A DNA stretch of 64,000 nt, from positions 83,197-147,196 of the forward strand of contig NIVC01001416.1 in NCBI GenBank assembly GCA_002269645.1, written 5' to 3'. Every line of letters begins with the position of its first letter. Position 1 is the first letter of the stretch. The DNA comes from Macrostomum lignano. Lineage: Eukaryota. A program made the translations under genes and the position numbers. The notes beneath the pieces are model-generated. The model had not been told where the DNA came from. It made no database searches and was given only the letters and a program-made list of their open reading frames with translations. Below, piece by piece: positions 1 to 64,000 of this stretch.

Positions 1-606
1 GTGGGATCTGCACGGGATTCGATCAGTTGAGGAGAGCCTTCAGCAGCGTTTTGTTTTTGTCTTTTTTGCCTTTGCCTCGCTCTACACACGTGGCTGCACT
101 TAAATGTAGGACACAGGCGAAAACGCGGACACTCGGACACGAACGCGTACAGGGAGACGCTTCCCCAGTGCATGTGGTGACTGTCCATGTATAGGCAAAT
201 TCCAATACCTTTTTACCTGTGCGGCTATAATAAGCCCTGGTGCAAAACAATGATGAAAACACGCGCGAATATCACGCGCGACCTCGAATGAGTCTCTCTT
301 TGGACTGAAGTTCCACGAAGCTATATAATTATAAATTATTTATGTGTAGACATTTCTGCCTGGTGCACGCAGCAATTATGAATTGCACCTTTCATTGGCG
401 AACAAGTTCAAGCAGTTCTCTATAGTTAATAAATGCTCATTTTTCTTATTTCGGGTAACAAATTATTGACATTTTGCTAACACCGAGGCTTAACTCATCT
501 CTTGAAAAAAATGAAACCTTCTTAGAGCAGATATTTTATCTATTTATAGTAGCCTAAGATACCGACAGACCATTTTTAGTATATGGATGTGTTATCTTCT
601 TTTACA

Positions 607-1146
607 TCTCCACCTGTCTACTTTATCTACTCTAACGTCTCTACCCTGTCTACTTTATCTACTCTTCCATCTCTACCCTGTCTACTTTATCTACTCTTCC
701 ATTTCTACCCCGTCTACTTTATCTACTCTTCCATCTCTACCGTGTCAACTTTATCTACTCTTCCATCTCTACCGTGTCAACTTTATCTACTCTTCCATCT
801 CTACCCTGTCTACTTTATCTACTCTACCATCTCTACCCTATCTACTTTATCTACTCTTCCATCTCTACCCTGTCTACTTTAGCTACTCTTCCATATCTAC
901 CCTGTCTACTTTATCAACTTTTTCATCTGTACCCTGTCTACTTTATCTACTCTTCCATATCTACCCTATCTACTTTATCTACTCTTCCATCTCTACCCTG
1001 TCTACTTAATCTACTATTCCATCTCTACCCTATCTACTTTATCTACTCTTCCACCTCTACCCTGTTTACTTTAGCTACTCTTCCATCTCTACTTTATCTA
1101 CTTTATCTACTCTTCCATATCTACCCTATCTACTTCATCTACTCTA
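607..1146. repeat. 32-bp minisatellite (ctctaccctgtctactttatctactcttccat)
   Basis: About 17 degenerate units; source of the ORFs at 583-1202. Confidence 0.9.
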
Positions 1147-1523
1147 CACGCTCCGTCGTCACAAAATTCACAAGAAAACACAACACAAAAACATTATTTT
1201 AGGAAGAGAATGCATGGCTCAGCTCATAACCACAGCAACTTGTAGTACAAAACCTAACGTAGAAAATCTGTTAACACGAAAATATTCCCCAGCATCAATC
1301 TTTTTTCTCAGAATTTCATGTTTGATACACCATCATCAAAAGCTGCTCGACCAAGGCGGAACTGTCACTGCCTGAAGCTACATTTTCAGCATTGCAACTT
1401 TCTAAATATGATCCTAGACTCCTTTACAGGAATTTAGAAAAAAATATTTGCTTTTCCTTGGTTTCTTCCGGCGAATTTCCTACTTAAAACAAATCTTTAA
1501 TTGAGTGCACAGTCTAATGAAAT

Positions 1524-1529
1524 TTTATT
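1524..1529 (-). promoter_or_regulatory. Candidate polyadenylation signal of A2
   Basis: AATAAA on the minus strand ~300 nt after the stop; the region is AT-rich, so chance occurrence is possible. Confidence 0.3.
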
Positions 1530-1827
1530 ATTAACGTCAGACTTGAACAAACAACAATTATCAATTATTTTACATAAAAATGGTTTTGGTTATTAGTGAT
1601 GAGATTAAAAGGCTCAGGTATGTTTAGGTTCTTTCATAGAAACTTAGAACAATCATTTAAACAAATAAATCGAAAAAAATGAGTTTGATTTTCTTTAATC
1701 TCTTAAAGAATTTGTGAGTAAAAAGCACGTCAAACTACTTCTAGTGTACACTATCGGACTATATCAGTAGCAATAGACGCTTTTTAAGTTCAAATTTGCA
1801 AAAGCCAACCAGTCACGTGGCTAAGTA

Positions 1828-1963
1828 TTAAGCACCATCCTTTGTGCCGACAACTTCTACATATTCTGAGCTTGTGGGAACAGCTGGTGTCACCACAATG
1901 GCATATTCATGGACACTGGCTCTCGCTGAGCTGCTGCTGGTGTCACCTGATGACTGCTGAGAC
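1828..1963 (-). CDS. A2 terminal exon (cytoplasmic, Tyr motifs HEYAIV and SEYVEV)
   Basis: Acceptor catactgcag|gtctc is phase 2, matching the upstream exon; reads VSQQSSGDT...SEYVEVVGTKDGA to TAA. Confidence 0.75.
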
Positions 1964-4900
1964 CTGCAGTATGATGGAGTGATGGAATGATGGAGAGAGA
2001 GGGGGTCATGTGCTGATGCTGTGATGTGGGTGATTGGGTGATGGGGTGGGTGATTGGGTGGGTGATTTGGTGAGATGGGGTGGGTGATGAGGTGGTTGAT
2101 GGGGTGGGTGATGGGGTGGTTGATGGGGTGGGTGATGGGGTGGTTGATGGGGTGGGTGATGCTGGTAACATACATGTGCGGAGGGTTCTAAACTTTATGA
2201 TATTTTCCAAGAAACCTACTATATAAAGATTATACAGAACTGGACAATGGTCCTTTAGGTGTAAACACAAAACTGTCAAAACTTACACGAGGTTTGAATC
2301 ATTTTTCAACGAGTTTCCTGACCGACGTTCCTTTTGAAGTCCTTGGTTGGACAATCCTTTCGAAATTTTCTCCATGGATGTCGACTGTTGATTCTGGTCG
2401 GTACGTCTGGAAAAGTTTTTGAAAAATGAAACTTTTCGCAATTAAACTGGTTAAATGAAAGCCACAGTTAGCTAAAATCTGGGATTGGTTTCCACAACAG
2501 GTTAAACATGGCCTTCCTCAATGGGATTCCTTGGTGCTTTATTTTTTATCGACTACAAAATAAAATTGATTCATCAAATTTTGCACACTCAAACTAACTA
2601 CTAACGACAGTGGTATCAGGGGGAAGGGCTTGCTTGCTGGCTTCCTCAGGGAATCCCAGTTATGAAAGGCCCCCAGTCAGAGAAATCCCTATCAGGGGAA
2701 CCCATGTCAGGGAAATCCACGTCAGGGGAACCCATATCAGGGGAATCCATGTCAGGGGAATCCCAGTAAGGGAAACCCTAGTTAAGGGAATCCCGGTCAG
2801 GGAAATACCAGTCAGAAGTATCCCAATCAGGGAGGGGGAGTCAGTGAAATCCCAGTTAGGGGAATACCAGTCAGGGGAATCCCAGACAGGGGAATCCCAG
2901 ACAGTGGAAATCCCAGCAGGGAAATTCCGGTCAGGGGAATCCCAGTAAGGGAAATCCCAGTAGGGCGAATCCCAGTCAGGGGATTTCCAGTCAGTGGAAT
3001 CCAATCAAAAGTCACGACAAGCCGTACCTGCTGCGCCTGCGGTGCCACACCCAGCCCAACAGGCCAGCCGCAATCGCCATGGCAACCAGCACCGACACCG
3101 CAACCGCCACCACGATGGTCATCGAGCCGCCGCCTCCGCCTCCGGTTGTGACGAATTTGAGCTGAGCTGGAGTTCCTGTGAGAGTCTGGCTCACGGGAAT
3201 CACCTTCACTGAGTACTCTGAGCCTGGCTGCAGGTGTTCCAGCCTCACTGTGTGTTGGGTGGAGCCGTTGCTAGGGGCGCCAGTCCGCATGGCAACCAGC
3301 GGATTGACAAGAGCGGAGCCGCACTCGGCAGCGAGTTCATTCAGCAGCTCATTGGTGCTGCAGTTGAGCAGCTGGCAGCCAGGAGCTGAGCTTGAGTTCA
3401 GCACCAGCATCTGGGAGCAGCCTGAGGATGAGTTCAGCACCTGGGGAGTTCGGGGAAATTCGCCTGTCTAGTGACTGACATTGGCAGATGCAGTTTCAAG
3501 CTGGATGCAACTTAAGGCTGCTGGAACACCTTGATGGGGCTTTTAGCAGCAGTTTGAGTTCTTAAGTTCTCAAGTTCACTTCTCTGTGCTCTCCATCTTT
3601 TTCTCATTCTCTCCCTCACTCCCTCACTCTCCATCACTCTCCATCACTCCGCATCACTCTCCCCATCACTCTCCCTAACAACTCTGTTATCTGTGGATCT
3701 CTATCGATCTCATCTCCTATAATGCATTTTACCCACCCATCAACCTCATCATAACAAACCATCTCTCCGCGCCTTCCTTTGGATCAGAGAATACGAAGAT
3801 CGGCATAAAAAGCCGAGAAAAAAATTGACAGAGCAAGCCATAAACAATTCAGTTTGTCATGCTAAATGGAACGATAAGCGAGAATAGAAGGCACGATTTG
3901 AGAGCTTTTCACAACAAGACGTATTCATTTTCTTCAGTCTGACCGACTAAAGCTATAATGGCACCGTGGATTTCATTTTTTGCAACATCTCATAAAGTGC
4001 AGAAATAACTCGCTACCAAAAGGAACCATTTGGCGGTAGCCGACATGGTTGAGGATGAGCTCAACTGAAGGTTCCACCTTGCAGCGAAAGAAGCGAAGAT
4101 TCATGAGACGAGGCAGTGGAAAAATATGCAAGCCTCTTCAACATGCAAACTTTTTAGGCAAAATCTGATTGGTTTTCAGCAACGACTTTTTCGGTTAGGA
4201 GCCAGATAATGAGAGGCACAGCGAGAGAGGCAATGCACAGTCAGTCAAGTCCTCCAAAGCTATCATAATCTACCCTGTTATCAACCATTAGCATAGCACT
4301 AAATGTGCACACTCAATTAAAGCGGTTGCTGCATAAGGAATAAAAATAACCCGGATACTGGCATACAGCTCAGATATCAATGCATGCGCACTGCTGCTTT
4401 CTTATCGATTCGCCAACTCCACACAAACAAAATCTGGCCAACCCAGAGCATCGTGCCGACTGTGTGAGAATCTCAACAGAAGGCGAGTCAGGACTGAAAC
4501 TCTGAGTGAGCAAAGGGTCTATGAAAATTCACTAATATCTGCCACTGGGTAACTTTTAGCATAAGTATAATGTGCTTGACAATGCCACTTAGGTCACTGC
4601 ATTGAGTCATCAGTCACTTCCTGTCCATGGGTTCCTCCGCTGTCCCTTCAGTCCCTCCGCTGCACCTTCAGTCCCTCCGCTGTCCCTTCAGTCCCTCCGC
4701 TGTCCCTTCAGTTCCTCCGCTGTCCCTTCAGTCCCTCCGATGTCCCTTCAGTCCCTCCGCTGCCCCTTCAGTCCCTCCGCTGCCCCTTCAGTCCCTCCGC
4801 TGTCCCTTCAGTCCCTCCGCTGTCCCTTCAGTCCCTCCGCTGCCCCTTCAGTCCCTCCGCTGTCCCTTCAGTCCCTCCGCTGTCCCTTCAGTCCCTCCGC

Positions 4901-7900
4901 TGCCCCTTCAGTGCCTCTCATGCCTCGCAATGGAGCTCCCAGTTGCAGGCGGCCTCACCTGCACAGCGAACGCCTGCAGCAGGCCGTTTGGCAGCCGCGG
5001 CTCCTCGAACTCCACCAGCGCCTCCGCCTCCGATGGCGTCGCCCGCAGACCACCGACGGCGCCGCTGCGAGTCTCCGGGCTGCGGAAGGAGGCGGAGGCG
5101 GCGGCACCGGGCCCCGCGAGGTTCACCGGCCACAGCGAGGCGCCGTACTCGGTCCAGGGCAGCAGCGAGCTCGGCGAGGCGCCCTCGGAGCTGACGGCGA
5201 CCTCCGCAGACAGCGAGGCGTCGCCGAACTCGAAGGTCCGCACGAGCACCGGCGCTGAGCAGTCGGCCGTCAGGGCCTCGAGCCGCTGCCGGGCCTCCTC
5301 CGACTGCAGCTGGAGGCGGTGGCGGCCGCAGTCGGAGCAGTTCAGCCGCCGGGCCGCCGCGCAGCCGCCCGGACCGTCCAGTCGCAGCTCGAACTCGAAC
5401 ACGACGCCCCGGCCGAGCTCGGGGCTGAGCGGCTTCCAGCTGAGGCGGACGGGACCGCCAGGGACCGCCAGCGGCTGCAGGCCGCCGGACACCGCGGGCG
5501 CCTCACCGTCGGGCAGCCGCCGCTCCGCCCTGTCACTGCCGCGGCTGCAGCCGCCGCCCGTGCAGGCGCCGACGCGGCAGAAGCCGACGTGGCCCGGCAG
5601 CGGCGGCGGCTCGAGCTGCAGGCGGGTCGTGTCGGCCGCCGCCTCCTTGGCTCCGACGCGAATCTCAGCGCCGTCCGGGAAGCTCAACGAGCCCCAGGCC
5701 ACCGAGTAGTTGCGGATGACGCCGTTCGGCTCGCTGGGAGCCCGCCAGTCGCATAGCAACTGCGATGACGCATCGTCCAGCCTCACCGACTGCGGCTGCG
5801 ACGGCGCGTCCTCCAGCGTTCGAACCTCCGACCTCTGGGGCAGCGAGGCCATGCCTGACAGCTCGGCGACCGCCTCCACCAAGTAGTTGGTGAACGGCCT
5901 CAGCGGCTGCAGAGCCACGGTGCACCTGCCGGAGTCCGGGCGGCAGCTGTTGGTAGCAGCAGCGAAGCTCCCGCTGTCTGCGTGGGCGGCCGCCGTCAGC
6001 AGCTCGGAGCCGGAGCTGGCAGTCAGCGACACCTCGACGGCGCGCCTGTCAGGCAGAAGCGACACCAAAGGGCGGCCGGGCGCTGCGGGACGGCGGCGGG
6101 GAAACCGGGCTCAGAACCAAGACTCACTCAGAACCAAGACTCACTCAGAACCAACACTCACTCAGAACCAACACTCACTCAGAACCAACACTCACTCAGA
6201 ACCAACACTCACTCAGAACCAAGACTCACTCAGAACCAAGACTCACTCAGAACCAAGACTCACTCAGAACCAAGACTCACTCAGAACTAAGACTCACTCA
6301 GAACCAACACTCACTCAGAACCAACACTCACTCAGAACCAACACTCACTCAGAACCAACACTCACTCAGAACCGACACTCACTCAGAACCAACACTCACT
6401 CAGAACCAAGACTCACTCAGAACCAACACTCACTCAGAACCAAGACTCACTCGGAACCAATACTCTCACACAACCAACACTCACTCAGAACCAACACTCA
6501 CTCAGAACCAACACTCACTCAGAACCAACACTCACTCAGAACCGACACTCACTCGGAACCAAGACTCACTCGGAAACAAGACTCACTCAGAACCAACACT
6601 CACTAAGAACCAAGACTCACTCAGAACCAAGACTCACTTAGAACCAACACTCACTCAGAACCAACACTCACTCACAACAAAGACTCTGAGCTGAACTCAC
6701 GCATCTGCAGCTGCTCAGCGATGACGATCTCCGAGCCCTCCTGCCTCAGCCCGGATTTGTTGGCCACGGCAGCCACCGCCACCGTCAGCTTCAGCGAGAG
6801 CAGCTCCGCCTCCGCCAGGCTCAGCAGCAGCCTCATCGAGTTGAACGCAGCCTCCCTCAGCAAGTCGGGCTTCGAGGCGCTGCTCACGCGGAACTGCAGC
6901 AGGTCGGCACCCTTGGCAGCGCTGGACGTCCAGTTGAGCAGCAGCACCGCCTCGGCGGGCTGCGACTCGCTCGGCTGCGACTCCGCGGCAGCGGCTGAGG
7001 GTCGGCTGGCGGGGTCCGCGATGAGCAACGGCCCTGGGGAGGGCGGGGAGATGGGAATTGAGATTGAGCGGAGTGACACTGTGAGCTGAGTGACACTGTG
7101 AGCGGAGTGAAATTGAGATGAGTGACAATGTCACCTGAGTGACACTGTGAGCTGAGTGACACTGTGAGCTGAGTGACACTGTGAGCTGAGCTGAGTGACA
7201 CTGTGAGCTGAGTGACACTGTGAGCTGAGTGACACTGTGAGCTGAGTGACACTGTGAGCTGAGTGACACTGTGAGCTGAGTGACACTGTGAGCTGAGTGA
7301 CACTGTGAGCAGAGTGACACTGTGAGCTGAGTGACACTGTGAGCTGAGTGACACTGTGAGCTGAGTGACACTGTGAGCTGAGTGACACTGTGAGCTGAGT
7401 GACAGCATGGGCTGCAGAGCTAGGAGGCAAGCAAAGAGGTGAAAGTATTTTTTAATGTATTACTAATACGTATTAAATATTGTTGAAGCTCACTGGTCAA
7501 AGCTGTACCATATATGTAAGCCCCGCTTGGAAACCCAGTCTTGACAGGTTTCACTGTGACAGTGACAGAGGCTCCGGATGGCTGGCCTGTGCACACAGCG
7601 GTTGTGTCTGGCACTCTGCCAGCGCAGCTCACTTCATACTCGACTCCGACATCGGGAGAGACCGCCCACCGGGCTCTGAAGCTCGTTTCCGTCACATCCG
7701 AGATGTGCACTGGTCCTGAGATATTGATGAGTGCTGAAATTGTGTTGGGACTTGCTCAACAGATGTTGTGAAGTTTCGCGAGCTGGTTTTGTATTTAAAA
7801 ATCATAAAAATAGTAATGAAGTCCATGAGATTTGCCCTCAGACGAAGTACATGACGAGTTTCGCCCGCAATGCTTTGCTTGCAAAGACTTGCTAAGCCTA

Positions 7901-8666
7901 AAATACTTGCTAAGCATTGGGGGGCAATGCAGACAAAATCTGCCGCGTGTCTAAATGCACTGCAGGAAAAAAGCATTGGGGGTAAACCTCGGCGGGAACA
8001 AACAAGGCGGAAAACTCGCTCGTGGGCAAATGCTTTTCGGGAAAATCTCGGCGGGCAGTTCTTCTGCGTGCTTAATCATTGCTGGTAATAAAATGTGTAA
8101 TACAAACAGAACTCATCGAATAATCAAATTCAGTTCAGTTAGAGAGTGAGAAATGCTATGAATTCATTTAGAAATCCCAGTAGCCAGGTGTGGCAGCCGA
8201 CGGCGCACCTGAGGCTGCGTGCATTCTGCACTGAATGACCCGCACAGTTTTCATTCTCACCTGTCCTTCCAGAAAGATGGAATGCAGGGCTGAGTCTGCA
8301 ATTCCGAAGTCCAGCCTGAATGGAGACGTTGTACTCAGTAGCTCCATTGAGTCCTCGAAATGTGTACGTCTCATCTGTAGTGTTGTGTTGCTGAGTGGGA
8401 CAGCTGGGGCAGTTTACTATGTAAAAGTACCCTGTGATGCCACGGTCTGGTGACTGCCAATCAACTGTTGTTGATGAAATTGTAGTAGAGCGAACAGCAG
8501 CCACTGTCACAGGATCCACCTGACCCGGCACCAGTTTTCCACACGACGTGCCTTGAGCAGCCGCCTCATCGCACAGCAGCAGAGCAGCTGCAGCAGCAAC
8601 CAGAAGCAGCCAATAGAAGCAACTGCAGCGGAAGAGACGTCGGGCTCCAGCAGACACGCAGTGCAT
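1828..8666 (-). CDS. Unit A2: complete 7-exon type I membrane protein (signal peptide, usherin/PTPRQ-like FN3 repeats, TM, ~90 aa cytoplasmic tail), 923 aa
   Basis: Exons 8666-8261, 7733-7494, 7033-6701, 6082-4959, 3440-3028, 2406-2287 and 1963-1828 all have GT/AG boundaries and join in frame (2772 nt, phases 1,1,1,0,2,2). Hydrophobic leader WLLLVAAAAALLLC; FN3 motifs such as WRAPSEPNGVIRNYSV, LQPGSEYSVKV and CRVGACTGGGCS; TM IVVAVAVSVLVAMAIAAGLLGWVW followed by HRRR. Confidence 0.85.
2028..2161. repeat. GGGTGAT-type low-complexity array in the last A2 intron
   Basis: Direct reading. Confidence 0.8.
2287..2406 (-). CDS. A2 cytoplasmic exon (120 nt)
   Basis: cttttccag acceptor, gtaagt donor, open phase 2-2 frame (RTDQNQQSTSMEKISKGLSN...). 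A homologous exon lies at 63507 in unit B. Confidence 0.75.
2660..3000. repeat. 15-bp degenerate array (cagtcaggggaatcc), intron after the TM exon of A2
   Basis: The same family lies in the equivalent B intron at 62430-63025. Confidence 0.85.
3028..3440 (-). CDS. A2 membrane-proximal FN3 half + Gly6 linker + TM exon
   Basis: ORF 3012..3440, ccccag acceptor, ag|gtacgg donor; paralog of 61686-62110. Confidence 0.85.
4637..4915. repeat. 20-bp minisatellite (tgtcccttcagtccctccgc)
   Basis: Paralogous expanded array at 58028-58608. Confidence 0.9.
4959..6082 (-). CDS. A2 large FN3 exon (1124 nt, about 3.5 FN3 repeats)
   Basis: ORF 4908..6068; cccgcag acceptor and cag|gtgagg donor; same length as the B exon 56859-57982. 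Confidence 0.9.
6108..6680. repeat. 17-bp minisatellite (agaaccaacactcactc) filling an A2 intron
   Basis: Paralogous array at 56236-56835. Confidence 0.9.
6701..7033 (-). CDS. A2 divergent FN3-like exon (333 nt)
   Basis: ORF 6672..7079; ccccag acceptor and c|gtgagt donor; same length as the B exon 55878-56210. Confidence 0.8.
7070..7404. repeat. 17-bp minisatellite (gtgacactgtgagctga)
   Basis: Paralogous array at 55512-55845. Confidence 0.9.
7494..7733 (-). CDS. A2 exon 2, short FN3-like (240 nt)
   Basis: HISDVTETSFRARW motif, phase 1-1; paralogs at 25296-25535 and 45738-45977. Confidence 0.85.
8261..8666 (-). CDS. A2 exon 1: signal peptide + first FN3
   Basis: ATG at 8666, hydrophobic leader, SSTTVDWQSP...GLNGATEYNVSIQA, g|gtgaga donor. 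Confidence 0.85.
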
Positions 8667-9392
8667 TTGGCGAGTTTGTGCCAATCTGATTTTATCCAGT
8701 CAAAATTAACGCGGACTTTCGCTTTTGAGAATAAGTAAAACTCTCGCACGCTGAGCCGACCACAGGGCTTAAAGTAAGAAAGCAATTTTTTTCTCGAAAA
8801 GTCGCTATCGCGTGTTTTGCGTCTGCCATGATAAGTAGAGCTTGTGCGCACCTGCTCTTATCTGCCGCAAAGCAGAGCTACCTGGAAAGCCGCTATGAAG
8901 TCATGGATTTGGAGCTAGCTGCTGTGCTTTTGACAAAGTGCAAAGTGCTGGTCAAGTAGCAATTTAAAACACAAGGAGCCTCTACTCAGTAAACCTAATA
9001 GTCTGACTCTTCTCTTTGCTGGCTTTTTTTTCAATCGTGAGGGAATTTCAAAAGGCTTTTTTAGGGTTTTTATGCATTTTTTCTGAATCTTGATCAATAT
9101 TTAATAAAAAGGAACAGAACTGAGGTAGAATTCTGAGATCACTGCATAAGTTTGAATCACAAGTTACCTAAAAAAATTAAGCCCAGTATCAATAATTATT
9201 ATATTTTTTGACAGCGCCTTACAGTGACCCTGCCGAACGAAGACGGATTCTCTCAGTGCGAGGACTTCAGGTAGCTCGACTTCCATGGTGCTGAGTCTTG
9301 ACTCCATTGTCTCCGACAGGAGGTCCCGGACCTGGCGAGCAGCGCACCAGCTCAGCATCATCTTCAAGTCCGTCGCGAGGGGTGACCTGACC

Positions 9393-9776
9393 CAGAAGCG
9401 TCACCATGGATTTTATGGTGGGGCGTAGCCAAGAATTTTACACGTACATGTACACGACTTAATTCTCACATGTAAATTATTTTCAGAATCAGTGTTGTCA
9501 GCACGCATTTTAGCGCCGCAGGCACTCATTTTAGCGCCACAGGCACTTATTTTAGCGCCACAGGCACTCATTTTAGCGCTACAGGCACTCATTTTAGCGC
9601 TACAGGCACTCATTTTAGCGCTACAGGCACTCATTTTAGCGCTACAGGCACTCATTTTAGCGCCACAGGCACTCATTTTAGCGCCACAGGCACTCATTTT
9701 AGCGCCACAGGCACTTATTTTAGCGCCGCAGGCACTCATTTTAGCGCTACAGGCACTCATTTTAGAGCCCCGCCTG
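9393..9776. mobile_element. Diverged relative of the 28.7 kb element with a 21-bp internal array
   Basis: Shares the 5' end cgtc(a/g)ccatggattttatg...tagccaagaattttaca and the ttttagcgccacaggcactca repeat. Confidence 0.6.
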
Positions 9777-10393
9777 AATTGGTTACCAGGGGATTTAGGC
9801 TAACAGGGGAGACGCATTCAGCCGAGTACAGGGACTCTGCTTGGGGCATGATCGGGAACTCTGGGCTCAATCTGGAGGATTTCTCAGCAGGGGATCCTTT
9901 GTGGCTGTGAGCGAGGCTGACTTGCGGCTTTAATTACTAAGAGTAGAGTGAGATGAACATGTACTGTCTATAGTTTAGATTGCTCAGAGCGAAGGGACGC
10001 GTCAGCATGGGGTTGCAACCTTCCTACTGCCATTCTGTGCCAAGACTCGCTAATCCCCTCTACTGCACGCATACTCGGCCCGCAGCACGCGCACACAGCC
10101 GTTAGCTTACCCAAACTTCCTTATGCTTTGCCACCCAGGGAGAAAGGCTTCAGCAAGCCATGAGTGAAATGATGGTGAAAGAGTGAATAATGATGAGGTT
10201 AGTTAATAGTTAATAATTAGGCCCTTAGGCAAATAATTAGGCAATTACGCGGCTTCACTATTGAATAAAGTACAGCAAAAGATACGGTATCACAATCGGC
10301 TCAGCTCTCTAATCAAGCAATGGAAAATAGGCAAACCCCGGATAAGCAAAGGCAATTAGAGCACAAATTAGTAACAGGAACTTACCGGCAGCT

Positions 10394-10399
<6 letters not shown>

Positions 10400-10428
<29 letters not shown>

Positions 10429-10785
10429 CGGAGTGACCGTGGGCGGCTGTTGGCTGTAGACAGGCAGGCTGTAAAGTGGCGATGCGCTAAAGCGACGAGG
10501 CGCTGATGTAGTTTAGGCGATGCTGAAGATGCTTGGCGGTAACAGACCGCGGGCCGGCAGGGGTTCGTCCTATAGACGAATGGGTCAGATCGGTGTCTGA
10601 CAGCGAGTCCACAGTAGGACGAGAAGGGACGCGTAGTAACGCTTCTGAGGATTCTCATTGCCGAAAACCGATTCCTTAAATAGCCTTCCCAGCCGCCGCT
10701 CCAAGGTCGTTTCCATGACTCTCTCTCTCTCTCTCTCTCCGCAGGCGATGGCGCCATCGGCAGGAAGCTCTTGCTGAATACGCCT

Positions 10786-10844
<59 letters not shown>

Positions 10845-10850
10845 TTTGTT
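10400..10850. repeat. Microsatellite cluster (GA)n, (CT)n, (TG)n
   Basis: Direct reading at ~10398-10425, 10718-10738 and 10788-10840. Confidence 0.9.
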
Positions 10851-13800
10851 TGTGTACATTGTGTACATTTGCGTACATGTGGTCCTATATACCGGAAATT
10901 GCGTACATTTATGCGTACAATTATGTCTATGCGCTACATTGTGTGTAGTTCGTTGCCCTGCGTTTGTAAATACAGTTTAGTCCGTGCACTGCATTGATGC
11001 CTACTTTTGTGTTAGGTACCTGCTTTTTATTAAATACACTGCACCAAAAGCAACTTTAATCGGTACATACTGTGTTTTTGTAGAGGTGCCGGTATGCTTT
11101 TTAATACATATGTCTTTAGTGTAATTTGGTGTGCTTCAACTTGGCTCGCGAATCTTGCACTATAGCTCTCTAGTGGAAAGTACTCTTACTTGTGCTGGCT
11201 GCGGGTGATAGTAAGGCTTTCTGCTTGACTTCTTTAGTTTACTTGATGGTTAAATGAGGAGTGGGAGCTGACGCGCCTACCTCAGGGGAGGAATGCAGCC
11301 CCACGGTCTGGTGCAGTGCAGCGCTTTCTGTTATCCCTCTCCGTCCGCACTGTACTTGGTCTCCGCTAGGATCACCCCTTGGGGTTAAGAGTGGGCGGGT
11401 CCTTTGTACTCGACCCTGGGTTAAAAACTCGCATTTGGAGGCTCTGGGGAGAGTTGCAGTGGAGTTCAACAAATTTCTGATAAGATCTCTTGCGGGGGCA
11501 TGACACTCGTCTCGAAATAATAAAAACCTGAACAAGTGCTGGATGCCCTTACTAGTTGGCGGGTTGTTACCTCTACAATTGTGTACTATTTCTGTCAATA
11601 TTTTCCCCTGCATTATGTCAATATGTGCTACAGCGTGTCATAATATGATACTTTACGCACTAATATGTATCATAATTTTCCTGCATTATGCCTGCTTCTG
11701 TCTCTACGATGTGTGTATTTTAGCCTATGCATCTACATAATTCGAATCTACAGTGTGTGCATATGCACCTGCATTATACTTGTATCTACTGTGCGTATGT
11801 GTATTTCAACCTATGTTTTACAATATACTAGCATCTACAAGCGCCTACTACACTAATGAGTAGGTTCTGTGTATTATACCTACTATTTTGTCTATTTCAC
11901 CTACTTTTCTGCCAAAATATCGATAAAATGCACCTACATTGTGTGTTTTTTGCTGCCCATATGCTTAATTCTATATGTCCGTACGCCTATATGTTTCGTA
12001 ATATGTATTATGCCCTGATATTTACACCTACTGATGTGATTAATATGTGTTTTGCTTACTTTTTACGTAAATATACGCAATTTCACCTACTATAAGTAGT
12101 TTTCACTAGCCTAATTTTGTGTTAATAGGTATTGTTGACTACAAATCGATGTACACTCATATCGGGAGAGTGTACACTCATATTGGGAGAGTGTACACTC
12201 ATATTGGGAGAGTGTACACTTGTATTGGGAGAGTGTACACTCATATTGGAAGAGTGTACCTTCGGCTCGGGAGGGGGGCGCCCGCGGCGTACATTTCGGG
12301 GGGCCGCTTGGCACCTGTGGCTCGAGTGCCATAAGGTAGGGTGTACATGTCGGGGTACATGTCGGTGGGGTCGCCTGCGACATACATGTTGGGTACATGT
12401 CGGGAGGGTCGCCTGCGGCATACATGTCGGGAGGGTTGCCTGCGTCATACATATCGGGGCGCATGGACAGGTCTCGAGTGGTGTACTCTTTGTGTGAATG
12501 CATTCTTGGTGTGTAACTCTTGACCATCCCTTCCCTCCAGGAGCACTGCAAGTAGACTAGTATGGCTTGGTATTCGGAGTTGGCGTGTGTACACAATATA
12601 CTCTTTGTAATATTTACCTGACCTGGGTTTGTAAGGTCTAATAACATATAAATGACTACTGTTGACCCGTTGACGCATCTGGATGGTGTGATAAAAACTA
12701 ATAACGTACCGCGATTTCGAGAGAAATCCTAGCACAATACTGTTCTGTCTGGCATGTGGAAAAGTATTTACCCCGCCTTCGCTTACTCATACTGCCTACC
12801 GACAAAGCTTATCTCTATTAGCAATCTGTTCGTGGTGGTTTAGAAGGATACTGTCTTCCTGTATATAGCTCTCTATCCCTTCATCACTCGTAATAACTTC
12901 ATAAATGCTCGCTTGACCAATGGCTGGTGCTGAACTAATAATTCATACGATACATATTGGCTAATACTTTCTAACTCCGTACAGCTCACAAGTTTCTACT
13001 CTCTACCTTATCAGTAACATTAAAATGAAAAAGGTAAAATTTGCTGGTTTTGTGCTTTGTTTGCTTACTTTTCTATTAAAATACTGGCGGTTTATAATTG
13101 AAAATGTCTGCTTTTTATTCAATTTTATGTGGTTTGAAGGTTTATTTTTGCTAAAATGCATGGTTTCTTATAAAAATTTCTACTCTCGACAATGATTGTG
13201 TCTGCAGCTATTTCATTAAAATAACCTACTTTTGAATAAAACGTTGTATTTAAGCCCCTAGTTTTTTTTCAAAACATAATGGAAACCCTCACAACGCCCT
13301 TGGAACCTCCTCAAGCAGCTTACATAGAGCATGCAGACCCCGAAACCCCCTCTAGTGTGCCCTGATTTCAGCGGTCTGACGGTTAAGATCTGTATTTTTA
13401 CACTATATTTTCCTTCATACAGCAATACAGGAGGGTTTGGAAGAGTGAGTCTGGCAGGAGAGGGGGCTTGTGGGGTGATGAGGATGCGTACACACAGTTT
13501 AGCCTGTTTTAGCCTACCTTTTGGGCTAATATACTTACTATTATTACTACTATTATACCTACTATGTACATACTATTATACTAACCACTATTAAATATGC
13601 TGCACTAAAACCAACTTTTGATAATACATAGCGTGTTTTGGTCGATTCTCCCTCACGTCTCTGCCCCTACACATGTGCTCTGCTCGCTTTGTTCTCTGTT
13701 TGTGTACCTCTCTGTAACGTCTCTGTACGCTCAGACTGGTTTCTCCGTCCCCACACGCCATCTACTATTGTTTGCTGTTACCTACCCCTACACACTGCTC

Positions 13801-16800
13801 TCTGTCTCCCTCCGCGCACACATCTCTGGCCTTGCATGCAACTCCCCTGTCCTGCCCTCGCGTGGGTCCTTGTCTATACATAGCTACCGGACCCTACCTC
13901 TCTGTGCCTTGCTCGGAACTCTGTCCCAGGCCCCCCTTCACGCTTCTCTGTCCCGGGCTGCAACTGGCTGACACGCGCCTCTCTGTTCCCCTGCCTGCGT
14001 GGCTGCCTACCCCTGCACACTGCTCTCTGTCCCCTCCTCTCCGCGCCTCTCTATCATCCTATTCCTGCAGCTGACCATGCCGTTCAGCTCTGTCCACGCA
14101 CGGCTCCACCCCTGCCCGTGTCTCACTGTACCGCCCTGTGTGGCTCCCTTACCCAGCGCGTTTGCTCCCTATCTCCCTCCTGCTCCATATGTTTCTGTTC
14201 CCTCACACTACGCACCAGTGGCCAGCTCTCTGTCCATACACATCTCTGCTCCTCCACTCTATCCTCGCGTGGTCCTTGACTGTTCGCGTGCCCCTGCATA
14301 CCCTGCCTGCCTCTCTGTCCCCTGCAACTGGGGAGGGAGCTCTCTATCCTCTGTACGGCTCTCTCTGTGGGGTGTGTGTGACTCACACTGTCTCTCTGTC
14401 CTAGCATGCGCCTCTCTATCCGGCTCCTGCAGCAGGCTGTGTTATTCACATCTCTTTCCGCCCCACCCCTCTCTGCCCGTACACGCTCACTGTACAGGGC
14501 TGCGTCAGCATCGGGGTTAAAACTTCTCGCTCCCTATGCTTCAACAGTATAACAACCTAGTGGCTGGTTCTCTGTCCGCCCCACCCCTCTCTGCCCGTAC
14601 ACGCTCACTGTACAGGGCTGCGTCAACATCAGGGTTAAAACTTCTCGCTCCCTATACCCCCAAACCGTGTAGTGGCCTAGTATGGGCGCGACCTGGGTTC
14701 GATTTCGCTAGTTGAGATGTGGGTGAGAGAGGGGAAGAGGCTAGGTGGGGCAGGGCGTGAGGTATAGGGTGCCTGCGGGGTACGTATCGTTGACTACATA
14801 TCGGTGTACACACATATCGGGAGAGTGTACTAGGGAGAGTGTACTGGGGAGAGTGTACTTGGGAGAGTGTACTGAGGAGAGTGTACACTCGGGGTGCCTG
14901 CGGCATGGAAGAGTGTACACCCGGGTGCCTGCGGCTTGGGAGAGTGTACACTCGGGGTGCCTGCGGTTTGGGCGCCTGCTGCATACATATCGGGGTACAT
15001 ATCGGGAGGGTGTACATGTCGGTAGGGTGAGCATACATATCGGTACATGCCGGTAGGGTCGCCTGCGGCTGGGGAGGGTCGCCTGCGGCTGGATGGCGCT
15101 TGGCGCCACGCGCCTGCGGCGCGCGCGCGCCGAGCGCCGATATCGATACGCGTATCGATCACCTCGGGGCGCCAGCCAATGAGAGGCGAGGAGGGTTGAC
15201 ACCCACCCCACCTCCAAAACGCCCGGATCTGCCGGCCCTTAGTAGTGGGGATAATTGGCACAGCGGGAGGTCGAGAAAGTGTTGCGCAAGCAAAATTGAG
15301 AACAATAGGGCTGGGATCGGGAACAAAGGAAATGGAAATCGGGTGAAGAGTTGATTCGGGAGGTGATCAGTCACCCGAAAACTCCCACTTCCAGACCCTA
15401 AGCCTGGGAACAAAATCAGTGATCACTTACTGTTGCGGGCTCCTCTTCTTTGTCGTGCGCGTCTGTAGAACTCGTCTCCGTAGAGCGGTTCCTCCCGGGG
15501 TGGTCTTCTTGAAGTCTAGAGTCGGCCGAAGGTGAGAGCGTAACAATTAAATCGACGTCGCAGTATTTCTCGAACGCAAATCAATATAGGCCTTAAACTC
15601 AGTAATGAATATCAACGATGCGCCCTTATAACAAAATCAACTTTCTGTAATAACAACGAGGTCCTCCAAGAAGGGCGTCTTCTTCTAGATCTAACGGAAT
15701 CGGAGTCGTGTGCTCCTATCGGTTAATCTAGGATAACCAAAATCAATCAATCGATAATCCTCTAAGGGTATCGGAATCGGTCCGCAGATCCTATCCAATC
15801 CCTTAGGAAAATAGGAGGCCTCAAATTCAATGAACTCAGTCAAATCGACTGGACAGTAGCGGCCGGCAATAAATCGCTCTCAAAATCAATAACAAAGGCT
15901 CGAGCAACGGCTCACCAATTGGTTTATCTCTCTCTCAGAGATATAGCCTCGCTTAGCTGTTCCAGCAAGCTCCAAGACCTTTAGAGGCTGCTCCGAGTCT
16001 GAGATTTTTAGCTCGGATTTTAGCTTGTATTTATAGTAAAATTTTGGGGTAAACAGGTTATTTTGGGAAGGTGACTCATTTGCTTTTTGGAATTTTGACC
16101 TCTCGATAATTGAATAGAATACAACAGGTTTGCGCATCAATACCATATTTAGAATTCTATTTTTAGATGTTACATAAGATGATTACTCGTTGTTTTCGTG
16201 GTCTTCTAAAATAGTGTATGACAACTCGGAATTTTTAGATTCGCATTTTCGCATTTTTACGTTACTACTTATAGTAGTTTACTCTGTATCTTATTTGGAG
16301 ATCTGTACACTGGGATAATTTGGGAAAATCGAGAACAATCGAAAAGTAAACATTGGAGAAAAGGTGCCAATTGGGTGCGAAAACGAGAACAAAAGCGAGA
16401 GAAAATCCGGGAAATGTGATAATTGGGTGCGAAAAGGAGAACAAAAGAACCAAAAACGAGAACAATAGAAGCGGAGGTGGGGTTGGTGTCGCATGAGAAA
16501 TTTGGGGAGGAGAACAATAGCATAAGAAAGGTTGCGCAAGAGGGGTGGTGAGTCATCGATGAGTCATCGAGGGGAAAGAGAGGTCACAAGGCTTGCGTCA
16601 CCGTTTGGGAGTTTACTAAGGGTTGGGAGGCGGTGAGCGCACAAAGTACTGTGAGTAGGCACGGGAAGAAGGGGGGACAGCGCAGGAAAAACAGTCCAAA
16701 AGGAAAGAAAAAGAGGGATTTGGGGGAAAAGTACATAATAGATAGGCTAGAGCGCATAGGAAATAGAGTAGCGGGTGAGGGAGCAGAGGGGGATAGGGGC

Positions 16801-17569
16801 TCCGGAAAGGCTCGTGTGGTGGGGTGGGAGACGGAGCCGAGGCAGCAGGAGGCGCAGCAGAGCGGGAGTCAGCAGGCCTGGTCAAAGACCTGGCCCAGTC
16901 TCGACAGCTCTGCTCAAGGGCTGCACCGAGATCGGAGGTACTTTTGAAAAATTTCCCCTGCCATATCCCGCGACCAGAGCGTGGTTACATCATTATTTCC
17001 ATAGCGGGTCTCAGGGTGTGGTGGTAGACTGTAGGGACAAAGCATTGGCATGTCCCCATATCTTTTACTGGGAAGACAGGTTCCCCTTGACCTAACCGAA
17101 GGCGCGCCTTTTCCGCCTTCGAGCATCGTGTACGGGAAGCCGTGCCCGTGACTAGCACGAGAGCAGTCGATGGACGCACTGTACAGGTCCCTGCTGCGGT
17201 ACGCGGGCTCGAGTAACCGGCCCTTAGCGTCACCCTGCTCCAGAGACGCCAGATGTTGCTGGGCAGCTGCCTGAGGAGCCACGAGGGCGGTGATCAGAAC
17301 CCGCTGGCGCTGACTCCCTTGCCAAGGGTGAACTTTGCTTTTGTTCAAAGCTTTTCATGCTAACCTGAAAGCTGTCAAACTTTACCCCCACAGTCCGTTG
17401 GCACATCTCCCTCTCGTGTGCGCTCAAGGGCCGTGTCTTCTGCGAATATCTACTATTTATTAGCCATTGTGATGGTAGTGCTAAACAGCAATACATTTGG
17501 TGCTAATGAAGTTCCGGCTTTTTATGTCCTTGAACTTGAGACCAGGTATCCATGTGAAGTTTCAGGTAC

Positions 17570-17701
17570 CTATCGATCTCCCTCGATAACTACACACAAA
17601 GGTGACCGCAATGCCTTGGATGCCAAGTTTCGAGTGTATTGTAAGACATAAGCACAAAATATTTGCATGAGTCCCAGATGGTCCTTGGCGATGGCGAAGC
17701 G
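17570..17701 (-). pseudogene. Candidate C-terminal exon of the C-type lectin domain, frameshifted
   Basis: Phase-2 acceptor ccgctag; first frame gives ...WDSCKYFVLMSYNTLETWHPRHC (C...W-x4-C), shifted frame gives VTFVCSY followed by a phase-1 donor ag|gtacct. The 132 nt length is not frame-consistent. Confidence 0.35.
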
Positions 17702-18090
17702 CTAGCGGTGAGGCGTTATAAACATTATATTGCATATTCGCAGGCACACCTCAAACACACTCTCACACATCCTCATCATCTCAGGCATGTACACTGGGTT
17801 TTTTGCATTCTGAGTCCAGAATCAGGCTGCTAAATTGAAAACCAGGATGCCAGCAGGCATCAGTCGAAAAAGTTCAAAATCTAATAAAACACCAACATCT
17901 CTACCTTACCCTTTACACTGTTGAGCCTCTCTGACCCACAGAAGCGGCAGACATCTGCCAACTCCCATGTCTACAGATTGCTCAAATTTGAAAATTGATA
18001 GACATCTTTTGTAGCAATACTAAGAGTCCCAATTAATACAAAATTAAGGGTATTACATGTACAAAATCCTAGCATGTACTCTCCGTTGTT

Positions 18091-18137
18091 CAAGGACCAC
18101 TAGAAGTTACCGTCACCGTACCTTCTAGTGGTCCTTG
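18091..18137. mobile_element. 47-bp minimal deletion derivative of the same TIR family
   Basis: Perfect 16-bp inverted repeat CAAGGACCACTAGAAG / CTTCTAGTGGTCCTTG around ttaccgtcaccgtac. Confidence 0.55.
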
Positions 18138-20237
18138 TCCGAGTCCCTTGGGATTGGCTCTCATGGGTATTACTTGCACTACAGAATCCCGGCCACATTT
18201 TGAGAACGCAAACCTGAAATGATGTGGCTTGAAGTGGTGACTGACACGAAATATATCAGACTGCCTTCCTTAAAACATTTAATGAGACATTGCCTTTCTG
18301 TTATGACTTTGTAAATCGACTTAGCATTTTAATCAATCTTGTGAATACACCCACAAGAGGTTTGAAAAGCTTTCAGATAGCTATCAGGTAGCTTTGTAGA
18401 TAAATCTACTAAAAGAGCCTTCCAAACAAATCTACTTTTATGCAAACACAAGAAACGAAAAAAAACGCTGAAACCTTTTCATATTAGACATAATCATAAT
18501 TTAAATTGAAGATCGGTTATTAAATTTTTATTGAATAGTATAAAATTTGGAATCAATGACAAGAAGCAGTTTTAAGTCTGATTCATTTTTAAAATCAACC
18601 AACGAAGTCGAATAGACAATATTTTTGAAGTCTTGCAGTTGTGCTCCTCAACTGTCGCTCTTGCCTGTCTTCTTGCCGATGTAGCAGACGTGCAAAAACA
18701 GAATTCTTCGATCAAATCTGAAAAGGTAAAAACGTAGGAGATTTCGAAATTTTGTTATTTACGAAATATCTCTGCATAAGGCAATTGAATAGCTTTTCAT
18801 TGACCATACTCATAAATAGTGATTATCCCATTCAAAAATAAATTCACACGGTTTTTCACTCTTGGGTTAAACTTAAGGACTACTAAAGTCCAACGGTGCA
18901 AGGGTAACTTCTCAGTGATCCTGGGTTCAAATCTCTCAAGGGTCTGTAGGGGTGATAATTACTAGCTTCTGAATGTGAGATTGAAGCGTTGAAGCGTTCT
19001 TGAAGCAGAGATTCGAACTTGGGGTAGGCAGTAACTTTAAATCAATGTGTCATGCTGTTGAAACATTCGAATAGCATTATTAGGAAGCTCTATGTATACT
19101 ACTTTCTGGTTTTATCTTTAGTAGTATAAGCGACCTCCTACTGATATGATAGACGGTACATGTAAAATTATATATTATTCTTATTTCAACGACATACATT
19201 CCAAAATAATTATATTTACTGTAGGCATGATTACATTGCAAGTAGCAATTGTTACTTTGAAGAAGGGCTTTGAGCAATTCCCCAAAATCAAAGACCACAG
19301 AAGGCACGCAGTGGTTCATTATGGGTTCAGTAGTGGTTCAGAACAATCCTTCTGTGGACCACAGAAGACCACAGAAGGCACCCATTCACCTGCCCCAGTA
19401 CGCAGGCATGCAATCACAGAGGGTGTAAAGAGGACTTGACTTTATCACCGTCCTAAAACTGACCTGACGATTTTCATTTAAGATTCAATTCAGACTACTG
19501 AGAAAAGTAGACAAATAAAGATTTGAGTTGTAAAATTCCTCAAAAAGCCATTAAAGAACATCCTGCGCACACTAAGCTTGGCGGGAGAGAACGGTGTGTG
19601 GCTGTGGCTGACTGACGACAGACATTTTAGCGTGTCACAGTCAAGAAGTACACAGAAACTAAGAGCATTCCTACAGCTCGCTCACCGAGACAATCCGTGC
19701 AGACTTCTGGCCGGAAGAATGTCAGCATTGGGCGCCCATCTGCGGCATTCCTCTCGAGCTTGAGGAAAACTTCCTGGATAGATTTTCGTGTAGCACATCT
19801 GTAGGCTGGCACCGGGACCTCTGGAAATCGGCGACCAGGCGGCTGATGGACATCTGGTCCTGACGGTTTTCTCTTGAGCAGCATCAGCTGCATCATTCTT
19901 AGCTGTCTCCGGCTGCTGGACTCGCACTGGCGCCTTGCAAAAGTGAAAATGGCGCGCCTCAGGCTGGTAGGTGCGCCACAGCAGACGGGTCTCGGCGTCG
20001 ACCAGCAAGCCGAAGTTCATGGGCGGGCGGCTGGGACCGACAAGCCAGCTTCTGCAGTGCCGGCAGGAATGGAAATCACGCTTTAGTCAATCGTGAAGCA
20101 TTCACATGTAAGGCGTATGACCCAACTATGACAGAAGAGAGTGTTTGAATTCATGTCACACGGATTTGGGTTTCGGCCGGAAGGGATGGGGCTGCCTCAC
20201 AATCCCACTTCAGGGAAATGGGGCCTATGGTTCTGGC

Positions 20238-21644
20238 GCCCCTGGTGCTAAAGCCCCTGGTGCTAAAGCCCCTGGTGCTAAAGCCCCTGGTGCTAAAGCC
20301 CCTGGTGCTAAAGCCCCTGGTGCTAAAGCCCCTGGTGCTAAAGCCCCTGGTGCTAAAGCCCCTGGTGCTAAAGCCCCTGGTGCTAAAGCCCCTGGTGCTA
20401 AAGCCCCTGGTGCTAAAGCCCCTGGTGCTAAAGCCCCTGGTGCTAAAGCCCCTGGTGCTAAAGCCCCTGGTGCTAAAGCCCCTGGTGCTAAAGCCCCTGG
20501 TGCTAAAGCCCCTGGTGCTAAAGCCCCTGGTGCTAAAGCCCCTGGTGCTAAAGCCCCTGGTGCTAAAGCCCCTGGTGCTAAAGCCCCTGGTGCTAAAGCC
20601 CCTGGTGCTAAAGCCCCTGGTGCTAAAGCCCCTGGTGCTAAAGCCCCTGGTGCTAAAGCCCCTGGTGCTAAAGCCCCTGGTGCTAAAGCCCCTGGTGCTA
20701 AAGCCCCTGGTGCTAAAGCCCCTGGTGCTAAAGCCCCTGGTGCTAAAGCCCCTGGTGCTAAAGCCCCTGGTGCTAAAGCCCCTGGTGCTAAAGCCCCTGG
20801 TGCTAAAGCCCCTGGTGCTAAAGCCCCTGGTGCTAAAGCCCCTGGTGCTAAAGCCCCTGGTGCTAAAGCCCCTGGTGCTAAAGCCCCTGGTGCTAAAGCC
20901 CCTGGTGCTAAAGCCCCTGGTGCTAAAGCCCCTGGTGCTAAAGCCCCTGGTGCTAAAGCCCCTGGTGCTAAAGCCCCTGGTGCTAAAGCCCCTGGTGCTA
21001 AAGCCCCTGGTGCTAAAGCCCCTGGTGCTAAAGCCCCTGGTGCTAAAGCCCCTGGTGCTAAAGCCCCTGGTGCTAAAGCCCCTGGTGCTAAAGCCCCTGG
21101 TGCTAAAGCCCCTGGTGCTAAAGCCCCTGGTGCTGAAGCCCCTGTTGCTAAAGCCCCTGTTGCTAAAGCCCCTGGTGCTAAAGCCCCTGGTGCTAAAGCC
21201 CCTGGTGCTAAAGCCCCTGGTGCTAAAGCCCCTGGTGCTAAAGCCCCTGGTGCTAAAGCCCCTGGTGCTAAAGCCCCTGGTGCTAAAGCCCCTGGTGCTA
21301 AAGCCCCTGGTGCTAAAGCCCCTGGTGCTAAAGCCCCTGGTGCTAAAGCCCCTGGTGCTAAAGCCCCTGGTGCTAAAGCCCCTGGTGCTAAAGCCCCTGG
21401 TGCTAAAGCCCCTGGTGCTAAAGCCCCTGGTGCTAAAGCCCCTGGTGCTAAAGCCCCTGGTGCTAAAGCCCCTGGTGCTAAAGCCCCTGGTGCTAAAGCC
21501 CCTGGTGCTAAAGCCCCTGGTGCTAAAGCCCCTGGTGCTAAAGCCCCTGGTGCTAAAGCCCCTGGTGCTAAAGCCCCTGGTGCTGAAGCCCCTGTTGCTA
21601 AAGCCCCTGTTGCTAAAGCCCCTGGTGCTAAAGCCCCTGGTGCT
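20238..21644. repeat. Near-perfect 15-bp array (gcccctggtgctaaa), about 94 units
   Basis: Only 6 variant units, in two identical 3-unit blocks 450 bp apart. Confidence 0.95.
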
Positions 21645-21880
21645 GGCGCTCCTTAGATGAGGAAGGCAACTTTTGAAGGCAACGAATACCTGACTTCCCA
21701 AACCTATCCATGCCTTGATGAATAAAGTTCAGCTTTCGTAGCTTTCAAAAACGCGAAACAAATCAAATGTCTCAACTGCAGCTACTCGTAGGGAATAACT
21801 GAATAGTCGCTAACTGAATAGGACTGGTATGTCCCAGTAGCTTCCCAGAGTGTCCCAGGCCACCTGCAACCAGAGCTCAC

Positions 21881-22220
21881 ACGCTGACGTTGATGCCGGA
21901 GTTGTCTCTGAGCCACTTGAACTTCCCTCCGTCTGCCTCGTCTCTGTACAGTCCGGTCCACGCCGCGTCTCCTTGAAACCTGCAGTCTCTGCACTGAGCT
22001 CTGTAGTCTTCTCTGAGTCTCCAGTTCCTTGCTGAGTAGTCCATCACCCAGTTCATCTCCGACTGAGATGTGATCCACAGCAGGTGAGCAGACGGGTCTC
22101 GTCTCTGACAGTCAGAAACTGCCGCTGTGAGGTTTCGTCCGTTGGATCCCTTGACCAGGAGGTAGCAGAAGCCATTGAATTGCAGCCAGTCTGCTGTCGC
22201 ACATGAACCTCTGTTTCCAT
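21881..22220 (-). CDS. C-type lectin domain, N-terminal exon
   Basis: CATADWLQFNGFCYLLV...A..DCQ...AHLLWITSQSEMNWV...AWTGLYRD..GGKFKWL matches the C-type lectin fold signature; cccacag acceptor (phase 1) and gt|gtgagc donor (phase 2). Confidence 0.8.
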
Positions 22221-25200
22221 CTGTGGGTAGGGCAGCCCCTGACTTATAGTCCCAAATTTTTGCCAAAATTATCATCCGATACAGAGACCTCCTACTGCCT
22301 GATAAATTTATAATGACTGCAAATATCAGTCGCTTTTAAGAAGGCCTGCAATCAATTTACTGAGTCAGAAGTAAGAAGAAGAGTAAGAAGTCAAGGAAAC
22401 TCAGTCAGTCAGTCACTGATATGTGATATAATTCCGACAAGTTAAAAATTTCGACATTGTGGAAGTCAAAAACGTTTGCCACAACTGCTCTGCCCTTCGA
22501 GTATTTATCTGCATCAATGATTATGCTCAGGTAAATATTGTTTAATAAGATGCATGCAGGAAAACCGGTGGCACCGCAGCAGCCGAGCACTCACTGGTCA
22601 GCTGATTTGATAAAGCCGTGATGACGTCATCAAAGCCGCCTGCCTTCTTCACAGCCACCCGCAGCTCATATTCCTGTCCAGACTGCAGGGAGCCGCAGGT
22701 GGCAGACGGAGTGGGTGAAGACGCGGTCGAGACTTCACCTGAGCCGACTCGCTTGCAGGTGAGCTGGTACGAGACGCCAGAAGTGCTGGATGGCTGCCAA
22801 GTCACGGAGATGGCGGTCTCATTGGAGCTGTACTGAGCTGAGCTGGGGTCAATGCCGAACAGCTCTGCAATGAAACGGACCCAATAGAAGCGAGCTGTGC
22901 CTCATATGAGAGAAGCTGCAATGATTTACTGAGCTCCAACTCACTGGTCAGCTGGATTGGCAGCCAGGTGACAACTTCATGGAAGCCGCCCTTCTTAGTG
23001 ACAGCCACACTCAGGTTATAGGCCTCTCCTGACTGCACATTGCTGAAGGTGGCACTCAGATACTTTGATGGAGGCAGAGATGTTGAATTCTCTGTGCTGA
23101 CTCGCCTGCAGGTCACCCGGTACAGAACTCCTTCAGTGATGGACGCCGCCCAAGTCAGGTGGATGGAAGTCTCCCTGACGCTTAAACTCACTAAGCTGGC
23201 GTCAATCGGGAAGAGCTCTGCGGTAGCGAGGTGGGTGGGCAGCTCCTGACTTTAAAGTCCCAATTTTTGTCTTATTATCATTTTACACCGGGACATGCCT
23301 GCCTGATAAATATCTAATGACTGCAAATGTTTGTTTTATAGCAAGTATAGAAATATAAGTGTTTCTCAAAATCAGTGAGCATTTCGAATCAATAATTTAT
23401 TTCATGTCGTGTGGTCTGTGGTGTGATATAATGTTAGCTAGTTAAACCAAAACTTGTTCTCAGTATTAGCAGCTACAAGAAAAAAACTTTAATGTGCAGT
23501 TTTCAAAACTGTATAAAATTGTAGACAAAAGTGGAAATGTTGCTGGAGACGTCATGAAAATTGGAAGGCTTTACTAACTCGAAGAATTCACCGTAGCTAA
23601 TGGAGCAGCGACTGCTAATGGAGAGCAAGCTCTGAAATCACTGTAAAGACGGTCTCTGACTGTTTTTACCCTGGTTGCCTCTCTGGTAGCTCGTCTAAGG
23701 GTTGTGCGCAATCCGATTGGCCTAGCTTCGGCTAGCCCAATAACTAAGGGTCCGCCCCGGAGGGGCTGTGCCCATGCTAAAAATAAACCCTATTCTTTTT
23801 TCTAACCAATAGAATTTCGGCCCTCGGCCTTGGTTTAGGGGGGGGGGGTGCCCGGAGTGAGTAGGTACTCTGGACTGCAGTGTGGCTAGGACGGAACTGA
23901 GCCCCCCGGTCGTACCCGCCCTGCAGGAAAGAAAATGACCAATTTACAAAGGTGCACGGTAGACCCAGTAGACTGCCAGCCCTGAGGCTGAGCCCTTTTT
24001 GGAGGCCTGCGTGGGTTCAGGTGCTCCTCCAGTTATGTTTTAGTCCTATTACAGTATTGGTTTTATCTAACCCCGGCCTATGTAGCCATCCAATCTTTCG
24101 GAGTAATGAGCTCTGCCCACTGCCCGGTCCACCCTGCTCTGTCCTTGGGTCCATCTACTGGCTCCTGCTGACGGTCCCTGCCCGCGTGTCTCTGGCTCTC
24201 ATCCTGACAGTGGATTGGTGTCCTGGGAAGGATGTTCGTCCCGTACCGGGGACAACCGGCTGAGTCCGGTGTCATCTTGCCCCTGGTGCCTCTTCCCGAC
24301 CCCTTGGCCTGGCCCCCAATAATGAGCTGGATAGGCGATGCCCTTGGGTTGGTAGCAATAGAGGTGTTGCGATATCCGCCTAGAGTCTCCCCCTCGGATA
24401 CAAGCCTTCCAGACTCGCTCCAATAGTTAGCCCTTTCCAAGACTTCTGGGTTTCCCCGCTCTTGGACGGCTTTAAGTAGTATATATCCAATTCTGTTTTA
24501 CGCGCACTCCCGAGGACTTGTCTGCTGGGGGGGGGGGTAGCCTGGGTGGACTCGGTCCTAGCACCGTCCCTGATTCCACTGTTGGTTTGGCGGTGTCTTG
24601 TACCGTAGGCTTGGGTCAACTTCGCCCTCCCGCGCTTTATGCCGGGCCAAATCTCCATCTCTTCGGGGTATCTCGGGCTCTAAAAACAGCTAATGCTGTG
24701 CCCCTGGCAGTGCCCCTCGCGGCAGAGCACTTCCATGTGGCTGATCCGCGGGTCCCCCTTAGGACCCTTTCGTTTAACAAACAAACAAAACTGTTTCGTT
24801 TCGAGTCACTGTTTCGAGGAAGCATAGTCGAAGGAATCGCAATGGATAAAAGCAGCGTGCAGGCTGACGGCATCTCATTTTGTAAGGCATGCGTGGAAGG
24901 CAAAATGCACAAAAAACCATTTGGGAAAGGTGAGAGTTCAATGTGCAACGAATTGGTGTCTCTGATTCACAGCGGTGCAAATAAAGGAAACCACATCGAT
25001 TGGAGCTGGCGTCGATGCCAACAGCTCTGCAATGAAACGGACCCAATAGACCACATCAAAGCAACCTCATGAGAGCAGCTGCAATCATTTAATGAGCTCT
25101 ATATCACTCGTCAGATGGATTGGCTGAGTGACACTGGACTGAGTGCACTTACGATTTATTTTCAAAAGGCTGATAAACTCCTCTAGTGATTTAATATCAA

Positions 25201-26186
25201 CCAAAGAAGCCTAGAGGTCACACATGGATGACTGAGTGTTGTAAATACTTTATAAAACATATCATTAAAAGGTAATTAATATTTTTGGAGCTCACTGGTC
25301 AAAGCTGTGCCATGAATGAAAGGTGCAGGCGGGAACCCAGTCTTGACGGGTCTCACTGTGACAGTGACAGAGGCTCCGGATGGCTGGCCTGTGCACACAG
25401 CGGTTGTGTCTGGCACTCTGCCAGCGCAGCTGACTTCATACTCGACTCCGACATCGGGAGAGGCCGCCCACCGGGCTCTGAAGCTCGTCTCCGTCACATC
25501 CGAGATGTGCACTCGTCCTGGGACTTTGTTGAGATCTGCAATTGTGTTGGGACTTGCTAAACTGATGTTTTAAAGTTTCGCGAGGTTTGGTACTTAAGCA
25601 GTATTAAATTAGCAACAATTTTTATTTTTAATAGTAACTGAATCATCTAATAATCAAATTAAGATTAGTTAGAGTCAAAATTCAAAATGAATTTATTCAG
25701 AAATCCAGGTGGCCAGGTGTGGCAGCCAATGGCGCACCCGAGGCTGCGTGCATTTTGCACTGAATGACCCGCACAGTTTTCATTCTCACATGTAATTCCA
25801 GAAAGATGGAATGCAGGGCTGAGTCTGCAGTTCCGAAGTCCAGCCTGAATGGAAAAGCTGTACTCAGTAGCTCCGTTGAGATCTCGAAATGTGAATGTCT
25901 CATCTGTAGTGTTGTGCTGCTGAGTGGGACAGCTGGGGCAGCTCAGTGTGTAAAAGTACCCTGTGATGCCACGGTCTGGTGGCAGCCAATCAACTGTTAT
26001 TGATGAATTTGTGGCAGAGCGAACAGCAGCCACTGTCACAGGATCCACCTGACCCGGCAACAGTTTTCCACACGACGTGCCTTGAGCAGCCGCCTCATCG
26101 CACAGCAGTAGAGCAGCTGCAGCAGCAACCAGAAGCAGCCTGTAGAAGCAGAAGAGAGACCGACCTCTGTCTGCTTGAGAACTCAT
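21881..26186 (-). CDS. Unit A1: signal peptide + 4 FN3 exons + C-type lectin exon (3' end uncertain)
   Basis: Exons 26186-25790, 25535-25296, 23217-22945, 22864-22595 and 22220-21881 join in frame through phase-1 junctions; they are paralogs of B exons 1, 2, 5 and 6 plus a unique lectin exon. Confidence 0.75.
22595..22864 (-). CDS. A1 FN3 exon (270 nt, paralog of B exons 3/4/6)
   Basis: ETAISVTWQP...LQSGQEYELRVAV; phase 1-1. Confidence 0.85.
22945..23217 (-). CDS. A1 FN3 exon (273 nt, paralog of B exon 5)
   Basis: ETSIHLTWAAS...VQSGEAYNLSVAV; phase 1-1. Confidence 0.85.
23440..24975 (+). mobile_element. Ty1/copia pol relic split by a ~1.15 kb insertion
   Basis: QNLFSV.AAT...VQF...GDVMKIGRLY (23440-23644) rejoins LFRGSIVEGI...FCKACVEGKMHKKPF...SLIHS (24806-24975), the GAG-pre-integrase/integrase start of copia elements. 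Confidence 0.7.
23645..24805. mobile_element. Unclassified GC-rich insertion inside the copia relic
   Basis: Flanked by the direct repeat tcactgt; 3' end has an (AAAC)n tract; no recognisable coding domain. Confidence 0.4.
25000..25125 (-). pseudogene. Relic of an extra FN3 exon-5/exon-6 junction in A1 intron 2
   Basis: Diverged copy of 22820-22960 (acceptor, short intron, donor region), truncated at the copia relic. Confidence 0.6.
25296..25535 (-). CDS. A1 exon 2, short FN3-like (240 nt)
   Basis: ORF 25276..25512; ttgcag acceptor and a|gtgagc donor. Confidence 0.85.
25790..26186 (-). CDS. A1 exon 1: signal peptide + FN3
   Basis: ORF 25665..26186, ATG at 26186, t|gtgaga donor. Confidence 0.85.
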
Positions 26187-26979
26187 TTAGTAGTTTTGTT
26201 TAATTCGTTTTTAAAACTCTACCGGGTAGTTAAGGTATATTCAGTCAGTAGATGTATGGCTTGCTTTGAAAACTTATTTTTTCAGCTCGACTTTCAGTAC
26301 TATTTATAGGCGATTAATGATTACCCATGACTAATGCTTTATCAGACTATTCGTAACTCACTCGTTTACCATGAGCTCGCTCTTATCTGTAGTTTTCTAC
26401 TGTATCATGCAACCTATGGCTATAGGCCTTGCCTTGTGTAGCGAAGCGTACGATTTGTACAGACAAACCCGTATATATGTATGAGTACATGTAGATTAAA
26501 TAGAAAATCTAGCTGGAAAAAGAGTCAGGACTCAGTACTCATAAAGTCAAGAAATTTCGAAAAAAACTGTTCTTATCGAGCTCGTGTTTTTTATCTGGAC
26601 CCGGATGAGTCCATACAGTATTTCACTGGTTAGCTGAGTTCATTTGAAAATTTTGAGTCTTCTTTTGCGGCATGCCTAAATGTATTCAGTTCAGAATTGA
26701 TAAGGCATGCATATCCGTTTTGTTTGTTTTTTTAAATATTGCATCGCAAACAAGAGAAAAATAGCAAATCTAAGGATTTTGTTAATCTAATTAGTTCCAA
26801 CATTTTCCGCTCAAGTTTGCTTGTTGATTTAGAAAACTTGTCAGAGTACAGGTATAGAGGTGGCACCTTCTCAGCACAATTAGTGCAAAGGAAACTGCCG
26901 CCCCCTCACCTCCGAAGCACAGCTAGCGACCATTGCAACGCCCCTCGTATGGCACCCTTTGCAAGGCGCCCCCCCAATG

Positions 26980-28355
26980 TTACCCCCAGTGTGTTGCCCC
27001 CAGTGTGTTGCCCCCAGTGTGTTGCCCCCAGTGTGTTGCCCCCAGTGTGTTGCCCCCAGTGTGTGTTGCCCCCAATGTGCTGCCCCCAGTGTGTGTTGCC
27101 CCCAGTGTGTTGCCCCCCCCAATGTGTTGCCCCCCAACGTGTTGCCCCCAGTGTTTTCCCCCAGTGTGTTGCCCCCAGTGTGTTGCCCCCCGTGTGTTGC
27201 CCCCTAGTGTGTTGCCCCCAGTGTGTTGCCCGCAGTGTGTTGCCCCCAGTGTGTTGCCCGCAGTGTGTTGCCCCCAGTGTGTTGCCCCCAGTGTGTTGCC
27301 CGCAGTGTGTTGCCCCAGTGTGTTGCCCGCAGTGTGTTGCCCGCAGTGTGTTGCCCCCAGTGTGTTGCCCCCCAGTGTGTTGCCCCCAGTGTGTTGCCCC
27401 CAGTGTGTTGCCCCCAGTGTGTTGCCCCCAGTGTGTTGCCCGCAGTGTGTTGCCCGCAGTGTGTTGCCCCCAGTGTGTTGCCCCCCAGTGTGTTGCCCGC
27501 AGTGTGTTGCCCCCAGTGTGTTGCCCGCAGTGTGTTGCCCCAGTGTGTTGCCCCCCAGTGTGTTGCCCCCAGTGTGTTGCCCCCCAGTGTGTTGCCCCCA
27601 GTGTGTTGCCCCCCAGTGTGTTGCCCCCAGTGTGTTGCCCCCAGTGTGTTGCCCCCAGTGTGTTGCCCCCAGTGTGTTGCCCCCAGTGTGTTGCCCCCAG
27701 TGTGTTGCCCCCAGTGTGTTGCCCCCAGTGTGTTGCCCCCCAGTGTGTTGCCCCCCGTGTGTTGCCCCCAGTGTGTTGCCCCAGTGTGTTGCCCCCAGTG
27801 TGTTGCCCCCAGTGTGTTGCCCCAGTGTGTTGCCCCCCGTGTGTTGCCCCCTAGTGTGTTGCCCCCAGTGTGTTGCCCGCAGTGTGTTGCCCCCAGTGTG
27901 TTGCCCGCAGTGTGTTGCCCCCAGTGTGTTGCCCCCCAGTGTGTTGCCCGCAGTGTGTTGCCCCCAGTGTGTTGCCCGCAGTGTGTTGCCCGCAGTGTGT
28001 TGCCCCCAGTGTGTTGCCCCCAGTGTGTTGCCCCCAGTGTGTTGCCCCCAGTGTGTTGCCCCCAGTGTGTTGCCCCCAGTGTGTTGCCCCCAGTGTGTTG
28101 CCCCCAGTGTGTTGCCCCCAGTGTGTTGCCCCCAGTGTGTTGCCCCCAGTGTGTTGCTCCCAGTGTGTTGCCCCCAGTGTGTTGCCCCCCAGTGTGTTGC
28201 CCCCAGTGTGTTGCCCCCAGTGTGTTGCCCCCAGTGTGTTGCCCCCAGTGTGTTGCCCCCAGTGTGTTGCCCCCAGTGTGTTGCCCCCAGTGTGTTGCCC
28301 CCAGTGTGTTGCCCCCCAGTGTGTTGCCCCCAGTGTGTTGCCCCCAGTGTGTTGC
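26980..28355. repeat. ~14-bp minisatellite (gtgtgttgccccca) with variable C-run
   Basis: Unit length varies 13-15 bp, so reading frames shift repeatedly. Confidence 0.95.
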
Positions 28356-28662
28356 CTCATATATCTCATTGTTTTTATTTACCTTCGAATTATTTGTAAT
28401 CGATCTTTCCCCTGAGGAGAATTGTAGAGAGTATTGCAGGGTTTCAGGGTTGCTATTGTACAGCATGTATGACATACTTTTCACTCGCTCTCTGCCCCTC
28501 CCTTTTATTCCCAGTAATTTACCATTAGCGATAGTTAATTATATTTAATAAATCCTAAGAGGCTTCGTCAACTCTCATTCAAATCTCTCTGAGCTTTTTG
28601 AATTTAAACTACGACTTTATAGGTAAGAACTTTGGGATGATTTTACATTGCAACCTGTGCTT

Positions 28663-30552
28663 CAGGGGCGTCGCCATGGATTTTATGATGGTTAGGGGCG
28701 GACTTAGCCAAGAATTTTACATGACTAAATTCCTAAATTACTTCGGTAATCAGTGCTTTTAGCAATCATTATTGCGCCGCAGACATTCGTTTTGGCGCCG
28801 CAGGCAGTCACTTACACATGTATTGGCACCGCAGGCAGACACTTATTTTGGCGCCGCAGGCACTCATTTTGGCGCCGCAGACACTCGTTTTGGCGCCGCA
28901 GACAGGCACTCATTCTGGCGCCGCAGACAGGCACTCATTCTGGCGCCGCAGGTAGGCACTCATTTTGGCGCCGCAGGCAGGCACTCATTCTGGCGCCGCA
29001 GGTAGGCATTCAATCTGGCGCCGCAGGCAGGCACTCATTCTGGCGCCGCAGGTAGGCACTCATTCTGGCCCCGCAGGTAGGCACTCATTCTAGCGCTGCA
29101 GACAGGCACTCATTTTGGCGCCGCAGGCAGGCACTCATTCTGGCGCCGCAGGTAGGCACTCATTTTGGCGCCGCAGGTAGGCACTCATTCTGGCCCCGCA
29201 GGCAGGCACTCATTCTAGCGCTGCAGACAGGCACTCATTTTGGCGCCGCAGGCAGGCATTCAATCTGGCGCCGCAGGTAGGCATTCATTCTGGCGCCGCA
29301 GGTAGGCATTCAATCTGGCGCCGCAGGTAGGCACTCATTCTAGCGCTGCAGACAGGCACTCATTTTGGCGCCGCAGGCAGGCACTCATTCTGGCGCCGCA
29401 GGTAGGCACTCATTTTGGCGCCGCAGGCAGGCACTCATTCTGGCGCCGCAGGTAGGCACTCATTCTGGCCCCGCAGGCAGGCACTCATTCTGGCGCCGCA
29501 GGTAGGCACTCATTCTGGCCCCGCAGGCAGGCACTCATTCTAGCGCTGCAGACAGGCACTCATTTTGGCGCCGCAGGCAGGCACTCATTTTGGCGCCGCA
29601 GGCAGGCACTCATTCTGGCGCCGCAGGTAGGCATTCAATCTGGCGCCGCAGGCAGGCACTCATTCTGGCGCCGCAGGTAGGCACTCATTCTGGCCCCGCA
29701 GGTAGGCACTCATTCTAGCGCTGCAGACAGGCACTCATTTTGGCGCCGCAGGCAGGCACTCATTCTGGCGCCGCAGGTAGGCACTCATTTTGGCGCCGCA
29801 GGCAGGCACTCATTCTGGCGCCGCAGGTAGGCACTCATTCTGGCCCCGCAGGCAGGCACTCATTCTAGCGCTGCAGACAGGCACTCATTTTGGCGCCGCA
29901 GGCAGGCATTCAATCTGGCGCCGCAGGTAGGCATTCATTCTGGCGCCGCAGGTAGGCATTCAATCTGGCGCCGCAGGTAGGCACTCATTCTAGCGCTGCA
30001 GACAGGCACTCATTTTGGCGCCGCAGGCAGGCACTCATTCTGGCGCCGCAGGTAGGCACTCATTTTGGCGCCGCAGGCAGGCACTCATTCTGGCGCCGCA
30101 GGTAGGCACTCATTCTGGCCCCGCAGGCAGGCACTCATTCTAGCGCTGCAGACAGGCACTCATTTTGGCGCCGCAGGCAGGCATTCAATCTGGCGCCGCA
30201 GGTAGGCATTCATTCTGGCGCCGCAGGTAGGCATTCAATCTGGCGCCGCAGGTAGGCACTCATTCTGGCGCCGCAGACAGGCACTCATTTTGGCGCCGCA
30301 GGCAGGCACTCATTCTGGCGCCGCAGGTAGGCATTCAATCTGGCGCCGCAGGTAGGCACTCATTCTGGCGCCGCAGACAGGCATTCATTTTGGGGCCGCA
30401 GGTAGGCACTCATTCTGGCGCCGCAGGCAGGCTCTCGATTGATTTTGGCGCCAACAGAGTCGCTATACCTTGGCGCCTTGAAGAAAAATTATTGCTTTCT
30501 AAAACAAAACAAAACATTGACATGCCCCCATGCCCCCTACGCGACGCCCCTG
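28663..30552. mobile_element. hAT-like TIR element carrying a ~1.6 kb internal minisatellite
   Basis: Perfect 12-bp TIR CAGGGGCGTCGC / GCGACGCCCCTG; no clean TSD (ctgtgctt vs tcgtgcgc). Confidence 0.65.
28850..30430. repeat. 25-bp minisatellite (ggcgccgcaggyaggcactcattyt) with higher-order variant blocks
   Basis: Direct reading; lies inside the 28663-30552 element. Confidence 0.95.
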
Positions 30553-31929
30553 TCGTGCGCTATGTCTCTGCTGGCGTCAACAACTTCGGGTTGCTCTGGC
30601 ACTGATGTGTACAGCGGGTGCAAGGCCATGCTATCTAAGACCAAGACCTTGGCTGACTGAAGTTTGATAGCTTGTGGTGTGTCGGAGTGGCCAAGGGATC
30701 CCGTATGCTGCACTAGCGGCCACATTCACCCGCACAGTGGGACCAGTCACCTGCACAAAAGTACACCCTACCCTAGGGAAACTCAAGCAAAGAAGACAGA
30801 CTCCCAGCAGCCTACGGGCAAAGCTCAGGGACTGAGGGAACTCTTTCGTCTGGTGAGTGGAATCACTTGACTTTCCTAAAAAATGATTTCCCCTGGAACT
30901 GCGGTGTTGTGCGACAATCAAGATGACGCTAATGACTACGTTTCCTGGCCTATATTAAGTATCCATATTTTTACTTACGCATAGCATATTAATGGCAATG
31001 TATTAGTTCCTTACATTGATTGAATTGCAGTTTCACTTTTACGTCTCCTGAAATGATGATCCGAATACCTTGATTTGACACGGCAGGCAGGTGAGGTCAC
31101 TCGGCGCTGGATAGATCCAGGTAGTTCAGGCTGATGCCTGAAGGATGATGTTGCTGACGTAAACGACCGTTGATGCTCTGGGCTTTGATCTCTTGGTTGA
31201 AGTTTGGGTGGCCATAGGTTAGGAGGAATTGAAAACAAACCGCTCATATGTATACTATAGAGCTATAATCACGAATCATGAGCTGCCCGGGCTAAGCCTA
31301 CATTGCCTAGCGTTCGAGAGAAATCACCTGTCTATAGCCTTGCTGTGATTGAATACTAAAATGGGGTGGATCGCGGCTTAGGAGAAAATTAAAATCGGGA
31401 GGTCACATGACTGGAAGAAAAACTAGCCTTGCGGGAATGGGGGAGTTTTTGATTGATGGTTTCGAAGGTTCAGGTTGGGTGTAGGGAAGGATAGGGGCGT
31501 AGGGAATGAGTCTTCGAATGAGCCGTTGGGAGTAGGGACCTATAGATATCTACGATTGGGATCGAGCATGCATGGGTGAAAATGTACACAAAGGGACATC
31601 GATATTATCATCAGAATTTTTGCAGGGCCGGGCAGCTGTAACATCATTTATTGAAGCAGCTACTTACATGTAAGATGACATTAGTGATGAAGTAAGGACT
31701 TAAAGGGCAAATTATAATTTACGCAGCTTGCAGCCTTGACGCGCATTTTCTGGCTCTAAATTGTGTTAAAAGAATGCTGATACATTTCCTCAGTTTTTTA
31801 TGTTGTCCAGATTAATTTTCACGTTCACAAATTTTCGCAAACTATATGAAAATCCTGCAAACTCGCGGTACATGCGGAGAGGTCTGCTTCCCTAGATGCG
31901 ATGTGTCTTCTCGCTGTAAGAGGTGTCCA

Positions 31930-32530
31930 TCAGGGCCGACCCGGGTTTTCATTGTGAGGACCTGGGCGCTGGTTGGACCCTCTGGTACACATCGGCGGAC
32001 CAACGAGGCCGTAGAGCGTGTTGGAGCGCTGAATGGACACGGCTACTACGGGTCGACGTCCGACAATCGCAGCCACCTTTGCCGGGAGAAGGAAGAGTTT
32101 CAGTGTAGCCCACGTCGATCGTGCTCTGCGTGCCGGATGACATCGAGGCTGGAAGTTTCTGCCGAGGAGCTGACGGGCAGGTGACGAAGTTGCAGCACTG
32201 TCAGCAGTTCTGGTGCCTGACGACGTCTCCGTGCAGAGGCCATGTAACCGCCAAAGGGGGAGGCCTCGCTGTTTCAGCGGTGATCGATACCGTCCTGTTG
32301 TACATGTACAACGCTGAGACCTGGACGCTGGAGGGTTCACTTGAACAGCAGGTCGATGCGGCTAAGCAAAATTTGGCTACGAGCGAGTCACCAAATGCGG
32401 CACTCTATCGCCGCACCAGCCTGTCTGTCACAGCCAACTGTTGCGCCTTCGGAAACTCCAGCTGGCAAGCCATCATACAAACGAGTCGTAGTAACTGCCC
32501 GCAATCGGTGCATGAGGTGCGCTGCTGCTG
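31930..32530 (+). mobile_element. Degenerate non-LTR retrotransposon (RTE-like) RT C-terminal fragment
   Basis: Frameshifted segments VLCVPDDIEA..FCRGADGQ and FSAVIDTVLLY..AETWTLEGSLEQQVDAA match the typical post-RT ESVLLYGAETWTL region of RTE-clade LINEs. Confidence 0.65.
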
Positions 32531-33785
32531 ACGCTACGGGCACCCTACCGGCGGGAACAGACGCACACTCGGCGTTTCGTCGACTGCCTGCTGGCTGATG
32601 CCGGCGCCCTGAACACTGCCGGAGGTGCGGCTTAGTTTGCGCCCAGGCCCCGAAAAGCGCCCTGTGAAGTTGGCGATCACGCTTGACTGGCTCTTACAGC
32701 GTATGCGTGTATAGTTTGTTTGTTTGTATTTTTTCATCGTTTTTTTCAACAAAACTGAAGCAAAAAAATCAAGCACACTGTGACGTTCTTAGTTGCAGGT
32801 TCCCAAAAGGATGGTGAACTCAACAATGGCGGAGTAGATTTGTAGCGGTAGCACTTGGCAATTCAGCGGCAAGATAAATAAAGGCCGCAACTTAGGGCAC
32901 TACTTACAGTAAACGTGAGAATACGGAACTGGTAATGTTTTAAAGTTGGTACCGTATGTCAAAACGGCCCTTGGCGGGGCTACTGAAGTTGGCAACGTCA
33001 CACACACCGAATATCCCAAATTTTCGGCAGTCAAATTTCATCGGCAACTACATGCCATAAGATCCAAACAGGCTTAACAAGGAAATTAAGGGTGCATTGT
33101 CTTACATAGCACTGTAACTTTTTATTGGCCGTGATTGTAAACACAAACACAAAAAAACAGTTGAGGCAACATGTACTTGGACTAAGGAGATACCCAGAAC
33201 TCCTTGAGACGCAACCTGTCCTTGACAAGTACATGTACTGACATGTTTGCCTGAATTATTGTATGGCACATAAATTGTATGGCACATATCACACATGTAC
33301 AATCCGGTCACACAATTAGGCTTAGTTGTCTACTGTGAGTAGGTTGTTAATGCGCTAGTAATGAAAAGTGTTTTGCGACAAATCTAGTTTTAGATTGACT
33401 AATTCTTACAATTTTCTTAATGTATAAAGATTATTATCATGCTGAAGTCCGCGGAAATTAACGAGCGTAAATGCTTTCTTAGAAACTTTCCGCGCCAGCT
33501 TAACAGTGATAGGTGCTTGCAGTTAATTTTTAATCCATTAAAGTAATATAGAAATGGGTATGCATGCCTACATTTAACTTTAACTTTATCTTTAACTCTA
33601 CATTTTAACTTTAACTTTATTTTCAACTATTATCCTTTCTTTTCAGCTACACTTACCTATTGTCATAACCCAAGTATAGGATAGTGTTGATGGTTGTTCT
33701 TTTATGCAAAAAATAAACGTGTTGAATCTCAATCTCAATAAAAATGACTAGGCCTAAGGCCTATAGATATTGTAGCTCATAAATG

Positions 33786-34582
33786 TCATAGTCCAGATCA
33801 TGCTAGGTGCATGCCTGATCAAAAATCTAATAATTACAAATGCACAGTGCACCAAAAAATTGAGTGCATACCCGTGATACCTATTCTCCAAACAGCAATG
33901 GCTAGAGTTCTGGCACTGGAACCCGTTTTCTAACAGCTAGGGATCCGGCAGTGCCATATAGAAGCATATAAAGACTGCTAAGAACATATCTTAAGAAGTC
34001 TGAATATTAGAAGCATCTTGTCCCGAATCTTATCATATCGTCTTAAATTTTAATCTAGAACAAAATCTCAATATCAGCCACCTGTAGAAAGAAAAATATA
34101 ATGTTCCATCTATATTATAATGGCATTGCCAGATCCGTAGCCATTAGAAAATGGGTTCCAGTGCCAGAACTCTAGCCATTGCCTCTCCAAACTATGTTGG
34201 TATTGCAACAATAAATGACCTTTTTAAATTGTGTAATAAACCCTTTTTGGCAAATAATTTAAATTTGGTTAATTTTTCTACTTTTTTGGTGATATCATTT
34301 ATAGTAGAAAATTGATATAGGCCTATGTGAAGATATGTTCAAATGCTTTATTACAAGCTTAAAAAACTAACAAAAGCTTGAAATTTATGCTTTAAAATGA
34401 ATTTTTTATCTTTTTTTAATGACTATTCCATATGATTTTATAAAGTGCATGCTAAGTGTGCATGCACACTATTTTCTTAAGAGTGATGCATGCCAACTAT
34501 GCATGTCTAGGCCCTACTTTTGGCATGCAAGGTCAATACATGCCTAAATTTTTGGGCATATATTACATGATCTGGAGTATAG
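33786..34582. mobile_element. Old hAT-type non-autonomous element (8-bp TSD)
   Basis: TSD cataaatg at 33778-33785 and 34583-34590; imperfect ~17-bp TIRs TCATAGTCCAGATCATG / CATGATCTGGAGTATAG. Confidence 0.6.
33894..34183. mobile_element. Mutator-like MITE (290 bp) nested in the hAT element
   Basis: ~65-bp TIRs beginning (A/G)GCAATGGCTAGAGTTCTGGCACTGGAACCC; 9-bp TSD tctccaaac at 33885-33893 and 34184-34192. Confidence 0.8.
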
Positions 34583-34662
34583 CATAAATGAAAGGAAGGA
34601 ATTAGGGAATCTTGGACTAAAAAGTTTGCATTTGAACAGTTAAGAGTTTTAGGGGTTGTAGG

Positions 34663-37341
34663 TAGAGATGCTAATACCAGGATCCTAGTATCTACACTCT
34701 CGAATCTACTACATGGTACACCAGAAAAAATGACCCCCTACGCCATAAATTCAAGTTTATGTCAGAAAAAAAATGTTGCACATGATATGTATGCTGGAAA
34801 AAATTGCAACGCTACACCAAATTCTAACTCAAATTTTGGGTCCCTTTTGTGTTGAATGTTGAGGCAGCCGGCAGGTAGGTAGGCTGTAGATGGGCAGGTG
34901 GAGCAGGTAGCACTGCCACTACTCATCATCAACATCGTCAGCATCGTCGGCATTGGAGAACAACCTAACGTATGATGGGCAACGAGGTGAAAGGAACCTG
35001 CAACCAGAAATGATGCTGCTGGTCCCTAAATTTTTTGCCCAGCTAAATGGCCCAAAAAAGGGCACATGGTGCGCCTGTATGCCACGCACCTCATCACCGG
35101 TGTAAAACACCTTAACCACCTGCTTTACAAAATGCTTGCCGGCATTGTTATCCATGGCAGGTAGCATCCAGCAAAGCTTCATCTGCCACTCTAGCATTTC
35201 ATTCTTCTGGCCACCATGCTTCTGTTGAGAGCATATTGTCAAGTAGAATGACTCAATGATGGCCTTTGATGGAGGAAGGCAGGGTAGTAAGACAACTGTA
35301 AATGCTTTGTCAAATAGCATTTTAGTGGCTGCAAAGTGGCTATGATTAGGTTGGTATGGAATGTGTTTCTTACCAGTGCCAGAGCAATGTAGCGCAAAAT
35401 CCAGCAGTGTGCAAACCTGCTGGCCGGCATGCTGGTAGACAGTGGGCTCTGTGTAGAATGACCGGTAGAGCGCCGCCTTGTCCACTGTTGCCGTGAAATT
35501 GATGCCAGAAATTGTGATGCCTATAATCCATAGTGCCAGCTTAGCAGGATATTGTGGTAGTGTAATCAAAAAGTGCGCAATGCTGCCAGTGATGGGCGGC
35601 TGCAGCCAGGTTTGACACCCTTTGCCCAAAAGAAGCACCTAGAAATTGTTACATTTATGCTATTTTGTAACGTTATAATCAACTTCTGACAGTAAGATCA
35701 TGAATACTTTATCCCCCTTCCCAAAAAATTCAATTCACTTGGTACTTAAACTTTGAACTTATGTGTTTGACTGTCTCAACGAAGCCTGAGGCAAGCTTGC
35801 CCAATATTATTAGATTGAGGTCGTGCAGATGCTTATGCATGACAGCTGCTTGTGTCAGGTTTACGGCTTCCTGCGCAAACCAATCCACATCCAACCTGCG
35901 CATGCCCAATGAGGCCGACAGAAGGCGTATGGCACGCTCAGTGTCCAGGACAAAGCAGTCAACAAGGCATGGTTGCATGCACCGCCTGATCCGGATGACA
36001 AAAGAGCAATGGAAGGAAGCCGCCAGCTCCTTGATCTTGGCCTTAATGTCCTGTTAAAAATGAAAGGCTTTATATTTTTCACATGTACTTTCAGTATACT
36101 TTTCTGGTGCCACGGAACTACAGTAGGGAACAAAAGTACAAATTTGAAAAGTGCTGCATAATCTGCATCTTTCTGGCCCCTAGGAAGGTACCACACCTTC
36201 TTGTGAAGGAGCCACAGGTCTCCAATGTCTGCCCCAATTGAGGTTGCAGCCAAGTGAGCCGCCAAACCCGCAGGTACTTGCAGCCAGCCCTCAAGCAGTT
36301 ACGCCATTGTACCTGCCTCTTGGATGGATTTTGTCTGCAACCCGGTCGTAGCTTGGGTAGTCCTACCGGCAGAATTTCTCACCACGTTTCTGAAGAAACT
36401 CTGCGATGCGCTCCCACAAAGTGGCCAGCTAGGCCAGTATTGAGAAATATCAGTTTTGGGCCTTTTTTAGTATTACCAATACTGGTATTAGGGTCCATGT
36501 CCAGTATTGGTCTAAAATTATGTCTGTATTTTTACAAATTTGCAATTTTTTGTTTAAATTGCATTTTCCTAGAAATAAAATAATGCTTTAGCTTCAGCTT
36601 TTTAGATTTTTGGGTCCATACATGAGCAACCTCCAAAATTAGGAGGGAGGAGCTATACACTCTTTGTAGAGGAAAAGGGGAAATAGAGAAAAGACTGTAT
36701 GTTTCTAAATGAACAAGGCTGACTCAGTTGCTATTTTTAGACTATGATTAGTGCTAAGGCCTAATAGCAATCGCCAGAACAGGGCAGTCAAGCACAAGTT
36801 GTTCTTTCTCACAGTATATTAGCTCATATTTATCATAATTTTACTAAATATGGCAGGCAATTATTAATAAAATTTAAGCAATAGTATATATTTAGTAAGC
36901 ATAATAAAGCAAAGCAACATATTTAACCAATTAATAAGGAAAAATAGAATTAAAACTATGAGTAAAAGATACATTATTTTTTATGATCTATTTAATGAAC
37001 AATATAACTATATTAAGGCAAATATGATAAGGCAATCAATAAGGTAAGGCTAGTAAAAATGCTACTAAACTGATAACTACTATACAAACAATTACTATTA
37101 TTCCATAAATTGATTAGATTTAAAAGTCATGACAATTTAGTAAATGATTTACAATGCATTCAAAAGATAGACAATAAGAAAATAATAGGAAAAATGCAAT
37201 AAAATTTGACTTTTTGAAATTTGAAAGCCAAAATATGAAAAAAGCTATTAAATACTAGTATTCAAAACCAATATTGGCAAAATTCTGGTATTGAATAGCG
37301 GGATCCTGGTTTTGGGCAAGTCTGGTATTTTAGCATCCATA
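34663..37341 (-). mobile_element. Decayed hAT-like DNA transposon
   Basis: Ends TAGAGATGCTAATACCAG / CTGGTATTTTAGCATCCATA form imperfect TIRs of TAGGGATG type; flanks gttgtagg / gttatggg are a 6-of-8 match (eroded 8-bp TSD); encloses a transposase-like relic. Confidence 0.55.
34919..36430 (-). pseudogene. Transposase-like C-terminal relic with introns and stops
   Basis: Segments LATLWERIAEFLQKRG, DIKAKIKELAASF... (36050-35746) and FYTEPTVYQHAGQQVCTLLDFAL...AIIESFY...KLCW resemble the hAT C-terminal dimerisation region (E-A-x-x-E-S-x-F/Y motif); in-frame stops and a phase mismatch are present. Confidence 0.5.
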
Positions 37342-39531
37342 GTTATGGGATTATAGGATTATGGCTCATAAATGAAAAAGGCAATTTAGGATGGGATAAC
37401 ATATGGCACATCTTGAAGAAAAGCAGGGGTGCTTGAGCAGTTGTAAGCACATTGCACTTAAATAAGTTAGATTGAGGCTTTAGGAGACTTTGAGGCTTTA
37501 GAAGAAGTGGAGCATTAAGAATTGAGTTTATAGAACATGGGTTGGGGCACTAATTCCTATAAACTCAGAAGGGTAGGGTTGACATTTGGTCTTGGTTGCA
37601 TTTGATTGGACAAGAAATAAAGATGCAGGCCTATTAGCCAAAGGCTACTAGCTGATTGACAAGCAGTAAGGTATGCATATTGTTACTAAAATATTTATAC
37701 TTGGTATTTGAATCAGTTTTGTCAGATATTTGAATTGAATTAAATCAATTAAAAAATCTCATTTCATCCCATTTCTAGGCCTACTGTTAACTTTTATAGG
37801 GCCTATTGTATAATTTATATCTGGCAAGTTCTATTTGGAGACATATTGCCTAATAGAACTTTCTATTATAGGACTAAAGAACAATATTGCCTATTGGATA
37901 TAAATCAAATTCAACAGCTAGGCCTACCATAGTCAGGAAGGTATATATTGTGTACCAAAGTCAATTTTCCCTATATAGGCAACTAGTTTTGGTAAAAGGT
38001 TTGGCAATAATATAATCTATTATATAATCAATTATAAAAGTAAATATTATATATATTCACATTGTTTAAGATAGTCATTAGTTATATATAGTCTAAAGGC
38101 TATAGTTTGGAATGACATATATACTAGAATTTCCTAGTGTACAACAAGAGTACTTGCCATTTTTAGCATAAATCAATATATATCTTGGCATATATGACAT
38201 GTACATGTATACATGATACCCCTTTAAATATATTTAACCTTGACCTATATAAGGAAAACATTTTTTAGTCCCAGGCATACAAACAAAGCCCCATACTTTT
38301 TTCCTAATATATACTAATATACAATCTAAACTATGGTCTAAAGGTTGTAAATGTCAGTTAGGGTCCTACATGTCAAAAGGTCAAATTTTGTTTTAATTTT
38401 TTTAAATGTCATCTTTATTATTAAATACTATCATTATGCAAAATAGTGCTAACATGTTTGTAAATTGCATAGATATTATAAGGGGTATCCAAATAGTCTT
38501 AAGACTTTTTCACATTACTCTTTTTAATAGTCAGCAAGAGTAACAGCAACTGGTTTATTTCATAGCAGCTTTATTTACTAATAAACTCAATGAAAACATT
38601 TCAAAAATATCATAAACTTTAAAAGTTATGCTTCCTTAACTGCAATGGGCTACTGCATTTCAATATATGAATAAGAACTGAAACTGAACTACAATTTTGA
38701 AATCTCAGACATTAAGCAAATTCAAACTTGTGTGAAAAATCTCTAGCGTATGCCATATCATCACTCTCTATATCTATGGTACAAGCTTCATATGCTTACT
38801 GCTAGTGTGGCAATTTGAAAATGAAAGGCAGTTTTCATGCCAACTATGATTGCATTGAGCAGGAAGTGCAATGGGTTCTTGTCCACAAAATGCTAAGACA
38901 AGCATATGCAGATGCCATTGATGGCATGCTTACCCTATGGAAGAAATGCATCCAACAGAGAGTGACAAATTGAAAAGTTTTTTTGAAAGACAACTGACTT
39001 ACTGTTTCATGGTGCTCCATATGCAGCATCCAAGTTGCTGTTCATATATTAAGATGAAATATCCCACTGCAGTTAAAGAGGCATAAATTTTGAAAAGTTT
39101 GTATATTTTCAAAATTCTTTCATTGTGTCATTAGTAAATAAAGCCACTATGAAATAAACCAGTTGCTGTTACTCTTGCTGACTATTAAAAAGAGTAATGT
39201 GAAAAAAGTATTTTTGCACTTTTTGACTTTTTGGATGCCCCTCATGCAGTCTAAACATGCAGTCGAAAGAGTCATGCAACATGTAGTCAAGCATCATCCT
39301 GTCAGGCTCTAGCTTTGACTGCAATTTTCCTGGGCTTGTTGCATACCCTACAGACATTCAATGTTTTAAGTCTGACTTTTAAGTGAGTTTTTCTTGTAGC
39401 CAGTTTTTAGTAGCTATTTTGTTAATGGCCATTTTTGATTTAATTGTAAAATTATGGAATAATAGCTATTTTAGCAGAGTTATAGCTTAAACAATAATAC
39501 TTTTGTTCCATTCAAAGTATATATAGACCAA

Positions 39532-39840
39532 CATACATGTGCAACAGTCGGCCAATTCAGCCAAGTTGGCCAATCTGGCCGACTGATTTAGTGGCCAACC
39601 AAGTAAGTTGCAAAAATGCCCACCTGAAAAAACACCCAAGTAATAGTACTAAGTAGCTGATAAGGCATTTTGGCTTAATAAGACAGTCATAGTTACTTCT
39701 GCCATTTACCCAAAGTTGTGTTGATTTCACTTTAGGGTTTTTTTTTACATATAAGTGACATTTTTGGCCAAAAACTATGTCGCATTTTTGTTAAAACTAA
39801 GTTGCATGGCCAACCAAATTTTGGAGATTGGGCATGTATG
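39532..39840 (+). mobile_element. hAT MITE, copy 1
   Basis: TIR CATACATG.GC...GC.CATGTATG; perfect 8-bp TSD tagaccaa. Confidence 0.85.
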
Positions 39841-40174
39841 TAGACCAATTTTTTTTAGAGCTAAGAGTATATAGTTATTATACCCCCTAGGACTAAAAAC
39901 TTAAGAAATGGCTATGGATTAATAGGTCAACAATGAATAAATAAGTATTCTATTGGGTTAAAAAATATTTGTATATCCTAGCTTGTAAGGGGAATGGTTT
40001 TGTGGAGCCACAGTGTAGAATGTTGCTAATGCAAAGTAAATATAAAAAATTAAAGAGTTAGTTAAAATGGAGAAAAGAAGAAGAAGAAAAAGCCCATTTA
40101 TTGTAGGGTTTTTCTAGATAATAGGGGGGCTCTTCATAATAGACAAGGTATTTTGGTATCTGGAATAAGCTAAA

Positions 40175-40469
40175 CATACATGTGCCACCTCCAAGATTTG
40201 GTTGGCCATGCAACTTAGTTTTAACAAAAAATGTGACAGTTTTTGGCCAATAATGTGGCTTACATGTAAAAAAACCCTAATGCAGAATTAACGCAACTTT
40301 AGGTGAACAGCAGGAGTAACTATGACTATCCTATTAAGGTAAAATGCCTCATTATCTACTTAGTACTACTTGGGTATTTATTTGGGTGGGCATTTTTGTG
40401 ACTTACCTTGGTTGGCCACCAAATCGGTCAGCCAGATTGGCTGACTTGGCCGACTGTTGCGCATGTATG
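40175..40469 (-). mobile_element. hAT MITE, copy 2 (inverted relative to copy 1)
   Basis: Same family over its full length; perfect 8-bp TSD aagctaaa. Confidence 0.85.
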
Positions 40470-42945
40470 AAGCTAAAGGTAATAGGCATTGGGGCAAGGA
40501 GGATTAGGTATAGTAAAAGGATCAGGGGTCTATTTGCTAGATGATCTAGGTCTAGGTATAGAATGATATGTTTAATCAGTTTCATTAGTAGCCCAATTAC
40601 TTTATATATAGAGAGCCCTAACAAAAAGTTAAAACAGTCTATTGATTTCAATTGTGCATTCCTTTGCATCAGGTGTCAATGGCAGCTAGCAGCTTGGCCT
40701 CTATGTCTTGTAAGGCAAGCACCATATTGAGCTCTAGCTGTGGCATCTTGGGCTAGTATCATTGTTTGGCTAGCTTTAGCCTTGGTATTATGGTAGGGCA
40801 GCTCCAGGGCTAGGGACAACCACTAGTTATGGGTGGCCATTAGCATACAGAATAGCTCTAGTTGCAGGCTGGCCAATGGCCTTCTGGCATAGAAAAATGG
40901 CATAGAGGTGATCTTTGACTATTGAAATTTCTATAGTATAAGCAGCAGTCAAAGCTTTATATCATCTAGTAAGCTAGGTCTTACTATAAACAGTCACTTG
41001 GTATTTTGTTGGTCTTCTAACTGGCCTCCAGCTCCTATAGCAGTAGTTAGACTAGCTGTTAGGCAGGAATGGATGTAGGCAATTGAAGCACCTAGACTGG
41101 GTCTTATCTGTGAGAGCCCCCCCCCCTGTTGTACTCTTTCCTGTTGTACTAGAGTTAGGAATTAGTGGCATGCAATATAGCATTACAGGTATACTATGCT
41201 TGGCTCAGAGTCTATAGGGGTCTATTAAGTCAGGCTAGACTATGGTTGGCTAATCTATAGTAGTCTACCTGCTGGGTCTAGTCGAGGCGGTTGAAAAATA
41301 AGTTCTTATAGGTCTAAGTGATGAAGTGGTGGTTTTTTTGGTTGGACCCTCTAATAAAATAATTTGACCATTGATAGATCTCTCTGATTGAATCAAAGTC
41401 CAATGAAAAGAATATTACATACATAGGAATAAATGTAAATTGAAATAAATAATAAAATACAATACATAGTGGTAGCTCTACTATGATATAACAATATATT
41501 GGCTTCTTAGCTTTTTCTTAGAAGAGAATCCTATATACTAAAAATGAGTTGTAATAATTTCACTAAAAGGCTATCAAAAGTTGTCCTAGGGTTTGGTTTT
41601 ATCTAGTGTACACTTATATTCTATTGTTGCTACCATGCTAGAGGTTATTTTTTCTATCTCTGAAATACTCATCACTGTTGACACTAAATATTATTGACAC
41701 CAATACAATTCAATTTTCACAAGCTGATGCTAGACTGGCTGAGCGGCTTGACTATCAATAAGCCATCTAACTACCTAGTATGTTTCACTAGACACCAGCT
41801 ATTCAGTCTGATATTGCAGCCTGACTATATCAATATATAAACTATATAAATATCAACAATATATATAAAACTTGTTTTGTTTAAAACTCTTATTTTTGAG
41901 ACATTTATTGAGTTAAGATAACTTGTTTATAACCATAATCAACTTTTAACTTTAAGATTATACATTAACAGATGAATGTGGCATTTTCAGATTTTTTCTA
42001 GCTGTAAAATATTTCATATTTTAGTGGCAGATACTTTTGACAAAAAAGTCTTAAGCTAAAGGGCTAAAGTCAAGATGAATACTGTCTTATTCAAAGTCAG
42101 TGAAGCCATTTAAACATAGGCCTACCGTTTCCAACCCCTAGGGAATGAAAAACAGTTATTTGCTATAGATATTATTTACTATAGCCTGTTTTATAAACTA
42201 TGTGGCAATTTTTCAATAGGATTATTCACAAAAATTTCTTTTTCTTTGGTGCTTTCGAAATATTATTGAAATTGCATTACATTTCTTTATACAGCAGCTT
42301 TATAAAGCTCCTTCAATCAGAGTCAGAACAAGGGTCTTGCACCTCCCAGAAGCAGCTCCGAAGGGGTAGTGTCTCATTTGCCTTTGGCTTTGTCTCTGTG
42401 TGCCCTGCGATGTCCACAAAACAACAGGCGAGTCTCCTCTTTGATGATACAGTGTAGTGCAAGGATTTGCATCTGTTTCTGGGTAGAAATGGGTCCAGCA
42501 TACGTAGGTTCCAATTGTGCTAACAGCACTCTTATAAACAACTTCATGGCATATGACACAAGGAAGATCCCATGATGCTCCTATTTCTATGTAGTCATAG
42601 CACTTTGATGGGTAACTTGTCTAGGTTAGTGGCGTGACCACCAGGCTAGTGCGATGCAAGTGAACTGCACTATGTTTAGTTGCTGGTCGCTTGGCTGGGT
42701 CACTTGGCTTGTACTTTTTGTGTACTTTTGTGTACTTTTAGCTTGAAAGTATCGGGTTAAAGTTAAATAATGATCAGGCCACAATTTATCTGAAAAAGAT
42801 CTACAGATGTCTGTGAGTCTGTTGTCAAACATGTCTTTTTATTTTTTGCAAAGTTAAGCAGAATTAGCCGCGGTTAGTACTATTTCTGTTAGTAAAAATG
42901 TAATTAAACAACATTCAATTCTATTTATCCTAATCTCCTCAGCAA

Positions 42946-43230
42946 ATGTCGAGCATCAAAGGAGAAGCAACAGAAGACTATATTAGCAACAAAACTGATC
43001 GATGCCTGTCTGACACGGCAATTAAAACTGTGTCAGGCCTTGGTATCGGCATCCTATGCTCTGTGCTGTTCCTTCGTCGCAGACCCTGGCCTGCGGTCCT
43101 TGGCACCGGAATCGGCCTAGGCATGGGCGTCGCTAATTGCGACAACGATTTCAAGACTCCGCATTCTCTAGTGTCGCAACAGATTAGAGTGGCTCAGCGT
43201 CAAAATGATCCACTGCTTGGTAGCAAGTAG
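42946..43230 (+). CDS. MICOS10: MICOS complex subunit Mic10 (MINOS1, DUF543), single coding exon
   Basis: DRCLSD..K..SGLGIGILCSVLFLRRRPWP..LGTGIGLGMG.ANC..DF carries both Gly-rich TM motifs and the basic RRR loop of Mic10. A ctaat...ctcctcag acceptor ends at 42942, just before the ATG; AATAAA near 43351. Confidence 0.92.
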   Translation: MSSIKGEATEDYISNKTDRCLSDTAIKTVSGLGIGILCSVLFLRRRPWPAVLGTGIGLGMGVANCDNDFKTPHSLVSQQIRVAQRQNDPLLGSK

Positions 43231-43432
43231 ATTTGGCGCGTGCAGTGTCTGAATATATATTACTGTTAGTAGCTTAGCCTAGTGTATGAAGTTAGAATTT
43301 AGCTTAACATTATATTATTTTCTACTTACATGTTAGGTAAATAGACTAATAATAAATCCCATTGTGATTAATTAATAGTGTTCAAATATTAATGGGTCGT
43401 CCTTAAATCCTGGGTCATCAGGGTTGAAATCA

Positions 43433-44113
43433 TTGTAAGTCTTCAGGGCTGTGTTGCTAGAATCTTCAGGGCTGGATTTATGGAATCTTCAGAGCTGGGT
43501 TGATGGAATCTTTAGGGCTGTGTTGCTAGAATCTTCAGGGCTGGGTTGATGGAGTCTTCAGGGCTGGGTTGATGGAATCTTTAGGGCTGTGTTGCTAGAA
43601 TCTTCAGGGCTGGGTTGATGGAGTCTTCAGGGCTGGGTTGATGGAATCTTTAGGGCTGTGTTGCCAGAATCTTCAGGGCTGGGTTGTTGGAGTCTTCAGG
43701 GCTGGGTTGATGGAGTCTTCAGGGCTGGGTTGATGAAATCTTCAGGGCTGGGTTAATGGAATCTTCAGGGCTGGGTTGATGGAATCTTCAGGACTGGGTT
43801 AATGGAATATTCAGGGCTGGGTTGTTGGAATCTTCAGGGCTGGTTGATGGGATCTTCAGGGCTGGGTTGATGGAATCTTCAGGGCTGGGTTGATGGAATC
43901 TTCAGGGCTGGGTTGATGGAATCTTCAGAGCTGGGTTGATAGAGTCTTCAGGGCTGGGTTGATGGAATCTTTAGGGCTGGGTTGATGGAATCTTCAGAGC
44001 TGGGTTGATGGGGTCTTCAGAGCTGGGTTGATGGAATCTTTAGGGCTGGGTTGATGGAGTCTTCAGGGCTGGGTTGATGGAGTCTCAGGGCTGGGTTGAT
44101 GGAGTCTTCAGGA
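43433..44113. repeat. 23-bp minisatellite (tcttcagggctgggttgatggaa)
   Basis: About 30 units downstream of MICOS10. Confidence 0.9.
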
Positions 44114-45067
44114 CTGTTTAGATAGATATCAAATCTATTTTATTTTGAACTGAGTTTATATTTTAAAAAACTCAATTTAATATTATTAATCCTCTTTTCG
44201 TAAATAAATTTCTAATGTGTTCACTAACAAATGTGTAATTCAGCGTTAACATTTGGATATAAAACAAATACACTAAAGATATCAGTTGGCTTGTGTGTTG
44301 AAACAAAATTGCTAAACCAAAATTGCTTCGTTTGTCTGTTATTTACTTAAAACTTAAACTTAATAGGAATAAGTTAGGTTTGTTTATTTTGTCTTTAAAT
44401 GGTCTCTTTTTTAGGCCATGTATGCAATATATAGCTAGCTAGTTTATACTACTAACCATCTTAGTAGTAATTATTGTTAGGCAACACCTATTGATGATTC
44501 GGTACTCTGATTATAAAGTAACTTTTTTGTAGTTTAAATGTTATTAAATGGCCTGGAATTAGAAGTTTTATGGCAAGAACAATATTCATATTTTATTAGT
44601 TTAGGTTAGCTTTTTGCTTGCTTACAAAATAGGATTCAAGTTATAAGAGGCTCCGTGAGCTTCAGTGAACTTGCAAGAGCTTTTTCGAAGCTTCTTAGTC
44701 CGTAGGTTGGTTGTTGCTTGCTACCAAGAGATTTGCTAGAAGCGGACTTCTTTCGCCCCTAGCTACTCAAGATAAGCGGGAGAAACAGCGAGAGACCTAA
44801 AATTGTAGGTCTTGCTGGTCTGTCTTATCTTTAGGTTGGCTAGGATTTCAAGACTTGGAGCGAAGAACTCTTACTGAAAACTAACTAAGCTGTACAGAAT
44901 GGTCTCGGGCCACTGATAGGGCACAATTGATAAGAGTGTAGATTTAAATGTGGGCATAAAACTATTGAAGTACTGGAGATAAATAGAAACAGAGTCTCAA
45001 TTCTTGATTGTGTCATAGGCAACAGGTCCAGTCGGTCGCTTTGAGCAGTGAGCATAGATGTTGAGAA

Positions 45068-45476
45068 ATGTCTTCTGGCATGTCAGCTGGAATTCCACGA
45101 CTCTTTCACTGCAGTTGCTGCTGTTGGCTGCTTCTGGTTGCAGCTGCAGCTGCTCTGCTGCTGTGTGATGAGGCGGCTGCTCAAGGCACGTCATGTGGAA
45201 AACTGGTGCCGGGTCAGGTGGATCCTGTGACAGTGGCTGCTGTTCGCTCTGCCACAAATTCATCAATAACAGTTGATTGGCAGTCACCAGACAGTGGCAT
45301 CACAGGGTACTTTTACATAGTAAACTGCCCCAGCTGTCCCAGTCGGCAGCACAACACTACAGATGAGACATTCACATTTCGAGGTCTCACAGCGGCTACT
45401 GAGTACAACTTCTCAATTCAGGCAGGACTTCAGAACTGCAGACTCAGCCCTGCGTTCCATCTTTCTGGAAGGACAG
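45068..45476 (+). CDS. B exon 1: signal peptide + FN3
   Basis: ORF 45068..45568, donor acag|gtgaga. Confidence 0.85.
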
Positions 45477-48400
45477 GTGAGAATGAAACTGTGCGGGTCA
45501 TTCAGTGCAGAATGCACGCAGCCTCGGGTGCGCCGTTGGCTGTCACACCTGGCCACCTGGATTTCTAAATAAATTCATAGCATTTCTTCTCACTAACTGA
45601 TCTGAATGTGATTATTCGATGAGCTCTTTTGGTGCTCCAAATTTATCAATTACAAATTTAATGCTGTTTAAATACCAAACCTTAAAGTTTCGCGAAATCT
45701 CACAACATCAGTTGAGCAAGTCCCAACACAATTGCAGAACTCAGCGATATCCCAGGACCAGTGCACATCTCGGATGTGACGGAGACGAGCTTCAGAGCCC
45801 GGTGGGCGGCCTCTCCCGATGTCGGAGTTGAGTATAAAGTCAGCTGCGCTGGCACAGTGCCAGACACAACCGCTGTGTGCACAGGCCAGCCATCCGGAGC
45901 CTCTGTCACTTTCACAGTGAGACCCGTCAAGACTGGGTTCCCGCCTGGGGCTTACGCCTACGGCACAGCTTTGACCAGTGAGTTTCATTACCATATTGGA
46001 GATATTTTAGCTGCACTGCAATACAGAAATGCTCAGAACTATAAAGTTTAATTGAGGTATTTTGCAAACTCTGAAAATTTGAACTGTGAGCTGAGATTTG
46101 GCCTGACTATAAATTCATATCGTGTTGTAGTGACAGCAGCAGCAATCAACTAAACTGATTTGCATTGATAGAAATATCGCTTCACAGTATTGACCTCTGC
46201 TTAATGGCTTGTCATTAACTGAAAGTCCAGTTTCTACCATAGACAATTCCATCAATGCAGCTAATGGGCCGTTTGAATAAAAAAAATTATTTTCTTGCCT
46301 GGAATGCGAAAAATCTTGCATTTAGAAGAAAAAATCTGCGAGTTTCTCGCGAGATTTTCTTGGCAAGATTTTCTTGCGCGTTTTGAAGAAATTTGTTCTC
46401 ATGGAGATATTTTTGCGAGAGATATTCATCTCGGTGATTTGAATAAAAGTATAAATCTCTCACGGAATAGCAAAAAACTTAGTTGTTGGCCAGCACCTCA
46501 TTTTGAAGCTTTTCCTTTTGCCGCCTCACTTTGCCTGATCCTGTTGCTTTAAGTTGTCTAAGCAAACGACTTCCCGGTCAACGTCTTCAGCCCTGTGCAC
46601 ATCGCATTAATGGCTTCCAACTTTTATCGTTTTACAACCGGCGCGCTGCTCTTGGTCAACATAACCGCATTTTGGTCAGGACGTCAAGGATGTAGTCTGC
46701 ATCCTCTTTGTGCACCTGCGTGTCTTGCCCTTCCATTTGCGCATCGTCTTGGATTTATTCCTTTGCTAGACAAAAGAGTTTTTACAAAATGCAACAGCAA
46801 GGCAAAAAATAGGCCAGCCAAAAACTTTCACGAAAGTGGAAGCCCCCGGTTCTGTACGCAGTCTTATTTCTGTCTCTCGAGATCCCACCCAGCCCGGCCC
46901 AGGAAAGACAGCTTTCAAGCTCTAAACTTTTCGGCTCTTTTTGCCATAGACGAAAATCGTAATTTTTATTAAATCCCTACGTTGGTGTTGTCCGTGACGT
47001 ATTTTACCATAGACATAAAACACAGGGTCAGCTTTTCAATTTTCCGGGTTGTATTTTATGTAATGTATTCTCGACAACAAAACAAAACTCTGAGGGCCAG
47101 CAATGTCAACAACAATTTAGTTTTTTTCCAGTCACACCATAAGGGTCACGATGTCGCGTATTTAAAATCAATTGTTAATAACGACGGAGCAGTTATTGAA
47201 GTTAAAATTGAGTTGACGCCCACCGCCTGGTGTAGTATTTTGGAGTCCAGAGCAGCCGATGAGTTGGCGATCTGAATGTCCGAGGTCCGATTGTACCTGT
47301 CCGTTCGGCACAGTTTGCTATTCCTTTACACCAGGTTGATAGAGATAAGTAGCGCACGTCGCTAGTAGACTGTGAAAATCAAATCAAATTGTGTTTAAGC
47401 TGAGGCGCTGCTACATAAAGGAAGTATGAATCGAGCAGTGTTCTTGATAAAACTTGTCCGTGGTTAAGAATGTGGGGCTTTGCCCACACCCCAATATTTC
47501 TATTTTAAACTCTTCAAGTCTGTGGCGAATTTTCAGGCTGTAAGTACTCGAGGTCTGGACACTTTAAAGACAACACAGTCGCGTGCAGTTATATAAAGTT
47601 TAAAATAAAGTTTTTGTTGACTGACAGACAGACTTGTTGATTGACAGACTTGCCTAGTGAACAGACAGAGTCAGGTACGGTATTAGTCCCGAGCTGTTCT
47701 GGATTTTCCCAATAAGTTGCTGCCTAATAAATCAATAAACTAAGCGCCATCTGCAATCTTGGAGCTGCTGCTTGACTGTGTAAGTGGCAAGATTTAGTTT
47801 GCTCTCAATACCTGTAAATTTGCTTATGAATTGCTAATTACTTATAAATCAATTTTACCGCCCTCACTAGAAACCAAACTCCTTAGAGATGCTCATCAAT
47901 TGCAGAGCTGTTCGGCATTGACGCCAGCTCAGCTCAGTACAGCTCCAATGAGACCGCCATCTCTGTGACTTGGCAGCCATCCAGCACTTCTGGCGTCTCG
48001 TACCAGCTCACCTGCAAGCGAGTCGGCTCAGGTGAAGTCTGGACTGCGTCTTCATCCAGTGCGTCTGCCACCTGCGGCTCCCTGCAGTCTGGACAGGAAT
48101 ATGAGCTGCGGGTGGCTGTGCAGAAGGCGGGCGGCTTTGATGACGTCATCACGCGTCTGTCCAATCAGCTGACCAGTGAGTTCCCTGGTGCTTTGCTTTG
48201 GAAATATTTGCAAATAGCGGTGGCAACAGTTGAGGCAGTTGAGATAACAAATCACAATACAAGCCGTGTGCATTGATTTGGCAGAAGGGATTGAGGGTTT
48301 TGGCTTGTGCAATCAAGATTTTATATCGCTAATCAAGGATCACTAGCAGTTACCGTAGTATCAGGAAGCAACACTCGTACTCGTAAATATTGCAAAATTA

Positions 48401-51400
48401 TTGGGAAGGCCAGTGTGTTTGCATTGCTTTCGACAGCTTTTATTTGAAATTTTGTTGTCTTCAGGTCGGATGACGCAAAGTTTCCAAATACGCAATATTT
48501 CTTGCAGACAAAAATAATGAAGTTGTGAGTCAGTTTATCTTGTCTTGACAAAGTTTCATATCAGAATAGCCTGTAGTTGAGAAGCTTTGAAAAGTAAATA
48601 ATCTGTAGTGTTGAATTGGCTGCTTCAGAAGTTTATATATGCTTCTCGCTATCAAAGAATCGCAATTATAAAATCGGTGAGGTAATCATGGACTACTCAA
48701 GTAGAGAGACGAGAAAGTTTATTTATTGGAATTTTTAGAAGACAGGCTATGAATATCGATAGAGCTGTATGAAAGGCAAGTCATATTAAAAGATAAACAT
48801 TAGGTCTGCCTCTTTTTAGAAACAGTAACCGTTTTTGTGCTGAATAAATGAAAACCCCCATTCTTCCCAATGTCTTTTTCGGTAGAACTCGCCCCCTAAA
48901 ACGCAGTTTCCCGTATCTACTTGAGTAGTTGTAGGGGGCAATATTTTTGAAATCTTGACACACTGGTGCAACATGGACTCCAACATTTAAAAATATTTAT
49001 TTAGGTCTTCTAACGAACCTCTATGATATCATTCAAAAGTTGTGAAATAAGGAAACTGCGTTACAACTGACAGCATGCCAAGTCATAAAAATCCCTTTAT
49101 CTGAATCAGAGATACGGCACAACTAAAATACGCACTGATGGTTAATATGTGATGAGAATGATTATAAGATTCAAATTATTTACTCAAATTCTCAGTTGTT
49201 AACATCTATTTAAACAAAATTTTGTAAACAAGCTGTCTTTCTTAAAAATTAATAGTATGATTAATTAAGTATGAATATTTTAAGTTGTCAATGATAACAT
49301 TTTTTTTGTCTATAAGTATGACTAAATTTTCATAATAATTAACATAAATGCAGGGTAATTCTTGATTTTCACTTTAAAATATGTCAGGTGTGTCATAAGC
49401 AAAGTTATGTCACTGCATGCTTCTGTCGAAAGTACATGTAGACATGTGTACATGCACTTGTGGGTAGTCCAGCAGTACCAGTGCATTTTGTTTATAGCCC
49501 ACAATCTTTCGCAAGAGTCAGTTAAGCAGCTTTAGTATCGCTCTATTTATCAGCTTGGATACTCTGCAGCAGAAGTAGGGGAGGATCTCGGGACCCACAC
49601 TGCTGGACAACTGCTTGATTTGCAGGACAATTCACAGGTGCTTTCAAGACTTTTCTGATCCTTCGGGGTTCGAATTCGGAGATGCCACGAGATCTGACCG
49701 GCCAGTGTTCAACCAGGACAACAAAAAGTCATCCATGTCATCAGCGATCTGGTCTGGAAAGACCCGCGACCGCGACAGTCCGCCAAGAAAATAGCTTTAG
49801 TTGTCTAAAATAGCCTAGCATAAATAATAGTTTATTAATTAATAATACTTTACTAATTGACTACCGACAGATCAGCCGCAGCTATTGCGCAGCGCATCTG
49901 AAGGCTGCGTACGGCTGTTCAGTCCAAGGACTGGGGGGGGGGGTCGCCACACACCCTCAATTACCACAGCTAATGCTGGCACCCATTTTACAGCTGAGTG
50001 AACTGAAGCTGAAGGACACAAATTGTTCTTAGTGGGTCGAGAATCGAACCCCCGATCTTTGAGTCGTAAGTCCGATGCTTTAACTACTTGGCTACAACCT
50101 AGCATATAAAGCTTAGAGATTAGGCAAGATACTCCAAAGACAGACAAAGCATATAAAAAGAATATTTTGGTTAAATTACTCTTCTGTCATTAATTTAGTT
50201 CTCCAGAATTCGGAATGTTGCATGTAATAACATAAATAATTTTAAGTATGTAGATTTAACAGGTTAAAACCTTAACAAAATATACATGCACCAAATTTAG
50301 AGCTACCGTTGCACAAAGCTAGTGCAGTTTTCTACGCTATAAACATAGCGAAGTACACGGAAGCATTAGGCCAGTCTTCAAATAATTTTGCAGTATTTTC
50401 TAGTGTTAGGTCCTGATACAACGGTAACTTTAATAGTGGTCCTTGCTTAGACAGTGCGGTAATGACCAACTGTTTTACCAGTAAACACTAAGTTGGAGGC
50501 AGTATAAAAATTTACTACTACTTCTAGCTAATTTAAGCAGTTGGACTATTGCGTCATCGCTCAGTTTTTTTCAGGTAAATTTATCAAATTTATAGATTTT
50601 ATTCTACAGATATCCATTAAAACTTGCAGAGCTCTCTGGCATTGACGCCAGCTCAGCTCAGTACAGCTCCAATGAGACCGCTATCTCTGTGACTTGGCAG
50701 CCATCCGGCACTTCTGACGTCTCGTACCAGCTCACCTGCAAGCGAGTCGGCTCAGGTGAAGTCTGGAATGCGTCTTCACCCACTCCGTCTGGCACCTGCG
50801 GCTCCCTGCAGTCTGGACAGGCCTATGAGCTGCGGGTGGCTGTGCAGAAGGCGGGCTTTGATGACGTCATCACGTCTTTATCCAACCAGCTGACCAGTGA
50901 GTGCTCAGCTGCTGCGGTGCCACAGTTTTACCTGTATGAATCTTGTATCTAGCATCTAGCATGTATATGGCATAATCATTGATGCAGTTCAATACTTGAG
51001 GGCCAGACCGGCTTTGTGGCAAACTCGTCTGACTTTCACGCCAAAGGCTGCTCACTGTCGAAACTTCACTACATGTATGGAAAAGTGTTACTGGGTTCTT
51101 TTTTTCCTTATCTTATACACTCCATCGGTATTATCCTTCTTATTGCTTATACATTCATAAGCAGCCACCTTTCAAGCTGGGAGTACACCCACAGAAGAAG
51201 ACAAATCTTTAGAAGGATTGTTAAAAAGTCCATAAGTATTAAAACTTCATTGCAGCATATTAAACTGCAATATGAAGGTTTTAATATTTATACAAAATAG
51301 ACATAGTAGGGCCTAACTTCTAAGGTACGATCTCTTTTCGTGTTAAAGCTTTTGTTTTAAATGATAAAAATTTTAAATTGGCGCTAAAATAATGTTAAAA

Positions 51401-54400
51401 TACCGTCTTAGAAACAGTTTCATAGCTTTGAAAATTTCTTCGTACAATATCAATTGGCCTATGAAACTTGGAGTGAATCAGTGAATTTGATTAGTCACTT
51501 GTCCCTAACAAAAATAACACTAACAAAAGTTTATTCGCTCCCTACAACAACTGTGAAATTGCGTGCATTCTAGCATAGAAATAAGATATTAGTTTTTCGA
51601 TTTTGATCACAACATGTTATATACCAGGGGTAGATAACACAAAAGCAATAGAAAAACGACTGGGGAAAAAGCCTTCCATCAAGAATAAAAAAACCAAGCA
51701 AACTAATCATTTTGAATAGACAGTATAAGAGTCTGTGATGGTCTGAACCACGCATAATATAATGTAATTAGACAGCTAAATGTCTGTAGGTTAATGCCGT
51801 GTGCCCTTTTCATGCCTTCATAATCGCAGAATTGTGTCAATCACTACATCCAGTTTCTCGGATTTCATAATTCAAGATTTACAATTTTCTTCTATTTGCT
51901 CAGTGCTCATTGGTTGGGAGAATCGTCACGTGACTGAAACCTGACCAATTGGCTCAAAGCATGCATGGATTTTTCTCATGCCAGAGCAGCCGAGCTCAAT
52001 TAACCTTGAGCTCCGTGCACGAAAATTAAGCCTGAAGTTTGTTGTGCAATTTTTGCCCATTAGGGTCCAAGCCCTCCCAAGGCCCAGAGTGTGCAGTGAG
52101 AAAGTCGGGGCTGCTGTACATCCTGTGTGAGTGAGCTGGCTCAGGGCTCAGCGGAGCTGGCATGACTGCTCAGGGGAACTGGCATGACTGCTCAGGGTAA
52201 CTGTCATGACTGCTCAGGGCTCAGCGGAGCTGGCATGACTGCTCAGGGCTCAGCGGAGCTGGCATGACTGCTCAGGGCTCAGCGGAGCTGGCATGACTGC
52301 TCAGGGCTCAGCGGAGCTGGCATGACTGCTCAGGGCTCAGCGGAGCTGGCATGACTGCTCAGGGCTCAGCGGAGCTGGCATGACTGCTCAGGGCTCAGCG
52401 GAGCTGGCATGACTGCTCAGGGCTCAGCGGAGCTGGCATGACTGCTCAGGGCTCAGCGGAGCTGGCATGACTGCTCAGGGCTCAGCGGAGCTGGCATGAC
52501 TGCTCAGGGCTCAGCGGAGCTGGCATGACTGCTCAGGGCTCAGCGGAGCTGGCATGACTGCTCAGGGCTCAGCGGAGCTGGCATGACTGCTCAGGGCTCA
52601 GTGGAGCTGGCATGACTGCTCAGGGCTCAGTGGAGCTGGCATGACTGCTCAGGGCTCAGCGGAGCTGGCATGACTGCTCAGGGCTCAGCGGAGCTGGCAT
52701 GACTGCTCAGGGCTCAGAGGAGCTGGCATGACTGCTCAGGGCGAGCGCCCAGTGCCCGGCCTGTGAACTCACTGACACTATTTGTAGACACAAAATGCTC
52801 ACTCATTTTGAGCTGCATCTATATTTCTGCGTGCTCAAAAGCAACTGATATTTAGGGTAAGAAATTTAGCAGACAGGAATGTCTGTATCAGATGATAATT
52901 TGACAGTAATTGGGACTTTTAAGTCAGGAGCTGCCCACCCACCTCGCAAATGCAGCGCTCTTCCCGATCGACGCCAGCTCAGTGAGTTTCACCATCACAG
53001 AGACTTCCATCCACCTGACTTGGGCGGCGTCCATCACTGAAGGAGTTCTGTACCGGGTGACGTACAGGCGAGTCAGCACAGGGGATTCTTCATCTCTGCC
53101 TCCATCACAGTATCTGAATGCCGGCTTCAGCAATCTGCAGTCAGGAGAAGCCTACAACCTGAGTGTGGCTGTCACTAAGCAGGGCGGCTTCGATGAAGTT
53201 GTCACCTGGCTGCCAATCCAGCTGACCAGTGAGTTGGAGCTCAGCAAATGATTGCAGCTGCTCTGATGAGGCACAGCTCGCTTCTATTGGGTCCGTTTCA
53301 TTGCAGAGCTGTTCGGCATTGACGCCAGCTCAGCTCAGTATAGCTCCAATGAGACCGCCATCTCTGTGACTTGGCAGCCATCCAGAACTTCTGGCGTCTC
53401 GTACCAGCTCACCTGCAAGCGAGTCGGCTCAGGTGAAGTCTCGACCGCGTCTTCACCCACTCCGTCTGCCACCTGCGGCTCCCTGCAGTCTGGACAGGAA
53501 TATGAGCTGCGGGTGGTTGTGCAGAAGACGGGCGGCTTTGATGACGTCATCACGGCTCTGTCCAATCAGCTGACCAGTGAGTGCTGCTTTTGTCACATCT
53601 TTTATATTATCGTATTCTTATATCAACAATTTTTGAATATGTGCTTCATCTAGTGTTCGCATCTCACGTATGTTGAAGCTTCAACTGCAACTTGATGATG
53701 CATCTTTTTATTGATTGTTGTATCAAATTTTGCAAATAAATATCTATAAGTTCAGCTCACCTTATCTCACAATTCGTTTTGAATTTTTTGGTTCCTGAGA
53801 GTCAAATGACTCGGGTTAGATTTTGTGTCATTTGGATAATAACAGAAATCGCTAACACCCCAATGGCAAGGAACTTTTGAACTCTCCGTTGTAGTGGGAC
53901 TTATCAGTCGTATTCTACGGATTCTTCAGTATTTAAAGGCCTGAAACTGAATTAGAAAGATAGATTATAATCAAATTTAAGTTCTTAATAGACGATCGCA
54001 AGACCCTGGACATGGGCTTGGGTCTTAAGGTGGCTTAATTAGTTTATCGACTTAAATTTAAGTTAAATTTTTTGAAGCAAAATCTATTTTATACAATTAC
54101 TTTCTATAGTCTTAAAAATGGTTAAAGCCTATATTTTGATTCAATGCTTTCTCACTCAGAACCAAGACTCACTCAGAGTCTTTCAATGCGAGATTCCTGA
54201 TATGTATGTGATTAAGGATTATGGACCACTTCTAGTGGTCCTGGCTTGGAAAGTCAGGGCGGCTGTGCACCCAGTGTGAGCGCGTGTCTGGGTACATGTC
54301 TCGTCGCCTCTTCGCTCTTGCTCGCTTGCGTCTTCTTGCGACTAAAAGAACTCGCACCTCACCAATTCCCTCGCACCCGCCAACCGCCGCAGAGCTGTAC

Positions 54401-57400
54401 TCAGTGAACCCCAACTCGGTCAGCTACTCAGCCAATGAGTCAGCCATCAGCGTGACCTGGGACGCCTCAGCCACCGGTGCTGGAGTTCACCACCAGCTGC
54501 GCTGCGTCAGCGGCTCAGACGGCTCAGTCGTGATCAGAAATGTCACCTCGCCTGAGCAGCGGCTCAGCGCCACCTGCGACTCCCTGCAGTCGGGCTCGAA
54601 GTTCAGCCTGCAGATTGTCGTGCTGAAGGTGGGCGGCTTCAAGCCCGCATTGGCGGAGGTGGGACAGCTGCTCACCTGTGAGTCTCGGGCGCCATTTTAA
54701 GTTTATCGATTGTTTTGGTGGAAGCCTAATGCCTTTTTAAAATGAATTAGTGGGATATTATTCTTTTAGATTTTCAGCACGAAAATTTACTATATGTAGA
54801 CTAGCCAGCCCCCCTCTAGGGCTAAGGGGCTTATTAAGTTGGGAACAAATTATATTTTCATTTTAACTCTAAATTAAAGTTTTTACGTGTAAAATTATGA
54901 AATTGTGTAAAATATAGAAAAGTTCTTCTTTAGGCATATCAGCATGTGTCCGTTGAGTCTCTGGCATCTCAGCATGTGTCCATTGAGTCTATGGCATCTC
55001 AGCATGTGTCCATTAAGTCTCTGGCACCTCAGCATGTGTCCATTGAGTCTCTGGCATCTCAGCATCTCTCCGTTAAGTCTGTTGCATCTCAGCATGTGTC
55101 CATTGAGTCTGTGGCATCTCAGCATCTCTGCATTAAGTCTGTGGCATCTCAGCATCTGTCCATTGAATATCTATGATTTGACAAAATACAAAAATAAAAG
55201 ATAGTTTTGCATATTGCTGTGATTAGTACGGCACTGTAACAGGTGCCCACTCTTGCCTTTTTGTATTTTGTTTTTTCTCATAAACCAGAATTATGTTATA
55301 AGTGCAGTAGTCCAGTCACACTGGCTTCAGTAAGAATTAGCTAACAACTATAATCAAAGTGCTCATGTACCAGTATGTACTGGCCTGTACAATCTTGAAA
55401 ATCTGGAATATTCCAGTTTTTCAGAGATTTTTCTTGTATTTTTTCCTGTCTAATAACTAAAACAAAGTTAGCAACGTAGGAAGCTCAATTAAAGTTTGAT
55501 AGCTGGCAGTATCACTGAGCTCACAGTGTCACTCAGCTCACGGTGTCACTCAGCTCACGGTGTCACTCAGCTCACAGTGTCACTCAGCTCACGGTGTCAC
55601 TCAGCTCACAGTGTCACTCAGCTCACAGTGTCACTCAGCTCACAGTGTCACTCAGCTTACAGTGTCACTCAGCTCACAGTGTCACTCAGCTCACAGTGTC
55701 ACTCAGCTCACAGTGTCACTCAGCTCACAGTGTCACTCAGCTCACAGTTTCACTCAGCTCACAGTGTCACTCAGCTCACAGTTTCACTCAGCTCACAGTG
55801 TCACTCAGCTCACAGTGGCACACAGCTCACAGTGTCACTCAGCTCAATCTCAATCCCCATCTCCCCACCCTTCTCAGGGCCGCTGCTCATCGCGGACCCC
55901 GCCAGCCGACCCTCAGCCGCTGCCGCGGTGTCGCATCCGAGCGAGTCGCTGCCCGCTGAGGCGGTGCTGCTGCTCAACTGGACGTCCAGCGCTGCCGCGG
56001 GCGCCGACCTGCTGCGGTTCCGCGTGAGCAGCGCCTCGAAGCCCGACTTGCTGAGGGAGGCTGCGTTCAACTCGATGAGGCTGCTGCTGAGCCTGGCGGA
56101 GACGGAGCTGCTCTCGCTGAAGCTGACGGTGGCGGTGGCTGCCGTGGCCAACAAATCCGGGCTGAGACAGGAGGGCTCGGAGATCGTCATCGCTGAGCAG
56201 CTGCAGATGCGTGAGTTCAGCTCAGAGTCTTTGTTGTGAGTGAGTCTTGGTTCTGAGTGAGTGTTGGTTCTGAGTGGGTCTTTGTTCTGAGTGAGTCTTG
56301 GTTCTGAGTGAGTCTTGGTTCTGAGTAAGTCTTGGTTCTGAGTGAGTGTCGGTTCTGAGTGAGTCTTGGTTCTGAGTGAGTGTTGGTTCTGAGTGAGTGT
56401 TGGTTCTGAGTGAGTGTTGGTTCTGAATGAGTGTTGGTTCTGAGTGAGTGTTGGTTCTGAGTGAGTGTTGGTTCTGAGTGAGTGTTTGTTCTGAGTGAGT
56501 CTTTGTTGTAAGTGAGTCTTTGTTCTGAGTGAGTGTTGGTTCTGAGTGAGTGTTGGTTCTGAGTGAGTGTTGGTTCTGAGTGAGTGTTGGTTCTGAGTGA
56601 GTGTTGGTTCTGAGTGAGTGTTGGTTCTGAGTGAGTGTTTGTTCTGAGTGAGTCTTTGTTGTAAGTGAGTCTTTGTTCTGAGTGAGTGTTGGTTCTGAGT
56701 GAGTGTTGGTTCTGAGTGAGTGTTGGTTCTGAGTGAGTGTTGGTTCTGAGTGAGTGTTGGTTCTGAGTGAGTCTTGGTTCTGAGTGAGTCTTGGTTCTGA
56801 GTGAGTGTTGGTTCTGAGTGAGTGTTGGTTCTGAGCCTGGTTTTTCCGCCTCCCGCAGCGCCCGGCCGCCCTTCGGTGTCGCTGCTGCCGGACAGGCGCG
56901 CCGTCGAGGTGTCGCTGACTGCCAGCTCCGGCTCCGAGCTGCTGACTGCGGCCGCCCACGCAGACAGCGGGAGCTTCGCTGCTGCTACCAACAGCTGCCG
57001 CCCGGACTCCGGCAGGTGCACCGTGGCTCTGCAGCCGCTGAGGCCGTTCACCAACTACTCGGTGGAGGCGGTCGCCGAGCTGTCGGGCCTGGCCTCGCTG
57101 CCCCAGAGGTCGGAGGTTCGAACGCTGGAGGACGCGCCGTCGCAGCCGCAGTCGGTGAGGCTGGACGATGCGTCATCGCAGTTGCTATGCGACTGGCGGG
57201 CTCCCAGCGAGCCGAACGGCGTCATCCGCAACTACTCGGTGGCCTGGGGCTCGCTGAGCTTCCCGGACGGCGCTGAGATTCGCGTCGGAGCCAAGGAGGC
57301 GGCGGCCGACACGACTCGCCTGCCGCTCGAGCCGCCGCCGCTGCCGGGCCACGTCGGCTTCTGCCGCGTCGGCGCCTGCACGGGCGGCGGCTGCAGCCGC

Positions 57401-60400
57401 GGCAGCGACAGGGCGGAGCGCCGGCTGCCCGACGGCGAAGCGCCCGCGGTGTCCGGCGGCTTGCAGCCGCTGGCGGTCCCTGGCGGTCCCGTCCGCCTCA
57501 GCTGGAAGCCGCTCAGCCCCGAGCTCGGCCGGGGCGTCGTGTTCGAGTTCGAGCTGCGACTGGACGGTCCGGGCGGCTGCGCGGCGGCCCGGCGGCTGAA
57601 CTGCTCCGACTGCGGCCGCCACCGCCTCCAGCTGCAGTCGGAGGAGGCCCGGCAGCGGCTCGAGGCCCTCACGGCCGACTGCTCAGCGCCGGTGCTCGTG
57701 CGGACCTTTAAGTTCGGCGACGCCTCGCTGTCCGCGGAGGTCGCCGTCAGCTCCGAGGGCGCCTCGCCGAACTCGCTGCTGCCCTTGACCGAGTACAGCG
57801 CCTCCCTGTGGCCGGTGAACCTCGCGGGGCCCGGCGCCGTCGCCTCCGCCTCCTTCCGCAGCCCGGAGACTCGCAGCGTCGCCGTCGGCGGCCTGCGGGC
57901 GACGCCCTCGGAGGCGGAGGCGCTGGTGGAGTTCGAGGAGCCGCGGCTGCCAAACGGCCTGCTGCAGGCCTTCGCTGTGCAGGTGAGGCCGCCTGTGCGA
58001 CTGGGAGCTCCTTTGCGGGCATGAGAGGCACTGAAGGGACAGCGGAGGGACTGAAGGGGCAGCGGAGGGACTGAAGGGACAGCGGAGGGACTGAAGGGAC
58101 GGCGGAGGGACTGAAGGGTCAGCGGAGGGACTGAAGGGACAGCGGAGGGACTGAAGGGACGGCGGAGGGACTGAAGGGACAGCGGAGGTACTGAAGGGGC
58201 AGTGGAGGGACTGAAGGGACAGCGGAGGGACTGAAGGGACAGCAGAGGGACTGAAGGGACAGCAGAGGTACTGAAGGGACAGCAGAGGGACTGAAGGGAC
58301 ACCGGAGGGACTGAAGAGACAGCAGAGGGACTGAAGGCACATCGGAGGGACTGAAGGGACAGCAGAGGGACTGAAGGGACACCGGAGGGACTGAAGGGAC
58401 AGCGGAGGTACTGAAGGGACAGCAGAGGGACTGAAGGGACACCGGAGGGACTGAAGAGACAGCAGAGGGACTGAAGGGACAGCGGAGGGACTGAAGGGAC
58501 AGCGGAGGGAGTGAAGGGACAGCGGAGGGAGTGAAGGGACAGCGGAGGCACTGAAGGGACAGCGGAGGCACTGAAGGGACAGCGGAGGGACTGAAGGGAC
58601 AGCGGAGGAACCCATGGACAGGAAGTGACTGATGACTCAATGCAGTGACCTAAGTGGCATTGTCAAGCGCATTATACTTATGGTAAAAGTTACCCAGTGG
58701 CAGATATTAGTGAATATTTTCATAGACCCTTTGCTCACTCAGAGTTTCAGTCCTGTCTCTCCTTCTGTTGAGATTCGCACACAGTCGGCACGATGCTCTG
58801 GGTTGGCCAGATTTTGTTTGTGTGGAGTTGGCGAGTCGATAAGAAAGCTGCAGTGCACATGCATTGATATCTGAGCTGTATGCCAGTATCCGGGTTATTT
58901 TTATTCCTTATGCAGCAACCGCTGTAATTGAGTGTACATATTCAGTGCTATGCTAATGGTTGGTAACAGGGTAGATTATGATAGCTTTGGAGGACTTGAC
59001 TGACTGTGCATTGCTTTTGTCGCTGTGCCTCTCATTATCTGGCTCCTAACCGAAAAAGTCGTTGCTGAAAACCAATCAGATTTTGCCTAAAAAGTTTGCA
59101 TGTTGAAGAGGCTTGCATATTTTTCCGCTGCCTCGTCTTATGAATCTTTACTTCTTTTGCTGCAAGGTGGAACCTTCAGTTGAGCTCATCCTCAACCATG
59201 TCGGCTACCGCCAAATGGTTCCTTTTAGTAGCGAGTTATTTCTGCACTTTATGAGATGTTGCAACAAATAAAATCCACGGTGCCATTATAGCTTTAGTCG
59301 GCCAGCCTGAAGAAAATGAATGCGTCTTGTTGTCTCTGTGAAAAGCTCTCAAATCGTGCCTTCTATTCTCGCTCATCCTTCCATTTAGCATGACAAACTG
59401 AATCTTCATTGCCTTGCTTTATCAAATATTTTTCTTGGCCAAGAGATAGATTGTGAGATTCATAGATAAAAGAGTTGTTAGGGAGGGAGTGTGATTGGGA
59501 GTTTTAGGGTGAGTGATGGGGATTGTGATCTAAGAGTGATAGGGACGGTGATTGGAGAGTGATGGAGAGGGTAATAGTGAGAGTGATGGGGAGAGTGATG
59601 GGGAGAATGATGGGAAAGTGGTGGGGAGAGTGATGGGAGACTGATAGAAGACTGGTGGGGAGAGTGATGAGGAGACGTACATGTATGTGAAGGGTGATGG
59701 CGAGAGTGATGGAGAGTGATAGGGAGAGTGATGGGGAGAGGATGGAGAGTGATGGGGAGTGATAGGGAGAGTGATGGGGAGAGTGATGGAGAGTGATGGA
59801 GAGTGATGGAGAGTGATGGAGAGTGATGGGGAGAGTGATGGAGAGTGATAGGTAGAGTGATGGGGAGAGTGATGGAGAGTGATAGGGAGAGTGATGGGGA
59901 GTGATAGGTAGAGTGATGGGGAGAGTGATGGAGAGTGATGGAGTGATGGGGAAAGTGATGGAGAGTGATGGAGAGTGATAGGTAGAGTGATGGGGAGAGT
60001 GATGGAGAGTGATAGGGAGAGTGATGGAGAGTGATCGAGAGTGATAGGGAGAGTGATGGGGAGTGATAGGTAGAGTGATGGGGAGAGTGATGGAGAGTGA
60101 TGGAGTGATGGGGAAAGTGATGGAGAGTGATGGAGAGTGATAGGTAGAGTGATGGGGAGAGTGATGGAGAGTGATAGGGAGAGTGATGGAGAGTGATCGA
60201 GAGTGATGGGAGAGTGATGGAGAGTGATGGGCAGTGATAGGGAGAGTGATGGAGAGAGTGATGGAGAGTGATGGAGAGTGATGGGGAGAGTGAAAAGGAG
60301 AGTGATGGGGAGAGTGATGGAGAGTGATAGGGAGAGTGATGGGGAGAGTGATGGAGAGTTATATGGAGAGTGATGGAGAGTGATGGAGAGTGATAGGTAG

Positions 60401-63400
60401 AGTTATGGGGAGAGTGATGGAGAGTGATGGGGAGAGTGATAAGGAGAGTGATAAGGAGAGTGATGCGGAGAGTGATAAAAAGAGTGATGGAGAGTGATGG
60501 AGTGATGAAGAGAGTGATAGGTAGAGTGATGGGGAGAGTGATGGAGAGTGATGGGGAGAGTGATAAAAAGAGTGATGGAGAGTGATGGAGTGATGAAGAG
60601 AGTGATAGGTAGAGTGATGGGGAGAGTGATGGAGAGTGATGGGGAGAGTGATAAAAAGAGTGATGGAGAGTGATGGAGTGATGAAGAGAGTGATAGGTAG
60701 AGTGATGGGGAGAGTGATGGAGAGTGATAAAAAGAGTGATGGAGAGTGATGGAGTGATAAAGAGAGTGATATGTAGAGTGATGGGGAGAGTGATGGAGAG
60801 TGATGGAGAGTGATGGGGAGAGTGATAAAAAGAGTGATAGAGAGTGATGGAGTGATGGGGAGTGATAAGAAGAGTGAGGGAGATTGATAAAGAGAGTGAT
60901 AAGGAAAGTGATGGGGAGTGGTTGCTAGAATAACTCGAGATGAAAGACAAACTATATGATGCGATATTGAAACGACGAAAAACGAAAAGCCTCTTGAGCG
61001 AGATGCTCTGGGTCGATATATTTTATGAGCTGAGTGAAAGCGTACAATACACGTGAGCGTAATGTGGGGTGGGGCGATCGGTGAAGAGTGAAATGGTGCG
61101 ATCAATAATTGGGGACTGTACGTATGAGAAAAATAAATATTCTAACCTAATGAACGTACATTTAGCTATTGCAAACGAACCCCAGACGCAAAGTACAAGA
61201 AATACCACGAGACAGTGGCAGCTCCAGAACAGGGAGAGTGATGGAGAGTAATGGGAAAAGTGATAAGAAAATTGAGGGAGAGTGATAAGGAGAGTGATAA
61301 GAAAAGTGAGGGAGATTGATAAAGAGAGTGATAGGGAGTGATGAAGAGTGATGGGGAGAGTGATAAGAAGAGTGAGGGAGAGTGATAATGAAAGTGATGG
61401 GGAGAGTGATAAGATGAGTGAGGGAGAGTGATAAGGAAAGTGAAAAGGCGAGTGATGGAAAGTGAGGGAGAGTGATGGGGAGTGGGGAGAGTGGGCGAGA
61501 GTGAGATAGATAGCAGATAGATAGATAGCAGAGATAGCACAGAGACGTGAACTGTAAGAGCTGAGCTGTTTAGTAAAACGCAGTCATAACTTGAGAACTC
61601 AAACTGCTGCTAAAAGCTCAAAGAGGTGTTCCAGCAGCCAATGTCAGTCACTAGGCAACCAAATCTCCATCCCCCAATTTCCCAGGTGCTGAACTCATCC
61701 TCAGGCTGCTCCCAGATGCTGGTGCTGAACTCAAGCTCAGCTCCTGGCTGCCAGCTGCTCAACTGCAGCACCGATGAGCTGCTGAAGGAACTCGCTGCTG
61801 AGTGCGGCTCCGCTGTTGTCAATCCACTGGTTGCTATGCAGACTGGCGGCCCTAGCAACGGCTCCACCCGACACACAGTGAGGCTGGAACACCTGCAGCC
61901 AGGCTCAGAGTACTCAGTGAAAGTGATTCCCGTGAGCCAGACTCTCAGAGGAACTCCAGCTCAGGTCAAATTCGCCACAACTGGAGGCGGAGGCGGCGGC
62001 GGCGGCGGCGGCTCGATGACTATCGTGGTGGCGGTTGCAGTGTCGGTGCTGGTTGCCATGGCGATTGCGGCTGGCCTGTTGGGCTTGGTGTGGTACCGCA
62101 GGCGCAGCAGGTACGGCTTGTCGTGATTTCTGATTAGCTGGTGGTTGTTTGGGCAAAAATTTCCCATTTGGTGAGGTGGTGGGCTGAGTCTGTAAGATGA
62201 CTCAGTTGTGTGCATCAGCCATCGCCCAAGGTGGCCGTTATAGGCAATAAATTCCGCATCAATCGAACTATACCCTCGATTAGATCGTAGTCTTTTTTCG
62301 TTATTTCTCATGTTGTTACTTTTAGTAGCCTAGTTAGTAGCGTGGTCAGGGCAGGAAAGTCCGGATGTATTTTTAGCTTTATTCGAATTTAATTTAATTT
62401 ATTTTATCGACTTTTATCGGAATTTCGCTGAACTGGATTCTACTGACTGGGATTTCCCTGACTGGGATTTCCCTGCCTGTGATTTGCCTGCCTGGAATTT
62501 TCTGAATGGGATTCTACTGACTGGGATTTCCCTGCCTGGGATTTTCCTGCCTGGGATTCTACTGACTGGAATTTTCTGAATGGGATTCTACTGACTGGAT
62601 TTCCCTGCCTGGGATTCCCCTAATTGGGATTTCCATGACTAGAATTCCTCTGTTTGGGGTTCCGATGACTGGGATTTCCTCGCTTGGAATTTCCATGACT
62701 TGGATTCACCTGTTTCAGATTCCCGTGACTGGGATTCCCTGTTTGAGATTCCCGTCACTGGGATTCCCCTGTTTGGTATTCCCATGACTGGGATTATCGT
62801 GTTTGAGATTCCCATGACTGGGATTCCCATGACTGGGATTCCCATGACTGGGATTTCCATGACTGGGATTCCCATGACTGGGATTTCCGTGTTTGGGATT
62901 CTTCTGTTTGGGATTCCCATAACTGGGATTCCCCTGTTTAGGATTCCCATTACTGGGATTTCCCTGATTGAGAATCCACTAACTGGCATTTCACTGGCTG
63001 GGATTCTACTGACTGGAATCCCCCGACTGATGTGGGGCACTGGGGAATTGAATCAGGATACAGAATATTGGGAATACATGTAATAGAATTGGAGATATCA
63101 ATTTAAATTTTTATAAAGTTAGTACATAAGAATTATCGATTTTTTACTTTTAAAACAAGTTAGCGTTTATTAACAATTCACTGCATTAGTATTAGCTAAA
63201 ACCAATATTAATTCTTTTGTTTAATTGTCGAACAATATAGGAAGGACTCCGTACTCATTGATGAAAATGATAAGCGATATAAGTACGTTTCGTGTGTAGA
63301 TAATGTGCTTTTTAATAAAGATTTTTCAATAAATTATATAATACAGATTTGGGCTTGAAAATGGTGTTCTATTACAATACGACTTTCAAATAAACAACCT

Positions 63401-63618
63401 ACATATCAAAGCTTTATAAACAATCAATATGCTGTATTCCTATTCATATTGTCAATTATAAAGCAGCTTTACATGGATCTTGATCTTGAAATAAACAAAT
63501 TTCCAGTCAACCAGACAGCCAAGAGCCAACGACATCCATGAGGGAAATTTCTAATGGCATTGCAAATCCCAGAACAGAGCAGAGCTGCAGACGTCTGTAC
63601 CGAAGATTCCTCTCAATG
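45068..63618 (+). CDS. Unit B: FN3-repeat type I membrane protein, 11 exons visible, 3' end probably beyond the window
   Basis: Exons 45068-45476, 45738-45977, 47906-48175, 50630-50896, 52956-53228, 53307-53576, 54393-54677, 55878-56210, 56859-57982, 61686-62110 and 63507-~63618; GT/AG boundaries with in-frame joins. Confidence 0.85.
45738..45977 (+). CDS. B exon 2 (240 nt)
   Basis: ttgcag acceptor and a|gtgagt donor. Confidence 0.85.
47906..48175 (+). CDS. B exon 3, FN3 (270 nt)
   Basis: ORF 47965..48276; phase 1-1. Confidence 0.85.
48334..50445. mobile_element. TIR element of unassigned superfamily in B intron 3
   Basis: Ends CAAGGATCACTAGCAGTTACCGTAGTATCAGGA / TCCTGATACAACGGTAACTTTAATAGTGGTCCTTG form a ~33-bp imperfect inverted repeat; no TSD recognised. 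Confidence 0.55.
49870..50099 (-). mobile_element. tRNA-derived SINE with a V/Meta-type conserved core
   Basis: Head GGTTGTAGCCAAGTAGTTAAAGCATCGGACTTACGA...GGTTCGATTCTC has A and B boxes but no CCA or acceptor-stem end; it is followed by CAGTTCACTCAGCTGTAAAATGGGTGCC, resembling the V/Meta-SINE core. Confidence 0.7.
50630..50896 (+). CDS. B exon 4, FN3 (267 nt; one Gly codon shorter than exon 3)
   Basis: ORF 50689..50952; phase 1-1. Confidence 0.85.
52135..52741. repeat. 29-bp minisatellite (gctcagggctcagcggagctggcatgact)
   Basis: About 21 units in B intron 4. Confidence 0.9.
52956..53228 (+). CDS. B exon 5, FN3 (273 nt)
   Basis: ORF 52910..53251; phase-1 acceptor aatgcag|cg. Confidence 0.85.
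53307..53576 (+). CDS. B exon 6, FN3 (270 nt)
   Basis: ORF 53366..53653; phase 1-1. Confidence 0.85.
54393..54677 (+). CDS. B exon 7, FN3 (285 nt; unique to B in this window)
   Basis: ESAISVTWDA...LQSGSKFSLQIVV; ccgcag acceptor and t|gtgagt donor. Confidence 0.85.
54938..55165. repeat. 30-bp minisatellite in B intron 7
   Basis: gcatctcagcatgtgtccattgagtctctg, about 7 units. Confidence 0.85.
55512..55845. repeat. 17-bp minisatellite upstream of B exon 8
   Basis: Reverse complement of the 7070-7404 array. Confidence 0.9.
55878..56210 (+). CDS. B exon 8 (333 nt)
   Basis: Paralog of 6701-7033. Confidence 0.8.
56236..56835. repeat. 17-bp minisatellite filling B intron 8
   Basis: gagtgagtgttggttct, about 35 units. 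Confidence 0.9.
56859..57982 (+). CDS. B exon 9, large FN3 exon (1124 nt)
   Basis: ORF 56822..58024; 9 aa differences from A2. Confidence 0.9.
58028..58608. repeat. 20-bp minisatellite at the start of B intron 9
   Basis: gggactgaagggacagcgga, about 29 units. Confidence 0.9.
59490..61505. repeat. Purine-rich GAGAGTGAT(G) satellite, two blocks (59490-60910 and 61232-61505)
   Basis: The equivalent A2 intron holds only a short seed at ~3600-3680. Confidence 0.9.
61686..62110 (+). CDS. B exon 10: FN3 half + Gly10 linker + TM
   Basis: ORF 61626..62126; TM IVVAVAVSVLVAMAIAAGLLGLVWY then RRRS. Confidence 0.85.
62430..63025. repeat. 15-bp degenerate array (gggattcccatgact)
   Basis: Related to 2660-3000. 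Confidence 0.85.
63507..63618 (+). CDS. B first cytoplasmic exon (3' boundary uncertain)
   Basis: tttccag phase-2 acceptor; QPDSQEPTTSMREISNGIAN aligns with A2 RTDQNQQSTSMEKISKGLSN; candidate donor atg|gtaatt. Confidence 0.6.
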
Positions 63619-63654
63619 GTAATTCTTCATTTTGCATGCATTTTGTGTGTATAA

Positions 63655-64000
63655 TGACAGACCTGCTGACCCCTGCTGTAAGGTGAGACAGACCTGCTGA
63701 CCCCTGCTGTAAGGTGAGACAGACCTGCTGACCCCCTGCTGTAAGGTGAGACAGACCTGCTGACCCCTGCTGTAAGGTGAGACAGACATGCTGACCCCCT
63801 GCTGTAAGGTGAGACAGACCTGCTGACCCCCTGCTGTAAGGTGAGACAGACCTGCTGACCCCTGCTGTAAGGTGAGACAGACATGCTGACCCCTGCTGTA
63901 AGGTGAGACAGACCTGCTGACCCCCCTGCTGTAAGGTGAGACAGACATGCTGACCCCCCTGCTGTAAGGTGAGACAGACCTGCTGACCCCCTGCTGTAAG
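63655..64000. repeat. 31-33-bp minisatellite running off the window end
   Basis: gtgagacagacctgctgacccctgctgtaag units. Confidence 0.9.

What the first reader, a model, noticed from the sequence alone, without database searches (positions are those of the whole stretch)
1828..63618. Divergent cluster of three paralogous FN3 receptors built from different combinations of phase-1 cassette exons
Seen: three copies of the signal-peptide exon and exon 2 start three units with different exon sets. Numbered by B, B = 1-11, A2 = 1,2,8,9,10,11,12 and A1 = 1,2,5,6 + C-type lectin. Every FN3 cassette is a symmetric phase 1-1 exon, so any can be gained, lost or skipped in frame. In exon 1, A2 vs B differ by about 11 non-synonymous and 12 synonymous changes (hand count), consistent with purifying selection. 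Knowledge: clustered, architecture-variable FN3/Ig receptors with Tyr-motif tails are typical of recognition systems such as Hydractinia Alr genes and vertebrate paired receptors. Inference: this may be an undescribed diversifying recognition (immune or self/non-self) receptor family in a flatworm-like animal, not a conventional usherin or RPTP.
Basis: partly seen in the sequence, partly recalled or inferred. Interest (0 to 1): 0.82.

Follow-up and report, generated by a model that had tools for sequence, protein, structure and literature searches.

The report
Flatworm phosphatase receptor gene with partial copies
The three gene units are real, but the largest is the front part of an ordinary fibronectin-repeat receptor tyrosine phosphatase of the flatworm Macrostomum lignano, and the other two are neighbouring partial copies that reuse its outer-domain exons with different back ends.

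Summary
The window is the last 64 kb of Macrostomum lignano contig NIVC01001416.1.

- **Unit B** is GenBank PAA68156.1 (partial). It is the 5' part of an R3-like receptor protein tyrosine phosphatase. Its catalytic exons lie just past the contig end and are present in a twin copy (PAA81091.1).
- **Unit A1** is GenBank PAA68155.1, a secreted protein with four FN3 domains and a divergent C-type-lectin-like domain. Its model rests on RNA data.
- **Unit A2** is not annotated. It is an intact 923-aa membrane protein with seven FN3 domains and a short tail carrying two conserved tyrosine motifs.

A2's ectodomain exons are 91-97% identical to B's, but its juxtamembrane exon is almost unrelated. This points to a mosaic made by duplication or gene conversion.

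All copies show purifying selection (dN/dS 0.2-0.4). One cassette type sits near 1, which is not significant. Related contigs show at least five exon architectures. No close relatives were found outside M. lignano.

This is a lineage-specific expansion of a known receptor kind. An immune or self/non-self role is untested.

The parts
45068..45476 (+). B exon 1: start codon, signal peptide and first FN3 domain; ends in phase 1
   Evidence: Pfam fn3 3e-8. Donor ACAG|gtgaga. Identical to PAA68156.1 (P0010).
45738..45977 (+). B exon 2: FN3 cassette, 240 nt, phase 1-1
   Evidence: present in P0010.
47906..48175 (+). B exon 3: FN3 cassette, 270 nt, phase 1-1; E3/4/6 type
   Evidence: It is 96% identical to E6 and 91% to E4.
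50630..50896 (+). B exon 4: FN3 cassette, 267 nt, phase 1-1
52956..53228 (+). B exon 5: FN3 cassette, 273 nt, phase 1-1
   Evidence: Pfam fn3 3e-7.
53307..53576 (+). B exon 6: FN3 cassette, 270 nt, phase 1-1
54393..54677 (+). B exon 7: FN3 cassette, 285 nt, phase 1-1
   Evidence: Weak Pfam fn3 hit, 1.4e-3.
55878..56210 (+). B exon 8: FN3-like cassette, 333 nt, phase 1-1; preceded by a 17-nt minisatellite
   Evidence: No Pfam hit for this exon alone.
56859..57982 (+). B exon 9: 1124 nt, phase 1 to 0; three FN3 domains plus the first half of a fourth
   Evidence: Open frame, present in P0010 and P0007.
61686..62110 (+). B exon 10: second half of the last FN3 domain, a Gly run, the transmembrane helix and RRRS; phase 0 to 2
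   Evidence: Hydrophobic stretch SMTIVVAVAVSVLVAMAIAAGLLGLVW followed by YRRR.
63507..63618 (+). B exon 11: juxtamembrane exon. It is 5 nt shorter than in the twin copy, which shifts the frame; this is probably a contig-end sequencing error. The PTP exons lie beyond base 64000.
25790..26186 (-). A1 exon 1: signal peptide and FN3 domain
   Evidence: Identical to PAA68155.1 (P0013).
25296..25535 (-). A1 exon 2: FN3 cassette, phase 1-1
22945..23217 (-). A1 copy of the E5 cassette
   Evidence: 92% identical to B E5.
22595..22864 (-). A1 copy of the E6 cassette
   Evidence: 96% identical to B E6.
21881..22220 (-). A1 lectin exon 1: N-terminal two thirds of a C-type-lectin-like domain; phase 1 to 2
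   Evidence: The acceptor at 22220 is taken from the annotated protein P0013. All 19 PDB phmmer hits are CTLDs. 61-71% identical to Lectin_C-positive repeats of P0113.
19686..20051 (-). A1 lectin exon 2: C-terminal strands of the CTLD, a linker and the start of a second, truncated CTLD; phase 2-2
18648..18717 (-). A1 last exon: 22 codons and the stop codon; no transmembrane segment
8261..8666 (-). A2 exon 1: ATG at 8666, signal peptide and FN3 domain
7494..7733 (-). A2 exon 2: FN3 cassette
6701..7033 (-). A2 copy of E8. It follows E2 directly; 9.5 kb present in B (45997-55512, carrying E3-E7) is absent here.
4959..6082 (-). A2 copy of E9, 97.3% identical to B
   Evidence: Identical over 274 aa to A0A1I8JF17, a protein from an independent assembly.
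3028..3440 (-). A2 copy of E10, with the transmembrane helix
2287..2406 (-). A2 juxtamembrane exon E11': 120 nt, phase 2-2. Only a weak relative of B E11 (STSMEKIS versus TTSMREIS).
   Evidence: The two are reciprocal best tblastn hits, E 0.07-0.2.
1828..1963 (-). A2 exon 12: Ser-rich cytoplasmic tail with EYAIVV...SSEYVEV, then the stop codon
   Evidence: Aligns with the tail of PAA75074.1 (shuffle p = 0.006).

Best explanation
**What is shown.** The window is the terminal 64 kb of M. lignano contig NIVC01001416.1. It holds a local gene cluster built around a receptor protein tyrosine phosphatase of the R3 kind: an ectodomain made only of FN3 repeats, one transmembrane helix and one PTP domain.

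- **B** is that phosphatase gene. It has about 12 FN3 modules in 10 exons. A minisatellite that ends the contig cuts it off before its catalytic exons.
- **A1** lies head-to-head with B, with a Mic10 gene between them. It reuses E1, E2, E5 and E6 and then splices into two C-type-lectin-like exons and a short last exon. The product is a secreted FN3x4-CTLD protein.
- **A2** reuses E1, E2, E8, E9 and E10. It therefore has seven FN3 domains and the same transmembrane helix. It ends in its own juxtamembrane exon and a tail with two tyrosine motifs, and it has no phosphatase domain.

**How the units arose (inferred).** The likely route is segmental duplication, unequal recombination between near-identical cassettes or their flanking minisatellites, and gene conversion. 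The single-domain cassettes E2-E8 are all phase 1-1 and divisible by 3, so any loss, gain or skipping of them keeps the reading frame. A2 is a mosaic. Its E8-E9 differs from B by 2.8%, its E1-E2 by about 9.5%, and its juxtamembrane exon by about 54%.

**Function (inferred).**
- B would work like other R3 phosphatases, as a cell-surface receptor that removes phosphotyrosine from nearby signalling proteins.
- A2-type proteins would present nearly the same outer face but carry phosphorylatable docking tyrosines instead.
- A1 would be a soluble form carrying a lectin-like head.
For: **Identity of the window.** L003 equals window 35116-64000 at 100%, and the contig ends at base 64000.

**B.**
- B equals PAA68156.1.
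- Its twin PAA81091.1 on L001 is 99.8% identical over window 48607-63933 and carries Y_phosphatase at 232 bits.
- The best single-domain PDB hits of that domain are PTPRB 187, VE-PTP 174, PTPRJ 173.5 and PTPRH 168 bits.

**A1.** A1 equals PAA68155.1 on the same contig, with copies on two other contigs. The GenBank models come from a genome-guided RNA-seq transcriptome (PMC5730564).

**Gene structure.** Splice sites, phases and open frames were checked.

**Selection.**
- A2 versus B gives dN/dS of 0.18-0.64 per exon.
- A2 versus the A2-type copy 3 of L002 gives 0.22, p = 4e-7.
- A1 versus its L002 copy gives 0.39, p = 0.0045, with the lectin exons at 0.13-0.14.

**Mosaic divergence.**

**Other architectures.**
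- PAA75074.1 has E1, 2, 3, 4, 5, 6, 9b, 10', 12'.
- L002 copies 3 and 4 are A2-type.
- PAA81091.1 is modelled with E2 joined to E8.

**Tail.** The tail motif is conserved between diverged tails.

**Independent support for A2.** A2 matches a protein from an independent assembly at 100%.
Against: - A2 has no annotated transcript. Neither my 883-aa A2 model (without E11') nor a near-identical cluster member is in the protein collection, so its expression and its E10-E11'-E12 splicing are unproven. The 923-aa model was not looked up.
- The PTP exons of B are not in the window. In the window, B's E11 is frameshifted by 5 missing bases. I attribute this to contig-end errors, because 22 of the 28 differences from the twin fall in the last 900 nt and most are 1-nt deletions. 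A real lesion in this copy cannot be excluded.
- The R3 C-terminal YxN-hydrophobic motif is absent from PAA81091.1.
- The assignment to R3 rests on bit scores, not on a phylogeny.
- E8 and several modules of E9 are called FN3 from pattern and position only. Both AlphaFold runs failed (pLDDT 34 and 37).
- All functional statements are inference.
Confidence: 0.8

Rival explanations
1. The cluster would be a new, diversifying immune or self/non-self recognition receptor family, comparable to Hydractinia Alr or vertebrate paired receptors, and not an RPTP.
For: - The family is multi-copy, with at least five exon architectures.
- Amino-acid variation clusters in a few loop-like patches of E2, E3/4/6 and E5.
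- Pooled dN/dS of the E5-type cassette is 1.19.
- Tyr-motif tails are present.
- No close homologues were found outside M. lignano.
Against: - B is an RPTP.
- Most exons have dN/dS of 0.2-0.7, and the E5 excess rests on 16.5 versus 3.5 changes and is not significant.
- There are no polymorphism, expression or ligand data.
- The domains are FN3, not the Ig-like domains of Alr.
- M. lignano is a sexually reproducing, non-colonial worm, with no known fusion or allorecognition biology (my own knowledge).
Confidence: 0.1
2. A2, and perhaps A1, would be functionless by-products of the very active segmental duplication in this genome. They would be truncated copies of the phosphatase gene that merely still look intact.
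For: - The M. lignano DV1 assembly has 180 Mb of duplicated blocks at 95% identity or more, and many tandem repeats (PMC5730564).
- A2 is not annotated.
- The upstream regions of A1, A2 and B share no similarity, so the duplicates did not bring a promoter with them.
- A1 ends in a truncated second CTLD.
Against: - All 7 A2 exons and all 7 A1 exons keep open frames and canonical splice sites.
- dN/dS between two A2-type genes is 0.22 (p = 4e-7). For the A1 lectin exons it is 0.13-0.14.
- A1 has an RNA-based gene model on three contigs.
- The dual-Tyr motif is kept between tails that have otherwise diverged.
Confidence: 0.12
3. The three units would be an assembly artefact: haplotypes or homeologues of one gene wrongly stitched side by side.
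For: - The assembly is redundant.
- The last 15 kb of the window is a near-duplicate of another contig.
- The last 900 nt are error-rich.
Against: - The units differ in orientation, exon content, 3' exons and flanking DNA, and there are no Ns.
- The order A1-Mic10-B recurs on NIVC01000551.1. An A1-like gene followed by tandem copies recurs on NIVC01000905.1.
- A2-specific and B-specific protein fragments exist in the independent ML2-based proteome.
Confidence: 0.03

Closest known systems
R3-subtype receptor protein tyrosine phosphatases (vertebrate PTPRB/VE-PTP, PTPRJ/DEP-1, PTPRH, PTPRO; Drosophila Ptp10D/Ptp4E; C. elegans DEP-1)
   Same: Unit B and its twin have an ectodomain made only of FN3 repeats, mostly one repeat per phase-1 exon. 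They also have one transmembrane helix and one catalytic domain with the KNRY, WxD and HCSAGVGRTG motifs. The best single-domain PDB matches are R3 members. There are weak Pfam hits to the DEP-1-type FN3 models.
   Different: - There is no C-terminal YxN-hydrophobic motif.
- The WPD loop reads WED.
- Several FN3 domains carry Cys-rich insertions.
- The ectodomain has no close relative outside M. lignano: 23-31% identity to anything else.
- The gene sits in a cluster of partial paralogues without a phosphatase domain. I do not know of this for R3 genes elsewhere.
Vertebrate paired receptors (for example SIRP alpha/beta, KIR, PILR); an analogy of logic only
   Same: Neighbouring paralogues have ectodomains kept 91-97% alike but different signalling ends: a phosphatase in B and Tyr docking motifs in A2. 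The cytoplasmic exons are anciently diverged, which suggests ectodomain homogenisation.
   Different: - The domains are FN3, not Ig or lectin.
- There is no charged transmembrane residue and no known adaptor.
- The motifs are only ITIM/ITAM-like.
- No ligand, polymorphism or immune context is known.
- This is not a homologous family.
C-type-lectin-like domain proteins, most closely the M. lignano multi-CTLD mucin-like proteins A0A1I8HKP4 and A0A1I8GUY7
   Same: The two lectin exons of A1 are 61-71% identical to the CTLD repeats of A0A1I8HKP4, which pass Pfam Lectin_C. A1 keeps the C...W..F.G.CY start, a WTGL (WIGL-like) motif and the F.CK end.
   Different: - A1's own domain scores below Pfam's reporting level.
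- The inner Cys pair is missing.
- The EPN/QPD and WND sugar/Ca2+ motifs are missing.
- The domain is fused behind four RPTP-type FN3 cassettes.
Exon shuffling of class 1-1 extracellular modules (Patthy's rule; fibronectin and tenascin FN3 exons)
   Same: The single-domain FN3 cassettes E2-E8 are symmetric phase 1-1 exons. They are gained, lost and duplicated in frame among paralogues.
   Different: This is the expected state for FN3 modules, so it is not a special property of the locus. In addition, E9 has lost all internal introns.
Hydractinia Alr allorecognition genes
   Same: Clustered type I membrane proteins with variable domain number and ITIM/ITAM-like tails.
   Different: Alr ectodomains are Ig-like, the genes are hyperpolymorphic, and they act in colony fusion. 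None of this is shown here, and there is no sequence relationship.

Membership tests
R3-subtype receptor PTP | Ectodomain composed solely of FN3 repeats | tested here: met
   Pfam finds only fn3 and Fn3_Dep-1-type models on B, P0010 and P0007. There are about 12 modules by exon periodicity. E8 and parts of E9 are called FN3 by pattern only.
R3-subtype receptor PTP | Single-pass type I membrane topology | tested here: met
   Read directly from the sequence. There is an N-terminal hydrophobic signal (WLLLVAAAAALLL) and one 27-residue hydrophobic stretch followed by YRRR in E10. No dedicated predictor was run.
R3-subtype receptor PTP | One intracellular PTP domain with an HCX5R active site | tested here: met
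   Met on the twin copy PAA81091.1: Y_phosphatase 9.5e-69, one domain, HCSAGVGRTG. In the window itself these exons lie beyond the contig end. A1 and A2 have no PTP domain and are not members.
R3-subtype receptor PTP | Catalytic domain groups with R3 members | tested here: inconclusive
   The best single-domain PDB scores are PTPRB 187, VE-PTP 174, PTPRJ 173.5 and PTPRH 168 bits. This compares with PTPN4 166, PTPRA-D1 158 and PTPRS-D1 155. The margin is small and no tree was built.
R3-subtype receptor PTP | C-terminal YxN-hydrophobic Src-SH2 docking motif | tested here: not met
   The C-terminus of PAA81091.1 reads ...NDPVYVRATSATTAAGRDNEAFDATNEA, with no YxN motif.
Paired / ITIM-ITAM immunoreceptors (functional class) | Paralogues with near-identical ectodomains but different signalling tails | tested here: met
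   A2 versus B: E8+E9 differ by 2.8%, E1 and E2 by 9.4-9.6%, and E10 is 93% identical. The juxtamembrane exon differs by 54% and the ends differ in kind, Tyr tail versus PTP.
Paired / ITIM-ITAM immunoreceptors (functional class) | Canonical ITIM [SIVL]xYxx[IVL] or ITAM Yxx[LI]x6-12Yxx[LI] | tested here: inconclusive
   A2's SSEYVEV fits the ITIM pattern, but the aligned SAEYVEI of PAA75074.1 does not. The spacing of the two tyrosines is ITAM-like (10 and 9 residues between motifs), but position +3 is Val in three of the four motifs.
Paired / ITIM-ITAM immunoreceptors (functional class) | Tyrosine phosphorylation and recruitment of SH2 proteins | not testable with these tools
   Needs biochemistry.
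C-type-lectin-like domain (CTLD) superfamily | Matches the Pfam Lectin_C model | tested here: not met
   No Lectin_C hit for A1's lectin exons or for P0013, even at E of 1 or less.
C-type-lectin-like domain (CTLD) superfamily | Homology to bona fide CTLDs | tested here: met
   The region is 61-71% identical (E 5e-87 and 2e-83) to two repeats of A0A1I8HKP4, one of which passes Lectin_C at 49 bits. All 19 PDB phmmer hits are CTLDs (DEC-205 4.5e-7, CLEC4D 5e-3).
C-type-lectin-like domain (CTLD) superfamily | Ca2+/carbohydrate motifs (EPN or QPD, and WND) and both disulfides | tested here: not met
   Read from the sequence. There is no EPN/QPD or WND. The outer Cys pair is present, and the inner pair is replaced (...NFGLLVDAE...WRTYQPE...).
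Hydractinia Alr family | Ig-like (V-set-like) ectodomains and extreme allelic polymorphism | tested here: not met
   There are no Ig-type Pfam hits, only FN3. Polymorphism cannot be tested here.
Usherin | LamG-like, laminin N-terminal and laminin-EGF domains ahead of the FN3 arrays | tested here: not met
   None of these domains is found in B, A1, A2 or their annotated relatives.

The most novel reading that the evidence does not exclude
The cluster would be a flatworm-specific paired-receptor module built on an RPTP scaffold. In it, a phosphatase receptor (B) and membrane paralogues with dual-tyrosine docking tails (A2 type) would have ectodomains kept alike by gene conversion. A secreted FN3-lectin form (A1) would complete the set. 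All three would recognise the same ligand and give opposite or modulating outputs. Shuffling of FN3 cassettes among copies would tune what is recognised.
Probability: 0.15. Interest if true: 0.7.

Novelty: new variant of a known kind. Interest (0 to 1): 0.4.

Why it matters
If the picture holds, it is a clean natural example of one receptor phosphatase gene spawning three kinds of product: a catalytic receptor, a docking-tail receptor and a secreted lectin fusion. They arise by in-frame reuse of phase-1 FN3 exons, and gene conversion keeps the outer faces alike while the signalling ends differ.

M. lignano is transgenic and RNAi-tractable, so the idea can be tested directly.

There is also a practical lesson for users of the Mlig_3_7 annotation:
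- PAA68156.1 is a truncated RPTP, not an FN3-only protein.
- A2 and a Mic10 gene are missing from this contig's annotation.
- The contig end is error-rich.

The finding does not in itself show a new immune or self-recognition system.

Tried and rejected
- **AlphaFold2.** I ran it on the A1 lectin region and on B exon 9, both as single sequences. It gave pLDDT 34 and 37, so I did no fold searches.
- **Homologue search with the lectin exon.** The search for homologous proteins returned nothing, although the exact sequence is in PAA68155.1. This was a false negative of the word index.
- **Homologue search with full-length B.** It returned one hit only.
- **Exact look-up.** My first A1 model (657 aa), A2 model (883 aa) and the Mic10 ORF were not in the collection. 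A1 differed by one acceptor, 22238 versus the RNA-supported 22220.
- **A 'missing exon 10'.** At first I thought one lay between E9 and the TM exon. There is no coding ORF there.
- **A2 splicing.** I first joined A2's E10 directly to the Tyr tail.
- **Intergenic ORFs.** Pfam on 13 intergenic or intronic ORFs gave nothing.
- **Literature.** Searches for the locus tags, for flatworm RPTPs and for Macrostomum allorecognition found nothing relevant.
- **A2 tail exon elsewhere.** I looked for a hidden alternative copy in B or its twin and found none.

Full report
**1. Where the window comes from**

Protein searches hit only Macrostomum lignano. The locus fetched for PAA68156.1 (L003) equals window 35116-64000 at 100%, and the contig stops at window base 64000. 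The window is therefore the last 64,000 bp of GenBank contig NIVC01001416.1, from assembly Mlig_3_7 (GCA_002269645.1). It contains no Ns. It ends inside a 31-nt minisatellite at 63656-64000.

**2. Checking the observation**

Self-BLASTN shows three copies of exon 1 plus exon 2, at 88-90% identity. It also shows long collinear matches between A2 (minus strand) and two separate parts of B, and between A1 (minus strand) and two other parts of B.

I defined every exon by its open frame, its AG/GT sites and its phase.

| Unit | Strand | Exons (window coordinates) |
|---|---|---|
| B | + | E1 45068-45476, E2 45738-45977, E3 47906-48175, E4 50630-50896, E5 52956-53228, E6 53307-53576, E7 54393-54677, E8 55878-56210, E9 56859-57982, E10 (TM) 61686-62110, E11 (juxtamembrane) 63507-63618 |
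| A2 | - | E1 8666-8261, E2 7733-7494, E8 7033-6701, E9 6082-4959, E10 3440-3028, E11' 2406-2287, E12 1963-1828 |
| A1 | - | E1 26186-25790, E2 25535-25296, E5 23217-22945, E6 22864-22595, lectin exon 1 22220-21881, lectin exon 2 20051-19686, last exon 18717-18648 |

- E2-E8 are 240-333 nt, all divisible by 3, and all phase 1-1.
- 'Every FN3 cassette' overstates the case. E9 (1124 nt, phase 1 to 0) encodes about three and a half FN3 domains without introns. The last domain is split by a phase-0 intron. E10 is phase 0 to 2, and E11 is phase 2-2.
- In exon 1, A2 and B differ by 21.5 non-synonymous and 18.5 synonymous changes, not about 11 and 12. The ratio dN/dS = 0.36 leads to the same conclusion.

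**3. What unit B is**

- My B model is identical to GenBank PAA68156.1 (BOX15_Mlig015983g1, 'partial', 1310 aa).
- A second contig, NIVC01000551.1 (L001), is 99.8% identical to window 48607-63933 and 84-96% identical further upstream. Its gene PAA81091.1 (1238 aa) continues about 0.4 kb beyond the point where the window ends. It runs into a single protein tyrosine phosphatase domain: Pfam Y_phosphatase 9.5e-69, with motifs NREKNRY, WEDHAVP, HCSAGVGRTG and QTKHQY.
- Against PDB sequences, the best single-domain matches are PTPRB (187 bits), VE-PTP (174), PTPRJ (173.5) and PTPRH (168). These are ahead of PTPN4, PTPRZ/G and D1 of PTPRA/S.
- With an all-FN3 ectodomain, one TM helix and one PTP domain, B is an R3-like receptor PTP. 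The R3 C-terminal YxN motif is absent.
- In the window, B's E11 is 5 nt shorter than in L001, which shifts the frame. However, 22 of the 28 differences between the two contigs lie in the last 900 nt of the window, and most are single missing bases. I read these as contig-end errors.

**4. What unit A1 is**

- The representative search returned P0013, which is PAA68155.1 (BOX15_Mlig022912g1, 651 aa) on the same 147,196-bp contig.
- It is identical to my A1 model except that the lectin exon's acceptor is 18 nt further on (22220).
- Two more copies are annotated on the L001 and L002 contigs: PAA81093.1 and PAA75075.1.
- According to PMC5730564, the GenBank models derive from a genome-guided RNA-seq transcriptome. 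A1's splicing from FN3 exon 6 into the lectin exons therefore has RNA support.
- The protein has a signal peptide, four FN3 domains and no TM segment.
- Pfam does not detect Lectin_C in it. However, all 19 PDB phmmer hits are C-type-lectin-like domains. The region is also 61-71% identical (E 5e-87) to the repeats of A0A1I8HKP4, which pass Lectin_C at 49 bits.
- It is a divergent CTLD that lacks the inner disulfide and the sugar/Ca2+ motifs. A truncated second CTLD follows it.

**5. What unit A2 is**

- A2 is not in the protein collection. The 883-aa model without E11' was looked up and not found, and no near-identical cluster member exists. The 923-aa model was not looked up.
- A fragment from the independent ML2-based proteome (A0A1I8JF17) is 100% identical to A2 over 274 aa, against 96% to B.
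- The 923-aa model has a signal peptide, seven FN3 domains, the same TM helix as B and a juxtamembrane exon.
- Its Ser-rich tail ends ...VHEYAIVVTPAVPTSSEYVEVVGTKDGA.
- The tail aligns with the otherwise diverged tail of PAA75074.1 (...NDYATVVGGSAQSAEYVEIP...; shuffle p = 0.006). Both tyrosines line up.
- Compared with B, A2 lacks 9.5 kb (B 45997-55512) that carries E3-E7.

**6. History of the copies**

- Divergence between A2 and B is strongly uneven. It is 2.8% in E8+E9 (dS 0.05-0.07), about 9.5% in E1 and E2 (dS about 0.2), 6-12% in introns, and about 54% in the juxtamembrane exon. In that exon only STSMEKIS versus TTSMREIS remains, as reciprocal weak tblastn hits.
- Similarity stops at a minisatellite after E10. 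It also stops right at the start codon upstream, and the promoters share nothing.
- A2 is therefore a mosaic: an old short-tail 3' end joined to, or converted by, a B-like ectodomain region.
- Contig NIVC01000905.1 (L002) is collinear with the window's minus strand from A1 to A2 at 88-97% identity. It carries four tandem copies:
  - an A1-type gene;
  - PAA75074.1, with E1, 2, 3, 4, 5, 6, the second half of E9, E10' and E12';
  - an A2-type gene with a PAA75074-like tail;
  - the start of a fourth copy, matching A0A1I8HND4, also A2-type.
- The gene at A2's position there has a different exon set. This indicates unequal recombination within the array.
- PAA81091.1 is modelled with E2 spliced to E8 although E3-E7 are intact in its DNA, while PAA68156.1 includes them. 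This is either real block-skipping or cross-mapping of A2-type reads, and I cannot tell which.

**7. Selection**

- Comparisons within one gene type avoid the problem that B alone might carry the constraint.
- A2 versus L002 copy 3 (E8+E9) gives dN/dS 0.22, p = 4e-7.
- A1 versus L002 copy 1 gives 0.39, p = 0.0045. The lectin exons are at 0.13-0.14, and E5 is at 1.68 (16.5 versus 3.5 changes, not significant).
- Pooled over all copies, the ratio is 0.56 for E3/4/6-type cassettes, 0.71 for E2 and 1.19 for the E5 type. Substitutions are concentrated in a few loop-like patches.
- All three gene types are therefore maintained by selection. Diversifying selection is neither shown nor excluded for some loops.

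**8. Spread of the family**

- A full HMMER scan of 1.84 billion representatives with PAA75074.1 found only six hits below 1e-30, and all are M. lignano.
- The next hits are generic FN3 arrays at 23-31% identity. They include a bacterial FN3 protein, a tenascin-X-like protein and a PTPRJ(eta)-like protein.
- There is also one unnamed 960-aa metagenome protein with a similar Cys-rich FN3, a TM helix and a short tail.
- A more distant M. lignano branch (A0A1I8JDX3, 46% identity) also combines E1/E2-like FN3 domains with CTLD repeats. The FN3-lectin architecture is therefore older than the present near-identity of A1 and B.
- I found no paper that mentions these genes.

**9. How it most likely works**

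*Shown:*
- the gene structures;
- the RPTP identity of B through its twin copy;
- the RNA-based model of A1;
- the intactness of all three units and the constraint on them;
- the mosaic pattern of divergence.

*Inferred:*
- B acts like other R3 phosphatases, as a cell-surface regulator of phosphotyrosine signalling.
- A2-type proteins show nearly the same outer face but offer two phosphorylatable tyrosines as docking sites.
- A1 is a soluble form with a lectin-like head.
- Symmetric phase-1 exons and flanking minisatellites make in-frame rearrangement easy.

A 'paired receptor' reading is attractive but rests only on analogy.

**10. Verdict**

This is a lineage-specific, architecture-variable expansion of a known receptor kind (an R3-like RPTP). 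It is already partly annotated and is not shown to be an immune or self-recognition system. Interest is moderate.

Noticed in passing
window 42946-43230 (+): An intronless 94-aa ORF matches Pfam DUF543 (the Mic10 subunit of the mitochondrial MICOS complex) at 2e-21. It lies between A1 and B. The same gene is called on the twin contig (L001 7976-8248), but it is not among the called genes for this contig, and its exact sequence is not in the protein collection.
   Followed up: partly
window 63101-64000: 22 of the 28 differences from the otherwise identical contig NIVC01000551.1 fall in the last 900 nt. Most are single missing bases, including 5 nt within B's exon 11. This looks like an unpolished contig end, and it makes the annotated C-terminus of PAA68156.1 (...PRTEQSC) wrong.
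   Followed up: yes
window 592-1145, 4634-4917, 6110-6686, 7065-7404, 9501-9769, 20238-21644, 26978-28356, 28824-30436, 43440-44116, 52190-52742, 55507-55846, 56225-56835, 58025-58608, 59507-60920, 62435-63029, 63656-64000: Minisatellites are very dense, with periods of 12-34 nt and up to 128 copies. They occur in most introns and intergenic spacers. Several sit at the same intron positions in A2 and B (the 17-nt arrays on both sides of E8 and the 20-nt array after E9). Duplication breakpoints coincide with them.
   Followed up: partly
window 10730-16412: This 5.7 kb between A1 and A2 has no counterpart in the collinear contig NIVC01000905.1 (L002 7735-7986). It is probably an insertion or a repeat-rich spacer. 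ORFs there gave no Pfam hits.
   Followed up: partly
L001 10001-31085 compared with window 45068-63618: Two annotated models of near-identical loci differ. PAA81091.1 joins E2 directly to E8, while PAA68156.1 includes E3-E7. This is either alternative skipping of a five-exon block or reads from A2-type genes assigned to the wrong copy.
   Followed up: partly
window 36931-48616 compared with L001 1108-12575: The two contigs are 99.8% identical downstream of window 48607 but only 84-96% identical upstream. There is a sharp switch that suggests haplotype or homeologue switching, or a recent conversion tract, within B's intron 3.
   Followed up: no
P0020 (JGI metagenome contig, 3258 bp): An unnamed 960-aa protein from a metagenome is 31% identical to the E9b-E10 part of the family. 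It shares the Cys-rich FN3 insertions, a weak PTP_tm hit, a TM helix and a short tail. It may be the nearest relative outside M. lignano, but its organism is unknown.
   Followed up: no
window 24518-25072 (+), inside A1 intron 2: A 184-aa ORF contains a C..C..GK...KPF pattern reminiscent of retrotransposon gag-pre-integrase regions. Pfam gave no hit, so this is unverified.
   Followed up: partly
tool behaviour: The word-indexed protein search found no homologue for the A1 lectin exon, although PAA68155.1 contains it exactly. A negative result from that tool on short queries should not be trusted.
   Followed up: yes

Follow-up and report, generated by a model that had tools for sequence, protein, structure and literature searches.

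Intron-mediated exon shuffling of phase-1 extracellular modules, associated with Gilbert and with Patthy's phase-compatibility rule, is as a rule deduced from intron phases and domain architectures, at a time when the event already lies far in the past. To our knowledge, a recipient intron that can still be recognised at both of its ends is seldom seen. In Drosophila, jingwei and Sdic represent young chimeric genes attributed to segmental duplication or recombination, with retroposition at the origin of jingwei. The C-type lectins that bind carbohydrates in a Ca-dependent manner possess EPN or QPD together with WND in the long loop and strand beta-4.

We analysed a 64-kb stretch of Macrostomum lignano contig NIVC01001416.1 (the window), in which gene A1 (BOX15_Mlig022912g1, minus strand) joins fibronectin type III (FN3) exons to exons of a lectin-like domain. 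In its annotated CDS, P0003, the fn6-type exon (ending at 22595) is spliced to lectin exon e1 (22220-21881, phase 1), followed by e2 (20051-19685). From the sequence comparisons given below it seems likely, with a probability of about 0.7, that A1 is a chimeric gene formed by DNA-level rearrangement, with its right-hand breakpoint at the 3' end of an FN3-array intron and a lectin module downstream of it.

Table 1. Features of the A1 junction and their counterparts, in window coordinates.
Feature	Position	Strand	Basis
fn6-type FN3 exon, last before the junction, ends in phase 1	22595..22864	-	exact mapping of P0003 residues 305-393
5' part of the fn6-to-lectin intron	22459..22594	-	homologous to 50896-51039 in B; within an 86% match of 22459-22870 to 51039-50624
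3' part of the fn6-to-lectin intron (fn5-type intron end, 118 nt)	22223..22340	-	matches the intron ends of the A1 and B fn5-type exons
Acceptor AG at the putative breakpoint	22221..22222	-	junction alignment and sequence
Lectin exon e1, 340 nt, phase 1 at its start and phase 2 at its end	21881..22220	-	P0003 residues 394-507
Intron inside the lectin domain, phase 2, donor GTGAGC	20052..21880	-	sequence comparison with L001
Lectin exon e2 and tail	19685..20051	-	P0003 residues 508-629
Last A1 coding exon, FDRRIL...KSDS and stop	18648..18716	-	P0003 mapping; gene span
Intron-end reference copy 1, before A1's own fn5-type exon (23217-22945)	23218..23328	-	alignment, BLASTN
Intron-end reference copy 2, before the B fn5-type exon (starts 52958); has 15 nt and AG absent from the lectin copy	52834..52957	+	
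5' end of the B fn6-to-fn5 intron, counterpart of 22594-22459	50896..51039	+	BLASTN

The junction intron and its breakpoint

A preliminary description of this DNA had noted homology between some 100 nt in front of the lectin exon and the intron ends preceding the fn5-type exons of A1 and B. Alignment of the three intron ends (MAFFT, BLASTN) confirmed this: the sequence upstream of the lectin exon is 79.6% identical over 103 nt to 23231-23328, before the fn5-type exon of A1 (E 1.6e-16), and 75.6% identical over 119 nt to 52834-52942, before the fn5-type exon of B (E 2.3e-14). The homology extends as far as 22223, stopping 2 nt short of the AG (22222-22221), and the B intron extends for another 15 nt to its own AG, in agreement with the earlier estimate that the similarity stops about 14 nt short of the original acceptor. 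The opposite end of the intron is also of FN3 origin. Its 5' 136 nt (22594-22459) match the 5' end of the B intron after the second fn6 exon (50896-51039) with 76% identity over 145 aligned nt (BLASTN, E 2e-23; the first aligned base is the last exon base), and the two homologous ends keep the order they have in B. As both ends match the fn6-to-fn5 intron of B, the junction intron is by origin an intron of the FN3 array, and foreign sequence now follows it; neither A2 nor B, the A/B-type genes of the window, has the lectin part. The proposal of a recombination footprint in an FN3-array intron, with the breakpoint at the acceptor and lectin sequence foreign to these genes, agrees with these observations.

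The acceptor AG has no match on either side: FN3 introns read CT at this place, and the lectin copies of L001, a 26.7-kb lectin-family locus used for comparison, read GG or CA. The fn6 exon leaves in phase 1 with a final A, which together with the following AT forms an Asn codon, and e1 is entered in phase 1, so that the CDS reads ...QLT-N-GNRGSC. A new phase-1 AG leading into lectin sequence had been described, and is what we find. From these alignments the breakpoint can be placed to within about 2 nt, at the acceptor; it lies within the intron, and the flanking sequence is traceable to the recipient FN3 gene.

The intron end of approximately 118 nt could instead be an independent element, either small and mobile or conserved for splicing or regulation, that resides in several introns and is uninformative on recombination. 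It is short and located directly at acceptors, and its 76-83% identity is below the roughly 90% of the surrounding A1/B blocks. Yet there are only three copies in the window, self-comparison of which revealed no copy on the reverse strand, and none in L001; across both, its neighbours are exclusively fn5-type exons and the A1 lectin exon. Together with the FN3-array homology at the other end of the same intron, in B's order at both ends, this makes the independent-element explanation very unlikely.

The lectin-like domain and its relatives

Exon e1 accounts for the first two thirds of a C-type lectin-like domain, counted from the N terminus, and e2 completes it (SWLVGPS...FHFCK) before continuing into a degenerate domain-like tail. 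The remaining third thus lies 1.8 kb downstream of e1, at 20051-19929. Searches of the window with the canonical WxD..C and C...WxD..C...C patterns had returned nothing because the family lacks these motifs and the rest of the domain is so far downstream; a frame-shifted read-through just past e1 was likewise considered as the domain remainder, and nothing was found there. The intron within the domain occupies the same position and uses the same donor in A1 and L001. It measures 85 nt in L001, and the A1 copy is enlarged by a 60-nt minisatellite (20238-21644). Since the captured domain keeps this intron, it is not a retrocopy. The idea of a single captured exon or inserted cassette has to be given up, as the piece comprises at least two exons with an intron (e1, e2 and tail) and forms a new 3' end of the gene. 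Nor is it a symmetric 1-1 cassette: e1 exits in phase 2, and the module ends only at the stop codon, past e2 and the tail.

No match to Pfam Lectin_C was obtained with e1, with e1 and e2, with P0003 or with the six-domain protein P0009. Profile and structure searches were positive. With e1 as phmmer query against PDB, every match was a C-type lectin-like domain; the family profile gave 82 PDB matches at E <=0.01, with C-type lectin-like domains making up 60 of the 60 listed and the best sequence matches being LY75 (6e-13) and CD302 (2.4e-07). An AlphaFold2 model of e1 and e2 (pLDDT 89.4, pTM 0.85) was compared with PDB by Foldseek, and among the matches listed 50/50 were C-type lectin-like domains, including DCIR, Mincle, dectin-2 and CEL-I (probability 1.0, TM-score 0.56-0.81), in agreement with the alpha/beta fold of this superfamily (two helices, two sheets). 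UniProt calls relatives 'C-type lectin domain-containing protein'. The family alignment contains invariant cysteines C7, C19, C38 and C152, taken to be C0, C0', C1 and C4, and an AAW(T/I)GL motif. No C2/C3 cysteines were seen in it, and an invariant CxxC (C77, C80) is present in an insertion instead. Neither an EPN/QPD tripeptide nor a WND motif was seen in A1 or the family alignment, where the region reads W-x-x-G-x-P...R-T/S...WHFCK; we therefore use the name 'lectin-like' rather than that of a demonstrated lectin, and would not expect the domain to bind sugars in a calcium-dependent way. At the level of the predicted fold only, the captured domain is a divergent C-type lectin-like domain, so that the earlier label 'C-type lectin' holds for the predicted structure and the PDB profile and fails with Pfam. 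The identity of the FN3 part is clear: P0003 matches Pfam PF00041 fn3 in four stretches with 84 bits (E 8.5e-24), above the gathering score, and fn5 and fn6 alone give 53.6 bits.

The closest relative found of the captured domain is the terminal (third) lectin domain of Mlig027029g1 (P0005; related models P0010 and P0018), the gene at L001, which encodes a signal peptide, three FN3 and three lectin-like domains, a tail and a transmembrane segment. Exon e1 is 88-89% identical at the nucleotide level to five L001 e1 copies in the 293-316 nt that BLAST aligned and 81-85% across all 340 nt, with identities of 68-76% at third codon positions and 85-92% at first and second. The five copies and A1 e1 are roughly equidistant (81-90%), so e1 cannot pick the donor copy, and dating of the event from sequence identities was abandoned. 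It is e2 alone that discriminates, being 81% identical only to the terminal-domain e2 of L001 (15821-15946 of that locus). The A1 and P0005 tails are 44% identical (BLASTP, E 9e-24). Among the loci compared, L001 holds the nearest donor-like copy (81-89% identical), which at this distance is not the true donor.

Mlig027029g1 resembles A1 in domain order, lectin subfamily (e1 88%, e2 81%), internal intron position and the homologous degenerate tail, and the two proteins, P0003 and P0005, show colinearity from end to end, signal peptide to tail. It differs in its FN3 part, which has only about 45% protein identity, in its three lectin-like domains and transmembrane segment, where A1 has one domain and reading of its sequence reveals no transmembrane segment, and in an FN3-lectin junction that falls 20 nt more upstream and belongs to an unrelated intron of 1.07 kb. 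The FN3-plus-lectin architecture, previously presented as new, is thus already found in this distant paralog, with a non-homologous junction.

Upstream of the e1 homologues, L001 has either coding linker or the acceptor 20 nt further upstream, not the intron of A1, and none of the five e1 copies has an intron at the A1 junction position. This bears on the proposal that the lectin exon always had an intron here and that gene conversion overwrote only the intron sequence from the neighbouring fn6-to-fn5 intron. Conversion among FN3 exons is suggested by their mosaic identities (86-94% between A1 fn6 and three B fn6 exons) and by one fn5 exon that is more diverged than its flanking introns. However, conversion requires flanking homology, which the lectin exon does not share with fn5, and with no intron at this position in any of the five e1 copies we consider an overwritten intron highly improbable.

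Genomic copies and gene models

The same FN3-lectin junction with a 374-nt intron is present on contigs NIVC01000905.1 and NIVC01000551.1 (copies L003 and L004). The intron end upstream of the lectin exon is conserved in both copies, the junction introns carry 12 and 7 substitutions, respectively, and the AG is unchanged in all three. The statement that the lectin exon occurs in one paralog only is accordingly correct inside the window, where A2 and B lack it, and too narrow for the genome. The lectin exons have open frames in all copies, and non-synonymous changes between copies are fewer than synonymous ones; for the window and L003, pN values of 0.004 and 0.011 compare with pS values of 0.014 and 0.080.

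The annotated CDS uses the junction, which is contained in the GenBank CDS models of three loci and in two UniProt models; its splicing is as predicted by annotation. The M. lignano GenBank annotation was derived from RNA-seq assemblies, and redundancy and a high repeat content are known features of the genome assembly (PMC5730564). In such a polyploid genome the junction might result from mis-assembly, or a dead lectin fragment might have been wrongly spliced by the annotation, the more so as Pfam does not recognise the domain and an alternative model, P0001, omits the lectin exon. It is hardly credible, though, that an artefact would recur identically on three separate contigs that differ from one another by 1-7%, with a frame open in every copy under the substitution pattern given above, and with e1 and e2 predicted to fold as a complete C-type lectin-like domain. 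LSNQLTNG(N/H)RGSC is also contained in two UniProt entries with a different accession pattern, perhaps from another annotation.

The UniProt model P0001 was considered as a lectin-less A1 paralogue or ancestral state and rejected as a chimeric gene model. Over residues 1-393 it is identical to P0033 (A1 in copy L003), after which come exons of the downstream gene P0037; it skips the lectin exons and connects fn6 to the exons of the next gene. The two parts are joined via a frame-shifted FN3 piece, and P0001 looks like a prediction artefact.

P0037 is the A2-type full-length protein, with 940 aa, the last 55 of which form a tail behind the transmembrane segment. No PTP catalytic domain on the cytoplasmic side was found in P0037, whose precomputed Pfam matches are FN3-type or faint, or in P0003, whose Pfam matches are FN3 only. 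Several relatives bear the UniRef name 'receptor-type protein-tyrosine phosphatase'. A literature search with three gene identifiers returned nothing.

Proposed origin and comparison with known systems

We infer that a single event produced the junction and that it was the lectin part that came in. Up to the breakpoint, the sequence would derive from an A/B-type gene and comprise a signal peptide, two FN3 exons, fn5- and fn6-type exons and then the fn6-to-fn5 intron, shortened in its middle; downstream would follow the 3'-terminal module (e1, phase-2 intron, e2 and tail) of a Macrostomum-specific lectin-domain gene. The FN3 intron would have supplied the donor, the pyrimidine-rich run before the acceptor and presumably the branch region, and an AG assembled at the junction would serve as a phase-1 acceptor preserving the lectin frame. 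The predicted product, with a signal peptide, four FN3 domains, one lectin-like domain and a short tail, would replace the transmembrane FN3 protein encoded by A2, B and P0037. It appears to be secreted, judging from the signal peptide and from the lack of any transmembrane segment seen on reading the sequence. So described, the event is by its sequence organisation a gene 3'-end replacement or gene fusion.

The direction of the event is not readable from the one junction that was found: either lectin sequence overwrote FN3 exons, or an FN3 5' half was placed before a resident lectin 3' half. Of the earlier proposal that lectin sequence overwrote a duplicated FN3 cassette, the FN3-array intron footprint therefore stands and the direction does not follow. 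In the opposite course, a Mlig027029-type lectin gene (FN3 exons, lectin domains, tail) would have been resident, with its own 5' half replaced by a copy of the corresponding half of an A/B-type gene nearby, beginning in the signal-peptide codons and reaching to where an fn6-to-fn5 intron ends. The colinearity of P0003 and P0005 leaves room for this, through a common FN3-plus-lectin ancestor that later had its 5' half replaced. A1 becomes similar to A2 and B only within the signal-peptide codons, the DNA upstream being unalignable, but ahead of the start codon A2 and B cannot be aligned to one another either, and the boundary is not special to A1. About 12.4 kb past the junction (22220-9769) have no counterpart in A2 or B and hold segments colinear with 355-1121 of L001; the matches of this stretch to L001 are scattered or in opposite orientation, and beyond e2 no colinear synteny with L001 was found. 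Moreover, A1 is situated in a cluster of A/B-type genes and L001 beside a tandem-lectin gene, and in e2 the A1 domain is similar to the third and last lectin domain of the L001 gene rather than to the one next to its FN3 part. A resident lectin gene is on balance unlikely, and we retain the capture of a lectin module by an A/B-type gene.

It is doubtful, and in our estimate rather improbable, that the acceptor was created by the join itself, inherited from neither parent, through microhomology between the C/A-rich FN3 intron end CCCACCCAC and the ACC/ACA/CCx-rich Thr/Pro linker codons found ahead of every lectin domain in the tandem-lectin genes. Two L001 copies already have a CAG in phase within these linker codons, 14 nt upstream of the first Cys codon versus 17 nt in A1. 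Were the acceptor join-made, Thr/Pro-rich interdomain linkers would act as ready-made cryptic acceptors, offering a pyrimidine-rich run and a phase-1 AG, and domain capture by intronic breaks would be recurrent in this neopolyploid genome.

Compared with the mannose-receptor family and CD302 (DEC-205/LY75, MRC1, CD302), the Macrostomum domain has the same long-form N-terminal Cys pair and WIGL-type core. It is distinguished by the lack of the canonical C2-C3 pair, EPN/QPD and WND, by an inserted QCxDC and by its WHFCK end, and the partner module is fibronectin type II in the mannose-receptor family and type III in A1. The locus brings to light a C-type lectin-like domain family that is specific to the Macrostomum lineage and invisible to Pfam, and may show a route from a transmembrane FN3 protein to an apparently secreted FN3-plus-lectin-like protein.

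With classical exon shuffling A1 shares an intronic breakpoint, a domain border that coincides with an exon border, a phase-1 junction that keeps the frame, and the modules themselves, FN3 and C-type lectin-like domains being typical shuffled extracellular modules. Instead of a symmetric 1-1 cassette, however, at least two exons with an internal phase-2 intron replace the whole 3' end. Like jingwei and Sdic, A1 unites the 5' part of one gene with the 3' part of another and was then kept and duplicated. In contrast to the retroposition that gave rise to jingwei, the captured part of A1 retains its intron, indicative of a DNA-level event. A1 is not a new architecture, given the distant paralog, and it leaves the understanding of exon shuffling unchanged. 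Its value is that of a useful worked example, testable in a transgenic flatworm model, in which both intron ends are recognisable, the breakpoint can be placed to within about 2 nt, the module keeps its intron and a donor-like family can be identified.

FN3 genes of the window

With the exons at 26186-22595 (minus strand) as a protein query, we retrieved Macrostomum lignano proteins with identities of up to 99%. The best match was P0003 (BOX15_Mlig022912g1), whose locus is identical to window positions 36186-8648 (NIVC01001416.1, GCA_002269645.1). Three FN3 genes that are paralogues of each other lie in the window: A1 (encoding P0003), A2 and B, of which A1 and B include exons of the FN3 types fn5 and fn6. 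Likeness between the three genes begins abruptly within the signal-peptide codons, and the first ~12 codons, together with all upstream DNA, are unalignable in every pair.

Positions of the genes, exons and repeats in the window
Feature	Position	Strand	Remarks
A1	26186-18648	minus
A2	about 8700-3000	minus	without fn5 or fn6 exons; transmembrane segment
B	45068 to beyond 62123	plus	exons fn6, fn6, fn5, fn6, more FN3 exons, transmembrane segment
Start of A1/A2/B likeness	26100-26420; 8575-8890; 44850-45170
Relic of fn5-end/short intron/fn6-start	25003-25124		81-83% to 22840-22961 and 53212-53331
Insertion in A1, ~1.2 kb	23644-24964
Transposon-like piece	24256-24753
fn5 exon of A1	22945-23217
fn6-lectin intron of A1	22594-22221	minus
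Lectin exon e1	22220-21881	minus
Minisatellite, 60 nt	20238-21644
Lectin exon e2 with tail	20051-19685	minus
Tail of e2	19685-19930
Final A1 coding exon	18716-18651
Other minisatellites	592-1145; 2650-3010 + 62420-63030; 9398-9768 + 28762-30452; 26883-28538; 43437-44126; 52139-52742; 55493-56000 + 6890-7460; 59480-60920; 63656-64000

The number of exons in the FN3 array differs between genomic copies: in A2 (3003-8699) the second FN3 exon is followed directly by the repeat-rich 3′ region and all fn5/fn6 exons are missing, whereas its counterpart on NIVC01000905.1 (L003 20229-25728, encoding the A2-type protein P0037) carries fn6, fn6, fn5 and fn6. The relic inside an A1 intron looks like a deletion footprint within the FN3 array. 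The A1 insertion, in the intron that separates the second FN3 exon from fn5, is present in the window copy only and missing from the other two genomic copies, L003 and L004; its transposon-like piece matches positions 18151-18763 of L001, the locus of the FN3 and lectin gene P0005, at 94% and 77% in the opposite orientation. Minisatellites with periods of ~20-70 nt are very plentiful; several recur in more than one of the paralogues, and a number of them have multiple open frames.

The lectin-like module and its relatives

The lectin exon e1 forms a single open frame whose motifs read as a C-type lectin-like domain. Pfam gave no match for e1; a phmmer search of PDB with e1 returned C-type lectin-like domains in 18 of 18 matches at E <=10, the best being LY75 (6.6e-06) and CD302 (0.018). 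In the annotated protein P0003, e1 follows the fn6 exon across a phase-1 splice junction (…ALSNQLT-N-GNRGSC…) and continues through a phase-2 intron into e2, giving SWLVGPS…FHFCK and a tail, before the final coding exon. The module is thus larger than the single lectin exon of the preliminary description.

An exhaustive HMMER search found only 11 relatives in 1.84 billion representatives; those looked up were mostly M. lignano proteins named C-type lectin domain-containing in UniProt, often with at least six tandem domains. A word-index homologue search gave none or one match for exact substrings of P0003 (near-identical to P0005), so its negatives are unreliable. For the PDB comparison a profile was built from the family alignment of 13 sequences; it gave 82 matches at E <=0.01, and all 60 listed of these were C-type lectin-like domains. 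The AlphaFold2 model of e1 and e2 reached a pLDDT of 89.4 and a pTM of 0.85, and all 50 listed Foldseek matches to it were again C-type lectin-like domains with probability 1.0. The modelled domain has a C-type lectin-like fold, by which sugar binding is not implied. In the alignment of 13 sequences neither the C2-C3 cysteines nor the motifs EPN/QPD and WND are seen, and a CxxC insert is present; the missing calcium/sugar motifs argue against classical lectin activity of the A1 domain.

The closest lectin relatives found lie on contig NIVC01000479.1 (L001), where e1 and e2 occur in five copies spread over two neighbouring genes, one of them the distant paralogue P0005 (BOX15_Mlig027029g1). A1 e1 is 88-89% identical to all five copies over the 293-316 nt aligned by BLAST; e2 matches solely that of the terminal P0005 domain (L001 15821-15946), at 81%. 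The intra-domain intron interrupts the same codon at the same donor (AGCGT/GTGAG) in A1 and L001, which indicates that the captured piece moved as genomic DNA and not as cDNA. It measures 85 nt in L001 vs. 1.8 kb in A1, because of a 60-nt minisatellite. The latter array (~23 copies, 99% identity) fills the A1 intron with two frames open and is of different length in each of the three genomic copies; L001 has a satellite of 75% similarity at 22032-22709.

P0003 and P0005 are colinear over their full length, with an FN3 part ~45% identical and a lectin part far more alike (~85%, manual count). The order of FN3 domains followed by a lectin domain therefore existed already, and the architecture is not new as first supposed. 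The junction differs: a coding Thr/Ser-rich linker lies upstream of the e1 homologues in L001, and the first P0005 domain has its acceptor 20 nt further upstream, behind an unrelated intron. The e2 tail encodes CPSAAW…CY…ECRRW…, a feature shared by the P0005 tail, and resembles the decayed start of another lectin-like domain (BLASTP E 0.86); this would weakly fit a donor exon uniting e2 of one domain with e1 of the next.

The intron at the FN3-lectin junction

The sequence 5′ of e1 had been described as homologous to the intron ends that precede fn5-type exons in A1 and in B, and three-way alignment and BLASTN bore this out, with exactly three copies in the window. It is 79.6% identical to the A1 copy over 103 nt (E 1.6e-16) and 75.6% identical to the B copy over 119 nt (E 2.3e-14). 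Comparison of the whole A1 fn6-lectin intron with the B intron between the second fn6 and fn5 gave two colinear matches: the first 136 nt correspond to the 5′ end of the B intron (76% over an alignment of 145 nt that includes the last exon base, E 2e-23), and 22340-22223 to its end (76% over 119 nt, E 2e-15). As both ends are homologous to an FN3-array intron, the evidence is stronger than that first presented. By these alignments the A1 intron, 374 nt long vs. 2062 nt in B, is an FN3-array intron at both ends; intron conversion is an unlikely source of this likeness.

The 3′ match ends 2 nt short of the acceptor AG in A1 and 15 nt short of that in B, in agreement with the earlier estimate of about 14 nt. 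Its last bases are …ACCCAC, and lectin homology begins at the first base of e1 (ATGGAAAC vs. ACGGAAAT), possibly at the G of AG. The AG at this spot is found in neither parental type, in line with the claim of a new phase-1 acceptor. The intron-end motif does not occur in the lectin locus L001 (26.7 kb), and in L003 and L004 its sole positions are in front of fn5 and of the lectin exon; it is hence not a common repeat, and a mobile element appears unlikely as its source.

L003 (NIVC01000905.1) and L004 (NIVC01000551.1) are colinear with 35.6-8.4 kb of the window at 92-98% identity. In both, the fn6-lectin intron is also 374 nt long, with 12 and 7 substitutions and the AG intact, and e1 differs by 2 and 7 bases. 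The 90% cluster of P0003 further contains P0033 and P0034, from these two contigs, and two UniProt models; LSNQLTNG(N/H)RGSC occurs in 5/5. The junction, identical in L003 and L004, is therefore older than the triplication of the region and, against the earlier claim, not confined to one paralogue. The triplication fits the neopolyploidy known for M. lignano, as outlined in PMC10733133. In every copy comparison of e1 and e2 non-synonymous change was below synonymous, with small counts (window vs. L003: pN 0.004 and 0.011 vs. pS 0.014 and 0.080); on this comparison the junction is kept as coding sequence. An artefact is unlikely.

The fn5 exon is 7% diverged among the three copies, vs. 4-5% and 6-8% for its flanking introns. 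Its pN is at or above pS (0.082 vs. 0.050; 0.072 vs. 0.065), unlike that of the fn6 and lectin exons, which lies below pS. Such a pattern is suggestive of diversifying selection or of conversion by other FN3 repeats. P0001 (UniRef A0A1I8HN17) joins A1-type FN3 exons of NIVC01000905.1 via a frame-shifted piece to those of the gene that follows, skipping the lectin exons; it may stem from faulty gene prediction or else represent a read-through transcript.

Proposed recombination and predicted product

The simplest reading would be a single illegitimate recombination at the DNA level, by which an fn6-to-fn5 intron became fused, at its extreme 3′ end, with the terminal lectin module of a Mlig027029-like gene at the point where that module begins. 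The resulting chimera would have been viable because the FN3 intron brought a pyrimidine-rich 3′ end (and, by inference, the branch region), with a phase-1 AG located at the join. Neutral divergence amounts to 20-24% for the intron ends and 24-32% at third codon positions of e1; being alike on the two sides of the junction, it is compatible with one event.

The reading as an intronic recombination footprint, by which an FN3 gene and a lectin-like module were united, was upheld in essence, with capture of the lectin part as the probable direction. In a mirror-image event, which we consider rather improbable, an FN3 5′ half would have been placed ahead of a lectin 3′ half already present at the locus. 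This would agree with the A1/A2/B similarity starting only within the signal-peptide codons, and with the 12.4 kb from the junction to the start of A2 homology (22220-9769), which have no counterpart in A2 or B. This stretch has just scattered or opposite-orientation matches to L001. The proposed donor search yielded the L001 relatives and a breakpoint mapped to the acceptor; a second breakpoint was not found in comparisons of A1 with A2, B and L001. Three colinear matches (70-83%) link 11739-15246 to L001 355-1121, upstream of the tandem-lectin gene, in orientation opposite to the lectin exons; they may represent a dispersed repeat or hint at more lectin-locus DNA in the 12.4-kb stretch.

As read from the sequence, A1 retains the putative signal peptide and four FN3 domains; a single lectin-like domain comes next, and then a tail with no transmembrane segment seen in it. 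A1 is therefore probably a secreted derivative. The products of A2-type and B-type genes are, by their sequence, type I membrane proteins, P0037 having 940 aa, a transmembrane segment and a short Tyr-containing tail. This tail carries YATV-x9-YVEI, with the spacing of an ITAM motif. A2/B-type proteins (P0037; B tail beyond 62123) have no phosphatase domain, though UniRef calls several relatives 'Protein-tyrosine-phosphatase'. Expression of the A1 junction rests on the GenBank annotation that contains it, which is RNA-seq-derived (PMC5730564). The A1 junction can be regarded as a clear new case of exon shuffling, a familiar process, in a lineage-specific gene family.
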